Below are positions 1 to 64,000 of a stretch of DNA of 64,000 nucleotides, one piece after another. The DNA lies in the NCBI GenBank assembly GCA_964019335.1, contig OZ025683.1, positions 434,001 to 498,000 of the forward strand. The letters are read 5' to 3'. A model generated the notes under the pieces. It was not told the DNA's origin and did not search any database. It saw only the letters and a program-made list of their open reading frames with translations. The translations under genes and the position numbers were made by a program. The DNA is from Diplonema japonicum. Taxonomy: Eukaryota; Protista; Euglenozoa: Diplonemea. Numbering within the stretch: the first letter of the stretch is position 1; each line of letters begins with the position of its first letter.

Positions 1-384
1 ATCACAAACGAAGCAGCGATACACCTATACCAAGAGACCCTAGGGTTCAAAGTCCATATGATAGATGAAGCCTATTACGGTGATGATGAGGACGCTTACG
101 AGATGAAGTTAATTTTCGACCATGATCCCTATGGTGCGACTGTGAAACAAATCAGTAAAAACCCTAGACATGACGGTATCCTCGAATGGCCCGAAATCAA
201 CCCCGAAGGCAAACTGAAGTACAACGATTACTACATTAACATGAAGAAGGAGGAAGCCGAGAGAGCCGCCACAGCCACCAGCAACAACACAGACACGAAC
301 AGCACCCCTCTCGTCACTTCTGACCTCCAAACTCCGTCTGGTCAGAACAGGTCCAAGAACAGGAAGAAGAAGAAGAAGAAGTAA
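1..384 (+). CDS. NAA10: N-terminal acetyltransferase NatA catalytic subunit (NAA10/ARD1-like), 3' part; 5' end outside window
   Basis: Frame is open from base 1: ITNEAAIHLYQETLGFKVHMIDEAYYGDDEDAYEMK. This matches the ARD1/NAA10 GNAT C-terminal signature (N.AA.HLY..TL.F......YY.D.EDAY.M). Confidence 0.8.
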   Translation: MTNEAAIHLYQETLGFKVHMIDEAYYGDDEDAYEMKLIFDHDPYGATVKQISKNPRHDGILEWPEINPEGKLKYNDYYINMKKEEAERAATATSNNTDTNSTPLVTSDLQTPSGQNRSKNRKKKKKK

Positions 385-829
385 GCAAATATGAGTTGCC
401 ATCAAATCCGAACGCCGGCGCGTATCCCCCCTCTCATCGGTTTTCTCCTCCGGGGCAATAGCTCAAGTTCCTTTTTTTTAATAAGAGTGCAGGAATAAAA
501 GACAACAGGCGCTTTTCCTTTTTTTCTTCTTCCCCACATTATTTCTTTTTCGTTGCCGAACCATTTATTTATCTTCTATTGGAACCAACCCCGCCAGTTC
601 TTAATACTTCTTTTTTTCTTACCCCCCCCCCCTCGTTCTTTTCTCTATTTCTCCATTTAGTGTGTATTATCAAAAACAATTTCTTCCCAGTCCCCAGAAA
701 CTGTTTTGCTTTTCTTTTTCTACCTTTTCTTTTTCTTTTTCTTTCTTTCTTCCATAGTGTGTTGTTTTCCCTTATTTAAATCCACACCCACTCTGTCGGT
801 ACTACAAAACACACTCAGGGGTGTGGGAG

Positions 830-2835
830 ATGAAGGTTTCTCTCGTCACCTTATCGTTGCTCGCAGTATGTCTGTGTGAAAGAGTGCGATGGCATGACAC
901 AAAGCAAGGAGTTTGCGTGGATAGACGAGGGAAATTCTACCACACGTTGAGGAAAAGGATATCTAAGGAGGAATGTTTTAAGAATGCTGAGTTCGACGGT
1001 CCCGGTCCTGGTGTAGAGGCTTTACTCATCGGTAAAGGTGGTTATTGCGATATCCTCGTTGACCCTGGGTTCCTTCCCATTTATTTTGGGAGACAAGGTT
1101 TCTGGCCTGTGAAACAGCCTACGGACATCGGGTTCGGACCTGTAGGCGGGAATATCACCATGGAGGGATGGGAGTGCTACCCTCAAGTGGAAGCTTGCAA
1201 TGTGAAAGAAAGAACGGGTAACGATTTCAAAATATGCGACAACGGAGACATTGTAGGACGGGATCCTTACAATAAGTGTAGATTTTACAACTGTGAAGTG
1301 GAAGAAACCGAGTCTCCGACCACCGACTCACCCTTCACAGCTAATCCTGCGCCTCCCGAGCCCCCTATCCCGGCAGCATGCGCGTGCGAAAAGGCAAGGC
1401 TTAAGGAGGACTTCCCCGAAACCAACTGGAGCTCGATTCCTTGGTACTGCGCAAAGATAAGCAGCAACGCAACCTCCATTTCATGCAGACCTATGGAGGT
1501 AGTCCCGACCACGGGCCTTCCCACAGGCTCCTGTCATGAAGGGTGGCTAGAGTGCCCCGGGTCTGTCGCTTCTTCAGTCCTCGATCCTGTCAATCTTGGT
1601 GCGCGTTGTGGTTGCGGGTTTTATTCCGGAAGGACCACCGCCTTTGAGTCCCTTTTGTGCATCGATCCCTCTGATAGCACAAAGGACAGCAAAGTTGGGA
1701 AGCTGTGCTCCCTCCCCTCTTCGACAGGCACCTGCGCACCTGGACTGGTTCCCTGCGGCAGCCCGCGTCTCCCAAGCATCTACTTCAACACTACTATCAA
1801 CGCTCTAGATGAGGGGTCCCCGGGATGGGAGTGGCGCATTAAGTCCAGGCTGAGCTACGCCATGTCAACGGACATGAAGAAGGTCGAGGTACGTTATCTA
1901 ATAACTCACTTTTTTACCACTACTTTTTTTTTCCTTCTTACTTGCAGCTACTCGGGATGTGCCCAAAGAGCGCATGTCCAGGTGGCAGATGCCCCCTCAC
2001 CATTGAACAGAGAATCAAAGCAAGGTACGTCCCCCCACCCCCCCAATCCACCCCCCTTCCCACAGGTGTATGTTCATGCGCTCACGGAACTCTATACCTC
2101 GGGATATGAGGGATGTCGAGTTCTATCTGACGATAAACGTGGTGATGGAAAGAGAGGTACCCCCCCTTTTTTTTTACTCGACACTTTATTTATTTTTCCC
2201 TTTTCCAGACGGAGCGAAGCAGAGCGATCGCTGAACTGGTCGGTGTGTACATGACAGGGTATCCTACTGTGATGTACGGGTACCTCGAGGAGCTGCACGT
2301 GGCGGGGATCACAATGGAGGACTCGTTGGTGGAAAATACGGGAGACGAGACTACAGCGGGTGGCGGCGGTGGGTCCAACCGTAGAAAATTCTTCTTCCTC
2401 CCTATCATACTGGTTGTTGCTCTGGTAGGGAGTGTGGCTGCGATCGCAATCCGGAAATGGAGGAAGCAAGCCCCACGAGACGACGGCTTGCACCACTTGA
2501 AAGAACACATGATGCATGAGATGAAGCCTGTTGTAGAGACTACTTACCAACCCCCAATTCCTTACATGCCTCTTCAGGCCCAGCCCCCAGCTGTCTTCAC
2601 AAAGGTTGACAATTTCACTATATCAGCCGTTCAGGTTAAAGCCTCGGCGGCTCGTGTTGAAGACTGGCGAACGAACCGAGTTTCATCCATTCCCCCTGAC
2701 AGAGACCCAGCCCTGCCCCTGGGAGAGTCCTCAGGGATCGATCCTGCTCCGGTTGCATCTGCAAAGATCCTTGATGAACCTGAACCTTCTCTTCTTTCTA
2801 ACACGACTAGCTCCGATGTTGAAATGGCCATATAG
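830..2835 (+). CDS. Cys-rich type I membrane protein (signal peptide, single TM, cytoplasmic tail); introns 1889-1947, 2025-2065, 2157-2208
   Basis: N-terminal MKVSLVTLSLLAVCLC signal, Cys-rich modules and TM FFFLPIILVVALVGSVAAIAI followed by RKWRK. Three GT-AG introns join ORF 821-2254 in frame to ORF 2245-2835. Confidence 0.75.
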
Positions 2836-3401
2836 GGGGATCCACCCCTGGGTGAGGAGAAAAAAAAAAAAAAAAGAGGGGGGGAAATAAAGAGATGCTT
2901 GTCTGTATCCCCGCCTCCTGGGGTGTGGTCTGGAACTATTTTGCGAGGATATAATTCATTTTGATTTATCTGCTTTCTATAGTCCCACCCGAGTATTGCT
3001 CACCGTTTTTTTTTTTTTTTTCTTGGTGCCCCTACTCTCGGTTTCCCTTTTCTGTCTCTGTTGCCGACACCTCTTTTTTTTTTCTTCTTTTGCTCTTCTA
3101 AGTAGGTGGAAATAAGTAAATGAAAATAGTATTCTGAATTATTTCTTCTTCTTCCTTTTATCCTCCACGTACTCCTGAAGGGGGGGGGGGGGGGAAGAAA
3201 ACGGGTAAAAAAAAAAGAAAAAGAAAAAAGAAAAAATCGAGTAAAGCAGTATTGTATTCACATTTGGCCATATTCCCCTTCCCTCTCCCTTATTTTCTCT
3301 ACTTTCTTCTACCCACTGTTCACCCCCTAATTTTTGATGTGCTAAGGAGTCAAAAGTTATGAAAGAAGCAAAAGAAAAAGGGAGAAAAAAAAATGAAGGG
3401 G

Positions 3402-3439
<38 letters not shown>

Positions 3440-3828
3440 GTGTGTATCATTGTGTTTTTACTTTCTTGTTTTTGTTCCTTTTCTCCCCTCCCTCCCTTCC
3501 CTTTAATTTTTTCCTCTTTTTTTTAAATAAGAAATAGAACCCTCCCCCCTTTATGTTTGTTTGCTCAAGATACAGAATCTGCCGCGGTGTCTCAAAATGA
3601 GAAAAAAAAGGGGGGTAAGGGAGAACATAATTTTTTAGAAGCAAAATATTTCTTTTGGTCTCTAAAAAATAATAAACCTCTCTCTCTCTCCCCAAGAAGA
3701 GGAAGAGAAGAAGAAGAAGAAGAAGAATAGTCACTCCTGGAGTTGTTCCCTACGTACGCTCACACACGGGAAGCTGTAGAACGGTATTCTCTCTCTTTTT
3801 TTTGTATCTAAAGCACCCCCTCTCTTCC

Positions 3829-3863
<35 letters not shown>

Positions 3864-5207
3864 GCAAGAACAAGCCATCTTGTTTTTTTTTTTCTTTCAA
3901 ATCCTGATTGCCTGACTGTGTGACGTTGTCAAGCAACATCTCAGGCTGACCAAGAAGAAAAAAAAAAAAAAAAAAGAGAAGAAAAGGAGGGGGGAAGAGG
4001 TCTTTGCCCAATTATCAACTGAAGAAGAAGCAAAAAAATAAAAAAGAAAAGGGAAAGGAAGAAAGAACCTTACGAGAAAAATAATAATTTCTAAAAGTTT
4101 TTTTTTTTTTGAAACACAGACAGTACTTACTTTATGGCAACATAGGTGAAGGGCAATACAAGTGAAATAGAGCTACAACTCATTTTATTGTAGCTATCAA
4201 AAAAGAAAGCTGACAGCGATATAGCGATATATAGGAAGTACCTACCTACTATGTTCTAGAGGTAAGTATGCGTTACAGTAATCTTCTTTATTACAAGAAA
4301 AAGAATGTTTGCAGCTGCTGCCGAGGCATAAAGAGCCTTCAATTACTGTTTGAGATGAACACAGACTCTTTATATATTTTTATTTTTATTTTTTTTCTTT
4401 TATTTGATTGTGTGTTTTTGGTTTTTTTTTTTTTTTTTTGTTTTTTTTTCAATGGCGCTTTTAGCACTTCCCATCAAATCGTACGCTGGAAAAAGGTAAA
4501 AGCATAAAAAGGGGGGGGGGGGGGGGGTAGTGGGCAAAGAGAGTAGGGGGGAAAAAAAAGAATTGAAATGAAGAACAAAAAAAAAAAAAGAAGAAGAAAA
4601 ATGAACATAGGAACCGGTGCTAAAGGGGAAATCCTGAATCTTTTTGGGATTTCTTTTTTATTTTTTATTCCCCCCCCTTTCCCCCTCTTTATTTGATTCA
4701 CAAAAAAAGGCAACAAAAAGAGGAAGAAAGAAAAAAAAAGAAAAGGGGGAGGTGTGTGTGTGTGTGTGTGTGTAAGAAGAAGAAAAAGAAGGAAACATTA
4801 GATTTTTTTTTCTTTCCAAAAAAAAAAAAAAAAAAAAAAAAAAGAGAGAGCGGGTTTCTTCTTTTTCTCGTTCTTCTTCTTTTTCTCCCCTCTGTCTCTC
4901 TGTATTTCTTCTTTTTACCTTTTGGTTTAAAAGTCTGATTTTTTTTTTTTTTTTTTATATCCTCCCTTGTGCAGAAAGCGTGCAATCTAGTCTGGATCTC
5001 TCGTGACTATCCTCACCAAACAGCAGCACTGCAAAATCTTTCCTTTTTATTCAGCGCGAAACCCACGTGTTTTCACTGCCTGTGTCCCTTTCCTCTTTTT
5101 TTAAAAAAAAAAAAATCTCTTTTTTTCTTCTCTTTTTTTTTCCAGTTCCACACCCCGTCCTCTTTCTGCTCTTAAGGGGGAAAAAAATTTTTTAAAAAGG
5201 CATTTAA

Positions 5208-7011
5208 CCATCTACCAACGGACCATTTTTGCCCACCAGGGGGTAAATTTTCAAAACTTCAAAAAAAGCTATTCCAGCGCAACGCCGGGGCTATATGCCC
5301 CCGGAAATGCCTCCAGATGTCCCAATTCTAGAGAGAGGGTGCCCACAGCAGGGTCCACCCCCACAACATTGTCAAAAATATCGTTCCTGAAGTGCCCGAG
5401 AGGGGATACAAAAAACAAGTCAAAAAAAATCGACTGTAAAATTCTATAAAAAGCTATTTAAGGCCTTCTTGACGCGGTTCGTATGTGCCCCAGGGCTGGG
5501 GGACTTCTTTTTTGACCCCGGGAGGGGTTTCTGGGGGGTATCCCCGGCAAGGTGGTAGTCTTTGAAGCACGGAGTCACGCAAAGTTGTACCAAGCAGGCT
5601 GAACACTGAAATAGGGGTCTTTTCGACTTGCAATGCTTGCACCGCACGTTGCACTACTTTTTCGGGGAAATGGTCCCAGAAGGTACTGTCACGGCGCATT
5701 GGGGTCTCAGAGCACTCGTTCTGTGTTTCGGGGCATGGTATTGGGGCAGCCTGCTCTGTAGTTGACTTTATCTGTTGTTTAGACTGCCTCCCTAGTAGCC
5801 CTTCGATGACTGCCTCTTTGAAAGGCGTAAATCCACTGTCGTTCGTACTCAGGGCGTTGGGGGGCAAGGCTTCTTTCCAAACATGCCAAGCATTCGCCAG
5901 AGATTTACCTAACAAGTACAAAAATACTTTTAGGGGCCACTTTTAAGTCATAAGGGAGCGTTTATGGTGTTTTGTCACAGCATCACCCAGCGTCGGTTCC
6001 GCCCATTGTGGTGTTGTAAATATGCACTTGGTGGGGAGCGGGATGTCCTTTCCGGCTTTCATTCTCTTTTGGCGGACACGTCAAATTCGACTTCACCGGA
6101 ACATCCAACGTCGATAGAAAGCACGCTGGCATGATGTCATGCCACGTTGTGGTGCAAAGGATGCTCGCGTGCTGGTGGAACTGGGTGTCCCCACGGGATG
6201 CGCGTCCTTGGCATGCGGCCTCGCTTCTTTGGGGCATCCATGATCTCCGGGAGGCCTTTGCGATAAGTAGAAGTTAGCACGCTTGTTTGTTTCGCTGTGG
6301 AAACACAGATTTCCCAGAATAGTCAAAAAGCGGTCTCTTGACATGACGGTGGCGTACCCAGGGGTGTAGTTGAGAGACGTGGAGCCAGTGTGCCAGTAAT
6401 CAGAATAATCTGGCTTGATATCCAAGTCCATCGACAAAAGGGCACCTAGGAAGGTATGCAGAGAAGCAGCATCGAGATCCAGGGAGACACCTTTTTTAGC
6501 CGCATTTGCCACATTGTTCGAAGTTATGACCCGAATAACGTTTGGGACGAGCATTTGGAGAATATATGGTATGGCATTGAGCCTTTGATGTCAAAACAGG
6601 GTCCACAAGGATTTCGATCTTCACGAAACCGGATGCCTTCCAACTGCTCCGGCTTTGCCGTCCAATCACCCTGCTGTGACTCGGAATCGGTCGAATTCGT
6701 ATCAGAACCACTGTTTGTATCAAAATTGCATAATAGGGATGAGCCATCAGTGCTGCCATCACTCATAACGTCCTCTTCCAGCCTCTTTCCGGGCGCCTTT
6801 TTTTGAAGTGATTTTTAAGGGTAAATTTGGGCTGGCGTTTTTTTTCATTTTTTCATTTTCTTGTTAAGTTAGGGCAGCATTTAGTTTATTTTTTTCATAT
6901 TTTCCGCGCAGGACCCCGCCGGCAAGAAAGGGCCGGGCCGTATTGCATTGAAAGCCCTTTGCGTAAAAGATTTTTTTTCAAATCGTCTATATATAGACGC
7001 TCGTTGATAGA

Positions 7012-7014
<3 letters not shown>
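5208..7014 (-). mobile_element. piggyBac-superfamily DNA transposon, internally deleted and non-autonomous (element 1)
   Basis: TTAA at 5204-5207 and 7015-7018. 13-bp TIRs CCATCTACCAACG / CGTTGATAGATGG (1 mismatch). Minus-strand transposase fragments: DYW..MSRDRF..IL, YNTTMGGTD, LANAW, and C-terminal CKHC..QCSAC.VQLC..PCFKDYH. Confidence 0.92.
5444..6766 (-). pseudogene. piggyBac transposase pseudogene of element 1
   Basis: Motifs are spread over several frames (6524-6766, 6093-6554, 5983-6237, 5454-5921, 5444-5647) with stops. The central core carrying the first two catalytic Asp motifs is missing. Confidence 0.88.
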
Positions 7015-7051
<37 letters not shown>

Positions 7052-7801
7052 CTCATTTCTCACAAGGAGCGTCGGTTTATTTAGACAGCGGGCACTCGGC
7101 TAGGAAAGTCGGTATTCGGTAATAGTTTAACCACTGATTGAAACCGGCCCTCGGAAGTTGCTGAGTGGGTATGAGAGTAGTCTACAATAGGAGGGAGAGA
7201 AAAAAAATGGGGGAAGGAAAGAAAAAAAAGAGAAAATAAAAAAAAAAAAGAGAAACTAGTGGCTCAGTACCCATTACCTGTACTTTTTTCTTCTTTTTTT
7301 TTCTTTTTTTTTCCTTGGGATCAGGCTTTTCTCTCCTGAGGTATTCAATAAGCTTCATGCGGTTGCTTTTGTTATTTTAATCCCAAAAAAAAGAAAGAAA
7401 GAAAAAGGGGAAAAAAAAAAAGAAAGGGGGTATGAAAGCTAGAGAGTCCCTCCCCCTCTTAGTGATATTCCTTCCTGTGACTCGCCCCCCTTCTTTTTTT
7501 TCTTTTTTTTTTTATTACCCCTCCCTGAATGTTAAAATTAAGGGGATTTAAGGTTTTCCCACCCCCCCCCCCATTCCTCCGGTCCTTTGTTTTATATTAG
7601 TTTCCCCTTTCTTTCGTTTTTTTTTTTTCCTTCACATCCCGTAAGCATCAACAAACAGTTTCTCCCCCCCCCCCTTTTTTTTGTTATTTCGTTCAACTGA
7701 TCCCCCCTCTCTTGCACTCCTTTTTTTTTGTTCGTATTACCTTCCGTTGTTCTGGTTTTCTCTCTCCACCCACCTACTCTATTTTTTTATTTTTTTTTTA
7801 T

Positions 7802-9019
7802 CCCCTAAACGCCCGGAGCCTATCTACGGTACCCCCCCCATTTTCGTTGTTGCTTTAAATACTCAAAAGAAGGGCAGCATGCAACCATAGGAAGGTGCAA
7901 GGAAAGGGTAAACGGTACTAAAATTTTCAATTCCAGGTGCCAGATTCAGATGAGAACACTTAACTATGTGTGTAAGAGGGGGATTGAAGGTGTACTTTTT
8001 GTATGTCCGATTTTGGGGGGTCTTGTCGTGGGGGGTCTGTGGAGTTATGGCTGGGCTAAAAAGGGCAGCGTTCAGCCCTATTTGGTGCCCTGAACTCTAG
8101 GATTGAGGTCAGTCTGGAGACTTTTTGGGGCTGTGGGATGAAAAAAGCAACTTGTGAGTTTTTCTTCCAGCTGGGGTAGCATGCAAGGGTAAAAAACACG
8201 TTTTGCATAAGGGGGTTTTGCAACAGGGGCACCACGTTTGCACCTTCTTCCCGCACCCAGGAACAGCATAGAGCACCCTCCTCACCTTCGTTCCGTTCAT
8301 CATGGTCTCGGAGGTGTGATTTAGGGTAAAATCGAGACGTTTTGGGTATTTCTGAGTGAGGGAATCCTCATTGCTAGCGTGTTTGCGCTTGGGGGTCGGT
8401 GACGGTGTTGTCGGGGGGTGTGTGCTATCGGTTTTTGGGGCATGGGTGAGAAGCTTGCCAACAAGTTCTTCTATGAAGCTCGGGAAGCCATTATTTTTGC
8501 CACATTCCCTGCTGTTCTTCCAGATTATGGAGGAGTTGGCAACACAGCTTTCCAGGACCCAATAAAAAACGACCATGGTCCACTTCCGGGTTTTCATATG
8601 CCGAACTCCAGTCCCCTGGAGCTGGTCTTGCCGGTCAGGGGTCGACAGCAAACCCTTAGGAGTCGACAGTACGCATGACTAGGTCCTGTGTTGTGGACTT
8701 CTTGCTGAAAATGTTGAAATTCGCCAGGTAACAGTTTTATGAGTCGCATGTAGCGATTACCTTGATGCCCACCGAGTTGCTTTTTCGTGGTGCCATGACT
8801 TTTATTGTTGTCGGGATAACACTGTCGTCAACAGACAACCACTTGCCAGGGGTCCGCACAGTCCTACACCGGTTGACAATGATGTCAAGAAAACTGCGCA
8901 TGAGGTGCAGTTTCAGGCCTTCCAAATGTTTTCCAGGTTGTCAAAGGTAAAAAAAAAGTACTTAGCGAAAAAGCAAATTTTGAAATAAGGACAAAAACGT
9001 CCGCGCGGGCGTTTAGGGG
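7802..9019 (-). mobile_element. Second, distinct piggyBac-type element (internally deleted) with TTAT target-site duplication
   Basis: Perfect 14-bp TIRs CCCCTAAACGCCCG (7802-7815) / CGGGCGTTTAGGGG (9006-9019), flanked by TTAT at 7798-7801 and 9020-9023. Transposase remnants: PGKWLSVDDSVIP..GIKV, RKWTMVVFYWVLESCVANS, and Cys-rich WCPCCKTPLCKTCF. Confidence 0.88.
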
Positions 9020-9085
9020 TTATTCTAAATTTCCATTTTGCCAAAAAAAAAGGGGGGGGGGAAAAAGAAGAAAAAAAAAGATGAT

Positions 9086-9538
9086 ATGAACATGTCTGGC
9101 CGTCAACTTCAAATGCCTGTGGGAAGGCCTATGCCACGTCTGTTGCCGGAGCTCAGCCCCCCAAGGGGGAAGGGTTTTACACGGGTTCCTGTGGGGATGT
9201 CACTGGGAGAACCTATTAAGCCTTTAACACCGCGTGTAGAGTCCCGGACCTCCTTGTTGTCGCCTGCTGTCAATGGTGACCTGATGGGCAGTGTCAGGAC
9301 CCCACGGGAGGGCTTTGTCTATGCGCCCATCTCGTCACCAGCCAGTTCACCACGAGCGCATCAATGCACTGACTGCGAACACCTGCAAAGACTGGCCAAG
9401 GTCGTCCACACCTTAGACATCAGACTTCACAGCAAAGAAGCTGATCTTGCTATGCGCAAGAAGGAACTTGATGCACGAGAGCAACGTCTACGGGATTGGG
9501 AGGCTGAGCTGGCCGCCCGGTCCGGAGGCAAATCTTGA
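9086..9538 (+). CDS. Small hypothetical protein, Pro/Ser-rich N-terminus and C-terminal coiled coil
   Basis: Homopolymer-free ORF with CxxC followed by the coiled-coil-like KEADLAMRKKELDAREQRLRDWEAEL. The start is uncertain. Confidence 0.6.
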   Translation: MNMSGRQLQMPVGRPMPRLLPELSPPRGKGFTRVPVGMSLGEPIKPLTPRVESRTSLLSPAVNGDLMGSVRTPREGFVYAPISSPASSPRAHQCTDCEHLQRLAKVVHTLDIRLHSKEADLAMRKKELDAREQRLRDWEAELAARSGGKS

Positions 9539-9814
9539 GATGCTTAATTGTGTTGATTCACCCCCCCCCCAAAAAAATAGAACGAATAAAGTTTCCCCCC
9601 CCCAATGAAAATGAAAAATCAGTTTTGAGTTAGTTTCGTGTCAATTTTTTTTTTTTTTTTTTTTTTTTTCCCTCCTGTAGAGCGGGGGAAAAAAAAAAGG
9701 GAAAAAAAAAAGTGGGGGCGGGAGGTGGGGGAAAAAAGGCTGTTCGCGGATATTTAGGGAGGGGAAATAATGAGAAGGGGTGATTATGCATTTCTTCTTC
9801 TTTTTTTTTGTTCC

Positions 9815-9861
<47 letters not shown>

Positions 9862-10556
9862 CCAGCCAAACATTTTTTTCCTCTACCCATTCTTTCCCCC
9901 CAGCAAAAAAAATGAAAAGAGAAAAAGAAAGGGGGCTGCATTAGGTGAACTAATTCTGTCTACCTAGTCCATAAAACCCTTGTTTTTTTTCTAAACAACT
10001 AGTTTTGTGCAGGTCGGGGATAGTTCCTATGAAGAAGGTTGGAATTACCTCATTACTACATTTGCTCTACGACAATAATTGCTAAGTGCGAAAAAAGAGA
10101 AAGAAGAAAAAAAAAAAAAAAAAAAAAGAGGGGTGAACTAAAAGGTAACCGTATATGCAGCTAATGCAAAAAAAAGGGCTTCCTTGCTCTTTGTCCCCCC
10201 TCCCCCCACTGTACTCAAACGGAGGGGGGAACTTTTTTTTTGTCAAATGTTAAAAATCGCAAACACCAGAAAGTATTTTATTAGCTGCTTTATACCACCC
10301 CTTTCCCTGAAACAAGAGAAGAAGGCTTTCCCTCCCCCCCCATCCCTCTTCTACTTTTCTCTGTTTCTTCCCCCTTTTTTTCCCCACCCTTCTCCCTTCT
10401 CTCCTTCACACATCTTCTATTGCCTTAGACAAGAGTCTGCACGGGTTCCATATATCGCACCCCCAACAAAAAAAAAAAAAAAGAAAGAAAGCCGTCCGCA
10501 AGTGGACATGAGACTGTTCATCCACCCTTTTTTTTTTATGTCCTCAACACAAGAGC

Positions 10557-13500
10557 ATGTACAGGGGTTGGTCTAACATGAAGGCAAGGCGTACCAAGAA
10601 CAGCCCGCGTCCCAGCTCGGAGTGCAATGTGACCGTTGCTGTGCGGGTGAGGCCGGTGGTGGTGGCGGGGAACCGTCGGGAGGAAGGAGAGCAGACGTCT
10701 GTCTCTGTTGAGGGGAACAGCGTGACGATCGTGGACCCCTCTGACCGCGCAAGGGGGAAGCGCACCTTTACTTACGACTACGCATTTGACTCCTTGTCAC
10801 CAAGCGACACCCCTTCCTTCGCCAGCCAGCTCTCGATCTTCAACACCATAGGGCAGACCACCCTCTCCCACGCCTTCCAAGGATACAACGCCTGCATTTT
10901 TGCATACGGCCAGACCTCCTCCGGCAAGACCTACACCATGTTCGGCCTTGACGGTGTGTCCCTGTACAGCAAGGGGTCCTCCCTCCACGAGGAGGTGGGC
11001 CTCATCCCCCGCATCTGCCTCGAGCTCTTTGAAAAAGCGCAACGCGAAGTCGACAGCAGCACCAAGCAAGGCTTCCCCACCTCATACAGAGTGGAGGTCA
11101 GCAACTACGAGGTTTACAATGAAAGGGTTTACGACCTACTTGGTGCGCAGGAGCACGCACTCAAAGTGAGGGAGCACCCCAGTAGAGGGCCTTACGTAGA
11201 GGGCCTTCAGAAGTATCCCGTGAAGTCCTACACAGAGATCGAGAGATACCTCAAAAAGGGTGCCAAAAGCCGACACACAGCCTCAACTCTGATGAACGAC
11301 CACAGCAGCAGGTCCCACGCTGTGTGCGAGGTGGTGCTGACGGCAAGCAAGTTCGACCCGCTGGACGGTGACATACAAGAGACAAGTTCGAAGCTGGAGC
11401 TGGTGGACCTTGCGGGGTCGGAGAGGTCTGCCGCTGCTGGGACGGAGGGCGAGCGGCTGAAGGAGGGAGCCAACATCAACAAGTCGCTGCTGACGTTGGG
11501 AAATGTGATCGAGACGCTTGCTTCGAAGAATGACAAGAGAAGCAAAGCTCGCTTCGTGCAGTACAGAGACAGCACCCTCACGTGGCTCCTCAGGGAGGCA
11601 CTGGGGGGGAACTCCAGGACAGTCATGATGGCGGCACTCTCTCCCAGCGCGCTGAACTATGAGGAGAGCCTCTCGACACTGAAGTACGCAGACAGGGCGA
11701 AGAAGATCAAGAACATGGCCACCATCAACCGTGACTCAAAGAAGGCTATCATCCTACACCTCAGAGAGGAGATCGCGATGCTGCGGGCGGAACTAGAGAA
11801 AGAGCAGCTCCACCCGCGCAGGAGGAGCATCACACACATGGAGGAGTCGCTGAACGCTCTTAGCATCTCACAAGCCACACCTTACCTCTTGCAAGTGCAG
11901 CCGCTGCCTGCATTGCACGACGCTGTGGTGTATTGGTTGGAAAAGGGTGCCACGTACATCTCATGCGCAGACCACACAGACCTCACGAACAGCACCGACA
12001 CACATCCCAATGCAACTCGCACCATACAGCTCCCCAACAGCAGGAGCGTCGACCCCCACCACGCGTTGCTTGTCAACAACGGTGACGAAGTTGTGCTGCA
12101 AGCCACCTACGGTGCGCCCTACACAGGGGACACAGAGACGGCCGTCAAAGAAGTCCAGAACAAGGTGATTGTCGACGACTGCTTCATCGAGCCACAGCAA
12201 CAGGCGCCCCTCTCGTGTGGGACACGCATCAGGATCGGCATGTACGAGTTCCTGTACTGCGACCCAGAGAACGTAGACGAGATCATCAGCATGAACCACG
12301 CTATCACCAAGATGGAGAGGAGGAACGAGGCACGAACCGCAGGCCGCCAGAAAATCTCGAAACGTGTACAGCGCATTCTCAGCGACGGCGGTGTCGTCAT
12401 GAGTGAGCTCGAACCGGATGAGCAGCTGGGCAGAGACGGCTCTTACGACGGGGAAATCGTGCTGGTTAGGACGCCACTGGTATGCACAATTATACCCACA
12501 CACTACATCTAGGGGCCTACTGCGTATGTGTGGAATCAAGGCGAGGGTGTGTGGGATGTAGGCGAGGACACTTTTCAAGCGGAGATCGCAGCCATGCACA
12601 TTGTGGACCAAAGCAGGAGGAAAACAGCGGTGGCTCGTAGGTTCCAAGGCACCTTGGGGGACGAGCTACTTAATACACTTCCTTCAGAGAAAGACTTGGG
12701 CAAGCCCGGCAAGAAAGACCAGCAAACCCGCCTTGTGAAGTCACCGCGCACCGGTGTGAAGGTGGTACAGTGGGACAAAGCAAAAGAAAAATGGGTGCGG
12801 GCGCCAGATGCTGTCGCGGAGCAGTCTGTACAGGAGTACGTAGAACGCCACCGCAGCGCAAGCAACAGCAAAGCCACCGCAAGCAAAGTGGTATGCACGG
12901 CTCTCCTTTGAAAAAACACCTCCACAGGTAGAGCTGCAGGGCATGCTTGCAACATATGCCGAAGAGGCAGAGCAGAAAGACACGATGTTGGAGGACCACA
13001 AGAACATGGCGGCACAGGAACTCGCGAGGCTCCGGGTATGTAAAGGAGTACCTCGCACAGCACCTCACAGGACATGCACGAGCAGCAAGCTGAAGAGTGG
13101 GAGAGAAAGGAGCTGGAGTTCCAGAACATAAGAGAAGTGGTATGCAGCGATATCAAATCAACGCACACAGTTGGAGCGTAACATTCAAGAAGCTGAGTAC
13201 CAGCGAAGTGCGGCTGACAACATGCACGAGCTGTGCCTTGCTGCCAAGGACAAAGCCATCTCGAAGATGACAGCACTGCAGAGCGAGTACTCCACACTTG
13301 AGATCGAGTACAAGGGGTTGAAGGGGGTCCACACAGAGCTACAGGAAGAGCAAGCCACATGGATCTCTGAAAAGGCTTCGCTGGAAGAAAAGCTCCGACG
13401 TGCTGTGCAGCAGGAATCACCTGTGCCTTCCCCTAAGCCCACAACAGAGCAGCTGAGCACGCTGGAGTCTACAGTGAAGACCCTGAACGACTCCAAGACC

Positions 13501-14589
13501 CAGGCTGAGGATAACTTAAGAAGGCTCAGCCAACAGTACACACAACTGAAGCAACTACTCCTAGAACGGGAGAGCAGGCTCAGCAATTACAGAGAGCTCC
13601 TCGAGGAAAAGGAAGCAGCAGTAGCCAACCTGGAAGCGAAGAAGCAAGAACACCTGAGGAACGCAGAAGGGGCCGATACCAAGATCCAGAGCTTGAAGCA
13701 AGAGAACGCAAGCCTACAAAAGAAGGCGAAAGAGAGCTGCAATGCGGCTGCGATGCTGCAGCTGCAGAAACGGCTGGAGGTGCTGGAGGCGGATCTGGAG
13801 AAACAGAAGAGCAAAGGGCAGTTTGGGGACAAGAAGAACATTGAACTGAGTGGACAGAAGAGCCATCTTCAGAACCAGATTAAGATGACGCTGGAGCGGT
13901 GCAACACGCTGAAGAGGCAGCTGGAGGAAGGGGAAGCACAACTGGAGGCGAGCAGGAACAGCGAAAAGACTTTGAGGGAGGAGGTGGTCAAGCTGACAGA
14001 GCAGCTAAAGGTGTTCAAGCAAGGACGAACCGAGAAAGAGAACCACATGCAGCTCTCCATCAGGTTGGAGCTTGCGGAACGTGAGAATGTCAGGCTGCAG
14101 AACGACCTGTCGGCACATAGAAAGTTCACAAAGGAAATGATGGAAGGCGGACAACAAAAGTTGAAGGAAGAGCTGGCAGCAGCAAAAACAGCCCTATCTG
14201 ACGTGGAGGGCAAGGCGAAGACGCTGGACTCAAAGCTTCACGACGCCAAAAGCAGAGCAGAGAGGGAACGCACCGCAAGGGAGGCCAAAGACGACGAGAT
14301 CAACTACTTGAAGCAAGAGCTGCACGTGTTGAGGGTATACACCTTTTCTATTAAAAAAAACGATTTTTTTTTATTTTCTCACCAGTTGCAAGAGAAAGGC
14401 GACAAGATGGATATGAGCAGGCGGACGAACCCCTTCGGCACCCACGTCAATCCAACGGACAGCAAGAAAACCCCAAGAGAGGCTGCAAGGCGGATGGACA
14501 AGAAGACACCTAGTTATATGAAAAAAACCGCCAACTGGAGCAACAGGACCGACGAACCACGGGGCACGTCGCCCGTTCGTATGTGTTGA
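10557..14589 (+). CDS. Kinesin-3 family motor (motor domain, FHA-like domain, long coiled coil); introns 12480-12512, 12891-12927, 13036-13070, 13140-13170, 14335-14385
   Basis: Motifs [52 protein letters not shown] and ESLSTLKYADRAK. An FHA-like region follows the neck. GTA..AG introns link ORFs 10557, 12528, 12943 and 13171 in frame. Confidence 0.92.
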
Positions 14590-15336
14590 AGAAAAGGGAG
14601 GGAGGGAGGGAGGGAGGGAGAGGGGAAACAAAAAAACAGGGACCTCCGACGTACCGAGCATGCAGCGCTCGAACAGCAAAGGAAAGCTGAAATAAACGGC
14701 AGTGTGCATGCGAATAGCAAACACACACACACACGCACGCGCACTTTTATATAAAAAGAAAACACACAAAAAGAAAAAGAAGAAACCAAATAAATAGTCT
14801 TCTTGACCGATGCCGCGATGGCTTGGATCTCTCGCGTGGTTCTCCCCCTCCTCCTCCCCTCCTCCTCCTCCCCTCCTCCCTTCTTTTGTTCTTGTTGGGC
14901 GTTTCCACACTCACCCCCCTCCCCCCACATGATGAATGCTCTTTTTTTACCCCCCCCAAGAAAAGGAATCGCAAAAGGAAGAGAGACGATGAATATGCAG
15001 CTCGTTCCTTCTCCTCCTTTTCTGCCTACAGGTGCGGTGATTTAAAAAAGGAAAAGAACGGATTTTTCTGTTTTTTTTTATGCCTTCGCCCCTTCGGCAA
15101 TGCCCCCCCCCCCCCCCCCCCCCCAAAGCCTGGCGGTTCCTCCCATCTCTCTCTTTTTTTAAATACTACTGTTATGAGAAGACAAACAAAAGAAATTGTA
15201 CATGATCCACCCCCCCCCCCCCCCCCCCAACATTTACACAAAATTCATTTTTCTTTTTTTTTTCTTTCCTTTCAAAAAAAAAAAGAAAACCAAAAAAAAA
15301 AAAAAAAAAAAAAAAAAACAACACACCCCCACAGAC

Positions 15337-16627
15337 ATGAGAATAGTATGGTTATTATTAGCAACAGCTGCGCTGGCGGAGGGCGTTGAGCAAGGGACAG
15401 GGGTCGGGGTGTGCAAGTGCGTGGGGACAGCATGCACGGTGTATGTGAGGTGGGATTTCAGAAGTTACTCGGACTGCGTGGCGAATGTGCCCAATGAGAA
15501 TGCTACAGAGGCCGACGCGGCAGCATACATGGTTCGGATGACAAAGGGAAGCGGCGAGTGCAACCAAGTCCTCCGAGGCAACACCTCTGACGAGTGGCTC
15601 CTCTTCGACACTTCATCGTGCATGGCAAACCTGTCCAGCCCAAACCAACACCAGTGGGAAGAGGAAATATCCTTCGGCATCTACGCCTCGCAAAAATGCG
15701 AGAAGAACCAACTCAGAAGAACAGTGCGGATCCCCTCAGCAGACGGTCTGTGCCGCACAACGATCCTCGGCCCGGGGCACGAAGACGACTCTGAAGAAAA
15801 ATGGACGCTCCGGTTCATCCTCATCGTCTGCTTGACACCGTTCGTCACAGCGCTTGTTGGCTACGGTACCAATGTTATCGCTATTAAAATGATTTTCCAG
15901 CCGTACCACCCGAAGTGTGGGTTTTCCTGTTCCATCTGCGGGCCGTCGTCAAAGCACCCTGGGCAGCCCAAGTGCTACTGGCGTGGGATACAAGGCGTGT
16001 TTCCCAAACGGCAGTATTCGCTTGCAGTCCAGATAGGTGACATGGTCGACAAGAATTTAATCTCTGCCGACGAAATGGTTGCGAAGATGAAATCAGAAAT
16101 GGGGCTCGAGGAAGGCGCCGACAACACCAAGCCTTCGGGCATTGATGAGGAGCTTTCTACCGGCGTGAAACACGCTGTCGGCACCATGCTCGACAAACGC
16201 CAAGATACTCCGGGTTTTGGGATGTTCCTTATGGCGATGGGAGGCAAGGATGCCTTCAGGGACAACCTCGCCAGGGGAACCGTTTCCGCGTTCAAAAGCA
16301 ACCTTCCTTACTTGATGGAAACGTTTGGTATGGGGAAATTAAAAAAAAAAAAAAAAAATTGAAAACAGCTTCTTCGTTCACTTCATTCATCCCTTTTAAG
16401 GAAATCATCACTGACAGGATTAGGCACAAAATGACGCCTGCTGATGTATGTTTTTTTTTTTTCCTTTCAAAAAAAGAGAAAAAAAATTTTTTTTTATGAC
16501 ACAGCTTGAGGATATGTTCATGAGTTTCATGGCCGCCGAGTTGGGTTTTGTTGAGCAGTTGGGTGGGTACCTTGGTTTTATGGTTGGGGTGCTGCAAGGC
16601 TGTATTTTCATTGTTGCTGGAACGTAA
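15337..16627 (+). CDS. DUF445/UPF0754-like membrane protein with N-terminal signal peptide and Cys-containing ectodomain; introns 16328-16368, 16446-16504
   Basis: Contains VGYGTNVIAIKMIFQP and QGVFPKRQYSLAVQIGDMV. The spliced C-terminus ELGFVEQLGGYLGFMVGVLQ matches the DUF445 pattern. Confidence 0.8.
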
Positions 16628-17064
16628 CACTTTTCTTTTCTCTTTTTTTTTTTTCTCCTATACGTTGACCCTCTCTTGGCCTAGACAGTGTTTGATACTC
16701 ATCTTTTTTGTTTGTTTGTCCCCCCCCTTTTTTTTCTGTCTTTCACTGTCAAAAAAATAAATTTTTACCCCCCTTCCCCTCTCCTGGAACTTTTCTTTTT
16801 CGCGCCAATGATGATGCGGTCCAGTGCTCCGAGACGCGATTAGGTGGTCACAGTAGACGGCCAATTAAATAAGTTGTACCGAAAAGTATAGACGATAAAA
16901 AAAATGCGAGGGGGAGAGAGAGAACAATAAAAGCGCAAAAAAAGAGCACGCTTAGAAAAAAAAAAAGAAGAAGAAGAAAGGGAGACACCCCAGTCCTTTC
17001 TTCCGTCTTCCTGCCCCACCTCCCCCGTAATTCTTCAACACCCACACCCCTCCTGTCAGGTTAA

Positions 17065-18294
17065 ATGAAGGCACGGGGGAGTGCCCCACGTAGCCCCAGA
17101 AGCCCACACAGCATGTCGATGAGTGGGGATAGGTTGAAAGAGAGCGAAGCACTCTTGACAAAGTGGGAGCACCACGAAGGAGATATGCTGTCCAAGGTGT
17201 GCGAGTTGCAAGCGGAAAACGAGAAGTTGAGAGTTCTGTTGAAGAAGATGTTCATGAAGGTGGGCGGGGGGATATCACTGGAGAAATACTTAGCGAGCGA
17301 ACCGCAGCTGTCAGACCCTTGCCCGGAGGTGCCGTTTGACCATGTGTTTGGAACGGTGGAACAGATGGCGCAGCCAAGAGCAGGCGATGGGAAATGGTTT
17401 GAAGCACAGCTCCGCATGCGAAAGACAGAGACACGTACCTTCGAACTCGAGAAAGAACTCGCATCGTGCTCCGCAAGGGAACAACACCTCCACCGCTCTG
17501 CGGCGGCTGCCGAATCAAAAGTCGAAGCAACAATTGAACAGCTCAACGATCTGCAGCACCAGGTCAAATGCCAGTCCGAAGAACTCAACCGCCGTGCAGC
17601 CAAACAACTCGACTTAGAAGACATGCTCATCCGGCAGCGTGAGGCACTCTACGCCAACGAGACCTCCGAAGCAGATAACGTTCTCGTCATCGAGCGGCTC
17701 ACCACAAAGGTCGCCTCCTACGAGGAGACCATCAAGCAGCTCACAGCGGAGACCACATCGCAGCTTGCCTCTGTGGCACGCCTGAAGGTGGCCAAAGACA
17801 TCTCTGCGGTGTTCCTTGCGCCCTTGATCAGCGAGAACCCTTCCCTGTTCAAGAGGCTTGCCATACTGTGCGAGGAGGGCAGCGAAGGAGGACGGGACCT
17901 TCTCAACACGGTGACGGCGGTCCTCCCGACGGTTCCACCCGCTCCGGTAACTCCGCTGCCAGCATCACCGCCACCGGTGATACCGCCGACTCCTCCACGC
18001 GCATTGTCATCTAGCATCATGTTGAAGAAAGCGCCAAATGAAAGGCTTGGCATGCTGTGGAGCAGCACACGCCAAGGGCTCATCCTTAGGGCCGTCGATG
18101 CCATCTCCCCTGCCTCGTCAGCAGGCGCCGTTGCTTTCATCGGCAGACGTCTCATTTCCACATGCGGCATCCCCATCTTCACCACCGACTCGCTTGCCAC
18201 AGTCACGTCCCCCATGACAGCACTCGACCTCGTCTTCGAGGGCCCCACAGAGCTTACATGGCAAGCGTGGAACGCAACGACCGAAGAGTTCTAA
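17065..18294 (+). CDS. Coiled-coil protein with C-terminal PDZ-like domain
   Basis: Heptad-rich N-terminal half, Pro-rich linker, then LKKAPNERLGMLW...LILRAVDAISPASSAG...IGRRL (PDZ-like pattern). Confidence 0.65.
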   Translation: MKARGSAPRSPRSPHSMSMSGDRLKESEALLTKWEHHEGDMLSKVCELQAENEKLRVLLKKMFMKVGGGISLEKYLASEPQLSDPCPEVPFDHVFGTVEQMAQPRAGDGKWFEAQLRMRKTETRTFELEKELASCSAREQHLHRSAAAAESKVEATIEQLNDLQHQVKCQSEELNRRAAKQLDLEDMLIRQREALYANETSEADNVLVIERLTTKVASYEETIKQLTAETTSQLASVARLKVAKDISAVFLAPLISENPSLFKRLAILCEEGSEGGRDLLNTVTAVLPTVPPAPVTPLPASPPPVIPPTPPRALSSSIMLKKAPNERLGMLWSSTRQGLILRAVDAISPASSAGAVAFIGRRLISTCGIPIFTTDSLATVTSPMTALDLVFEGPTELTWQAWNATTEEF

Positions 18295-18396
18295 GAAACT
18301 TGGAAGGAGCGGGGTAGATGTACATTGTATTTATGTAATTATTTTCGTACTTTATGACATTTACTATGCTCGTATTGCAACCACATACACAGAGGA

Positions 18397-20906
18397 ATGG
18401 TCCACACACAGGAGGTCTCTGCCTTGAAGAAGGAGCTCGCGAAGCTCGGGAGGCTCAACCAGCAGCTGCACAACGATGCGCTGCGCGATGCCGAGGCGTA
18501 CGATGAGAGCGGCAGGAAGCAGACGAGCACCGTCAAAGCTTTGGAAAGGAAGCTGAGCGAGGCAAAAAGCGAGACGGCACAGCTACACGCAAAGACGAAG
18601 AGGATGGAACACGAGAACGACGAGATGCGGCAGCAGCTGAACCAGGCGCTCGTGAAGCAGAAGCTGTACGACGTGCCTGTGGGGCAGCAGGGGGTTACTG
18701 TGAAGCAGGCAAACAAGATCAACTCGCTCGACAGGCCACCCATAAAGCCTGTTGTGCTCACCCCAAGCGACGACGAGGCCCGCCAGACGACCATCATAGC
18801 TATGCTGCACAGGAAGCTCGACGCATCTCAGAAAATACAAGACGAGCAGGTGCAGCAAATACAGAACCTCACCGCTCTGCTGGACAAAGCAACTGTCCAC
18901 TTGGCAGCGCATGAAGGCGACGCTGAAAGGTTGTGCGGCTTGATTGACACACCAGGGAACACCCCAGCACTGCAGCACCTCAACCTTCAAGTCTCAGACC
19001 TGCACCACGAGCTGTCATGCACGCAAGAGGAGCTCAGCGAAGAGAGGGACAAGGTCTCACGGTACGCGAAGCAGAGTACAGACTTCAAGATCGAAGCTGA
19101 GATGCTCAGAGCGTCCCTCGAGGCGAAGAACGAAGAAGCGGCACTGCTCACAGCAGGTCTGGAAGAGCAGCTGCAGTTGCAAGAAGCGATGGAGCACCAC
19201 CGCCAAGCCGAAGTGCACACAGTTGACCAGAAGCAGCAGACCGAAGAAGTCAAGGGGCCCGTGCAGGAGGAGTTCGCAATCAGCGTTTCGCAGTTGGTTA
19301 CCGACAAGGCTGTCCTCCAGAGGCAGCTCGAGATCCTCGGGAACGAGCTCCTTGATGCAAGGGCAGAGTCAGGAAGCTTCTTGAAGCAGCTGGTTTCCCT
19401 GCAGGCGAAAACCAACAGCTTGCTCAAAGAACAGACCGCAACAAAGGACTTGATCCCTACGTCGCCACCGCCACAGAAAGCATCGTGCAGCGTCCAGACA
19501 CTTGAGACGACCTCCCATGACACCAGCACAATGACCTGGCCCACCGTCGAGGCTCGTGATAGCACGGGAGATGAAAACCTGAAGCTTGAGGTAGCACTGC
19601 AAGAGGTGAGTGGCGACAGGGATGAGTTGCAGGTGAAGCTAGATGCGGTAACTATGGAACTCATTGCTCTGCAGGAGACACACACAGAAGCGGTTGCTGA
19701 TAAGGACAGGCTGGTGGTCACTGTGAAGGATCTTCAGCAGCAGGCGTCCGACCAGGTGATGCGGCTGCGTGAGGAGGGCGACTACGTGCAGAAAGAACAG
19801 CAGCGTGTGGATGAGCTTAGCACCAAACTGCGTTGCACTGAAGACGAGAAGGAGCACCTGTCGCGGGAGATACTACAGGCGTCTGACGACTTCAGGCAAA
19901 TGTTGAGAGAAAACAGCTTTGTGAGCCAGCAGCTACAGGAAGCCGTTGCTCAACGTGACAAGCTGCAGCAGGACATGGACTCGATCTACGGTCAGGCTGC
20001 GGAGGTTGAGTACGCTCTGAAGGCAAAGGAAGAGGAGTATGGCGAGGTGCTGGCTGTTTACAGACAGCTGTGCGACGAGCACGATGCGCTGAAGCGTAAG
20101 TACGCCAACCTGGAGATTGAAGTGCAACGTGTGCGCGACGACATCACCCTTGAGAAGAGGAGGACGCAGGACCAGCTCCACGAGACATGCGCTGTTCAGC
20201 AGCGGGAACAACAAACAGCTGTGGATTTGCAGAGCGCAAACTTCGAGATCGACAGTCTGAACAAAAAGCTGCTGGGCTACTTCAACGAGAAGAACAGCAT
20301 GCAGCGGGATCTAGAGGACACACAACGCAGGACACAAGGGCATCAGAGCTACGTGGAGTCTGTGGAGCGGAAATATCAGGAGTGCGAACGGGAGTTGATC
20401 CTGAAGAGTAACGAGCTGGACCACGTGAGGGAGCAGCTGAACCAGAGCCACGCAGAACTGCAAATGACGGCTCATGCTCTAGGCGAGGAGCAGCGTGAAA
20501 GCAGGCGGCTGTGTGACATGACAGCAGAGCTGAAGAAGAAGGAAGCATCTCTTTACAACAGATCAGAAGGCATGCGGAGCGAGATGGGTGAGTGGCGGCA
20601 GTCTGCTCAGGAAAAAGAGTCCAAGCTGCAGAGCGCTAAACACCAACAACAGTACAACGAAGACGCCATTAGACACCTCACAGAGAAGACAGCGCAGATG
20701 GAGATGCAGCTTGGCAACGAGAGGGCCGCAAGGCTGAAGGCAGAAGACGCTGAACGCGTTCTGAAGGAGACAAACATGTCGCTGGTATGACCACACAACG
20801 TGCTTACCCTACACAGATAAGGCAATACGAGGCAGCGCAGCTGCTGGTCGAGACGCAGGACGAAGAGCTTAGATCGAAGAAAAAGCCTGAACAGGCTCTT
20901 TTTTAA
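18397..20906 (+). CDS. Long coiled-coil protein, possibly CEP135/Bld10-like centriolar protein; intron 20785-20816
   Basis: About 825 aa, almost entirely coiled coil. LKKELAKLGRLNQQLHNDAL resembles the Bld10/CEP135 (E)NNQLH motif. The family call is tentative. Confidence 0.6.
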
Positions 20907-21093
20907 TTCTTCAATTCAATACCAAAACAGCCTTTCTCGAGGCTTTTTTCTTTTTCCTCCTCTTCTTTCTTTTTAGATCAGGGATCTGCAGTCTTTCTCA
21001 GGACTATCCCTTCAGTAGTGTTTTTTTTCTTCTTTTTTTTCTTCCTTTTTCTGTCTTCAGCTTTCCCATGCCTTACAGGCCCTTCAAGGGACG

Positions 21094-21851
21094 ATGCCTA
21101 CTATGGAAGAACAGATCGCGGCCCTAAAGGCCAAAAAGGCAGGTATGTGTTGTGGGGGGACGTCATGTTAAGCTTCACACAGCGGCAGGGTCCGGTGGTT
21201 CAAAGAAGCTGTCGAAGAAAGAACAGGAAAAGATGGAGGCGGAGAAGAGAAAGAAGAAGAAGGAGGCCGAAGCGAAGAAATCAGAGGAGGCAAAGAAGGC
21301 GGAAGAGGAGGCGATAAAAAAGCTGGCGGAAGAGAAGGAGGAGAAGAGGAAAGCAGAGGAGGAAGAAAAGCTGAGACAGGAAAAAGAAGCCGCAGAGGCT
21401 AAGGAGAGAGTACTTGAAGAGAAGAAAAAGGCGATGAAAGCGGCTGCCGAGGCAAAACAGAAGAAAAAAGAGGAGGAGCTTGAGAAGTTCAGGAAGCAGT
21501 TCGAAGGCCTCTCAGTAGAGGAGCAGGAGGCTTTGAAGACACAGGCCGAGGCAGAAGTAAAGAGGCAGGAGCAAGAGGCACTTGAAGAACTCAACCGGAA
21601 GAAGATGGAAGAAAAGCAAGCAAAAGACAGGGAAGAGGAAGAGGCAAGGAAGAAAGGTAATTAATCCACTTCCCCACACACGCACACATACACCCACAGA
21701 AATCTATAGCAATGCTAGGAAGAGGGCCAAGGCCAATGCCCAGTTTTACGAAGAATTCATGACCGAGGACGGCCCCAGCGAGACCGCAGTCGCCTCTGCA
21801 CTCGACAAGAAGATTGATACTTTCACGGTGTGGCTTAACAATTCAAGTGAG

Positions 21852-21884
<33 letters not shown>

Positions 21885-21903
21885 AGAGCAAGCATGAATC
21901 GTA
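21094..21903 (+). CDS. E/K-rich charged (single alpha-helix-like) protein; introns 21143-21182, 21657-21699 and a probable third intron ending at 21886; 3' end uncertain
   Basis: Spliced frame reads MPTMEEQIAALKAKKAAAGSGG..EAEKRKKKKEAEAKKSEEAKKAEEE..EIYSNARKRAKANAQFYEEF. Confidence 0.65.
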
Positions 21904-22300
21904 GGCATAGATTATCAGAGGAAAATCAAAAAAAAGAGATGACCCCCCCCCCCCCGTCCCCCGTCCCCCGTCCCACTGGTTTTTTTTTTCTACGCCTCTC
22001 GTGCGTAAAAAGATTAAAAAAATGGTTTCTTATTTTTTCACCCCCCCACCTTTTCCCTATTTTTATTAGAGGAAGAAGTTTAACGATAGCTCAAAAAAAA
22101 GGATCGACAAATATACTCCTTTCACCACGTAAAGCGTTTTTTGTTCTTCTCTTTTTTTTTTCTCTTTTCTCTTCTCTTCTTTTATTCCTCTACTTTCTTT
22201 CCCCCTTTCCCCCTCTGTTCCGGTGCTCCCCACCCTTTCTCCTATCACCATACCGCGAAACTTTAAAAAAAAAAAAAACCAGGCAAAAAAAAAAAAAAAA

Positions 22301-23623
22301 ATGAAAATACCTACCCAAGGAGTTCTTCGTGGCTGCGGTGGGGATGTGTCGTGTATTGATGTAAACCCTGGAGGGGAGTTGGTCCTGACAGGAAGCAGCA
22401 ATGGAGAGGTCGGGGTGTGGAGCGTGAATTTAATGAGAAGGGTTTTTCAGCTTGATAATCAACATGGCGGCATGGGCTTGCTGGCGGTGGAGTGGGCACG
22501 GCCACACGACACAGAAATGAAACACATACAGTACCCCCCCAGCACACAGTACTTCACAATGGGCCGCGACGGCTGCATACGGTTCTGGAGCGTCGTGAAT
22601 AAACAAACAGGAACCTTTGTGGATCTTACCGAAACGATCACCACGACAGCCCCTACAGGTGTCCCTACTATGCAGTCCGCTGTTCCTTCGTCAACACCTT
22701 CTCTCCCCCCACCGCAGGCTGACTACTCAGACATGGTATTCTCTTCAAAACAGAGTTCCGACACAACATTCTCATGGGGCCCTACTACATATTGCATTAC
22801 TTGCGTCGGGGTTTTGTGGCATTCCAGCTACAGCTTCTGCCCGTTCAGCACGATACGAAACGAAAAAGGGGTATTCCTCGCAGCCCCGTCCGAGGCGGGC
22901 AGTGTAGTTCGGGTGTACCTTCTCGCCACGGAGAGCACCGATGAAGCTGACGCAGCTGAGGCATCTGTTCTAACTAAACCGAAAAACCCGAGGAGCGAAA
23001 ACGTGGACGCGCTTCTCGAAGAGATCAGCAAGCGAAAAGGCGGGTCGGAAACAACAGGGAGATTCTACTGCGATGTGTGCCCCATACCCGGGCAGGAGGT
23101 TGGGATGGTCATGACTGTCGACGGTTCACGGGGCATGGGGGATCTTCTGGCTGTCGGGTACGAATCCGGCCATGTCATGGTTTCTGGTTTCAGTTTAACA
23201 TCTTCAGAGAAGATGTCCCCTGTGTATGTGAAGCACCATGCAGAGACTGTTTTGGTGGTGAAGCTGGTCTGTGTGAAGTCTGGTAGAAATTTGCTTCTCA
23301 CCGCCTCGGCGGACGATGCCCTGATGGTGTACCATGTGGCCTCCTCGTCTCTTGTTGCGTTGCACACCATAACTCTTCCCTCGCCGGGTGTTAATGCTTT
23401 GGCCGTGCATCCCGCCAAGCCGCGGCTTGTTGTGCTTGGGTCGTGGGCGAACCAGGCGCTGGTCTACGATGTCAAGAAGGGGCAGCTTGTCGCTGTTCTT
23501 GAGGAGCATTCCAAAGCTGTTTCGTCACTTCGGTGGGTTCAGACGGGGTCTGAGCTGCAAAAAGCTTGCCTTTTCACAGGAGGGAGCGATGGGGTGGTTG
23601 CTCTGTGGAACATCTTCAACTGA
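22301..23623 (+). CDS. GNB1L: WD40 repeat protein, ASA1/GNB1L-like
   Basis: VLRG at the N-terminus, then SFCPF, LAVGYESGHV, PGVNALAV..LGSW, VAVLEEHSKAV and terminal GGSDGVVALWNIF, in the ASA1/GNB1L order. Confidence 0.7.
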   Translation: MKIPTQGVLRGCGGDVSCIDVNPGGELVLTGSSNGEVGVWSVNLMRRVFQLDNQHGGMGLLAVEWARPHDTEMKHIQYPPSTQYFTMGRDGCIRFWSVVNKQTGTFVDLTETITTTAPTGVPTMQSAVPSSTPSLPPPQADYSDMVFSSKQSSDTTFSWGPTTYCITCVGVLWHSSYSFCPFSTIRNEKGVFLAAPSEAGSVVRVYLLATESTDEADAAEASVLTKPKNPRSENVDALLEEISKRKGGSETTGRFYCDVCPIPGQEVGMVMTVDGSRGMGDLLAVGYESGHVMVSGFSLTSSEKMSPVYVKHHAETVLVVKLVCVKSGRNLLLTASADDALMVYHVASSSLVALHTITLPSPGVNALAVHPAKPRLVVLGSWANQALVYDVKKGQLVAVLEEHSKAVSSLRWVQTGSELQKACLFTGGSDGVVALWNIFN

Positions 23624-23737
23624 TGACAGTTTTTTTTTTTTTTTTTTTTTTTTTTTATATTCATCCTGAGGTGACCAACTAAAGCTAAACAAAGGTGGAC
23701 GACGGGAAGGGAAAAAAAAAAAAAAAAAAACGGGAAA

Positions 23738-24106
23738 ATGTCGGCGGATAAATCAAAGCTGCAGAAGATTATGACCCAGCCCATTGTATGTACAGGGAAA
23801 AGTGATTTCTTCTTCTTTTTTCTTTTTTTTGATTTCCATTTATAACATAACACACATCACAGAACCTGATCTACAGGTTTGTGCAGAATAAGTCAAGGGT
23901 GCAGGTGTGGCTGTATGAGAATAACGACCTGAGGATAGAAGGCGTGATTATTGGTATGCTGAGGAAAGCAGAAGGAAGAAGATAAACAAAAATGGAACAC
24001 CACACAGGTTTTGACGAATATATGAACCTCACCCTTGATGATGCGGAAGAGATTCACATGAAGAAGAAGACTAGAAAGACTATCGGTATACCCTTGGGAG
24101 GAGAAG

Positions 24107-24147
<41 letters not shown>

Positions 24148-24205
24148 AGGGAGAATTATGCTTAAAGGCGACAACGTCAGTCTGCTTCTCAACACCGGGA
24201 AATAA
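23738..24205 (+). CDS. SNRPE: Small nuclear ribonucleoprotein SmE (absent from the ORF track); introns 23786-23862, 23954-24007, 24086-24149
   Basis: Spliced product: [90 protein letters not shown], a canonical SmE. Confidence 0.97.
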
Positions 24206-24566
24206 AATAAAAATAAAAAAGAACAGAGCACCTCCCACACAGTCCCTTTTGTCTCACCAAAAGGATTACCTCCTAACCAGTGTCTCTTTGTATTTTTTCC
24301 TTTTTTCTATTGAGCACACGGCTTTCTTACTTTTTTTTTTAGCATCATCAAAAGGGTGGGAGGGGGTGAAATTACAATAAAAGAAAAGAAGAAGTACTTT
24401 CACCTCTTCAGCCCTTTTTAAGTGTTTCTTACTTCTTTTTCTTTCATTCTCCATAACACAGTGTTTTCTTTTTTCTTCTTATTCTTCGTATGGCTTTTCT
24501 TCCTCTTCTTCTTGTTCCTTTGCCCTCTCCCCTTAATGCCCTTCACAAACAGGTGAATGACCCCTG

Positions 24567-26009
24567 ATGGGAGGCAAAGTGCGCCATGCTATGGTGTTGG
24601 CATGTGTGGTGACATGGATACTGGTTTTCGGTGGGAGTGGTGCTCAAGAGGAGGAAAATACAAAACACGAAACACCAAAAAGCTTAGAAGCTGCCGCCGA
24701 CAAGATCCACCATGCTGACTACAAGCTGTACAATGTAACACCTTTCTGTGTACAGGAAGGGCATGGCTGGGTGTGGCACAACGGACAGCTGCCTGACATT
24801 AGCATATTCACAGAGGGGAAGCGTCTTATCACTCCAGTGGACCTTCGCGGGACGAGCCCCCTAGAGGCCACCTGGGACAACCATAGCATCCCTTACCTAG
24901 GTACGCTGGAGCCTTTGTCATTCCTTCACACCTACCCCCTGTACCATTTTCTGTGGTCGTACATCTCCACCACCATGGCCCTCACGCATGTCGAGACCCT
25001 TTACAACACCACTCGTGTCATTCCCTTCTACAAGTCGTGTCCTACGTCGCGCGACTGGCAGGAGACAGCATGGCTCGGCTCGGCATGGCAAGAAGCCGCA
25101 AGGCGTCACGCTGGCAGCTGCATCTCTGACACGCTACACAGAACGAAGCTTCTCCGTGCCACAGGCTCACCATACCCCCTCGAGTCCTACCGCCCTGGCC
25201 TGCACTGCTTCCCATGGGGCCTCGTGGGTGCCATGCGTATGAAGGAGCTTGCTAGCAGGTACCAAGTCGTGTATGGGAAGTGGTTCGGCGCAGTCAAGTG
25301 CAGAGGGAAGAAATGCAAGTTTCCCGGTGTCGGCCGTGCGTGGGCATCGTTCGCAGCGACAATGTCGCAGAGGCTGCGCACACTAGGGGTGGGGGACAGC
25401 GCCGTGCAGCAAGCGAGGACAATGGTGGTGATCGACAGGGTGGCAAGCAGGAAGATCCTCGACAGCAAGCAGTTGGTAGCCGTCGGGAACAGCATGGGGT
25501 GGGAGGTGCAGCTAGCACGGTTCGAAGAGATGACAACATTGGATCAGTTAAAGATGATACTGAGCGCTGGGGCGGTGCTGGGGGTGCATGGGAGTGGGCT
25601 AGCGTGGTCTTTGCTTGGAAGGGCAGGCACTGTGTGGGTTGAGATCGTGCCCCATGCCAAAGGGTGCAGGAAGACATCTGCAAACATGAACTCATCCTTC
25701 ATTACTGTTGATACAGTGGGAATCCCTAATAAGCTCCCAAGCAGCAAGCTCCAAATCACCCCTACAGGCTTAGAAGGCTACGGCGTGCTTGTCCGCTACA
25801 CAGGCGGGCACCACATTAGCTGGACGGCATCCTGTCCTAATTGCACACAGTGCCCCACCCCTTCGAACGCTTCCTACCCCTTCAAGGACTGCGATGTCAC
25901 CATCCCACAGATAGTCGTTAAATATGTATTGCACTACACTGCTATATTGCAGGAGACACCAAAGAAGTGCCAGTCGGGGTGCGTAGTGCAGGCAACGAAG
26001 CCTTTTTAA
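24567..26009 (+). CDS. Glycosyltransferase family 61-like protein
   Basis: N-terminal hydrophobic anchor, then YHF, IDR...RKI, FEEMT..DQL and VLGVHGSGLAW (HGAGL-like) followed by VEIVP. Confidence 0.8.
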   Translation: MGGKVRHAMVLACVVTWILVFGGSGAQEEENTKHETPKSLEAAADKIHHADYKLYNVTPFCVQEGHGWVWHNGQLPDISIFTEGKRLITPVDLRGTSPLEATWDNHSIPYLGTLEPLSFLHTYPLYHFLWSYISTTMALTHVETLYNTTRVIPFYKSCPTSRDWQETAWLGSAWQEAARRHAGSCISDTLHRTKLLRATGSPYPLESYRPGLHCFPWGLVGAMRMKELASRYQVVYGKWFGAVKCRGKKCKFPGVGRAWASFAATMSQRLRTLGVGDSAVQQARTMVVIDRVASRKILDSKQLVAVGNSMGWEVQLARFEEMTTLDQLKMILSAGAVLGVHGSGLAWSLLGRAGTVWVEIVPHAKGCRKTSANMNSSFITVDTVGIPNKLPSSKLQITPTGLEGYGVLVRYTGGHHISWTASCPNCTQCPTPSNASYPFKDCDVTIPQIVVKYVLHYTAILQETPKKCQSGCVVQATKPF

Positions 26010-26051
26010 TGTTACCATCACTGTAGCACCAATGCACTCACACAGGGCGCA

Positions 26052-27077
26052 ATGGTGAAGCGCAAAATGGTGATCGACACGGACTGCAGCTCCGAGGACA
26101 GCATAGCATTGCTGTGCGCCCTGAACTGCACAGAAGTCGAGGTCGTGGCCATCTGCTGCGTGTGGGGGAACGTGCAGGTTGAAGCAGCAGCACGGAATGT
26201 GACAAGGATTCTTGAGTTTACAGGGAACACACACATCCCAGTATATGTCGGTGCTGACGGCCCTTTGATCGACAAGAGAGATCAGCAACGTCGCGGCACT
26301 AACGATAGAAACACAGATCACGCGTCCGTGGCACTGTCAAGGATACTAGGGTGCAGAACTCGGGACGAATCCACATGGCAGCTCGTCGCACTGGGCCCGC
26401 TTACTAACGTGGCACTGGCTATCAGGATGTGCCCGAATATTCTTCAAGGTCTGGGGAGCGAAGAATACCCTGGTCTGGTGGTGATGGGAGGCACACTACG
26501 GGCAAAAGGAAACTCAGGGCTCTCTTCAGAGTTCAACTGGCATTGCGATCCCGAAGCAGCAATGGTGGTGCTAGAAAGCACGGGAAATGACTACCCGTTC
26601 CCAACACCGACAGCGACGTTGGTTCCGTGGGAGGTTGTCACGGAGTGCCCGCTGACGTGGCAGCAGTGCGACCAACTGCTAGGCATGACTGACAGTATTC
26701 CGCAAGAAGTACAACCCTATGTGTCGTCGGCGGAGTACAGGAACAGGATGCAGGGGTTGCTGCGGGAGCTGCTGCAGGGGTTGCAGAGTATCGAAAGAGA
26801 TGGGAACACATCATGCCTCATACCTGACGCTGTTGCCATGGTGCTTGCGATCGACCCCTTGTTGTCCACTTACTCCATCAACACGTTCGCAACGGTCGAA
26901 CTCGCCAGCAGCGAGAGTAGAGGCTCTTGCGTCATTGACTGGTACGGCACCACCCAGAGCCGCAGTAAAAAGAAAAGGTGGCTTAACGTCACTGTGACGG
27001 CCTCCACCGATGCCGCTACCTTCGTGAAGCACATCTTTTCTCTAGTCGGACACCCCTCCCCCTCGTTCCTTAACTAG
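26052..27077 (+). CDS. Nucleoside hydrolase (IU-NH fold), trypanosomatid IG-NH-like, divergent active site
   Basis: Motifs IDTDC, WGNV, LVALGPLTNVALA, KGNS..SEFNWHCDPEA, IPDAVA, TVEL..ESRG..IDWYGT and KKRW.N. Confidence 0.88.
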   Translation: MVKRKMVIDTDCSSEDSIALLCALNCTEVEVVAICCVWGNVQVEAAARNVTRILEFTGNTHIPVYVGADGPLIDKRDQQRRGTNDRNTDHASVALSRILGCRTRDESTWQLVALGPLTNVALAIRMCPNILQGLGSEEYPGLVVMGGTLRAKGNSGLSSEFNWHCDPEAAMVVLESTGNDYPFPTPTATLVPWEVVTECPLTWQQCDQLLGMTDSIPQEVQPYVSSAEYRNRMQGLLRELLQGLQSIERDGNTSCLIPDAVAMVLAIDPLLSTYSINTFATVELASSESRGSCVIDWYGTTQSRSKKKRWLNVTVTASTDAATFVKHIFSLVGHPSPSFLN

Positions 27078-27179
27078 TAGTATTGCCGGATTTACACCGG
27101 TGTCTTTATATAAGGTCTTGTCCAGTATTAGTTGGCTCCTTGCGCACTTTTCTACACGCACCACAGCCATGTCCCCGTG

Positions 27180-30100
27180 ATGCTCAACGCAGCGTCTTTT
27201 CTGCTGATCTGCGTAGTCGGTGCATTGTACGAGGAGACTGGCGGTGGGCTGGGCGACGTGTTCGTAGAGGATGTCTGCCTGTTCGGGTGCGAGGGGAACG
27301 GGTGCCCTTGCGATGATGTGTGCAAACATGACGAAGGCGACGTGATGAGCGACGCGTGTCAAGGCTTACTGTTTGACTACTGCTGCATGCATCGCAGGAG
27401 GGACATTGCTTGTGTGATGTTTGGCAGATGGGACATCGAATGTCTCCCGTGGCCCGTTGAGGCCACGACGTACATGGGCACCAAAGGCGTCACCACTTCC
27501 GTTTTCGCAACAGGGATCATTGCCAGCACGCCTTCGGAGATGGAGTACCCCGATACAATGTCACTCGGCGAGTCCAACTGGGAGCTGTCCACCTCTACGT
27601 GTGGTGCTTTCCCATGGGCCCCTCAGTCCCTCAACGGTTGGGTGCCTCAGTTTCAGCCTTCTCAACAGAGAGAGAAAGAAGAAGCCTTTGGGACTTTGGC
27701 TCTTTCGCACGACGGCCCCACAATACTCCTCTCGATCGAGCCCTTGCTTGACATCACAGGCATCTCTGCCCATGAAGTCTCATCCATGGGTGACATCGAG
27801 TCCATCACGCTCCTCTCCACGCCAGTTGTGGCGAACATCTCTGAGACAAGCTTTTACAAACAGTATGAAGTTTACTCTTCACCGGGTCCACCTGAGGCTT
27901 ACGTCGAAACTGACGGCACCCCTGGCGTAGGCTATCACGGCAACGTTGACACAACCACCTCCGGCCTGCGCTGCTTGTCTTGGGGACACAAGTTGTTCAG
28001 GCACCCTTACATGCCTTATGAATGGTCTTCTGACAGCATCTACGCTGAGCGCATGATGGTAGGCGAGGTGATGGGTTCCTATCAAGGAGACGGCGTGGGT
28101 GAGCATAACTACTGTAGGAACCCGGACGGCGACCCCAAAGGTGCCTGGTGCTACGTTTGGGATGAAAGTGACACGGGGCTGGGTCTTCCGCCAGTGTTTC
28201 CTGGTTCACAGTGGGAATATGATCCAACACCGCTGAAGCAAGACGACATGGGTGGCGGTCCCGATCCTGGTACAGGGGGCCCTGGCGGTGGTTTTGACCC
28301 TGGTCCTGATACAGGGGGGCCTGGCGGTGGCTTTGACCCTGGTCCTGACACGGAGGGACCTGATGGTGGTTTCGATCCTGACCCTGATCCGGGTGGTTTT
28401 AACCCTGACCCTGACCCTGACCCTGACCCTGATCAGGGTGGTTTTAACCCTGGCCCTGACCCTGATCAGGGTGGTGACCCTGGACCCGATACGGGCCAAT
28501 TTGAACCTGGGCAGGGGGAGGAGGACACGCAAGACCCTACAGGTGGTCAAGACTTCGGCGGGACTGAGTTTTTTAGGAAGAGACAAAATGTTTTAAGCCG
28601 ACAAGCAAGGACCCTTGACTGCATGACCCCGCAAGTTGCGGAATGTTTAAAGGTGTATGCCGAGATGGGCTGCACGGGTGTACCATACTACCCGGATTTC
28701 GACTGCAGCGTGGCGTTGCAGTGCACGGCGGAAGTACAGAAGCATTGTGGCACGCAGCCTAAGGCATGCGAAGATGATGTCGAAGTCCTACGCGTGTTGA
28801 CAGGCGATCCGGGAATGACTTGCGAACAGTTAGTGTTAGACGCCGCAACCGGAGCGATAGCAATGGTGGAGGCAATTGCTTTAGTGTGCAACACGCACAG
28901 AGAGGGGTGCTGCAAGTACTGCCTAACTTATGGGTACGGAAACCCTGCTGTTGAAAAAAAGATCCTAAGCAATACCTTCCCTCCGTCGGCTGTGGGGAAG
29001 GTACTCGTGTGGGCCAAATTCAAGCACTACTGCACGATCCCCGACCCCCAGCCATGCTTGACAACAAGAGAGCAGCCTGTCACCGTAAGCGATGGCGGTG
29101 CGTTGCAAGTAGTCACAGCAGTCAGGATATCCATGAAGCCGTCAGCCAACACCTACAAAGGGGTCGACAGCATTGCCATTACAGGCACAGTTCCTTCAGG
29201 ATGCCACGATGACAACACGCTAGGGCACTGGCAAGAGCCGTTGTGCGTGACGTGCAAAGCCACCGCAACAGAGGTTTGGAAAGGACCCGAGTGTACAACC
29301 CTGCAGTGCAACGCAAAAAAGTGCGACTACGGCTTCTGCGATGCTGCAGATCAGTGCAAGTGTTACCGCGGCTACGCAGGACCTACCTGCGGGGTTCAAT
29401 GCCCGCTGAACGCGACAGCTTACTTTTACTATAATGCAAGCTTCCACAACTATGTGATTCCGAGGAATGAGAATACGATAGTGACCAGGCCCGACCAGCT
29501 GGGATACCTGAATGAGTGGACCATATGCAGCGGAAATGGTGTGTGCGACGACGGTGTGGATGGCGACGGCAGCTGCATGTGTGACCCAGGCTTTGCAGGG
29601 CCAAACTGCAGTGAACACTGTCCTGGGATGATGCACGGACGCTTCGGGATAGTAACGTGCTCTGGTCGAGGGAAGTGCTATGACGGAGCGCAGGGCAACG
29701 CGACTTGCGAGTGCTGGGGACTGTACTTCGGGGACGACTGCTCCAAAGTGCTGTGCGACGAGAAAGAGTGCCACAATGGTGTGTGTCTGGACCCTGTAAC
29801 GGAGGAGCCGTGTGCTCTTGGGGGAAAAGGGTGCTACTGTGCGTGCTACGGAAAGGAGTCCTATTCACTGACTGGTGTATACAAGACTGACCAGCCAGGC
29901 TTGCATGGGTACTGGGACGGGGGAAAGTGTGACAAGTGCCAAGAGAACTACGGCGGCGACGAGTGCAATGAACGCGACAGGCAGTCGAAGACGTACAAAG
30001 GCGAAGTGAAGAGCGGGTCGAAGGAAAAGTTCGGCCCTGTCTATTTTGAACCTTGTACAGAGTTGAACATCGAGTTCACACTGTTGTCGGGTGATGAAGC

Positions 30101-33100
30101 ACAAGGAGAAGTGACTGCACTTGGCGGGTGGGGCACTATCTGCTATATTGACCTCAACAAGGATAAGCCCATCGAAATCTGCACACCTGACGCCAGCACC
30201 ATCCAGCAGTTCCCCAACAGCATTATCGCCTCCGTTACAACAGGCAGCATTACAACCGTGAGTTTCTCAGTTGGCTTTACCTACGCAGCGAGGTGTTTGA
30301 CAGCCTGCGGCGATCACGGTCTCTGCTCTGACGAAGAGCAAAATTTCAACATGAAGTACCCCGAGGCCGAGTATTCAGCCCGAGATACACCACCAGATCC
30401 CCCAGAGACAACTCATTCGAAGCAGCAGTCCATCCTTAGACAGAGGCAAGCAGCTGTGCTGTCGTACCAGAAGCTCTCCATGTCGCGCATCTGGGATGTA
30501 CAGAAGCTCCGCACTGCACTTATTCTAGGTGCCCGCATACGGCAGAAACATCGCAAAAGAGAGGGGGCTGTTCTAAACGCTGTCGGATGCAACACTGCAG
30601 GCGCTTCCTGTCAGCCCCACATGACATTGGCTGGTGGAACATGCACTTGCAACAGTCCTTATATTTGCCCCAATGACGACGGTCCCTGTTTCGTTCCATG
30701 CGGCACGACGTGGTCTTCCCCTGGTCCGAGCTGCACATCGGACGCCAGTGTTGTGAGCACTGTTTGCACGTGTAACGCTGACTTCACATGTACCAATGGG
30801 GAGTGCGAAATGAACCCTGTTGGCTGCAACACTGCCGATGCGGGTGGTGGCTGTGAGGCACACATGACTGTTGTCGGGGGAACATGCACCTGTGATGCAC
30901 CGTATCTGTGCCCCACAAACAACGGTGATTGTGTGGTTGGTTGTGACCTTTCCTGGTCGAACCCAGGACCCGATTGTACACCATCTTCAGCAGCTGTGTC
31001 GGGTACATGTACTTGCAACAGTGGTTACACGTGCACTGCTGGTGCATGTGCAATTGCGGCCGTTGGTTGCAACACTGCCGATGCAGGGGGTGGCTGTGAG
31101 GCACACATGACTGTTGTTGGTGGAACGTGCACCTGTGATGCACCGTATCTGTGCCCCACAAACAACGGTGATTGTGTGGTTGGTTGTGATCTTTCCTGGT
31201 CGAGCCCAGGACCCGATTGTACACCATCTTCAGCAGTTGTGTCGGGTACATGTACTTGCAACAGTGGTTACACGTGCACTGCTGGTGCATGTGTTGTTAA
31301 TCCTCCAGCGGCTGTTGGCTGCAACACTGCTGATGCAGGTGGTGGTTGTGAGGCACACATGACTGTTGTTGGTGGAACGTGCACCTGTGATGCACCGTAT
31401 CTGTGCCCCACAAGCAATGCCCCTTGTGTGGTTGGCTGTGACCTTTCCTGGTCGAGCTCAGGACCCGATTGTACACCATCTTCAGCAGCTGTGTCAGGTA
31501 CATGTACTTGCAACAGTGGTTACACGTGCACTGCTGGTGCATGTGTTGTTAGTTCACCAGCGGCCGTTGGTTGCAACACTGCTGATGCAGGTGGTGGCTG
31601 TGAGGCACACATGACTGTTGTCAGTGGAACGTGCACCTGTGATGCACCGTATCTGTGCCCCACAAGCAATGCCCCTTGTGTGGTTGGCTGTGACCTTTCC
31701 TGGTCGAGCCCAGGACCCGATTGTACACCATCTTCAGCAGCTGTGTCGGGTACATGTACTTGCAACAGTGGTTACACGTGCACTGCTAGTGCATGTGTTG
31801 TTAATCCTCCAGCGGCCGTTGGCTGCAACACTGCCGATGCAGGGGGTGGTTGTGAGGCACACATGACTGTTGTTGGTGGAACGTGCACCTGTGATGCACC
31901 GTATCTGTGCCCCACAAACAACGGTGATTGTGTGGTTGGTTGTGATCTTTCCTGGTCGAACCCAGGACCCGATTGTACACCATCTTCAGCAGCTGTGTCG
32001 GGTACATGTACTTGCAACAGTGGTTACACGTGCACTGCTGGTGCATGTGCAATTGCGGCCGTTGGTTGCAACACTGCCGATGCAGGGGGTGGCTGTGAGG
32101 CACACATGACTGTTGTTGGTGGAACGTGCACCTGTGATGCACCGTATTTGTGCCCCACAAACGACGGTGATTGTGTGGTTGGTTGTGATCTTTCCTGGTC
32201 GAGCCCAGGACCCGATTGTACACCATCTTCAGCAGTTGTGTCGGGTACATGTACTTGCAACAGTGGTTACACGTGCACTGCTGGTGCGTGTGTGTCGACT
32301 CCTTCTCCTGTTGGCTGCAACACTGCCGATGCAGGTGGTGGCTGTGGGGCACACATGATTATTATGAGTGGGTCCTGTGTCTGTGAGAATGACTACATGT
32401 GCCTAGAGACCAACGGTGACTGCTTCGTAAGTTGCGGCAATCACTGGTCCCCATCGGGACCTAGCTGCGTGGGGAACTCGAGCACATCAAGTCAATCAAC
32501 TTGCGAGTGCAACTATGGCTATATTTGTGGCAATGACCAGTTATGCGAGGTCACGGAGCTAGTGCCATGCGGTACCACCTTGTCGAGTGGGCAAACATGT
32601 GAAGAAGGCACTTCCTTAGAAGGAGGTGTCTGCACGTGTGGCGAGTCAGGTCTCTGCATAAGCAGCGAGTGCAAGGTGAAGTGCATGCACGGTGAACAGG
32701 GTTCGTGCATCGACAATGCGTTGCGAATGCCAAACAACCTTTGCGAGTGCACACCGAGTTACGTGTGTGCAGAAGATGGCTACTGCGTTTCATATGTATC
32801 TTGCGATGCAAGCATCTCAGCAGACTACGAAAGGTGCCACAGTGATTTGGTGCAGGAGGGCAATACATGCCGGTGCGGCAGTGAAAGGTTTTGTGAAACT
32901 GGAGCATGCTACACGAAGTGCAATATGCTGAGTTCTGAGTTGAACTGTCACCGCGATCAACTAATGTATTACGGTCGATGCCGGTGTGTTGGAGGGACAG
33001 TGTGCTTTCCTGATGGCGGCTGTGAGAATGCTGCGAGGGTTTGCGGGCAGACCGTCACGGTAGAGTACGGGCAGTACTGTATCGGTGCAGAAGCCAATGC

Positions 33101-36100
33101 AGGGATGTGTGTGTGCGATGTGAACGAGGTCTGCAGCAACGGGGGCTGCAGAACAAGATGTGACGCTGTGTCTTCAGGCAGCCTGTGCGTTGACGGTGCT
33201 GACGCTGCTTCATGGCCCAGGTGCACATGCCGCCCAGGCAGGGAGTGCATCGGCGGAGCTTGTGTTACTGTATTGGGGTGCAACCGGTGGTTGACTCTCC
33301 CCAGTGAGCAATGTGGGTTGAACATGCACTTAACTCCGTTCGATTCGTGTAGATGCAATAACGGGTACATATGTAAGCAGAGCAGGTGCGAGCCGTTGCG
33401 GCACTGCAACGAGCCAGCACCTGCTCAAACGCTATGTGGAGCAGGTCTGGTGCTGCGCCAGGGCAAGTGCGTGTGCGGCGGAGGTTTGCAATGCAGCAAC
33501 AGTAAGTGTAGGTATGGGTGCGGCCAGTTTCGCATGTCCCTCGATACATCGTGCACAATGGGTGCTGGGCTAGTGCGTAACGCCACAGATATGATAGCGG
33601 GCAACACAACAGCACTCAACACAACACTCGACTCGGCACTCAACACAACACTCGATACTACCGTACTCGTGGATCCATACATTTGCGAGTGTTACGCAAA
33701 CCTAACATGCCATAAGGGTGCGTGTGTCTCAGAGGTTATCGACACGTGTGATACACGAATCGTTAGCCCCCTTCAAGAATGTGCAGCAGGCCTGGTTGCA
33801 GAAAATGTAACATGCAGGTGCCCAATGGGTGCTGTGTGCTTGGACCAAGTGTGCCGCGTATCATGTACCCAGCATAGTAGGTGGAAGACGTGGAACACAA
33901 GTGAGGAATGGAACATAACTGACACAATCACAATGGTAACAGATTCGCTGCCGTGCGTACCGCATGCAGGTGTAGAGGATGGTGACTGTCGCTGCGACGA
34001 AGGGTTTGTGTGTTCCGACACCCTCTGCGTGCCACTCAGAAAATGCGAAATTGAGCTGCCTCGGCGTGGTACCTTGGGGCCTCTACGCCCCATGGTGCTG
34101 ACCCCTGCACCGTGTGTGAGACACGCCACTGATGTCAATGGCACATGCCTGTGTGGCCTCGACCACCTTTGCCACAGCGGGGCATGCGTCATGCCGTGTA
34201 ACATGACAACAGACATCAATGAAACAAGGTGCACTCCGCACTCGACACGTGATGACAACGTATGTCAGTGTGATCTTGGCTACAACTGCGTGAGGGGTGT
34301 TTGCGACACAGAGTATGTGCATACATGCAGTGTCATGTACGACAATGCTACGCAAGTGTGCTCGCGAAGCCACGGACTGGTTGGCGATGGCTTTGATTGC
34401 TATTGTGCGGCGGGCACGTGCGTTGGCGGTACCTGCATAAGTGAGTGCAACACAAACAGGACAGCACCCTGCACCCAAAACAGTTTTGGGCCGACGTGTA
34501 CATGTAGGAGGCAATTCAGTTGTATTGCAGGCGTGTGTCTGCGGGACGTGCCTTGTGACACTGCCATCCCTACGAACATAACTCACGCATGTGTCCCGGA
34601 CACTTATGAGAGTGACGACGGGTTCTGCAAGTGCTCGAGCAACTACACTTTATGTCAAGACTCTGTCTGTCGTGTAGGATGTAATGCAGAGCTCCGCACA
34701 GGCAAAGATCAGCAATGTGTCGCGAACGCTAACAGCACAGCAGCCGCTCATTGCGTGTGCAGCAGTGGATACTCCTGCCAAGATATGTCATGCAAGGAGA
34801 TAGCTGTCTACTCATGTGATGTGCACATAGACGCAACTTACCAACGCTGTAGTAGCGGGCTGAACTTCTCTACAGCTTTCGCGGGGTCCTGCACCTGCGA
34901 CACTAACACCATCTGCGTCGACCACGTTTGTCAGAAGAAGTGTAACCAGGAAGCAAATGACTGCTCACAGGGCTACTCCTGCTCGGGTGACGGACTATGT
35001 GTGCCCTGGGCGGTCAGCTCATGCAATCAGGAGTACGACAATACCATTCAGATATGCGGAGGAGGCCTGACTGGGCGAGACGGTACGTGTGCATGCCAAG
35101 ACTCGCATCACGACGCAGTATGCCTCCACGGCACTTGCCACACGCCGTGTGACTGTGACGATTGCGGACTGCCACTTGCATTCCCGTGTGTTCCTAACTC
35201 CGTGGGCCCAACGTGCATGTGCACAGAGAAGCTCGTGTGTTTCCGAGGTTTCTGTGGCTATCAAGGAACCCAAGCCCCACCAACACTGGCGCCACCCACA
35301 CTGGCACCTCTCACGCTGGTCCCACCTACAATGGCACCTCCCACCCCTTCACCCCCTCCTTGCGACGACGATCCATATGGCTGGCTGGAAATACACATGA
35401 AGGTGCAGTGTTTGCAGCTTCTGCGATTGTTACCAGAGGCATCTTTTTGCACACGCGATCTGAACACTATTTTTGAAGAATTGCCTGTTGGTGCCTACAA
35501 CCTATCACGTGTGTGCATGTCAACATGTGATTGCTGCCACTGCACCCCACCACCCTACATAGATGAATGTGATACATATCTGAAAACCAACCATTCCTGC
35601 GGCCGGAACACTACCGTCGTAGACGGCTTCTGCAGGTGCACCGGTGACACTGCGTGCACTAACGGAAAGTGCCGCACTATGTGTGATGTCATGCGGACTG
35701 GTTCAGACCCGGAATGTGTTCCGAACACAGTGAATGATGAGGTGCAAGGTGTATGTTCATGTGTGCCGGGTGCAGGTTTCACATGCCAAAACGGGACTTG
35801 TAGTGGAGGTGTTGCTGGGTGTGGGCAGGCGGTGAATGAAAAGGGATGCACTGACGGCGCCTACGACGTGGCAGGTACATGCACGTGTTTGTGGAACATG
35901 GCATGTGAGGAAAACGTGTGCCGCACAAAGTGCTTGCACGAGTTGAACAACGCCACGATGCCAAAGTGCGTATCTGAAGCACTCGTGTCGCGCCCTTATG
36001 GCGGACACTGCGTGTGCAGCTACTTTACAACATGTACTTCAGCAGGTACATGCACATTAGTGCAGCCTCCGGCACCGGTGTCCTTTGTCTCAGGTCCAGG

Positions 36101-39100
36101 ATGTTACGGAGTGGCTGTGACTGCCGCTCTTAGCTGTGAAGACTGCAGTCACGTCTTCCTACCTTCAGAGAAAATGTGTCGGGCATGCGACGCTTCTGGG
36201 TCCCCACTGTCCGCCGACTCAGTGAGGTGGGTGTACGGCGACGCTGTGTGGTGTGGTGCAAAATGCAGTGCCTCGGAAATAATAACTGTAGGTGTGATGG
36301 ACGGCCCGTTTAGTTTGGGATATCCTGCGGAACACCACACCTTAGGATCGGAAGTTGGGACGGACAGGTGGTATCAGGAGTTTATGCCCACTGAGGATGG
36401 GTGCCTGTCGCGTGCAAGCACGCTTCTAAGTTTTGTTTGCCCCGATGGTTCCCCGTTACTTGATGGGAAATTTTGCACGGGGTGCACAAAAGTAGAAATG
36501 GCTCTCATTGTGCTTGAGGGAGGGTGCAATGGCCCTGTCCTTGTCGTAGGTCACTACCTTGGGGCCGGCACGGAGAGGCCCGATGGTCTTTCGTGGGTGG
36601 AGTTCAAGTTCCTTGAAAGGCCGTTCTTGAACCAGTCAGAGGTCTACTGCCTGATGCTGGAGACCTATAGCTCTTGCTCTCACGTGTCCTGGGCCGCTAC
36701 ACCCACACCCTACGGTGTGGGCGGAACGCGTGGGTACTTTGAGAACAATAGATGGGTGCCAAACGGTACACTCACACATGGCTTCGCTGTTGCGGTTAAA
36801 CCAGATGTGACGCCAGCTCCTGTAGATGCGGGTCGGTGCCACACCTTATATACCTGTGCTGATTTGCCACATACAGGGAAAGTGTCACACGGCTGGATGC
36901 CGTCTTTCAAGAGCTGTGTTCGTGCCGCCCAGAGGGTGGGTGCGCCTTACATGACGTACCATACAGGGATGCGAGAGTGCGCCTCGTACATGACATGTCT
37001 CCGGAGGCTCCCCAGTGTTGACGAAGCAACGTCTTTGAGTGTTCGTGGTGCAAGTGTGGTGTGCGAGGTACCGGAGGGCTGTCTTGTAGACGGTTCATGC
37101 AAAGCGAACGGCTTTGGAAAAGAGTGGACTACTCTCTGTGAAAGGAACGCTACACACTGCACACTCTGCAAGACAGGCAGCACCCCTGCCTGCTACGACT
37201 GCGAGGAAGGGTACACTTTGTCAGTCACCGATGAGACGTCCTGCACTGGTGTATGTGTGAGCAACATAACAGGCACTGCGCCACCCACATGCACACCCCC
37301 ATGCACCTGCCGAGGAGAGGTTGCCTACGGCTGGTGCGACGGACGTGCTGCAGGTGGCATGCACTGCAATGGTGCCACACTGGTCAACGGGGCTTGTGTG
37401 TGTCCTTCGAAACAGTGGTGTGATGACACGTATCTGACAGAAGGCCAGTGCATCGATGGGACAGTGGTTGCGGTGCCTACTGGATGGTGTAATCAGCTCC
37501 CCACTACTGCAGGAACCTGTAAAGACTCCGGGGCTACTGTAGAATGTACCGGTGCTGCATGTTTGTGCGTGTGTCCAGACAACGCGAATTGCGATCTAGA
37601 CACGGGTGTGTGCATGGGGCAGTTCATCCAATGCAACAGCTATGCAGGAAACTATGGGTTCTGTGCGTACCCTGCTTTCCCTGACCCTGCGTCAAAGATA
37701 TGCGCTTGTCCTAAAGGCTTCCGCTGTACGTCCGACGACAATGAGATGAAGTGCACCATGCGGAACGACTGCGGGGGGTGCGGGCAGCTACCTTGTGACG
37801 AATCGCAGATCGCCACCATGCGACACGCCGCAAGTCTGACACGGCAATACAAGATCGTATACAGAACCGTAAAAAGGCTACAGGCACCTGGCCCTAATGT
37901 AGACTCTCCTGGTCCCGGTCCTTATCCCTCTCCTCCTTACCCTGATGTTTCTAGTCCCGATCCTGGTCCCGGTCCTTATCCCTCTCCTCATACTGTTCCA
38001 AGCCCACCCTATGGTTCTAGTTCGCAGGCACCCAGTACCTACACGGACCAATCCACCTTTTCTCCTTTCACCATCAACATCACGCACCCGCAAGTGTACA
38101 TGACCTACCAAGAGAAGCATCACGTACCTACTACGAAATTCTGCTTTGGCCCGCATAAGATCATGCGTTGGGACTATGATGGTGATGGGCTGTGCAAGTG
38201 CAGAGGGGACTACAAGTGGGTGTGTTGCGATACGAGCTCTGGCTCTATAGATGGGACGTGTGAAGAAGATCTGTACAACAGCTGCATACAAAACACGCCC
38301 GATCCGAGGGCAGGCTGCGGTGAACCTCCTTCGGAATACGGGTGCAAAGAGCACATGGAAGCAATCTGGGAAGGCGCAATAGGAGAACGGCAGAGGAATT
38401 GCAGATGCATAGCTGGGTTCATGTGCAACGCTCTGTACAGAACGTGCGAGTCTGTCCCGCATGGTGTGGACCACAGGCCACTAGCCGAGTGCGACAAGCA
38501 GGAAGTCGGTGGTGGGTGCATGTTTAATGCATTCACAGACAGTAAAGGTGTATGCAGGTGCAAGTCTGACAGGTACAAAACTGACCAAGGTACTTGGGGC
38601 TGTCAGGCAACAGGCAGATGCAGACTGACGCCCACAGACACTTGCTCAGTGCAGACTAGGGATGCGAGCAACTACGGGAAGTGCCTGTGTGACGCGAGCC
38701 TCCAAAACGGTTTCTGGAACGGCACTGACTGTGGTGAATGCTTAAACCAGTGGTTCGGTCCTGGGTGCACCTTAACATGCAACCTCACAACATTGGCCAC
38801 CGTATTGCCCGAGGTGGGTAACCTACCAACCTATTTGTTTGGCACTTACATCCCAGAAAACGGCGGCTCATGCGAATGCCCTACTGAAGTGACCGGCGGG
38901 AGCTCCTTGGGCTTCACAGGAACCTTGTGCAACGAGTGCTTGGCTGAGAATGGCAAGTTTGGCGACAACTGCTCCGATGCCCGTTCGAGCACCACAATGA
39001 AATGGGAACGTCAGTTCCAACAGTTCGTTCCTGTCGTGCTAGGCCCCTACAAGGTCATGAGCTACTCGCAAGTTTACATCAGTGTCGAGCTGTTATCAGG

Positions 39101-42100
39101 CGACATCAGCTCCTTGCAAGCCAATCTCACCATCTTCCCCACCTATCGCGACGTGGAAACCGTGTTTGAGGGCACCACCACTACGAGTTGGGCGTCACGC
39201 AGTCTGATGCAGCTGGGCAACGACAACGAAATGTTCCAGAGGCAGCCACAGCAGAAGAGTGTGGATCTCACGGTTAACGACACGACTACAAATTGTATAA
39301 ATTCTCCGAATTGGCCTGCGTCTGGCCTTTCTGGAGAATGCTACGCAAGTGTTCCACGTGGATACAGCTACGCTGCCATCAAGCTCATCTCGGACCGCGA
39401 GCTGGAAGTCGGTGTAAAGGTGAGACTTGTGACCGACTGTTGCAACGCACACGGCTTCTGTGGGGAAGACATCATGGAATGCACTTGCGCTGCTAATGCT
39501 GACCTTGGGTACTGGTCTGCATCTCAACAATGCAAGACTTGTGACAAGGGGTACTCAGGGTCCAGCTGCACTGAGTTTACCGCCACATTCGACACGAGAA
39601 TGACGACTTTGCCTGGTGCTCCCATCGCGGTTCCTGTCCTCGGGCAGTCGTCGTACTACAGCGTGGAAGTGGCGCCCACCACTCCCTACAACGTGTCACT
39701 TGCAGGCAAAGGAGACTGTGACTTGGCTGTAACGCTTTCCTCGACTTGTGGCACTGGCTGGACAGAATACAAGGGGACATGTTACCACCTGGCTACTTCC
39801 TGCAACGCGTCATTTGAAGAAGCACGTGATGCGTGCTCACAGATGGGTGCCAGCCTGCTGAGGCTGGAAAAGAACACTGATTTACTCTTCTTCTTGGCAT
39901 CGTTTATGGGAAGCCTAGGGCCCGTTACCGACAGCTGCCCTCATACCAAGAAAGTTTGGACGGACATGACACGCAGCAAGCAGCCGGACTGTTCGGGTTT
40001 GCTGGAATCCTTGTGTGTGCACCCGTGCATGTGGGATTCCGACACGCACAGCTGCAAACGGAATATGTCATCAACATGTGCATTCGACCCCACAGCGTGG
40101 GATAGTCCGTTGAAGTACAATCACCACACGGAAGACACGTGCAACAAGGTTGGAAGGACGTTCACACACAACGGAAAGGTGTACTCAAAGGACTGCTTTT
40201 GGAACAAGTTGGCAAATCCCGTAAGCCAAGAAGTGACAGGGCAGTGTGCAGACGGCGAGTGCACTACAGTGCAGTACACCCTCGGCGCGGGCGCGTGTGA
40301 ACCACAGTACACCTTCCTCGGAAGTTTCGACGAGAAGGCCGTCTTGCTCGCGTCATCCATTCTGCTAGAAGGCAGAGTTGGCTACAATAGTTGTGTACCT
40401 GAAACTTACTCGGGAGCTGCGTGTACTGCCGCAAAGAATACCCCTGTGCTTGATAGCATGGGCCGCCCACTGCCAGTTCACGGGAAGTGGGTTGATGGCG
40501 CAGGCTGTATTGATGACTTTGGGTTTGAGTCCCAAGGTGAGTGTGGTGGTGTCGACAACTCAAACCTAAAGTCCCTAATCTGCAACGAAAAAGCGTTGGA
40601 CTCCTTCTCATGCGGCTTCGCACAGGAGCGGCACGGGTTGCGTGGACACGAGGGCTTTCCCTGGTACGATGTCACGACGACGGAACCGCAGCAGTGTTAT
40701 ATTTGCACTCCGACCGAGTGGGCGAAGCAAGAGTACAGCACTGCACAGTGGACCACTGCAGGGGATATCGTGAAGAACTGCATTGCATTTGGACTCCAGG
40801 ATGACATGAGTGTCAGTGAAGACGACCCTGGCTTCGTGGGGTATTCGGCATACTGCACGAGTGCGTTAGAGTCGCTAATAGGGCATCTCTCGGAGGAGGA
40901 ACAGGCAAGTTGGGGTCACAGGGACACTAACATTTTCCGAGCTAGCTACATTTGTGAAAAGCCACGCGATACAAAAGTGTCGGGAAGCGAGCGCAGCTTG
41001 ATCCACCCCACGGAGGACCTTGAGGACTTCATGATCAACCCTACATGTTACAACCCAGAGGTGTACGTCGCATCCAACGACGTCTGCACAGGCGTCGTGC
41101 CGAAGGATGCCAACTACTTAGCGATCCGCGTCACCTGTCTGGAGCCTGCTTCCTTGTACAACCTATCTATGAGCTTTGTGTCAGGTGGACACTACTACAG
41201 GGGCAGCGACCCTCCTTGCATCAACAGTGATTCGGAGGGGCATTGGATGGGCACGTTTTGCTCAGAGTGCATGCCGCGGTGGTCAGGTCCAGAATGCACG
41301 GTGTTTGAACACTGCTTTTACACAGGAGACTGTCGGCACGGGCGCTGCACAGAAACAGGTTACTGTGAATGCGACCCGGACTGGTACGGCATGCTCTGTG
41401 ACAGTTACTGCAATTCTACCACGTGTCTCAACGGGGGTTCTTGCAACCCCGAGTTCCAGGTCTGTAACTCCTCGCTTGGCTTCCCATTGTCGTGTCCGTC
41501 CTATGACCTTAGCCCATTGTGTGTCTGCGAGCCTGGCTTTGCTGGAGTCAACTGTGAAACCTGCACTTCGGGCAAGTGGGGCAAGGTGTGTGACCAGTCT
41601 TGTGTCTGCAACTCACAAGGCTGCAATGCGGTGACGGGTACTTGTGAGTGTGTCACCGACAGTTTGCAGGGCTTTTGGAGTGGTTCGAAATGTGAAGAGT
41701 GCGCTAAGAACTATTATGGAGCTGACTGCACGAAGTACTGCCTGCCCTCAAGCACCTGCAGTGGCCATGGGAATTGTACCAAATCCGGCAGTTGCTCATG
41801 TGACGTTGGCTACTATTCGCATTCCTGTTCTACAAAATGCACGGTCGCGCTGTGCACAGGACATGGAGCTTGTGATGCTACTACAGGTGCGTGCATTTGC
41901 GATTTGAGTTACAGTAAAGGCTTCTGGGGAGGCAAGACGTGTAACACCTGTGCAGCCGGGTATTATGGGACTGCTTGCAAACAGGACTGCCAGTGTGCAA
42001 TGCATGGTACGTGTGATGCAGCAACGAGCAACTGCCGGTGTTATGATGACGACAAGAACGGCCACTGGTCGGGTACGAAGTGTACCGACTGCAAAGATGG

Positions 42101-45100
42101 CTACGTCGGGGTGGAGTGCTTGGCCAAAGCGCAAGTCTCGGAGAATAATTTAGCGCGTGTTGCGAAGCTGTCGGTCACAGGTGCTGACAGGTCTGTCAAG
42201 TACTATACGTCCTTAGCAGGTGCTGCTGTGACCTTCAGTACAGGACAGTGGGATCACCTCCTGGCGGGTGCTGGGTCCGACGTCTCTCTCTTCAGGAGGC
42301 CCCGGACTAGCGCAAAGCTTGCAGACTGGGAATACATTGGCACATGCAACTTGCTCAATATGTTTGGATACGGCAGTGAAATCATCGGAGCAGTGCTGCA
42401 CAAGGGAATGGTGTACGTAGGGCTGCAAGGAGCAGAAAAGTCAGCGCTGGTGCCCTTCGTAGCAACAGAGCCGTTGGACATCATCAAGGGAAGGCATCGT
42501 CAGGACCAGTGCTCCAACATCACAGCCAACAGTGTCGTGACCGACTTTGTAGGGGACAACTACGAGCAGCGTTTAGTAGCAATGGCGCTCGACGATAGAT
42601 ACGATAGCATCTACACTGTGGCGCTGAGGTGGAACACTTCAGATGCGCTAGTAGTGCCTCTACTTGTGCTATCGAGGATCATGTTGGACACTATTGACAC
42701 GGACGACTGGTCAAAGGGCGCCTCCCACCCGATGTCCGCGTCTCTGCCACTCCCCATGATGAACACGGTTTCAAGCATTGTCGTGAACTATCGCGACAGT
42801 GTTACTAACAAGCCGCTTGACAACCCTTTCTTGTTCGTGATGGGGACCTCGAGGTCGTCCAGGATCATGGTGCTGAAAGTCTTCATGCCAACAAGTGGCC
42901 TGCTCAGCATCGACGATGGGTCACTGAACGACCTCCGTCCTGTTTACAACTTCCAGCCTGGCTTCTGCAGCCAGGTGCCATGTGAGACGATCGCAGAAAG
43001 CCTCATCCTGCGCGGGTGGCTCTACCTCGCCGTGCAGACATGGAACAAGAACACCAACAGAAGAACAGCAGTGTTGGGGAGGATACGCCTGGACATGATC
43101 AAAGACAGGTCTGCATCTTCCTACGGCTATACCGAAGTGCCAGAAAGCTGGTCTGGTACTGAGATGGGCATTGGGTTCATGGTTCTTGATGCAAACACGA
43201 CCAACACACGAGAAGAAACTAAGCAGCCCGAGCCGTTTCCCAGCACTGGTAATGGGTATCAAGCATGCAAGGGTAAGAGGTGTGGTGACACATGCGTGGC
43301 GTGTGAACCTAGTAGCACTCTTTGTGTTGAGACGCAAGAGAAGAAATATTGCACGGCAAAGGGGAATTGTGTGCCGGACATGCCTTCTTCTTGCTTGACG
43401 AGCGCTCCTACTTACATCTACCTGGGGCTCAAAAACTCTACACCGAGCATTTTGTACAAGTACAAAGTTGATGAGCTGAAGAACACCTTCCACGAAGAGC
43501 CAACACAGCTCACGCTCAACTACGAGAACATTGCCACCCAGTACCAGGCAGCCGTCGCAGCGGTGGCCGACCCGGGCATGCGACTGCTCTACGTGGTCAC
43601 AAAGCTCAATCGGTTGCAAGTGTCTGTCGTGAACCTATACGATGTGCAGAAGCTGTCGCCTGTGTACGTGGATGGCACAGGGGGCACCCTGGTGACAGTC
43701 AAGGGATCGGGGTTCCCACTCAATCTCAACCAGTCAGACAAGTCATTGGCCGTATCATGCAAATGGGGTGATTTCGTGTATAAAGGAAGCCCCACAAGCC
43801 CCACAGCCACACTCATAGACAGTGAGACTGTCATTTGTAAGGCACCGAAGAAGTCACAGTTCGACGCCTGTGCAGACGTACCGCTTGAAGTGTCCATTGA
43901 GAACGAGGCAAGATTCAGCTCGAATGGGATCCTCGTGCGACACATCAATGCTGCGATCATTTTCTCCTTGGCACCCCTACGAGGCACCCTCAAGTCAACC
44001 GTCATCATCACTCTCTCAGGTACGGGGTTCCTGAACTCGCCATATCTTGCATGCCTTGTGAACAACGTAGTGACGAAGGCGACGTGGAAGTCGTCGATCT
44101 CCATGTGGTGCACGCACCCTATGACCGACACACCAGCCGTCACAACAGTCGAGGTCACGCTGGATGGACAGAAGTACTCGGAATCGAAAAAACCGTATTA
44201 CATAGTGGGTGCACCCACGCAGATGGCCTGGACAATAGGAAAGTCCAGCACGATGGGGAAAACAGAAGCATATACATTTCCGTCAAAAGCAGTAAACGAC
44301 TTGCTGCCACTGGATATCAAGATGCTGGACTCAGCGGGCAACGAGGTAGGTTCCCGAGACGATGCGGTGCGCGACTATAACATATCCATGTATCTGGAGG
44401 GACCACCCCCTTCGCGCACGCTTCCCTGTGTGTCCGGACCTTGTGGCACGTTGAACGGCCTGGTCAGTTCGCCTATTTTTGCAGGTGCTGCGCAATTCCA
44501 GGGTCTGTATTTAGACTACCCGGGGGCTGGCTCGTATAAGATCATCATTAATGTTATTCGGTCAGATGCTGACTGCAGACCTCTGAGCACGCAAGCCCCC
44601 ATTGCGTCATGCTTGGGGCTTGTGGCCTTCTCAGAAGGTGCGGTGCCAACTCCAATAGCTTCTGCGGAAATCACTTTCGAAATCACAGCGTTGGCCAGTA
44701 CGCTCAAGCTCGTGACATCCCCGCCAAGGTTCAGCACCAATAAAGCAAAGCTCTCCTTGCAACCTATTCTGGTGTTCACTGATGTCTCGGACAACATTGC
44801 CACCACGCACAGTGGGAGGCTCAACATTATCATCACCCCGAATGAGGGTGCGGTGAAGCTCTCGGGCACACAAGGCGACAGGAGCACGGTTGAGTACAAA
44901 GACGGCAGGGTTACTTACTTCAACCTGCGTATCCTAGAGGGCGTCGAGGGCCAGCAGTACGTGTTGCGGTTCGTGCCGGACACCGACCACATCAAGCCTG
45001 TTGCGAGCGATCCCATCTACATCGCGGTCTGCGCCTCTACTAACAACGCAATCAGCAGTATCCAACCTGACAACGGACAGCTGGGGAGGCAGCTTGTGAC

Positions 45101-48100
45101 TATCAAGGGATGGAACTACAGGGAGGAAAACTCCGCATACTTGCACTGCAAATACGGCGATGACTATAAGATACAGGCCACCTTTGTCGACACTTGCACG
45201 ATGCTGTGCCCCTTGCAGGCCAAGACGGGTCCTAGGAGTGCGCCCTTGAAGGTGACCCTCGACGAGTCCGGTGTGTGGTACGACTTCGGCTTCAACTACT
45301 CATACATCGATGTGGTGAGCGAGCTCACGTGGTCTGTCGACAAGGACATGCTGTCGTACCCTTCGTCGTCTATTGTTGTATTTAATGACATCTTAATCAC
45401 ACTGCGCGATGTCAGCGGGAACTGGTTGAGGAGCTGGGACACAGTATCTAGAACCGTTTATCTCAAGACTCGTGTTAACTTAGGCAGTGGTGCAGTGCAA
45501 GCTGTTGTGTCGAACGGCCAAGTACTTTTGAAGGGACTCAGATCGCAGCTCCCCAAAGAGGACAAGTACATCTTCCTCTTCACAACTGACGCCAACGCCC
45601 CCATGCCCGCCGACCTCTCCACTTCTGATAGAACCGCAGCAGAGGTGGTAACGATGACATTACCTGAAGTGGAGATAACGCAGAGCATCAGGGAGATCGA
45701 TGACAGGTACGAACTGCTGCCTACGTTCATACTGGAAGGGACAAGCCTTCTCTCTTTCGACACGTTGGTTCTTCCGGCAGACGCCACAGCACAGGCTACC
45801 TACATTAGACTGGCGAGTTCAATCACTTCAACCGAGATGCGGTTTGAAGACATGGTAGAATGTGCCATGCTATGCACGCAGCACCCGTTATGTGCGGGAT
45901 GGTACCTCTTCATAAGCACCCATCAATGTTACTTTGTGTCGTACGTCAGAAATGTGGTCGCAGATGCCAACGGGTTTGCAGGGAAACTGGAAACCGGACC
46001 AGAGTCGCCCGTTGATTTGCCGTTCTTCATGAACTCATGTGCACCGAGGAACTGTTCCGAACCAGATGCCTCTGGGCTGTACACATGCCACTACCAGATT
46101 CCAGATGTCAGTGTCCCGACACCTATGCCCACCCCCATCTCGTTTACTGCTACATTGACCGAGTCGGAGACACAGACCTACGTGAACTTGTCTTTTTGGG
46201 ATGCTGTCGACCTCATGAATGCCTCTGTTGCGTCCGTGACGCAGGCACCTTTCGGTGAACACAATGAGTCCTCAGCAGAGGCGAAGATTCTTGATGCTGC
46301 CGTTCCTGCCTATCTGAACAACATGCCCGTTGATGGATGCGTGCCAAGTTCTGCCCAGGACTGCCCCCTCATGAGTGCTGTGCCGAGTTCTGCTGTCGTC
46401 TTCTCTACGACCCTCATCATCACAGTCAGCGAAGGTCAGCCGCACCATATGACCTTCGTGTCTAATACGAAAGGCATGCCGCTCTACAGCACGGCTACTA
46501 CGAACAGGCGCACGCTTGACATCCAGCCCATAGTGCTTGTCGTTGACATCGCTGAGAACGAAGTGAACTCCTATATCGGTGCACCCACAGTGGCTGCTGT
46601 GGTGAAACCATACTGCGTAAGGTCTCCTTCGCAGACATTGGAGGAGTTCAGGTACCCTCTGAGGGCAGCGAACAAGAAGAAGGCCGGATGCTTGCAGTTT
46701 TTAACAGAAGAAGATCTGGAATACGGTGTTGCCATATATGGTAAAACATACGGCCCCTCGTGTCACGGGACGGCACCGTCTGGGAAGGAAGCAGAATTTC
46801 AACTGACTTGCGAGCGGCTCCGTGGGGCCAACGTGTGGGTGGAGAATGCAAGAGCGGTATTCACAGAGCTGCACTTCAGAGGGTGCGCCTCAGATATGAC
46901 AGGGCTGCCGTGTGCAACTGACGTGAGATACAGAATCCATTTCAAACTTGAAGGTGCCGGCACGACGGTGCCCGATTTGATCAGCGACAGCATTTACACT
47001 GCGAACTGCCCCAAATCCAACGCGCCTCTCTCGGCGATCATTCCTGCATGGGCTAAGCTTGTGGGTGGTGCCACTGTAACGCTAAAGGGGTGGGACTTCC
47101 AGCCGCAGAGGAAGCTCAGGGTCAACCTTGGTGGAGTGGCGCTGACGCCGGAATTTATAGATACGTGCACTGCGATTGTGACTGTCCCCGGTGCCACGGC
47201 CGCAAGGGAACATGAAACACTTGAGCGTGAAGCCAAACCTCTCGCATATAGGGAATCTAAAGTGCTGGCATCCTTCGATAACCCCTCTGCGGCTAGTCTC
47301 AAGGTGTATGACGAGGACAACCCCGACTTCGAGAGTGAGCCTTTAGCGTTCCAAATCAAGAGCTCACTCCCCGAGTCGGTAGGCCTTGCTGCGGCCAGTG
47401 AAAGGAATGAGTCTATCCCCAGCGACTCCATAGTTTGCGGAGAGGAGACTGGCACGAGCAGGGCTTCCAGCCTCCCTAGAATGTGCTTCAAAACAGGCAA
47501 AGAAGTGCGTGTTGGCGAACTTATGATCATCCTGAAAGACGGTGCGGGCGGTGACCTTTACGCAAAAGGCACCTATCTTGACGGCGAGAACTTCGGATTC
47601 TTCGAAGAAGTAACGAACCCGAGTGATCCAAACGGGGCCAATGTATGGGGCAGGGAGTTCCCCGGTTCGCTGGACCAGGCAAGGGACGTCTTCATCACTA
47701 TTGAAGTGGAGCCACCGACCAGCGGGGCAGTTGTCACCGTAGCACCCATTAACACTGCGAACAGCATTGTCAACATGACAGAGACGGGCGGCGAGGGGAC
47801 GACGACAGACGGCTTGCTCAGCATCACCGACGTGGTGCTGTTTTATCCCAAGTCCGGAGAATATATATTTAGGTTCCGCGCACACGGCACCAACGTGAGA
47901 GGCAACCCTCATAACAATGGTGGTGTTCGGCTGTTCGTCGGGAAGGGCAGTCCCACGCAGTTCGTTATCAGCAACGCCGATGAATTGGTCCTCGGGACGG
48001 ACGGTGTTGCCGCGATGCAACCGCCTGTAAAGCTGGAACTGCTGGATGTCGCCAACAACACACTCATCAACAGCGACCTGCCTGCATCAGATTCAGGACT

Positions 48101-51100
48101 CGAAGTCCTTGTCACGATCAAGGCTAAGACTGTGTTTAGGCACCCAGAGCCGTCGTGGTCAGGATGGGGCACCGAGACACCTGCTAAGGAGAACGAGACT
48201 ACTGTCTACTTTGATAACATACCGAGGAACATAAGATGGCAAACGAAGGTGGACATGGACAAGAAACTGTTCCCTTTGGGAGTGCCTTTATCGTCGCAGC
48301 CTCTGTACTTCTTCCAAGCATTGGAGATGGGCGGTGAAGCTTACCCATCGCCTGTATTAACAACGGTAACGGGGGTTTCGGGAGAGATCGAGACAGTGAG
48401 CTTGTGGCACCAAGGGCCGAGCCTATCCAAAGCGTCAGCGGCAGTAGCAATAGGTGTTGAGTTCAAGGACCAGAAGGTGCAGGGCCTGTGGCACGGTGTG
48501 GAGTACGAAGTGACGTACTCTTTCAGCTTGCCTGGATATAGGTATTTAGGGACCAAGAGCCACAACATGTATGCTTCGAAGTGTTCTGAGGGGCAGTTCG
48601 CTGTCAACTTCTCGTCCCTCTGCACGGACTGCCCTGCTGGTGCCACATGCGACAGCAAATGCCGATTGGTGGCGCTTCCACCAAGACGACGTTGTGTTTT
48701 ATGAGTGCAAACCATTCGCTTGTGAGGGTGGGTACTGGGCTGGTGACAGGTCATGCAGGCTCGGCTCGGAAGGGCCTCTGTGTGCAGTGTGCTCCGATGG
48801 ATACGGAAAGAGCGGTGACACATGCATGGAGTGCCCCAGTCAAGCGCTAAACATTTTCACTCTAACGTTGGCTGCACTCATACTGCTGGTATGCTTATAA
48901 CCTTACGACCTTCAACAATATAACAGTTCGTCATCTTTACAATGGTCGTCACGAACCTGTCAAGTGGTGCAAAGGGTAAATCTCTGCTGTCGATTGTCAT
49001 CAAGCTTTTGATGAACTATCTGCAGACAGCAGCACTCATGAAGGCTTTCTTGGTATGTGCTCACCTATTCCACGTACACAACGAACAGGTGAAAGTGAAA
49101 GGTTTGGTGAATGACATGCTCGACAAGCAGGAACAAGCATCTGGCCCTAGCACGCAGTTCATCAGCTTCTCGTGCGCAGTGAACCTGGACCAATATGGCC
49201 TGTTTGTGATGTGGATGGCGTTGCCTGCCGCAGTGTTCTTGCTCCCTGGCATCGTTGCCATTATCAGCTACATCAGGCGGGCCCTCGTGAAAGAGAGGTT
49301 GATGTCCCAGTTGCTGGTCACAAGGGACAGGCGGTACTCTATCGGTTTCGAAGCAGAGAACGAGGAGCAACGCATCGCCGTTCTGCATGCTGTGCACACA
49401 GGGCTGCCGATCCCCAATTTTGAAGACGCCGAGCGGAAGGCAAGCAGAGAGGTGTCCGAGACGTGCAGCAACGAACTCGTCGCTGATTTGGAAACAGCTA
49501 ACCAAATCACGGGCGAAGGCTTGGGCTTCAGAGCTGCCCTGAACGAAGCCACGAAAGAAGAAGCACAAGGGCAGAAAGATAATGAAGCGCGTAAGAACTT
49601 GAAGCAGAAGGCAAAAGAGCTGAAAAGAGCAGCGCGACTGGCAGAAGAGGACCTCGAACACATCTTCAAGCTGTTGGAGTCCGAGAATCCTCTGGACAAG
49701 GAGGAAGCAGCAAGGCTAGTGGAGTCTGCCGCTACCGCAGAAGCAGAAATGAATGCCCAACAACTTGACAAAGACATCCGGAAGGTAGAAGACTCGGCTG
49801 CGGATGGCCCGATGCAAGCACCCCCTGAGCTGCAATGGGATCAGAAGATCAGCAAAACCTACAACAAGGCATACTGGAAACACAGAGTGACGGGGGAATC
49901 CTGCTGGCAGAAGCCTTTGGAGGTTGTGAACTACGAAGCAGAAGCAGCAAAGGCGGAGAGCGCGTCTATCAACAATCAGGAAAGCAGCGAGAAGTTCTCA
50001 TTGCTAATTGACGACTCTGGTGTAAGGAACATCGCAGCACGGCGACGATGGGCTCATGTGAGACAGGTCGTGATGGAGGGGATAAGGTCCAAGCGAGAGG
50101 AAAAAAGGAAGAAGGAGTTGGTTGCGACGAAGTGGCAGGGGCTGGCTATGCCGCTCTCTGCCTCGGACGACTTAAAGATGTTCATGATCAAGTGCTCGGT
50201 GTGTGAAGCGGACTACGGGTCGCTCATGTGCAAAGACTGCGGAAGCGCCGCACGGGACGAGTTCCGGAGGAAAAAGCTTGACCGGAGAGAGCGGCTAAAG
50301 GCAGGCGACTTCGATGACATCAGAGAGATGCTGCCCGACAAGAAAACCTTCGTGGAACACAACAACGGCCACGCGTACTTCTACGTCTGCCAGTTCTGCG
50401 ACAAGGTCGTTCACGCGTCTGGTGGTCCCAACGCACGACATTTGAGGCTACGTGTGCGCACCGAAGAGGACAACGACGAGGGTCTTACTGACAAGGATAT
50501 CGATAAGATAAAGCGGAAGGAGAACACAGCACGCCCCGAGGTCGTCTACACAGTCACGGTGCTCGTTGTGGTATTCCTCGCCTACCCCAGGCTCATGACC
50601 GAGATCGCTACATTAATGAAGTGCATCGACCTCCCTACCACAGGGAAGTCCTTCCTGGAGTCCGACCTACGTATTGAATGTTCGGATAAGAAGTACGACA
50701 CATGGAAGTCTGTGGCTGTTATTTTCTTCTTCGTCTACGGCTTCGGGATCCCCATCTTTGGCTTCTTAATGCTCAGCGCATGGGCAGGCAAAGACGGATC
50801 AGGGCTACTGCGCAAGAAGGTGGTTGAGTCCTTTGGGTTTTTGTACTCTGGGTTCCGTATGAACAGGTACTACTGGGAGATGGTCATCATGTTCCGCAAA
50901 ATGCTTGTCGTCTTCATCTTGGTGTTCTACGACGGGAAGGAGCAGTACCAGTCCATGCTCGGCACGTGGCTTATGACTTTCTTCCTGCTTGTCAACATCT
51001 TCGCAAAGCCGTTCATGTTCCATGTGTTGTGGAGGATAGAGAACCTCTCTCTTGCTTGCATTGCCGTATCGTTGAACCTGGCCATGCTCTACGAAAAGAA

Positions 51101-51647
51101 GTACAAGATCGAGCAGGGCAGCGCAGAAGAGAGCGCCGTCACTATGTGCATCTTCCTGCTGAACATGTGCACCATGGCTGCGTTCGTGTACTGCATTTTC
51201 AAGGCAGCCAAGATACAGTTCATCGACATGTTTGATGATCCCAACGACCCTGACGGGGCCCTCACGTGGGAGGAGGTGAAGAGCGTTGCGCGGGTCAAGC
51301 TGTACAGGACATGGGCCCCGAGGCTGGCCTTCTTCGGGATTACGATACGGAACCCTGAGGAACAGCTTGAAAAGGAAGCGGAAGACGCTCAAGATGAAAT
51401 CAGAATACCTCAGAGTACAGGAGAGAACCCAATGGCTCCACCAAGAAGAGTGTCGCTCTCCACCGGTGACCCAGTGGAGGACGTCAGACGCCGCAGCTCT
51501 CACATCGACACCATGCCGCCGCAGATGGTGAAGGTCTTGGGCTACAACGACAAGTACCCCGACCTCTTTGACGAAGACGGGAAGCGACGTTCCATAAAGG
51601 AAAACAGCCCTGCCCAGGGCAGCCAGTCTGATGCCATCGCTATCTAG
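27180..51647 (+). CDS. Giant (~8,100 aa) multi-pass surface receptor-like protein: signal peptide, kringle, EGF/laminin-EGF-like, 6-Cys repeats, C-type lectin, propeller-like, IPT/TIG, PAN-like, multi-TM C-terminus with cytoplasmic WW and B-box; frameshift near 48650; introns 48889-48926, 49053-49088
   Basis: Signal MLNAASFLLICVVGA; kringle NYCRNPDGD..AWCY; GxWxGxxCxxC EGF units; CTLD CGTGW..CY..SFEEARDAC; IPT GGTLVTVKGSGF; CRLGSEGPLCAVC; IKLLMNYLQ; FGFLYSGF..YYWEMVIMFRK; WW WDQKISKTYNKAYWKHRVTGESCWQKP. Confidence 0.85.
28251..28510 (+). repeat. Coding low-complexity repeat (GGFDPGPDTGGP / DPDP)
   Basis: Imperfect 36-bp units and CCTGAC hexamers are visible directly. Confidence 0.85.
30819..32359 (+). 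repeat. Coding tandem repeat, six near-identical 243-252 bp units plus a partial seventh
   Basis: Units start at 30819, 31062, 31314, 31566, 31818, 32061 and 32310. Each encodes VGCNTADAGGGCEAHMTVVGGTCTCDAPYLC...CTCNSGYTCTAGAC. Confidence 0.97.
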
Positions 51648-51809
51648 TGGTGCGTTTCCACGCGTCCGCTTTTTAGTTTACTTAGATTTCTGTATCAGTT
51701 TCGGGCCTTTGCTTTTTATTGAGTTCGGAGTAAGATTTTTTTTTCCCAAAAGAATGCCCAGCTTCACAACCATATTCAGGAGAGGCGCAGCATACTATGA
51801 CACTAAAGA

Positions 51810-54800
51810 ATGGATGGTGAAAGCGATGCTGAGGAGCTCAGCCCTGTGGTGCTGCCTGTCGCCGACTCCGGCTTGGTGAGAGCAAACGTGCGCAATGCAA
51901 ATCCCTCGTTTAACTATTTATTGTCCTTCGCACCGTGGCGGCTTAAAGTGCGCAAGATAGTGCTGTCGACGATGTTCGACAGGTGCATCCTGCTGATCAT
52001 AGTCCTGAACTGCATCACGCTAGCACTGTACAAACCGGGCGACAATAACAGTGTTTACAAGTATTACGATTGGGTGTTCGCTGTTGTCTTTATAATTGAA
52101 GCAGTTTTAAAGATGGTGGGCATGGGGCTTATCATCCCCCCCTGGGAGGGCTCCCCTCGTTCGGCTGTGCCTGCGCACACTGGAGGGTACTTCCGCGATT
52201 GGTGGAACACGTTGGATTTCATAATCACGTGCGTCACCTTCGCGATGGTCCTGCGGGGTGGCACGTCGTACGGCGGGCTGAGGTCGTTCCGTGTACTACG
52301 CATCCTGAGGGTCGTTTCATTCTCGTCTTCGATACGGGTGTTGGTGAGCTCTTTGATCGCTTCCCTTCCGAAGCTGGCGGATGTGGTGATCCTGTTCTTT
52401 GTGTATGTCGGCGTGTGCGGTATCATCGGCATCCAGCTGTGGAAGGGCAAGCTCCGGATGCGCTGCGTTGACATCGAAGCTGAAAACATGCTAAGTTCAA
52501 TGAACACGACGTCCTATTTGGAGCTTTTCAATTCGCTGAACAAACCCATGCAGGACCAGCTGTTTCCCGTCGACCTACGCGACACCGTGTGTCACGGCAT
52601 GCGGTCGATGCTCGGTGGGTACTTCTGCCCATGGGGCACTATTTGCGTGGAAATGGAGAACCCCGGGAGGGGCTACCAGTCCTTCGACGACATTGGTTCA
52701 GCGATGCTTTCGCTCTTCGTGACACTGAGCCTCGATGGCTGGGCAGACCTGATGTACCGAACCGCCGATGCCACGCTCTTCTGGTCCGTGTTGTTCTACA
52801 TACAAGTAATCTCTTTCGGGTCTTTCTTCATCGTGAATCTTACATTGGTCATCATCAGCTATGCGTTCGACTCGCAGTACCAAAAGGAGGAAACCTTGCT
52901 TCAAGAAGCTCGCGAACGAAAGCTACTGCTGCGAGCCCGAACGGGGGACAACGTCCCAGCAGGGTACACAAAATCATGGGCTGCCAGATGGCGGGGGTTG
53001 CGCATCACAGGAACGGGAAAAGTAGTGCGACAGGGAATGAACTGCGAGACGTTGGTCGATGGAATGTGGGAGCACTGCGTTGCCGGGAAGCTATTAACCG
53101 ACGGGAGGATCGAGATATTAACCGTAAAGGGGTACGTGCTGATCAAAGAACTGAAGCATGTGAAGCCCTTGATCGACAGCTCATGGCGGCTGTTTGTTCG
53201 GAGGCTGGTGAGAAAACCGGCTTTCGGCAGAGCAGTATCTGTCATCATCATACTGAACACAATCATCTTAAGCGTCGACCACTTCGGGCAGCCCTCTGCC
53301 ATGTCCGATACCATCGAGACTCTGAACATTAGTTTCACGCTCCTCTTCGTTGCGGAGATGCTCCTTGGCATGGTGGCCTTCGGCTTCATCGGCTACTTCC
53401 AAGAGGGCTGGAATGCTTTCGATGCCGTCGTCAACGTTATCAGTATCTTGGACCTCATCCTGGGTGTGGCAGGGCACTTTTCAGTGTTGCGGTCGCTTCG
53501 TATTATAAGAGTGCTGAAGCAGAACAAACGGTTGCTCACACTGCGCCGGTGGGTCCTTGTTGTGATCCGGTCCCTACGGGAGTCGGCTTTGAACTGTCTG
53601 CTCATCATGGCGCTCATCTTCAGCTACGCTATCCTAGGCTTGCAGACCATGGGAGGGAAGTTCTGCAACCTTGACGCACCTTGTGTTGCTCCGGTAGGCG
53701 ACGAGTGCACGTGCGTGCCTCGTGCCAACTTTGATAACATATGGTCCAGCATGCTGACGTTGTTTCAGGTGATGTGCGGCACAGGGTGGAGCGACGTTAT
53801 GTACAACGGAATGCACAGCACGGCGGGCTTCATGGCCCTTTTTTTCGTGTCTTTTTACTGCATCAGCAACTACCTCTTTGTGAATCTCTTTGTGGCTTTG
53901 TTACTGCACCAGGCGAGGAAGCTTGAGAAGGACGCAGAAGCAGCCGCTGAAGAAGAAAAAGAAATGGGTGAAATCGGCGACAGCCGTGAGGTCCCACTCC
54001 TGCAAGGGAGGTGCAGCAGTGTGACTATTCCAATGGATGAAAAAGGCGGTCAGTTAGAACGAGCATTCTTCTTCTTAAGTGGAGACGCTGCACCCCGCAA
54101 GGCACTGCAGAAGGTGGTAGAACACATTGTATTTGAAGTTGCAGTGGTGCTGACTATTGCAGGTTCCACCATCGCAGTAGCTGTGGAGGACCCGCTGTCG
54201 CCTCCAGACAGCAAGCTGAGCAAGGACTTGGAGATAACAGATTATGTTTTCACCTCGTTGTTCACGTTGGAAGCTGTTATGAAAATTTTCACGTATGGGT
54301 TCGTGCTTCATAAGACGTCGTACCTCAGAAGAGACAAAGGGGCATGGCTGGATGCCATCATCGTCATCTTGTCGTGGGCATCCTTTGTTGGGGGCAGGGA
54401 ACTGGCCTTATTCAGAGTCTTGCGTGCCATTCGGCCCCTGAGACTTGTAAGCCAGTCTGATGGGATGAAGCTAGTGCTGAGTTCTTTGGTTAGATCAGTG
54501 CCGGGGGTGATCTCTGTGATGTTCATCACGTTTGTCATTTGGGGTGTGTGGTCCATCGTAGGGGTACAACTCTTCAAAGGTGCCTTCTACAGCTGCACGG
54601 ACGTCACCTACGGCGACGTGGCGGGTGACGTGTACTTCATAGACGACGGGGCAATCAACAAGACGTACGAGATGAAATACAAATCGGACTGCCTAGCATA
54701 CCCCGATGCTCAATACTCTTGGGCAAATGCCGCTGACAACTTCGACACCCTGCCCGAGGCTTTCATCACGCTGTTCAAAGTAGCGTCCCTTGAGGGGTGG

Positions 54801-56556
54801 GTGCCAATCATGTATATGGGAATAGACGCGGTGTCCCACGATGTGTCCCCGCAACAAGACAACCGGCCGTTCATGTCGCTATACTTCATGCTGTTCGTGT
54901 TGGTGGGTTCTATTTACATCACGTGCCTCTTTGTGAGCGTGGTGCTGGACACCTACTACAGCGAGGAGCACAAGGTCGACGGCAAGATGATGTTCCTGAA
55001 CGAGGGTCAGAAGCGCTGGGTGCAGTCGTACAGGGAGATGCTGCGTGGCGTTGACAGGCCGAGTGAGTTCCACTACGCCACATCGAGCAATAGAGCAGTG
55101 CAAGCAGCAAGGCGCATCACCAGCCACAGGGTTTTTGAGCCCGTCATCCAGTTCTGCATTGTACTGAATCTGATTGTGATGACGACGGAGCACTACGACC
55201 AGTCGCAGGCATGGGTCGGACTGCAGGACACTGCCAATTACATCTTTATTGCTATCTTCACAGCTGAGGCGGCTGTGAAGATGGTTGCTCAAGGAGTGCG
55301 GCAGTACTTCAAGCAGTCGTGGAACAGATTCGACTTCTTCATCGTGGTGCTGTCGTGGGTGGGCACCATTGTTTTGCTAATCATAGAGGCGGGTCTCGGA
55401 TCTTCCATCTCTGTGATACGCATCTTGAGGCTTGCAAGAGTTCTGAGGCTGACGAAGAAGGCGAAGGGGATTACCATGCTACTGAAGACGTTATTCTTTG
55501 CGCTGCCTGCAATGCTGAACGTGGTTGCCATCCTCGTGCTGGTGCTCACTATCTACGCGGCAGCAGGTGTGCATCTGTTTGGGCGCCTCTCACCTGGGGA
55601 AGCCATTGGCCGCAATGTGAACTTCCATTCGTTCCCCCACGCTATTGTGACACTCCTGAAGATCTTCACGGGCGACGGATGGGGCGGAATCCTCTCTGAC
55701 TGCAGAAGGGATAACCCTGCTTGCGATGACCAGCTCGACGGTTGCACGTCATCTGCTGTTGCAGTGTTCTTCTTTCTTAGCTTCTCCTTGATTGGAACGG
55801 TATGTCCACTTAGCACACCAGCCACACCCACACAGTACGTACTGCTGAATTTGTTTATCTCAATAATTTTGGACTCCTTCGACGATGTTCTCAAAGAGCT
55901 GCAGTACCAGGGCGACATCACAAAGGCGGACATGAAGCGCTTCCGGACTGAGTGGAACAAGATTGACACAGAACGCACCTTCAGGATGGACGTGGTGGTC
56001 CTACCATTGCTGCTAAAGGCCATTGGGCCACCTTTAGGTGTACCAGAAGACACTACCTATAACGAAGCGCTCAATGTGGTGGCCGACCTGGATTTATACG
56101 TATGTTGTTGGATGTTGAGAAAATCCATTTTCTTTTACAGGCGACTGATGAGCGTGTAGACATGCAACCGTTGCTGCAGGCGTTGTTCTGCCGTGTGCAT
56201 GGTTCTCCTGACGACCTGAATCTGCCTGAGTTCCTTGTTAACACTGTTGCAAGAAAGGTATGTTTGTCTTTTAGTCACAAAGCACCCTTCTACAGGCTGA
56301 TATGAGATTCCATGCCAACGAACGGGACACGCTTTATGAGCAAAAGAACGCGATTGTTTTCCCTGTGCACGTTGTAGTGGGTTTTATTAGATTGCAGGCA
56401 GCGGCGCGTGGGATGCTCACACGGCAGAAGATCAGAAGGAACTACATGCGGATCACAAACCAAGTCCAACGCCGATTTGAAACCATCTCCTCGTACTCGT
56501 CTAGCAGGTCTAGCTCTGTAAAATCACAACCTTTAGTGCTTCCCATGCTGGAGTAG
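51810..56556 (+). CDS. Four-domain (24-TM) voltage-gated Ca/Na-type channel alpha subunit with C-terminal IQ-like motif; introns 55800-55835, 56100-56140, 56258-56295
   Basis: Four S4 helices (LRSFRVLRILR; LRSLRIIRVLK; FRVLRAIRPLR; IRILRLARVLR), WN.FD motifs, four pore loops, LNLFISII in S6 and LQAAARGMLTR. Confidence 0.95.
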
Positions 56557-56751
56557 ATGCCACGCTGACGGAGTAAGCCTTTATTGACACAACTCCGCAA
56601 GGTCACCGGACTATCAGTTTTCTTTTTTCATCTTTCCGCATGCCGTTAGACTCTGTGCTGTGCATACAAAAATTGTCTGACGCAACAGGCATTATTCGTC
56701 CCTATTCTCTTTTATTTCTGTTTCCATATCTCACGCAGGTGGGCATTACAC

Positions 56752-58887
56752 ATGCGGGAAGTGCACCACCCAGGGAGCGACTGGTACGGCTGCCCTGCAT
56801 ATGGTGTCGTAAAGCGAGCCAATGGCGATTTCGTCGTCGAGGGCTGCAAGAAGTGCGAAGGGGGCGAGAAGTATTTCAGTTGTTGTGGTAAAGAAGAAGA
56901 GTCTCAGGGGTGTAGCGTGAAGGCAGCTTGGCGGCAAGAAGGGAAGCGTGCCTATATTGAAGGCCGGTGGCGAAGCCCGAAACATGGGATGCTGACCATC
57001 ACACAATACGGTAAGACAGTCTCTGTCCTGTGCCCAGCAGCGCATTGGAGCCCCACTTCGGGGGTTGTAAACCCTGCTTCTCTGTCGCTTCTGAGCACGC
57101 TGGGTATCCTGAAACGAGGTGCAGATGAAGAGGTAAATGCTATTGAGTTCCAGAGCACTGTATGGACGAGGGTGTCACCTATCAACAAGCAGGAAGAGGC
57201 CATGCGCCGCGTGCTGTGTAACTTCTTTCATCTCCATGACAGGGCGAAGCTTGTCGAAGTCGATGGCTTAGTAACGCAATACGACGGTAGGAAGCAGGCC
57301 CTGCGTGACTCACTGGTGGAGTTGTACCATGGGAACAGGAAGGCCCTAGAGACTCTCGACGAGCTGTTCAACACAGCGCCCAAATGGTGGCGTTGCACGT
57401 CCTGCCACGACATCATGAATGCTAGAGTCTTTAAGTACTGCTCGGTGTGCGGCTGCGAGAACAAGCACACACGCAAGACGGCCGTGAAGCGTATGGACGA
57501 CGTATCGCCGAACTTCTTCTACCCCGACACATACGAAATGTCCTACAAAGAACCCACACTGGAGGCAGAGCCTGCTGTGCCGCACCCCGACGAACTAGTG
57601 CACCAGCTCGCGCCGTCGCTGTTGTCCCTTGGCATCTTGTCGGCGGATGTCCCTGGCATTATGAAAAGCGGCTGGGCCAAAACCACCAACCCCGTCCCTA
57701 AGAAGTACGTTGCGGCACGTGTTGGGCGCGCACAAGGGGACAGGAGCTCTTCGGATACCTTGCTGAGGTACGGGACTTTCCCTTCTCGCCCCGTGTTGCA
57801 CACGCGATTTGTGTGTGGAGACGAGGTCACCTTCTCACGACAAGGTATACCCCATAAGGCCACAGTGCTGTTCGTGATAGAGCTCAATCCCGTGTCCTAC
57901 GTAATCCAATTCCAGGACGGCACAGAGAAGGTTACCACTGCAGCCGAGCTAACAAGGATTACGAAGCAGCAATCCGAAAGGCCTCCTGCGATGGCTAGCC
58001 ATGAGAATGGGTTGCCGAACTGGCACCCTGGGTCCGTACACAGAAAACCGCCAGAACCGCCTCAGGAACCAGAGGAAGAAGAAGAGGTCGTGAGCAGAGA
58101 AGAGAGCCAGGAAGTGCCCACGCCTGAGAGTGAACTTGAGGTGCTATGGTCAGAACAAGACACTGATAATGAGTACGAGCGGCCCATATCACTTCGCAGC
58201 AGGACACCCTCTGCTACGTTTTCAGATTACGGGGGTGCGAAGTGGATATGCTTCGACTGCGAGTACAGAGCCAACCCATCTGAGGAGAAGTATTGCTTGG
58301 CTTGTGGAAAAAGGCGTAATGTGGGGAATATCCGAAAAGGCAAAGAGGAGCCTGTGCATACCAGCACACCATTCCTACCAGTTCCGTTGACAAGCTACAT
58401 CCCCCCGATGGAGTCCGATGCCTTCCAGAACTCAGCGTTGAGGTTGCACAACGACTACAGGCTGACTCACCATGCGCCTGAGTTAGCATATGACGCCTCT
58501 CTGGCCGTGAACGCCCAGAAGCAAGCAGAGTTGTGTGCCAGGCTTGTGGGTGTATCGCACGGGCATAATGAAGGGCAGGGACAGAACACTTTTATGAGCG
58601 GCGGCTTGGGCTCTTATAATGCAAAGCAGATCATTGAGATCGCTTGTCAAGCGTGGTACCAAGAGCTGGCTGTGTACAAGAAGACACCTGGTCTGCAAGG
58701 ACTGCAGAATGGTGCTGGGCACTTCACGCAAATCGTGTGGGAAGGGAGCACCCACATGGGTGCTGGGGTCGCCTGGTCTGGATCGCGTGTCTACGTTGTA
58801 GTGAATTACAAGCCGCCGGGCAACGACACTGCCGATCCTATTGTCCTGAAGAATGTACACTTAGAAGACGAAGCCCCCCCCTCTTAG
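56752..58887 (+). CDS. Multidomain protein: two RanBP2-type zinc fingers, Tudor/SH3-like segment and C-terminal CAP (SCP/GAPR-1-like) domain
   Basis: Zinc fingers WRCTSC..N..CSVCG and WICFDC..AN..CLACG. CAP motifs LHNDYR..HHAPEL, WYQE, GHFTQIVW and YVVVNYKPPGN. No signal peptide. Confidence 0.82.
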   Translation: MREVHHPGSDWYGCPAYGVVKRANGDFVVEGCKKCEGGEKYFSCCGKEEESQGCSVKAAWRQEGKRAYIEGRWRSPKHGMLTITQYGKTVSVLCPAAHWSPTSGVVNPASLSLLSTLGILKRGADEEVNAIEFQSTVWTRVSPINKQEEAMRRVLCNFFHLHDRAKLVEVDGLVTQYDGRKQALRDSLVELYHGNRKALETLDELFNTAPKWWRCTSCHDIMNARVFKYCSVCGCENKHTRKTAVKRMDDVSPNFFYPDTYEMSYKEPTLEAEPAVPHPDELVHQLAPSLLSLGILSADVPGIMKSGWAKTTNPVPKKYVAARVGRAQGDRSSSDTLLRYGTFPSRPVLHTRFVCGDEVTFSRQGIPHKATVLFVIELNPVSYVIQFQDGTEKVTTAAELTRITKQQSERPPAMASHENGLPNWHPGSVHRKPPEPPQEPEEEEEVVSREESQEVPTPESELEVLWSEQDTDNEYERPISLRSRTPSATFSDYGGAKWICFDCEYRANPSEEKYCLACGKRRNVGNIRKGKEEPVHTSTPFLPVPLTSYIPPMESDAFQNSALRLHNDYRLTHHAPELAYDASLAVNAQKQAELCARLVGVSHGHNEGQGQNTFMSGGLGSYNAKQIIEIACQAWYQELAVYKKTPGLQGLQNGAGHFTQIVWEGSTHMGAGVAWSGSRVYVVVNYKPPGNDTADPIVLKNVHLEDEAPPS

Positions 58888-58956
58888 CAGTAGCATGTAT
58901 CTGTATTTGTATCAGCCACCAACCTACCCCTTGTGTACCCCACGCACAGTATAAAG

Positions 58957-60763
58957 ATGGCCACTGCAAGTGGCGGGTCGGAGACGGCTGTCATGATGCC
59001 ACCGCCGTGCGAAGTACCCGAAAAGCTCAAATCATTTGCCATGAAGGACTTACTGTTCATCCAAACAGTGCAGAAGGTATGGTCGTCTCGCACTAACGCA
59101 CGTCCACACAGTACAACAGCAGAGCAGGAAGGTCGGAGCGAGTACTACTGTTGCGTCCACAGGCCCTTCTTCTTGCTTCGGTCAAGCCAGTTTGTATAAC
59201 GAGAAATATTCGGCTTCAAAAAATATCTGAGATCCTTATCGAGAAGACAGGTCAAGTGAGTGAGCTTGGCTTCATCATCAAAGACGACTTCGGTGTCAAG
59301 CTGATGTTCCCCAAGAATTCGTCGCCCACGGCAGACGACTTCCTGAGAACCATCACATCCATCCTCAGGGCGCAGAACAAGATGCCTCCAAAGATCACGC
59401 CTGTCCCGGGTGAGGGAAAGACCTCGAAACAGGATGGGCTGCACTCACGAATGAATAAGAAATCTATCAAAAAGCCGCCAAAGTTCGTACCGCCATTCAA
59501 GCAAGCTGAGGAGAGGAAAAGACAGCAGATTTCACAGTCATCTCAGTTAGAAAGCCCCAGGGAACCACCGCCGCCACCCGAGGGGCCTGCCGTTGAGATG
59601 CAAGGCATGTCGCCGACACCCGTCGCGTCGCCTGAGTCGCCGCCTATGTCACCCCCGCCTCCTGAAGACGTACTGTCAACATCCCTCGCACAGTCGCAGC
59701 CACAACTCGAATCAAAGAAGCAAGAGCTTTACTCCTCGGAGCACCAGACAAGCATACCACCTCAGCAGCCTCCACATATAGACGTGCCACAGCAAGCTCA
59801 AATACAACCACCATCTGAACGAAAGACTGGCGGCAGTGACGGCTACGTGCATTACAAACAAAAGGCCAACGTGCCCCCGTTGCAGGTCGTCAACAGCTCT
59901 CCATATTACGTGGACTCCTACAGGTATGAATGATGTTACTGAAATATACATTTTGACACAGGCCTGTGAAAAACAGAGTGGACTTCAACCAGTTAGAGGG
60001 CGTCATCAGCGACAGCCCGCATTGCGAAAGCCCGCATAGCCATTACTCGCTTGGGTCGCCGACGGAATTGAACTTGCAGCACCACAACTCCTACAAGGGC
60101 GACTGGCTGATGCGTTCTATGGCAGATGCTTTGGAACTGGAGGTATGGTTTTGATGAGATTGCCAACACGGTACAGATCACGGACTTAGAGGAGACGAAC
60201 CAGAAGCTCCGCTTAGATCTCATAGATGAGAAGGAGCTGCGTCACAAGAACGAACTGGCGTTGCATGAGAAGGTATGGTTGTTGTTTCTTGTCACATAAC
60301 ATAAAAGGTGGCAACGTTAGTGAAGCGGGTAGATCAGCAACAGAGGATCATCGACATGTACGAGCAGCGAGATGTTTTGAAGGAGAGACTGACCAAGGGG
60401 GACAGCCTCCCCTCCAACCCACCTGTGTCATATGGGTCTGTAGCATCGTCATCGCCCGTGCCACTGCGGTCCGAGAGCATGCCGTCGCACACTTCGCAAG
60501 CACATAGCAACGTGGAACAGCAGGTTCGCCAGCAGCTCTACAATCAACAGCAGTACCCCTACCAGCTCTCCACATACCACGCGCACTCTTCGCAAACAGG
60601 CGAACGCGGAAACCAAATGCCCCGTATCGACAACAGCACACCTGTCTTCTCAACTGAAAGCCCCCCTCGTTACTGCCCAGCCCCCATCCAGCCACACACT
60701 GCCCCAGTGCAGTACGACTCTGTCGCCTCCGCCAAGTCATCCAGACTCCTTAACTTGATTTAG
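58957..60763 (+). CDS. Protein with N-terminal PH-like domain, Pro-rich middle and coiled coil; introns 59077-59111, 59924-59961, 60143-60176, 60273-60307
   Basis: Four GTATG..AG introns link ORFs 58933, 59151, 59966 and 60308 in frame. IQTVQKYNSRAGRSERVLLL...ITRNIRLQKISEI is PH-like. Confidence 0.72.
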
Positions 60764-60885
60764 ACACCCAGCTGTGTAGCTCTTTCCCCTTTTTCCATTT
60801 GTATTGTAACACAGTCTGTTTCTAGTCATTTTTGTTTCGTTGCACTCACCCAGCCCGTGCCCCGGCCAATTCCAAGTAGGTGGGG

Positions 60886-61467
60886 ATGTCCCTATACAAT
60901 GTGCAAAAAGAATTGCAAAAAAAGAAAGCAACGGGTGTGATTAAGTGCCCATGCTGTAGCTACAAAGCAATGTACGAGGAAGCCCTCGAGAGGCACTTTC
61001 AGGCCTACCACACGGGGAGGGATAAGAAGCGAGGGAAGAATACTTTTAAAGAAGTGCAGAGGGAGATGACGGCACGGGAGAGGAACAAGTTGTTTCAGGG
61101 AACTGCGTACAAGGCAGATTTGCAGTCAGCATGCTTGGGGCTTCCGCATCACGCGCTCTTCACCGAAGTTCATCGCCTCAAGGCATCCACCGACCCCATG
61201 GTGCCTGTGGTTGATACCGGGTACTGGTCACGTTCGACAGGGCAGACTTCCAGGCCGCCCTGCTTGGTGCAACCGACGAGTCCGCCAGTGATGTGCAGCT
61301 ATGATCAGCAAGGCGACTACTCCAACTGGCACACTTCACTGCGTTCCAGCCAGCCAAAGGCGCGCTCACAACCGCGAGATGTACGCACCCGTATGCTCAT
61401 GTCGCCCCCCATCCCTTCTGTCCCCTGCGCACTGCCCCAACTACCCGATGGTCCGATAATGGTCTAA
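60886..61467 (+). CDS. Small protein with a single C2H2-like zinc finger
   Basis: KCPCCSYKAMYEEALERHFQAYH. Confidence 0.65.
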   Translation: MSLYNVQKELQKKKATGVIKCPCCSYKAMYEEALERHFQAYHTGRDKKRGKNTFKEVQREMTARERNKLFQGTAYKADLQSACLGLPHHALFTEVHRLKASTDPMVPVVDTGYWSRSTGQTSRPPCLVQPTSPPVMCSYDQQGDYSNWHTSLRSSQPKARSQPRDVRTRMLMSPPIPSVPCALPQLPDGPIMV

Positions 61468-61556
61468 TATCACTAGAACCCCTCTGGGGGCTGTTGTACT
61501 GTACATGAAAGTAAGTGTTGACATCACACCCGCCACAAAGAAATCGCACAGGGAAA

Positions 61557-62171
61557 ATGATCCCTGCTTATCGTCGGTCGAGGATGCGACCCGCACCTGT
61601 CCATGAGGGGGACAGAAGAGTACGGCGGAGGTTGCGGAGTGACACAGAGCCGGTGCGTAGTAGCTCCGCCGTAGTGCGATTGCCTGACAGTGTACTTGCT
61701 GTTGTGTTCGCATATCTCCCCTTTGTTCCGTACCATTTCAATGTCAGCCTTGCCTGCAGAAGATTCCGTGCGGTCAGCGCTAGTGAATTCTACTGGAAGG
61801 AGCTGTGCACCAAGCCCTGTCCAGCTCAGTTCCCAGGTACACCTACAGCTAAGCGGGCTTTTCTGTATTATAAGTCCAGCAAAGGCAGGTGTGCTGTGTG
61901 CTTTGCAAGATGTCTTGCCCAAAGTGTACCTTTGGGAGACCCTTGGAATCTTCCGATATGTATGTCTTGTTTCGACACCTTACTCGTACCGCTGAGCACC
62001 GCCAAGCAAAAAATAAATGTTGTGGGCGTACCTCGAGTGCCATCTCTGCGCTTTAAGTTCATCCTCAAGAGCTTCTGCGAGGGGACCTACCCTTATCCTA
62101 CACGTGCCATGTCCATGCTGCCCGATCCGCTGCAGGTCGTCACACTTTTGCATGGCGACCTCGTGCAGTAA
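61557..62171 (+). CDS. F-box protein (3' exon structure uncertain)
   Basis: LPDSVLAVVFAYLP...VSLACRRFRAVS..FYWKELC, followed by CxxC pairs. Confidence 0.75.
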   Translation: MIPAYRRSRMRPAPVHEGDRRVRRRLRSDTEPVRSSSAVVRLPDSVLAVVFAYLPFVPYHFNVSLACRRFRAVSASEFYWKELCTKPCPAQFPGTPTAKRAFLYYKSSKGRCAVCFARCLAQSVPLGDPWNLPICMSCFDTLLVPLSTAKQKINVVGVPRVPSLRFKFILKSFCEGTYPYPTRAMSMLPDPLQVVTLLHGDLVQ

Positions 62172-62577
62172 ATTTTGCCAGGTGGTGGGGATAACATGAA
62201 AATATAAGAAAAACATCAGATGTGTTGTTCGCTGTTGACCTCCTCGGTCATCACCGGTAGCGCCCGAGTGGAAGAACATAATGCAGATGCTCAGGGTGAC
62301 GACAACAGGCAGCAAACTGCACGAGCGCAGAATCTTGGTTACCCGGGACGCACCGGCTGGGGTTGAGCTGTACACCGCACGCATTAAAGACACGACGCGG
62401 AACGCAGAAGAAGCTACAACTCGGCCGCGGCGCGCCCCCTGTAATCAAGTAGACAGTTCTTGTGCAGGGAGCCGCCAACACCGGCCTCCTTTAACTCATA
62501 TATAAATTTTTGTTTTTTATGTATTTTGTCGTAATTTTTATTTTATAATTGCACCACACCCAGCACACAGCATCAAC

Positions 62578-64000
62578 ATGCAGAAGGAGAGCAACAACCC
62601 CTTCACGCATATTTACGCAAGCACGCGGCTGGTGTGCGACAGGGGCGGTGCAACTCATGACACAAAACCGTTCTTCGAGTTGGGGTGTGGACACTGTCTA
62701 TGTCAAAACTGTGTTCTTATATCAGGCAAGGAGTGCCCCTTATGTGGGTGGGTGTCACATGTGGCTGTGACCGGCATGTACAGTATGTACAGCCAGACTT
62801 TAGCACCCCCCAAAGGCGTGGCAAATATCACCATGCCTGAACCTTGCAACACTTTGTTCAATGCCTTTGGTTTCTATTTGGGAGCGTCACTGGCGGTAGA
62901 GATGGCTTTCCTCTTTCTTAATAGAGTGTTCTCAGAAGCAACAGCATCCCAGTGCGTTATCTCTGTTTTCAATAGCATAGGTGAAGCTGTCCCCGACCAA
63001 TTCGTCACCAATATTATAAAAGAAGTACACTGGAAGTCTCTCCAAGTGAAGAGCCACACATCCTTCCCCACAACCGCAGCCTTTCCTTTGGCTGGTTTCG
63101 AAGAGCAACTTGAGAAGATGCGCCACCATGCAATACCCCAAGCACTGGTTGTATCAAAACACGCCACACATCTTACCTTGCTCCTCGACAGCAGTAGGTA
63201 TCACGTGTTCGACCCTTATGGTTTGGACAGAAAGCGACTTCCTTACATAGCTACCTTCGACTGCCTTGATGGGCTGCTGGTGTTCCTCAAGCAGCGTCTG
63301 CGGAATGGGAGCGCCCCTGACTTCACAGACTGTCCTGATGTGTGCGAGATGCAAGTCCATGAAATAGTTGCGCTCACAACACCACAGGCAAGCACAGCGT
63401 TCAGGCAGCCCACAGCCAGCGCCACGGGCAGTATCGGTAGTATCACCGACTCTTACAGCTCCCGTTACACATCACAGCTGCCACCACAGCAACCTATCCT
63501 TGCGCAGCCCCCTCAGTCCCGGGTATTGCCGCACTCAAAACCCCAGCCAGCATCCCAGCCTCCTGCAGACGCACCACCCCTCATTATGTCTGCCATACAT
63601 CACCTGCGTGCTGTTGCTTCTGGTGCACCACTCTCAACTCATGCGCCAACAGAATTTCCGCAACCCTCCAGATCCACCACAGAGACTACTAGAGATTACA
63701 GCGTGTCAGAGAGGTTTGTGAACGCAGAGTTACCTGTGGAACGTGTCGAAGAGGCTGCATTGGGCCTTCCGGAGGCACCATGGCTGGGAGCAGAGGCGGA
63801 GAAGCTTCTTGGTGATTACAAAGGAATCTTGGAGAGTCTTTATGCACAACAAGCACAGGAGTGGCAGCAGCTTTACGGTTGGGAGAAGTGCGCGGCGAGC
63901 ACTCTGCGGTGCAATCAGTACCTTAAAACGCACAAACCCACACCAGCGAAGATACTCGGGACTTTCTTTAATCCTTCGAAGATGGGGTCGATGGTGGAGA
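62578..64000 (+). CDS. RING-finger protein, open to the window end (absent from the ORF track); possible in-frame intron 62783-62815
   Basis: Frame +1 has no stop from ATG 62578 to 64000. LGCGHCLCQNCVLISGKECPLC is RING-like. A CACAG acceptor lies at 62566-62570. Confidence 0.8.
   Translation, partial: MQKESNNPFTHIYASTRLVCDRGGATHDTKPFFELGCGHCLCQNCVLISGKECPLCGWVSHVAVTGMYSMYSQTLAPPKGVANITMPEPCNTLFNAFGFYLGASLAVEMAFLFLNRVFSEATASQCVISVFNSIGEAVPDQFVTNIIKEVHWKSLQVKSHTSFPTTAAFPLAGFEEQLEKMRHHAIPQALVVSKHATHLTLLLDSSRYHVFDPYGLDRKRLPYIATFDCLDGLLVFLKQRLRNGSAPDFTDCPDVCEMQVHEIVALTTPQASTAFRQPTASATGSIGSITDSYSSRYTSQLPPQQPILAQPPQSRVLPHSKPQPASQPPADAPPLIMSAIHHLRAVASGAPLSTHAPTEFPQPSRSTTETTRDYSVSERFVNAELPVERVEEAALGLPEAPWLGAEAEKLLGDYKGILESLYAQQAQEWQQLYGWEKCAASTLRCNQYLKTHKPTPAKILGTFFNPSKMGSMVE

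What the first reader, a model, noticed from the sequence alone, without database searches (positions are those of the whole stretch)
27180..48650. Giant receptor ectodomain apparently built by nested domain-within-domain insertion
Seen in sequence: several modules are split by large in-frame inserts. (1) An EGF-like unit starts CGDHGLC at 30306-30326. Its expected second half, GKCLC..NGFWNGTDCGEC, appears only at 38676, after ~2,780 aa of Cys repeats; an intact unit of the same pattern is at ~39440-39570. (2) The kringle (27924-28154) lacks its last Cys pair until HYCTIP..C at ~29025, and itself sits inside a beta-sandwich-like domain (GISAHEV..[insert]..VTAVRISM..GVDSIAITG). (3) The C-type lectin runs from CGTGW (39747) to YICEK (40961), ~400 aa versus the usual ~130, inside a repeated beta-sandwich unit. 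(4) A Cys module at ~43260-43400 interrupts a propeller-like blade. (5) A PAN-like module at ~45850-45950 interrupts an Ig-like repeat. The 21.5 kb is one uninterrupted reading frame with no evident introns. Inference: the gene grows by insertion into loops rather than by exon shuffling, giving a branched, multi-arm sensor.
Basis: partly seen in the sequence, partly recalled or inferred. Interest (0 to 1): 0.82.

Follow-up and report, generated by a model that had tools for sequence, protein, structure and literature searches.

The report
Giant protist receptor with nested domains
A marine protist (very probably Diplonema japonicum) has a 21.5-kb intron-free stretch encoding the outer part of a roughly 8,000-residue membrane receptor in which several domains really are lodged inside loops of other domains; domain nesting is known (laminin, integrins), but this scale, depth and family are undescribed.

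Summary
The reading frame is real: 27180-48704, 7,174 codons, no stops and no intron-like sites. The contig is eukaryotic and not human, very probably Diplonema japonicum. Four of the five claimed "split" modules hold up.

1. The EGF-like module is an 8-cysteine laminin-type unit cut between Cys3 and Cys4 by 2,783 aa. A relative from Papus has the two halves contiguous.
2. The kringle's last Cys pair lies 283 aa downstream. Papus relatives have a complete kringle.
3. A predicted structure (pLDDT 68) shows three levels: a jelly-roll holding a complete C-type lectin fold, which holds a 264-aa insert.
4. The Cys module is a lineage-specific insert inside a conserved domain. A propeller fold is not shown.
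5. The PAN-like module sits between two Ig-like repeats and is not nested.

The gene does not end at 48704. After a frame shift near 48654-48666 it continues through a Cys stalk, a transmembrane helix, two tiny introns (38 and 36 nt) and a TRP-like multi-pass domain, ending at 51647.

The family occurs in diplonemids and a prokinetoplastid, with at least 14 giant genes sharing the stalk in this genome. Earlier notes of this scan described other giant surface proteins on other DNA of this genome.

The function and the "branched sensor" shape are inference.

The parts
27180..51647 (+). Whole gene as read here: ectodomain ORF, frame-shifted Cys stalk with first TM helix, two tiny introns, multi-pass membrane domain
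   Evidence: Papus transcripts P0009 and P0034 carry TIG, TRP and WW in one protein. The pieces were searched apart and never joined.
27180..27236 (+). Signal peptide-like N-terminus (aa 1-19)
   Evidence: read from the translation; inference
27735..27845 (+). N-side flank of the domain that hosts the kringle (fold not determined)
   Evidence: conserved in the C14 paralogue, the D. papillatum orthologue and Papus
27924..28166 (+). Kringle, N-terminal five-sixths (aa 249-329)
   Evidence: Pfam PF00051, E 5.5e-12, 46.3 bits (cut-off 34.3), profile positions 6-67 of 79
28167..29015 (+). 283-aa insert in the kringle Cys4-Cys5 loop: low-complexity Gly/Pro/Asp repeats plus a Cys-rich helical module
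   Evidence: absent from Papus (10-14 aa) and about 35 aa in the C14 paralogue; 39- and 45-bp tandem repeats at 28265-28465
29016..29057 (+). Displaced kringle C-terminus with the last Cys pair (KFKHYCTIPDPQPC)
   Evidence: aligns with KEYCTIPVAIGC of Papus P0009. In P0010 the Pfam Kringle match reaches profile position 77 of 79.
29097..29201 (+). C-side flank of the kringle's host domain, followed by a 4-Cys module (29202-29294)
   Evidence: conserved across the family
29991..30293 (+). Jelly-roll (PPC-like) unit 1, uninterrupted
   Evidence: family HMM; the equivalent unit of P0034 hits Pfam PPC at E 7.7e-4; hhalign to units 2 and 3
30294..30326 (+). LE-type EGF, first part (Cys1-Cys3: CLTACGDHGLC)
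   Evidence: conserved in the C14 paralogue, P0001, P0007 and P0008-10; contiguous with the second part in P0034
30327..38675 (+). 2,783-aa cargo inserted between Cys3 and Cys4: basic helical linker, about 50 six-Cys modules, Pro-rich linkers, and about 420 aa (aa 2919-3337) where the six-Cys pattern was not found
   Evidence: cargo differs or is absent in relatives
30819..32358 (+). Young tandem array inside the cargo: 252-bp unit, 6.2 copies, 92% matches
38676..38768 (+). LE-type EGF, second part (Cys4-Cys8)
   Evidence: invariant core in all relatives
39027..39437 (+). Jelly-roll unit 2, with a variable loop of 23-91 aa at the site that holds the CTLD in unit 3
39438..39569 (+). Intact 8-Cys LE-type EGF used as the reference pattern
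39585..39743 (+). Jelly-roll unit 3, N-terminal half (model residues 12-64)
   Evidence: AF2 pLDDT 79-88; Tk-SP C-terminal jelly roll aligns over model residues 12..545, 95 residues, Z 10.7, rmsd 2.3; Pfam PPC profile positions 2-34 of 70, E 0.11
39744..39986 (+). C-type lectin-like domain, N-terminal half
   Evidence: hhalign against a canonical CTLD profile: probability 99%, E 3e-18; many animal multi-CTLD proteins hit these positions
39987..40778 (+). 264-aa Cys-containing insert in the CTLD long-loop region (fold unknown)
   Evidence: 180-302 aa where both CTLD halves were recovered (10 relatives); skipped in all CTLD structure alignments
40779..40967 (+). C-type lectin-like domain, C-terminal half, ending ...YICEKPR
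   Evidence: complete CTLDs (CLEC5A 118 of 118 residues, Z 13.3; CLEC-2 120 of 120, Z 13.1) align over model residues 65..472; hhalign of the final strand gives P 0.0026
41037..41186 (+). Jelly-roll unit 3, C-terminal half
   Evidence: hhalign to unit 2 P 2e-4 and to unit 1 P 1.3e-3; found in five further paralogues
41217..42149 (+). 4-Cys module and EGF/LE array
   Evidence: Pfam EGF_laminin E 5.5e-7, DSL, EGF_2
42162..43664 (+).
   Evidence: conserved in all relatives; only weak internal repeats
43212..43409 (+). Insert of about 66 aa with an 8-Cys module, inside that domain
   Evidence: present in the orthologue clade only; the flanks abut in the C14 clade and in Papus
43665..48581 (+). IPT/TIG and further Ig-like repeats with variable linkers
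   Evidence: Pfam TIG E 2.3e-23 and several stretches
45849..45950 (+). PAN-like 4-Cys module in a linker between two Ig-like repeats (not nested)
   Evidence: Pfam PAN_1 E 0.027; alignment
48654..48666 (+). Frame-shift site: 13 nt where orthologues have 10 codons; the frame moves from 0 to +1
48667..48888 (+). Cys-rich stalk and first transmembrane helix (frame +1)
   Evidence: aligns with P0001 and P0002
48889..48926 (+). 38-nt GTATG...ACAG intron
   Evidence: fits the species' intron features (PMC12621601)
49053..49088 (+). 36-nt in-frame intron without a stop (reads VCAHLFHVHNEQ)
   Evidence: these 12 residues are absent from D. papillatum P0002
48927..51647 (+). Multi-pass membrane domain with a cytoplasmic WW-like motif
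   Evidence: Pfam TRP PF06011 E 1.8e-5 (below cut-off), WW E 0.0056; the same pair occurs in Papus

Best explanation
The stretch is the single large exon for the extracellular part of a polytopic membrane receptor of about 8,000 residues. It belongs to a family restricted, as far as found, to diplonemids and a prokinetoplastid. The layout is a signal peptide, a mosaic ectodomain, a Cys-rich stalk, and then a TRP/Flc-like multi-pass domain with a cytoplasmic WW-like motif.

The ectodomain has grown largely by in-frame insertion of modules into surface loops of existing domains:
(a) An 8-Cys laminin-type EGF is cut between Cys3 and Cys4 by a 2,783-aa chain of about 50 six-Cys modules. This is the same site at which laminin L4 domains are inserted.
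(b) A kringle sits between the two conserved flanks of a host domain, and itself carries a 283-aa insert in its Cys4-Cys5 loop.
(c) A jelly-roll holds a complete C-type lectin-like fold, whose long-loop region holds a 264-aa insert.
(d) An 8-Cys module is inserted in a conserved domain.

Shown here: the nesting at (c) in a predicted structure; the insertion status of (a), (b) and (d) by comparison with relatives; the continuity of the gene into a membrane domain.

Inferred: that the two EGF parts still fold together, stapled by the Cys2-Cys4 disulfide; and that the protein is an adhesion or recognition receptor coupled to a channel-like membrane domain.
For: - ORF and coordinates.
- Colinear orthologues at about 42% identity over more than 5,000 aa, and a paralogue.
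- Site (a): Papus P0034 has unit 1 (HMM match aa 101-216) directly followed by the second EGF part (profile match from aa 218), with only 9 residues between Cys3 and Cys4. P0008-10 have both parts about 1,000 aa apart with other cargo. In Papus P0009 and P0010 the Cys counts are odd on each side (2+3 and 5) and sum to a full LE module. Diplonemids have one extra Cys on each side. Laminin L4 is inserted between Cys3 and Cys4 of LE domains (PMC5338690).
- Site (b): the Pfam Kringle match covers profile positions 6-67 of 79 here and 4-77 of 79 in Papus P0010. The loop is 10-14 aa, then about 35 aa, then 283 aa.
- Site (c): AF2 with 15 sequences gave pLDDT 67.8 and pTM 0.65. Complete CTLDs align over model residues 65..472 at Z 12-13. 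A 95-residue jelly roll aligns over residues 12..545 at Z 10.7. Foldseek also finds CTLDs. hhalign gives E 3e-18 for the N half.
- Site (d).
- Inserts are kept in mRNA of relatives: Sulcionema and Papus transcript-derived proteins.
- Membrane domain.
Against: - No structure covers site (a). The diplonemid-specific extra Cys on each side would also fit two halves that have become self-sufficient.
- The P0034 unit-1 match is weak (9 bits).
- The host fold around the kringle and the fold of the domain at (d) are untested.
- The AF2 model rests on only 15 sequences, and the inserts are poorly modelled.
- The jelly-roll N half is not significant by hhalign (P 0.07-0.17).
- As assembled, the gene is frame-shifted before the membrane anchor.
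- The TRP and WW matches are below Pfam cut-offs.
- No expression data for this species were examined.
Confidence: 0.72

Rival explanations
1. Linear mosaic at site 1. The ancestral LE module was split long ago, and its two parts are now independent small disulfide knots capping the neighbouring modules. The 2,783-aa array is then a linear spacer and not a closed loop.
For: Diplonemids have one extra Cys on each side (the 'EPC' in unit 1, and a Cys 12-14 residues before Cys4). This gives even Cys counts (6 and 6), which allows self-contained pairing. A 4-Cys module of the same type stands alone after two other domains. An array of about 50 modules would have to return to its starting point.
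Against: In Papus P0009 and P0010 both sides have odd Cys counts (5 and 5) that together make one LE module. Both parts are conserved wherever both regions were recovered: this gene, the C14 paralogue, P0001, P0007 and P0008-10. They are contiguous in P0034. The cut is at the same Cys3-Cys4 site where laminin tolerates an inserted domain. The two extra Cys appear together in the same lineage, which also fits a second staple.
Confidence: 0.22
2. A decaying or mis-assembled gene. The frame shift means the locus is a young pseudogene (or yields only a secreted product), so the 'inserts' have no present function.
For: There are 13 nt where orthologues have 30 nt, which moves the frame and gives a stop at 48702-48704 before the stalk and membrane domain.
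Against: 7,174 codons upstream and the whole downstream part are open. The orthologues and the C14 paralogue recovered share the nested layout, with conserved Cys. The shift sits at an AAA run, so a one-base assembly error on top of a shorter loop is equally likely. Either way, the architecture claim rests on the family and not on this copy.
Confidence: 0.12
3. The inserts are introns or otherwise removed from the mRNA, so the mature protein has ordinary uninterrupted domains.
For: One real 36-nt intron of this gene (49053-49088) is in frame and free of stops, so open frame alone does not exclude introns.
Against: Only 8 GTATG sites occur in the 21.5 kb, and none has the A-rich tail; one checked at 47306 encodes a stretch also present in both orthologues. 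This species' introns have a median length of 41 nt, whereas the inserts are 0.2-8.3 kb. The inserts carry conserved Cys patterns and are present in transcript-derived proteins of Sulcionema and Papus.
Confidence: 0.03

Closest known systems
Laminin short arms: L4 domain inserted in a laminin-type EGF (LE) module
   Same: An 8-Cys LE-type module is interrupted between Cys3 and Cys4 by foreign sequence, while the array continues on both sides (PMC5338690). The module here has the same 8-Cys pattern, and Pfam EGF_laminin matches occur in this protein.
   Different: The cargo here is 2,783 aa and about 50 modules, against one globular domain in laminin (the related LF insert is about 220 aa). The cargo is lineage-variable, and absent in one Papus paralogue. 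No LN domain, coiled coil or other laminin-defining parts were found in the Pfam scans. This is not a laminin.
Integrin beta subunit (PSI holds hybrid, which holds the beta-I domain) and the integrin alpha-I domain in the propeller
   Same: Multi-level nesting of extracellular domains in a surface receptor (established knowledge, not tested here).
   Different: The domains are unrelated. Here the nest is jelly-roll, then CTLD, then a 264-aa insert, and there are at least four nests in one chain.
Polycystin-1 / PKD-REJ type receptor-channel proteins
   Same: A giant mosaic ectodomain with a C-type lectin-like domain and many Ig-like repeats, joined to a multi-pass TRP-like membrane domain. This is a resemblance from general knowledge.
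   Different: No GAIN/GPS, REJ, PLAT or PKD-repeat matches were seen in the Pfam scans. The membrane part matches PF06011 (the fungal Flc/Pkd2-like 'TRP' family) only below its cut-off. The comparison is an analogy, not membership.
C-type lectin-like domains (CLEC5A, CLEC-2, DC-SIGNR and others)
   Same: The complete fold is recovered in the model (Z 12-13, rmsd 2.3-3.0 A, 118-132 residues aligned). The N half matches by profile at E 3e-18.
   Different: The long-loop region, which carries the Ca2+/sugar site in true lectins, is replaced by a 264-aa insert. The usual WND-type motif was not seen. The whole domain lies inside another domain.
Other giant surface proteins of the same genome
   Same: Intron-free giant ORFs with EGF and lectin modules and a membrane anchor. 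At least 14 genes share the stalk and first TM helix.
   Different: Those notes describe linear vWA arrays. Nesting was not their subject, and I did not examine those loci.

Membership tests
Kringle (PF00051) | Profile match above the curated cut-off | tested here: met
   46.3 bits against a cut-off of 34.3, E 5.5e-12, profile positions 6-67 of 79. The paralogue covers 6-64 and Papus P0010 covers 4-77.
Kringle (PF00051) | Six Cys forming three disulfides within about 80 contiguous residues | tested here: not met
   No Cys corresponding to Cys1 precedes the domain, either here or in Papus. Cys5 and Cys6 lie 283 aa after Cys4. Disulfides themselves cannot be tested with these tools.
C-type lectin-like domain | CTLD fold | tested here: met
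   The AF2 model aligned to complete CTLDs at Z 13.3 (CLEC5A, 118 of 118 residues, rmsd 2.4) over model residues 65..472. Foldseek probability 1.0.
C-type lectin-like domain | Ca2+/carbohydrate-binding motifs in the long-loop region (EPN/QPD, WND) | tested here: not met
   The long-loop region is replaced by a 264-aa insert, and no WND-type motif precedes the penultimate Cys in the sequence read. It is therefore lectin-like in fold only.
Laminin-type EGF (LE) module with an inserted domain | Eight Cys in LE spacing, with the insert between Cys3 and Cys4 | tested here: met
   The intact reference module at aa 4087-4130 has 8 Cys. The split module has Cys1-3 at aa 1039-1049 and Cys4-8 at aa 3835-3863. 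The halves are contiguous in P0034. The laminin rule is taken from PMC5338690.
Laminin | LN domain, coiled-coil long arm, LG domains | tested here: not met
   None was reported by the Pfam scans of the whole protein.
PPC / beta-jelly-roll (PF04151-like) | Jelly-roll fold formed by one contiguous domain | tested here: inconclusive
   The fold match to the Tk-SP C-terminal domain is Z 10.7 with 95 residues, but it is formed by two segments 430 aa apart. The Pfam PPC matches are below cut-off: E 0.11 here for the N half only, and E 7.7e-4 for P0034 unit 1.
IPT/TIG (PF01833) | Profile match above the cut-off | tested here: met
   82.4 bits, E 2.3e-23, with three or more stretches.
PAN/Apple | Profile match above the cut-off | tested here: inconclusive
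   PAN_1 gave 14.8 bits against a cut-off of 21.4, E 0.027. Only the 4-Cys spacing fits.
TRP (PF06011, Flc/Pkd2-like membrane domain) | Profile match above the cut-off | tested here: inconclusive
   24.2 bits against a cut-off of 28.5, E 1.8e-5. The same region matches in Papus P0009 and P0034 at 20-22 bits. Channel activity cannot be tested with these tools.
Plexin/semaphorin-type (Sema-PSI-IPT) | Sema propeller followed by PSI and IPT domains | tested here: not met
   No Sema or PSI match was found. The domain before the TIG repeats has only weak internal repeats, and its fold was not predicted.

The most novel reading that the evidence does not exclude
The family uses a few fixed loops as docking sites where cargo of any size is swapped between lineages: the LE Cys3-Cys4 loop, one jelly-roll loop, and the kringle Cys4-Cys5 loop. 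In this gene a 2,783-aa, 50-module chain would form a closed loop stapled at its base by the Cys2-Cys4 disulfide plus a diplonemid-specific second Cys pair. This would be the largest known domain-in-domain insertion. It would also be a general way for intron-poor euglenozoan genomes to build branched giant receptors.
Probability: 0.35. Interest if true: 0.75.

Novelty: new variant of a known kind. Interest (0 to 1): 0.6.

Why it matters
Domain-in-domain insertion is known, but usually as one compact domain in one loop. This gene has at least four nests in one chain. One is three levels deep. Another places kilobases of repeats inside a 45-residue EGF-type module, at the same Cys3-Cys4 site that laminin uses.

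Relatives show the same loops empty or filled with other cargo. That gives a natural series for studying how extracellular proteins tolerate insertion and how giant genes grow without exon shuffling.

The family (giant ectodomain plus TRP-like membrane domain) is unannotated; the D. papillatum orthologue is filed as a nucleosidase. It belongs to diplonemids, among the most abundant marine heterotrophic protists, whose surface biology is essentially unknown. D. papillatum is genetically tractable, so the ideas can be tested.

Tried and rejected
- AF2 on aa 3790-4720 with a 4-sequence alignment gave pLDDT 30.6 and was unusable.
- A word search with a 591-aa piece found nothing because of the length window. 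The whole-length query then found two orthologues.
- Pfam on the separate halves gave only weak or no matches.
- hhalign of the jelly-roll N half to units 1 and 2 was not significant.
- A self-comparison of the 'propeller-like' domain gave only weak repeats.
- A scan for hidden GTATG-type introns inside the ORF found none credible.
- An intron cannot explain the frame shift, because only 13 nt separate the two conserved coding segments.
Joined or changed sequences may not be typed or handed to the fold tool, so I used the natural sequence and natural relatives instead.
I stopped that step and read the coordinates by numeric slices.
- The spliced or frame-shifted gene model was searched piece by piece. 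The joined product was never built.

Full report
**Setting.** The window holds a 7,190-codon open frame, 27132-48704 on the + strand. The first Met is at 27180 and is followed by a signal-peptide-like stretch. All large ORFs of the window lie on the + strand. The neighbours are eukaryotic: a kinesin, a WD40 protein, an inosine-uridine nucleoside hydrolase, a four-domain ion channel and a CAP protein. Earlier notes of this scan name the genome as Diplonema japonicum. This fits three results obtained here. The best database relative is a D. papillatum protein with the same upstream nucleoside hydrolase. The 3' introns begin with GTATG and have an A-rich tail. Their lengths of about 40 nt match those published for D. 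japonicum (PMC12621601). The contig is not human.

**The gene is longer than the finding.**
- The frame-0 ORF stops at 48702-48704, in the middle of a Cys-rich stalk.
- Frame +1 continues with '...WWRFHQDDVVFYEC...' and a transmembrane helix up to 48888.
- A 38-nt GTATG...ACAG intron (48889-48926) restores frame 0.
- A second, 36-nt intron (49053-49088) is in frame and has no stop. Its 12 codons are absent from the D. papillatum orthologue.
- The downstream ORF runs to 51647 and has several hydrophobic helices. It gives a below-cut-off match to the TRP/Flc family PF06011 and a WW-like motif.
- Paralogues and orthologues read straight from ectodomain to stalk in one frame.
- Papus transcripts carry TIG, TRP and WW in one protein.

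At 48654-48666 this gene has 13 nt where the orthologues have 10 codons. The frame change is therefore either a real lesion or a shorter loop plus a one-base assembly error at an AAA run; I cannot tell which. An intron cannot explain it, because the two conserved coding segments are only 13 nt apart. I searched the pieces apart and did not build the joined product.

**Relatives.**
- At least 14 loci in this genome share the stalk. Most sit in open frames of 2,000-12,749 aa.
- The closest paralogue (contig C14, 7,409-aa open frame) is colinear with this gene at 23-40% identity.
- A whole-length word search found two orthologues (P0001; P0002 from D. papillatum). Both are colinear at about 42% identity over more than 5,000 aa.
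- A profile search of the full representative library found further members. These come from Sulcionema specki and Papus ankaliazontas transcriptomes and from unnamed assemblies.
- The D. papillatum genome paper does not mention EGF, lectin or receptor families in its main text.

**Site 1, the split EGF.** The intact reference unit (aa 4087-4130) has eight Cys in laminin-type spacing. The first part (aa 1039-1049, C-x3-C-GDHG-x-C) supplies Cys1-3. The second part (aa 3835-3863) supplies Cys4-8. Between them lie 2,783 aa with 329 Cys and about 50 CxC-type modules. These include a 252-bp unit repeated 6.2 times at 92% identity.
- Both parts are conserved in the paralogue, in P0001 and P0007, and in Papus P0008-10. 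In P0008-10 they are about 1,000 aa apart and the cargo is of other domain types.
- In Papus P0034 the jelly-roll unit 1 (HMM match aa 101-216, weak at 9 bits but end to end) runs directly into the second part (profile match from aa 218). Only nine residues separate Cys3 and Cys4, and the same downstream modules follow.
- Cys counts support contact between the parts. In Papus P0009 and P0010, unit 1 plus the first part has 5 Cys and the second part has 5. Diplonemids add one Cys on each side. That fits a second staple, but it also fits the rival of two self-sufficient halves.
- The cut lies between Cys3 and Cys4, the site where laminin L4 domains are inserted in LE modules (PMC5338690).

**Site 2, the kringle.**
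- Pfam finds a kringle at aa 249-329, but only profile positions 6-67 of 79.
- In Papus P0010 the match covers positions 4-77 of 79, with 11 residues between Cys4 and Cys5.
- P0009 ends '...KEYCTIPVAIGC', which matches KFKHYCTIPDPQPC at aa 613-626 here.
- The Cys4-Cys5 loop is about 35 aa in the C14 paralogue and 283 aa here. Part of it is Gly/Pro/Asp low complexity with 39- and 45-bp tandem repeats.
- The kringle lies between two flanks that are conserved across the family, so it is probably itself an insert in a host domain. The host fold could not be tested.

**Site 3, the lectin nest.**
- By profile comparison, the N half matches a canonical CTLD profile built from animal multi-CTLD hits at E 3e-18. 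The final strand (YICEKP) aligns to the canonical C-terminus at P 0.0026.
- AF2 with 15 natural sequences gave pLDDT 67.8 and pTM 0.65. Confidence was 80-90 in the flanks and in both CTLD halves.
- Structure alignment places complete CTLDs over model residues 65..472: CLEC5A with 118 of 118 residues (Z 13.3, rmsd 2.4) and CLEC-2 with 120 of 120 (Z 13.1).
- The 95-residue C-terminal jelly roll of Tk-SP aligns over model residues 12..545 (Z 10.7, rmsd 2.3).
- The result is jelly-roll (aa 4136-4188 plus 4620-4669) holding a CTLD (aa 4189-4269 plus 4534-4596), which holds a 264-aa insert.
- All relatives in which both CTLD halves were recovered keep this layout, with inserts of 180-302 aa.
- In P0034 the same jelly-roll loop holds about 1,190 aa of different cargo.
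- Units 1 and 2 of this protein are the same kind of jelly-roll without or with only a short loop. This is supported for the C half and not significant for the N half.

**Site 4.** The 8-Cys module with its linker (aa 5345-5410) is present only in the orthologue clade. In the C14 clade and in Papus the flanking strands abut. It is therefore a true insertion inside a conserved domain. A propeller fold is not shown.

**Site 5.** The PAN-like module lies in a variable linker between the end of one Ig-like repeat and the start of the next. Papus has only a small 3-Cys motif there. It is not nested.

**Introns and splicing of the inserts.** Only eight GTATG sites occur in the ORF, and none resembles an intron. 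Transcript-derived relatives retain the inserts.

**Interpretation.** The nested architecture is real at four sites and conserved across the family. The functional reading is inference from the module types: an adhesion or recognition receptor coupled to a channel-like membrane domain, possibly with side arms. Nesting as such is known from laminin L4 in LE modules and from integrins, so I rate this a new variant of a known kind in an undescribed family.

**Limits.**
Coordinates come from numeric slices.

Noticed in passing
window 49053-49088: A real 36-nt intron that is in frame and free of stops, so ORF scanning reads straight through it. Its 12 codons are missing from the D. papillatum orthologue. 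Such hidden introns could inflate predicted proteins elsewhere in this genome.
   Followed up: partly
window 48654-48666: A frame shift between the ectodomain and the stalk: 13 nt where orthologues have 30 nt. It is either a very recent lesion or an assembly error at an AAA run.
   Followed up: partly
window 26052-27077 and P0002: The GenBank D. papillatum orthologue is named 'putative uridine nucleosidase 2, partial'. Its model fuses the upstream nucleoside hydrolase gene to the giant receptor. The same gene order is seen here, with about 100 bp between the two ORFs.
   Followed up: partly
window 30819-32358: A 252-bp (84-aa, two six-Cys modules) unit repeated 6.2 times at 92% identity. The repeat array is still expanding.
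   Followed up: no
window 28265-28465: 39- and 45-bp tandem repeats encoding Gly/Pro/Asp low complexity inside the kringle insert. They are absent from the D. papillatum orthologue.
   Followed up: no
G000 contigs C66, C4, C57, C14, C7, C1, C54: At least 14 loci share the Cys stalk and first TM helix. Open frames reach 12,749 and 11,951 aa. Five further paralogues carry only the C half of the jelly-roll next to the EGF array, so their N halves may lie far upstream.
   Followed up: no
P0034 (Papus ankaliazontas), aa 880-2215: The jelly-roll loop that holds the CTLD here holds about 1,190 aa of other modules in this relative (EGF-like units, six-Cys repeats, a long non-Cys region).
   Followed up: partly
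window aa 961 and aa 3821 of the protein (about 30060 and 38640): Two extra Cys, one in jelly-roll unit 1 and one 13 residues before Cys4 of the split EGF. They occur together in the diplonemid members checked and are both absent from Papus P0009, P0010 and P0034. This is a possible second disulfide across the insert.
   Followed up: partly
window 49830-50420: The large cytoplasmic loop of the membrane domain has a WW-like motif (E 0.0056) and a zinc-ribbon-like Cys cluster (E 0.034). A WW match is also found in Papus P0009.
   Followed up: no
window 2800-9000: A low-GC stretch (40-43%) with few ORFs, ahead of the unidirectional gene cluster.
   Followed up: no
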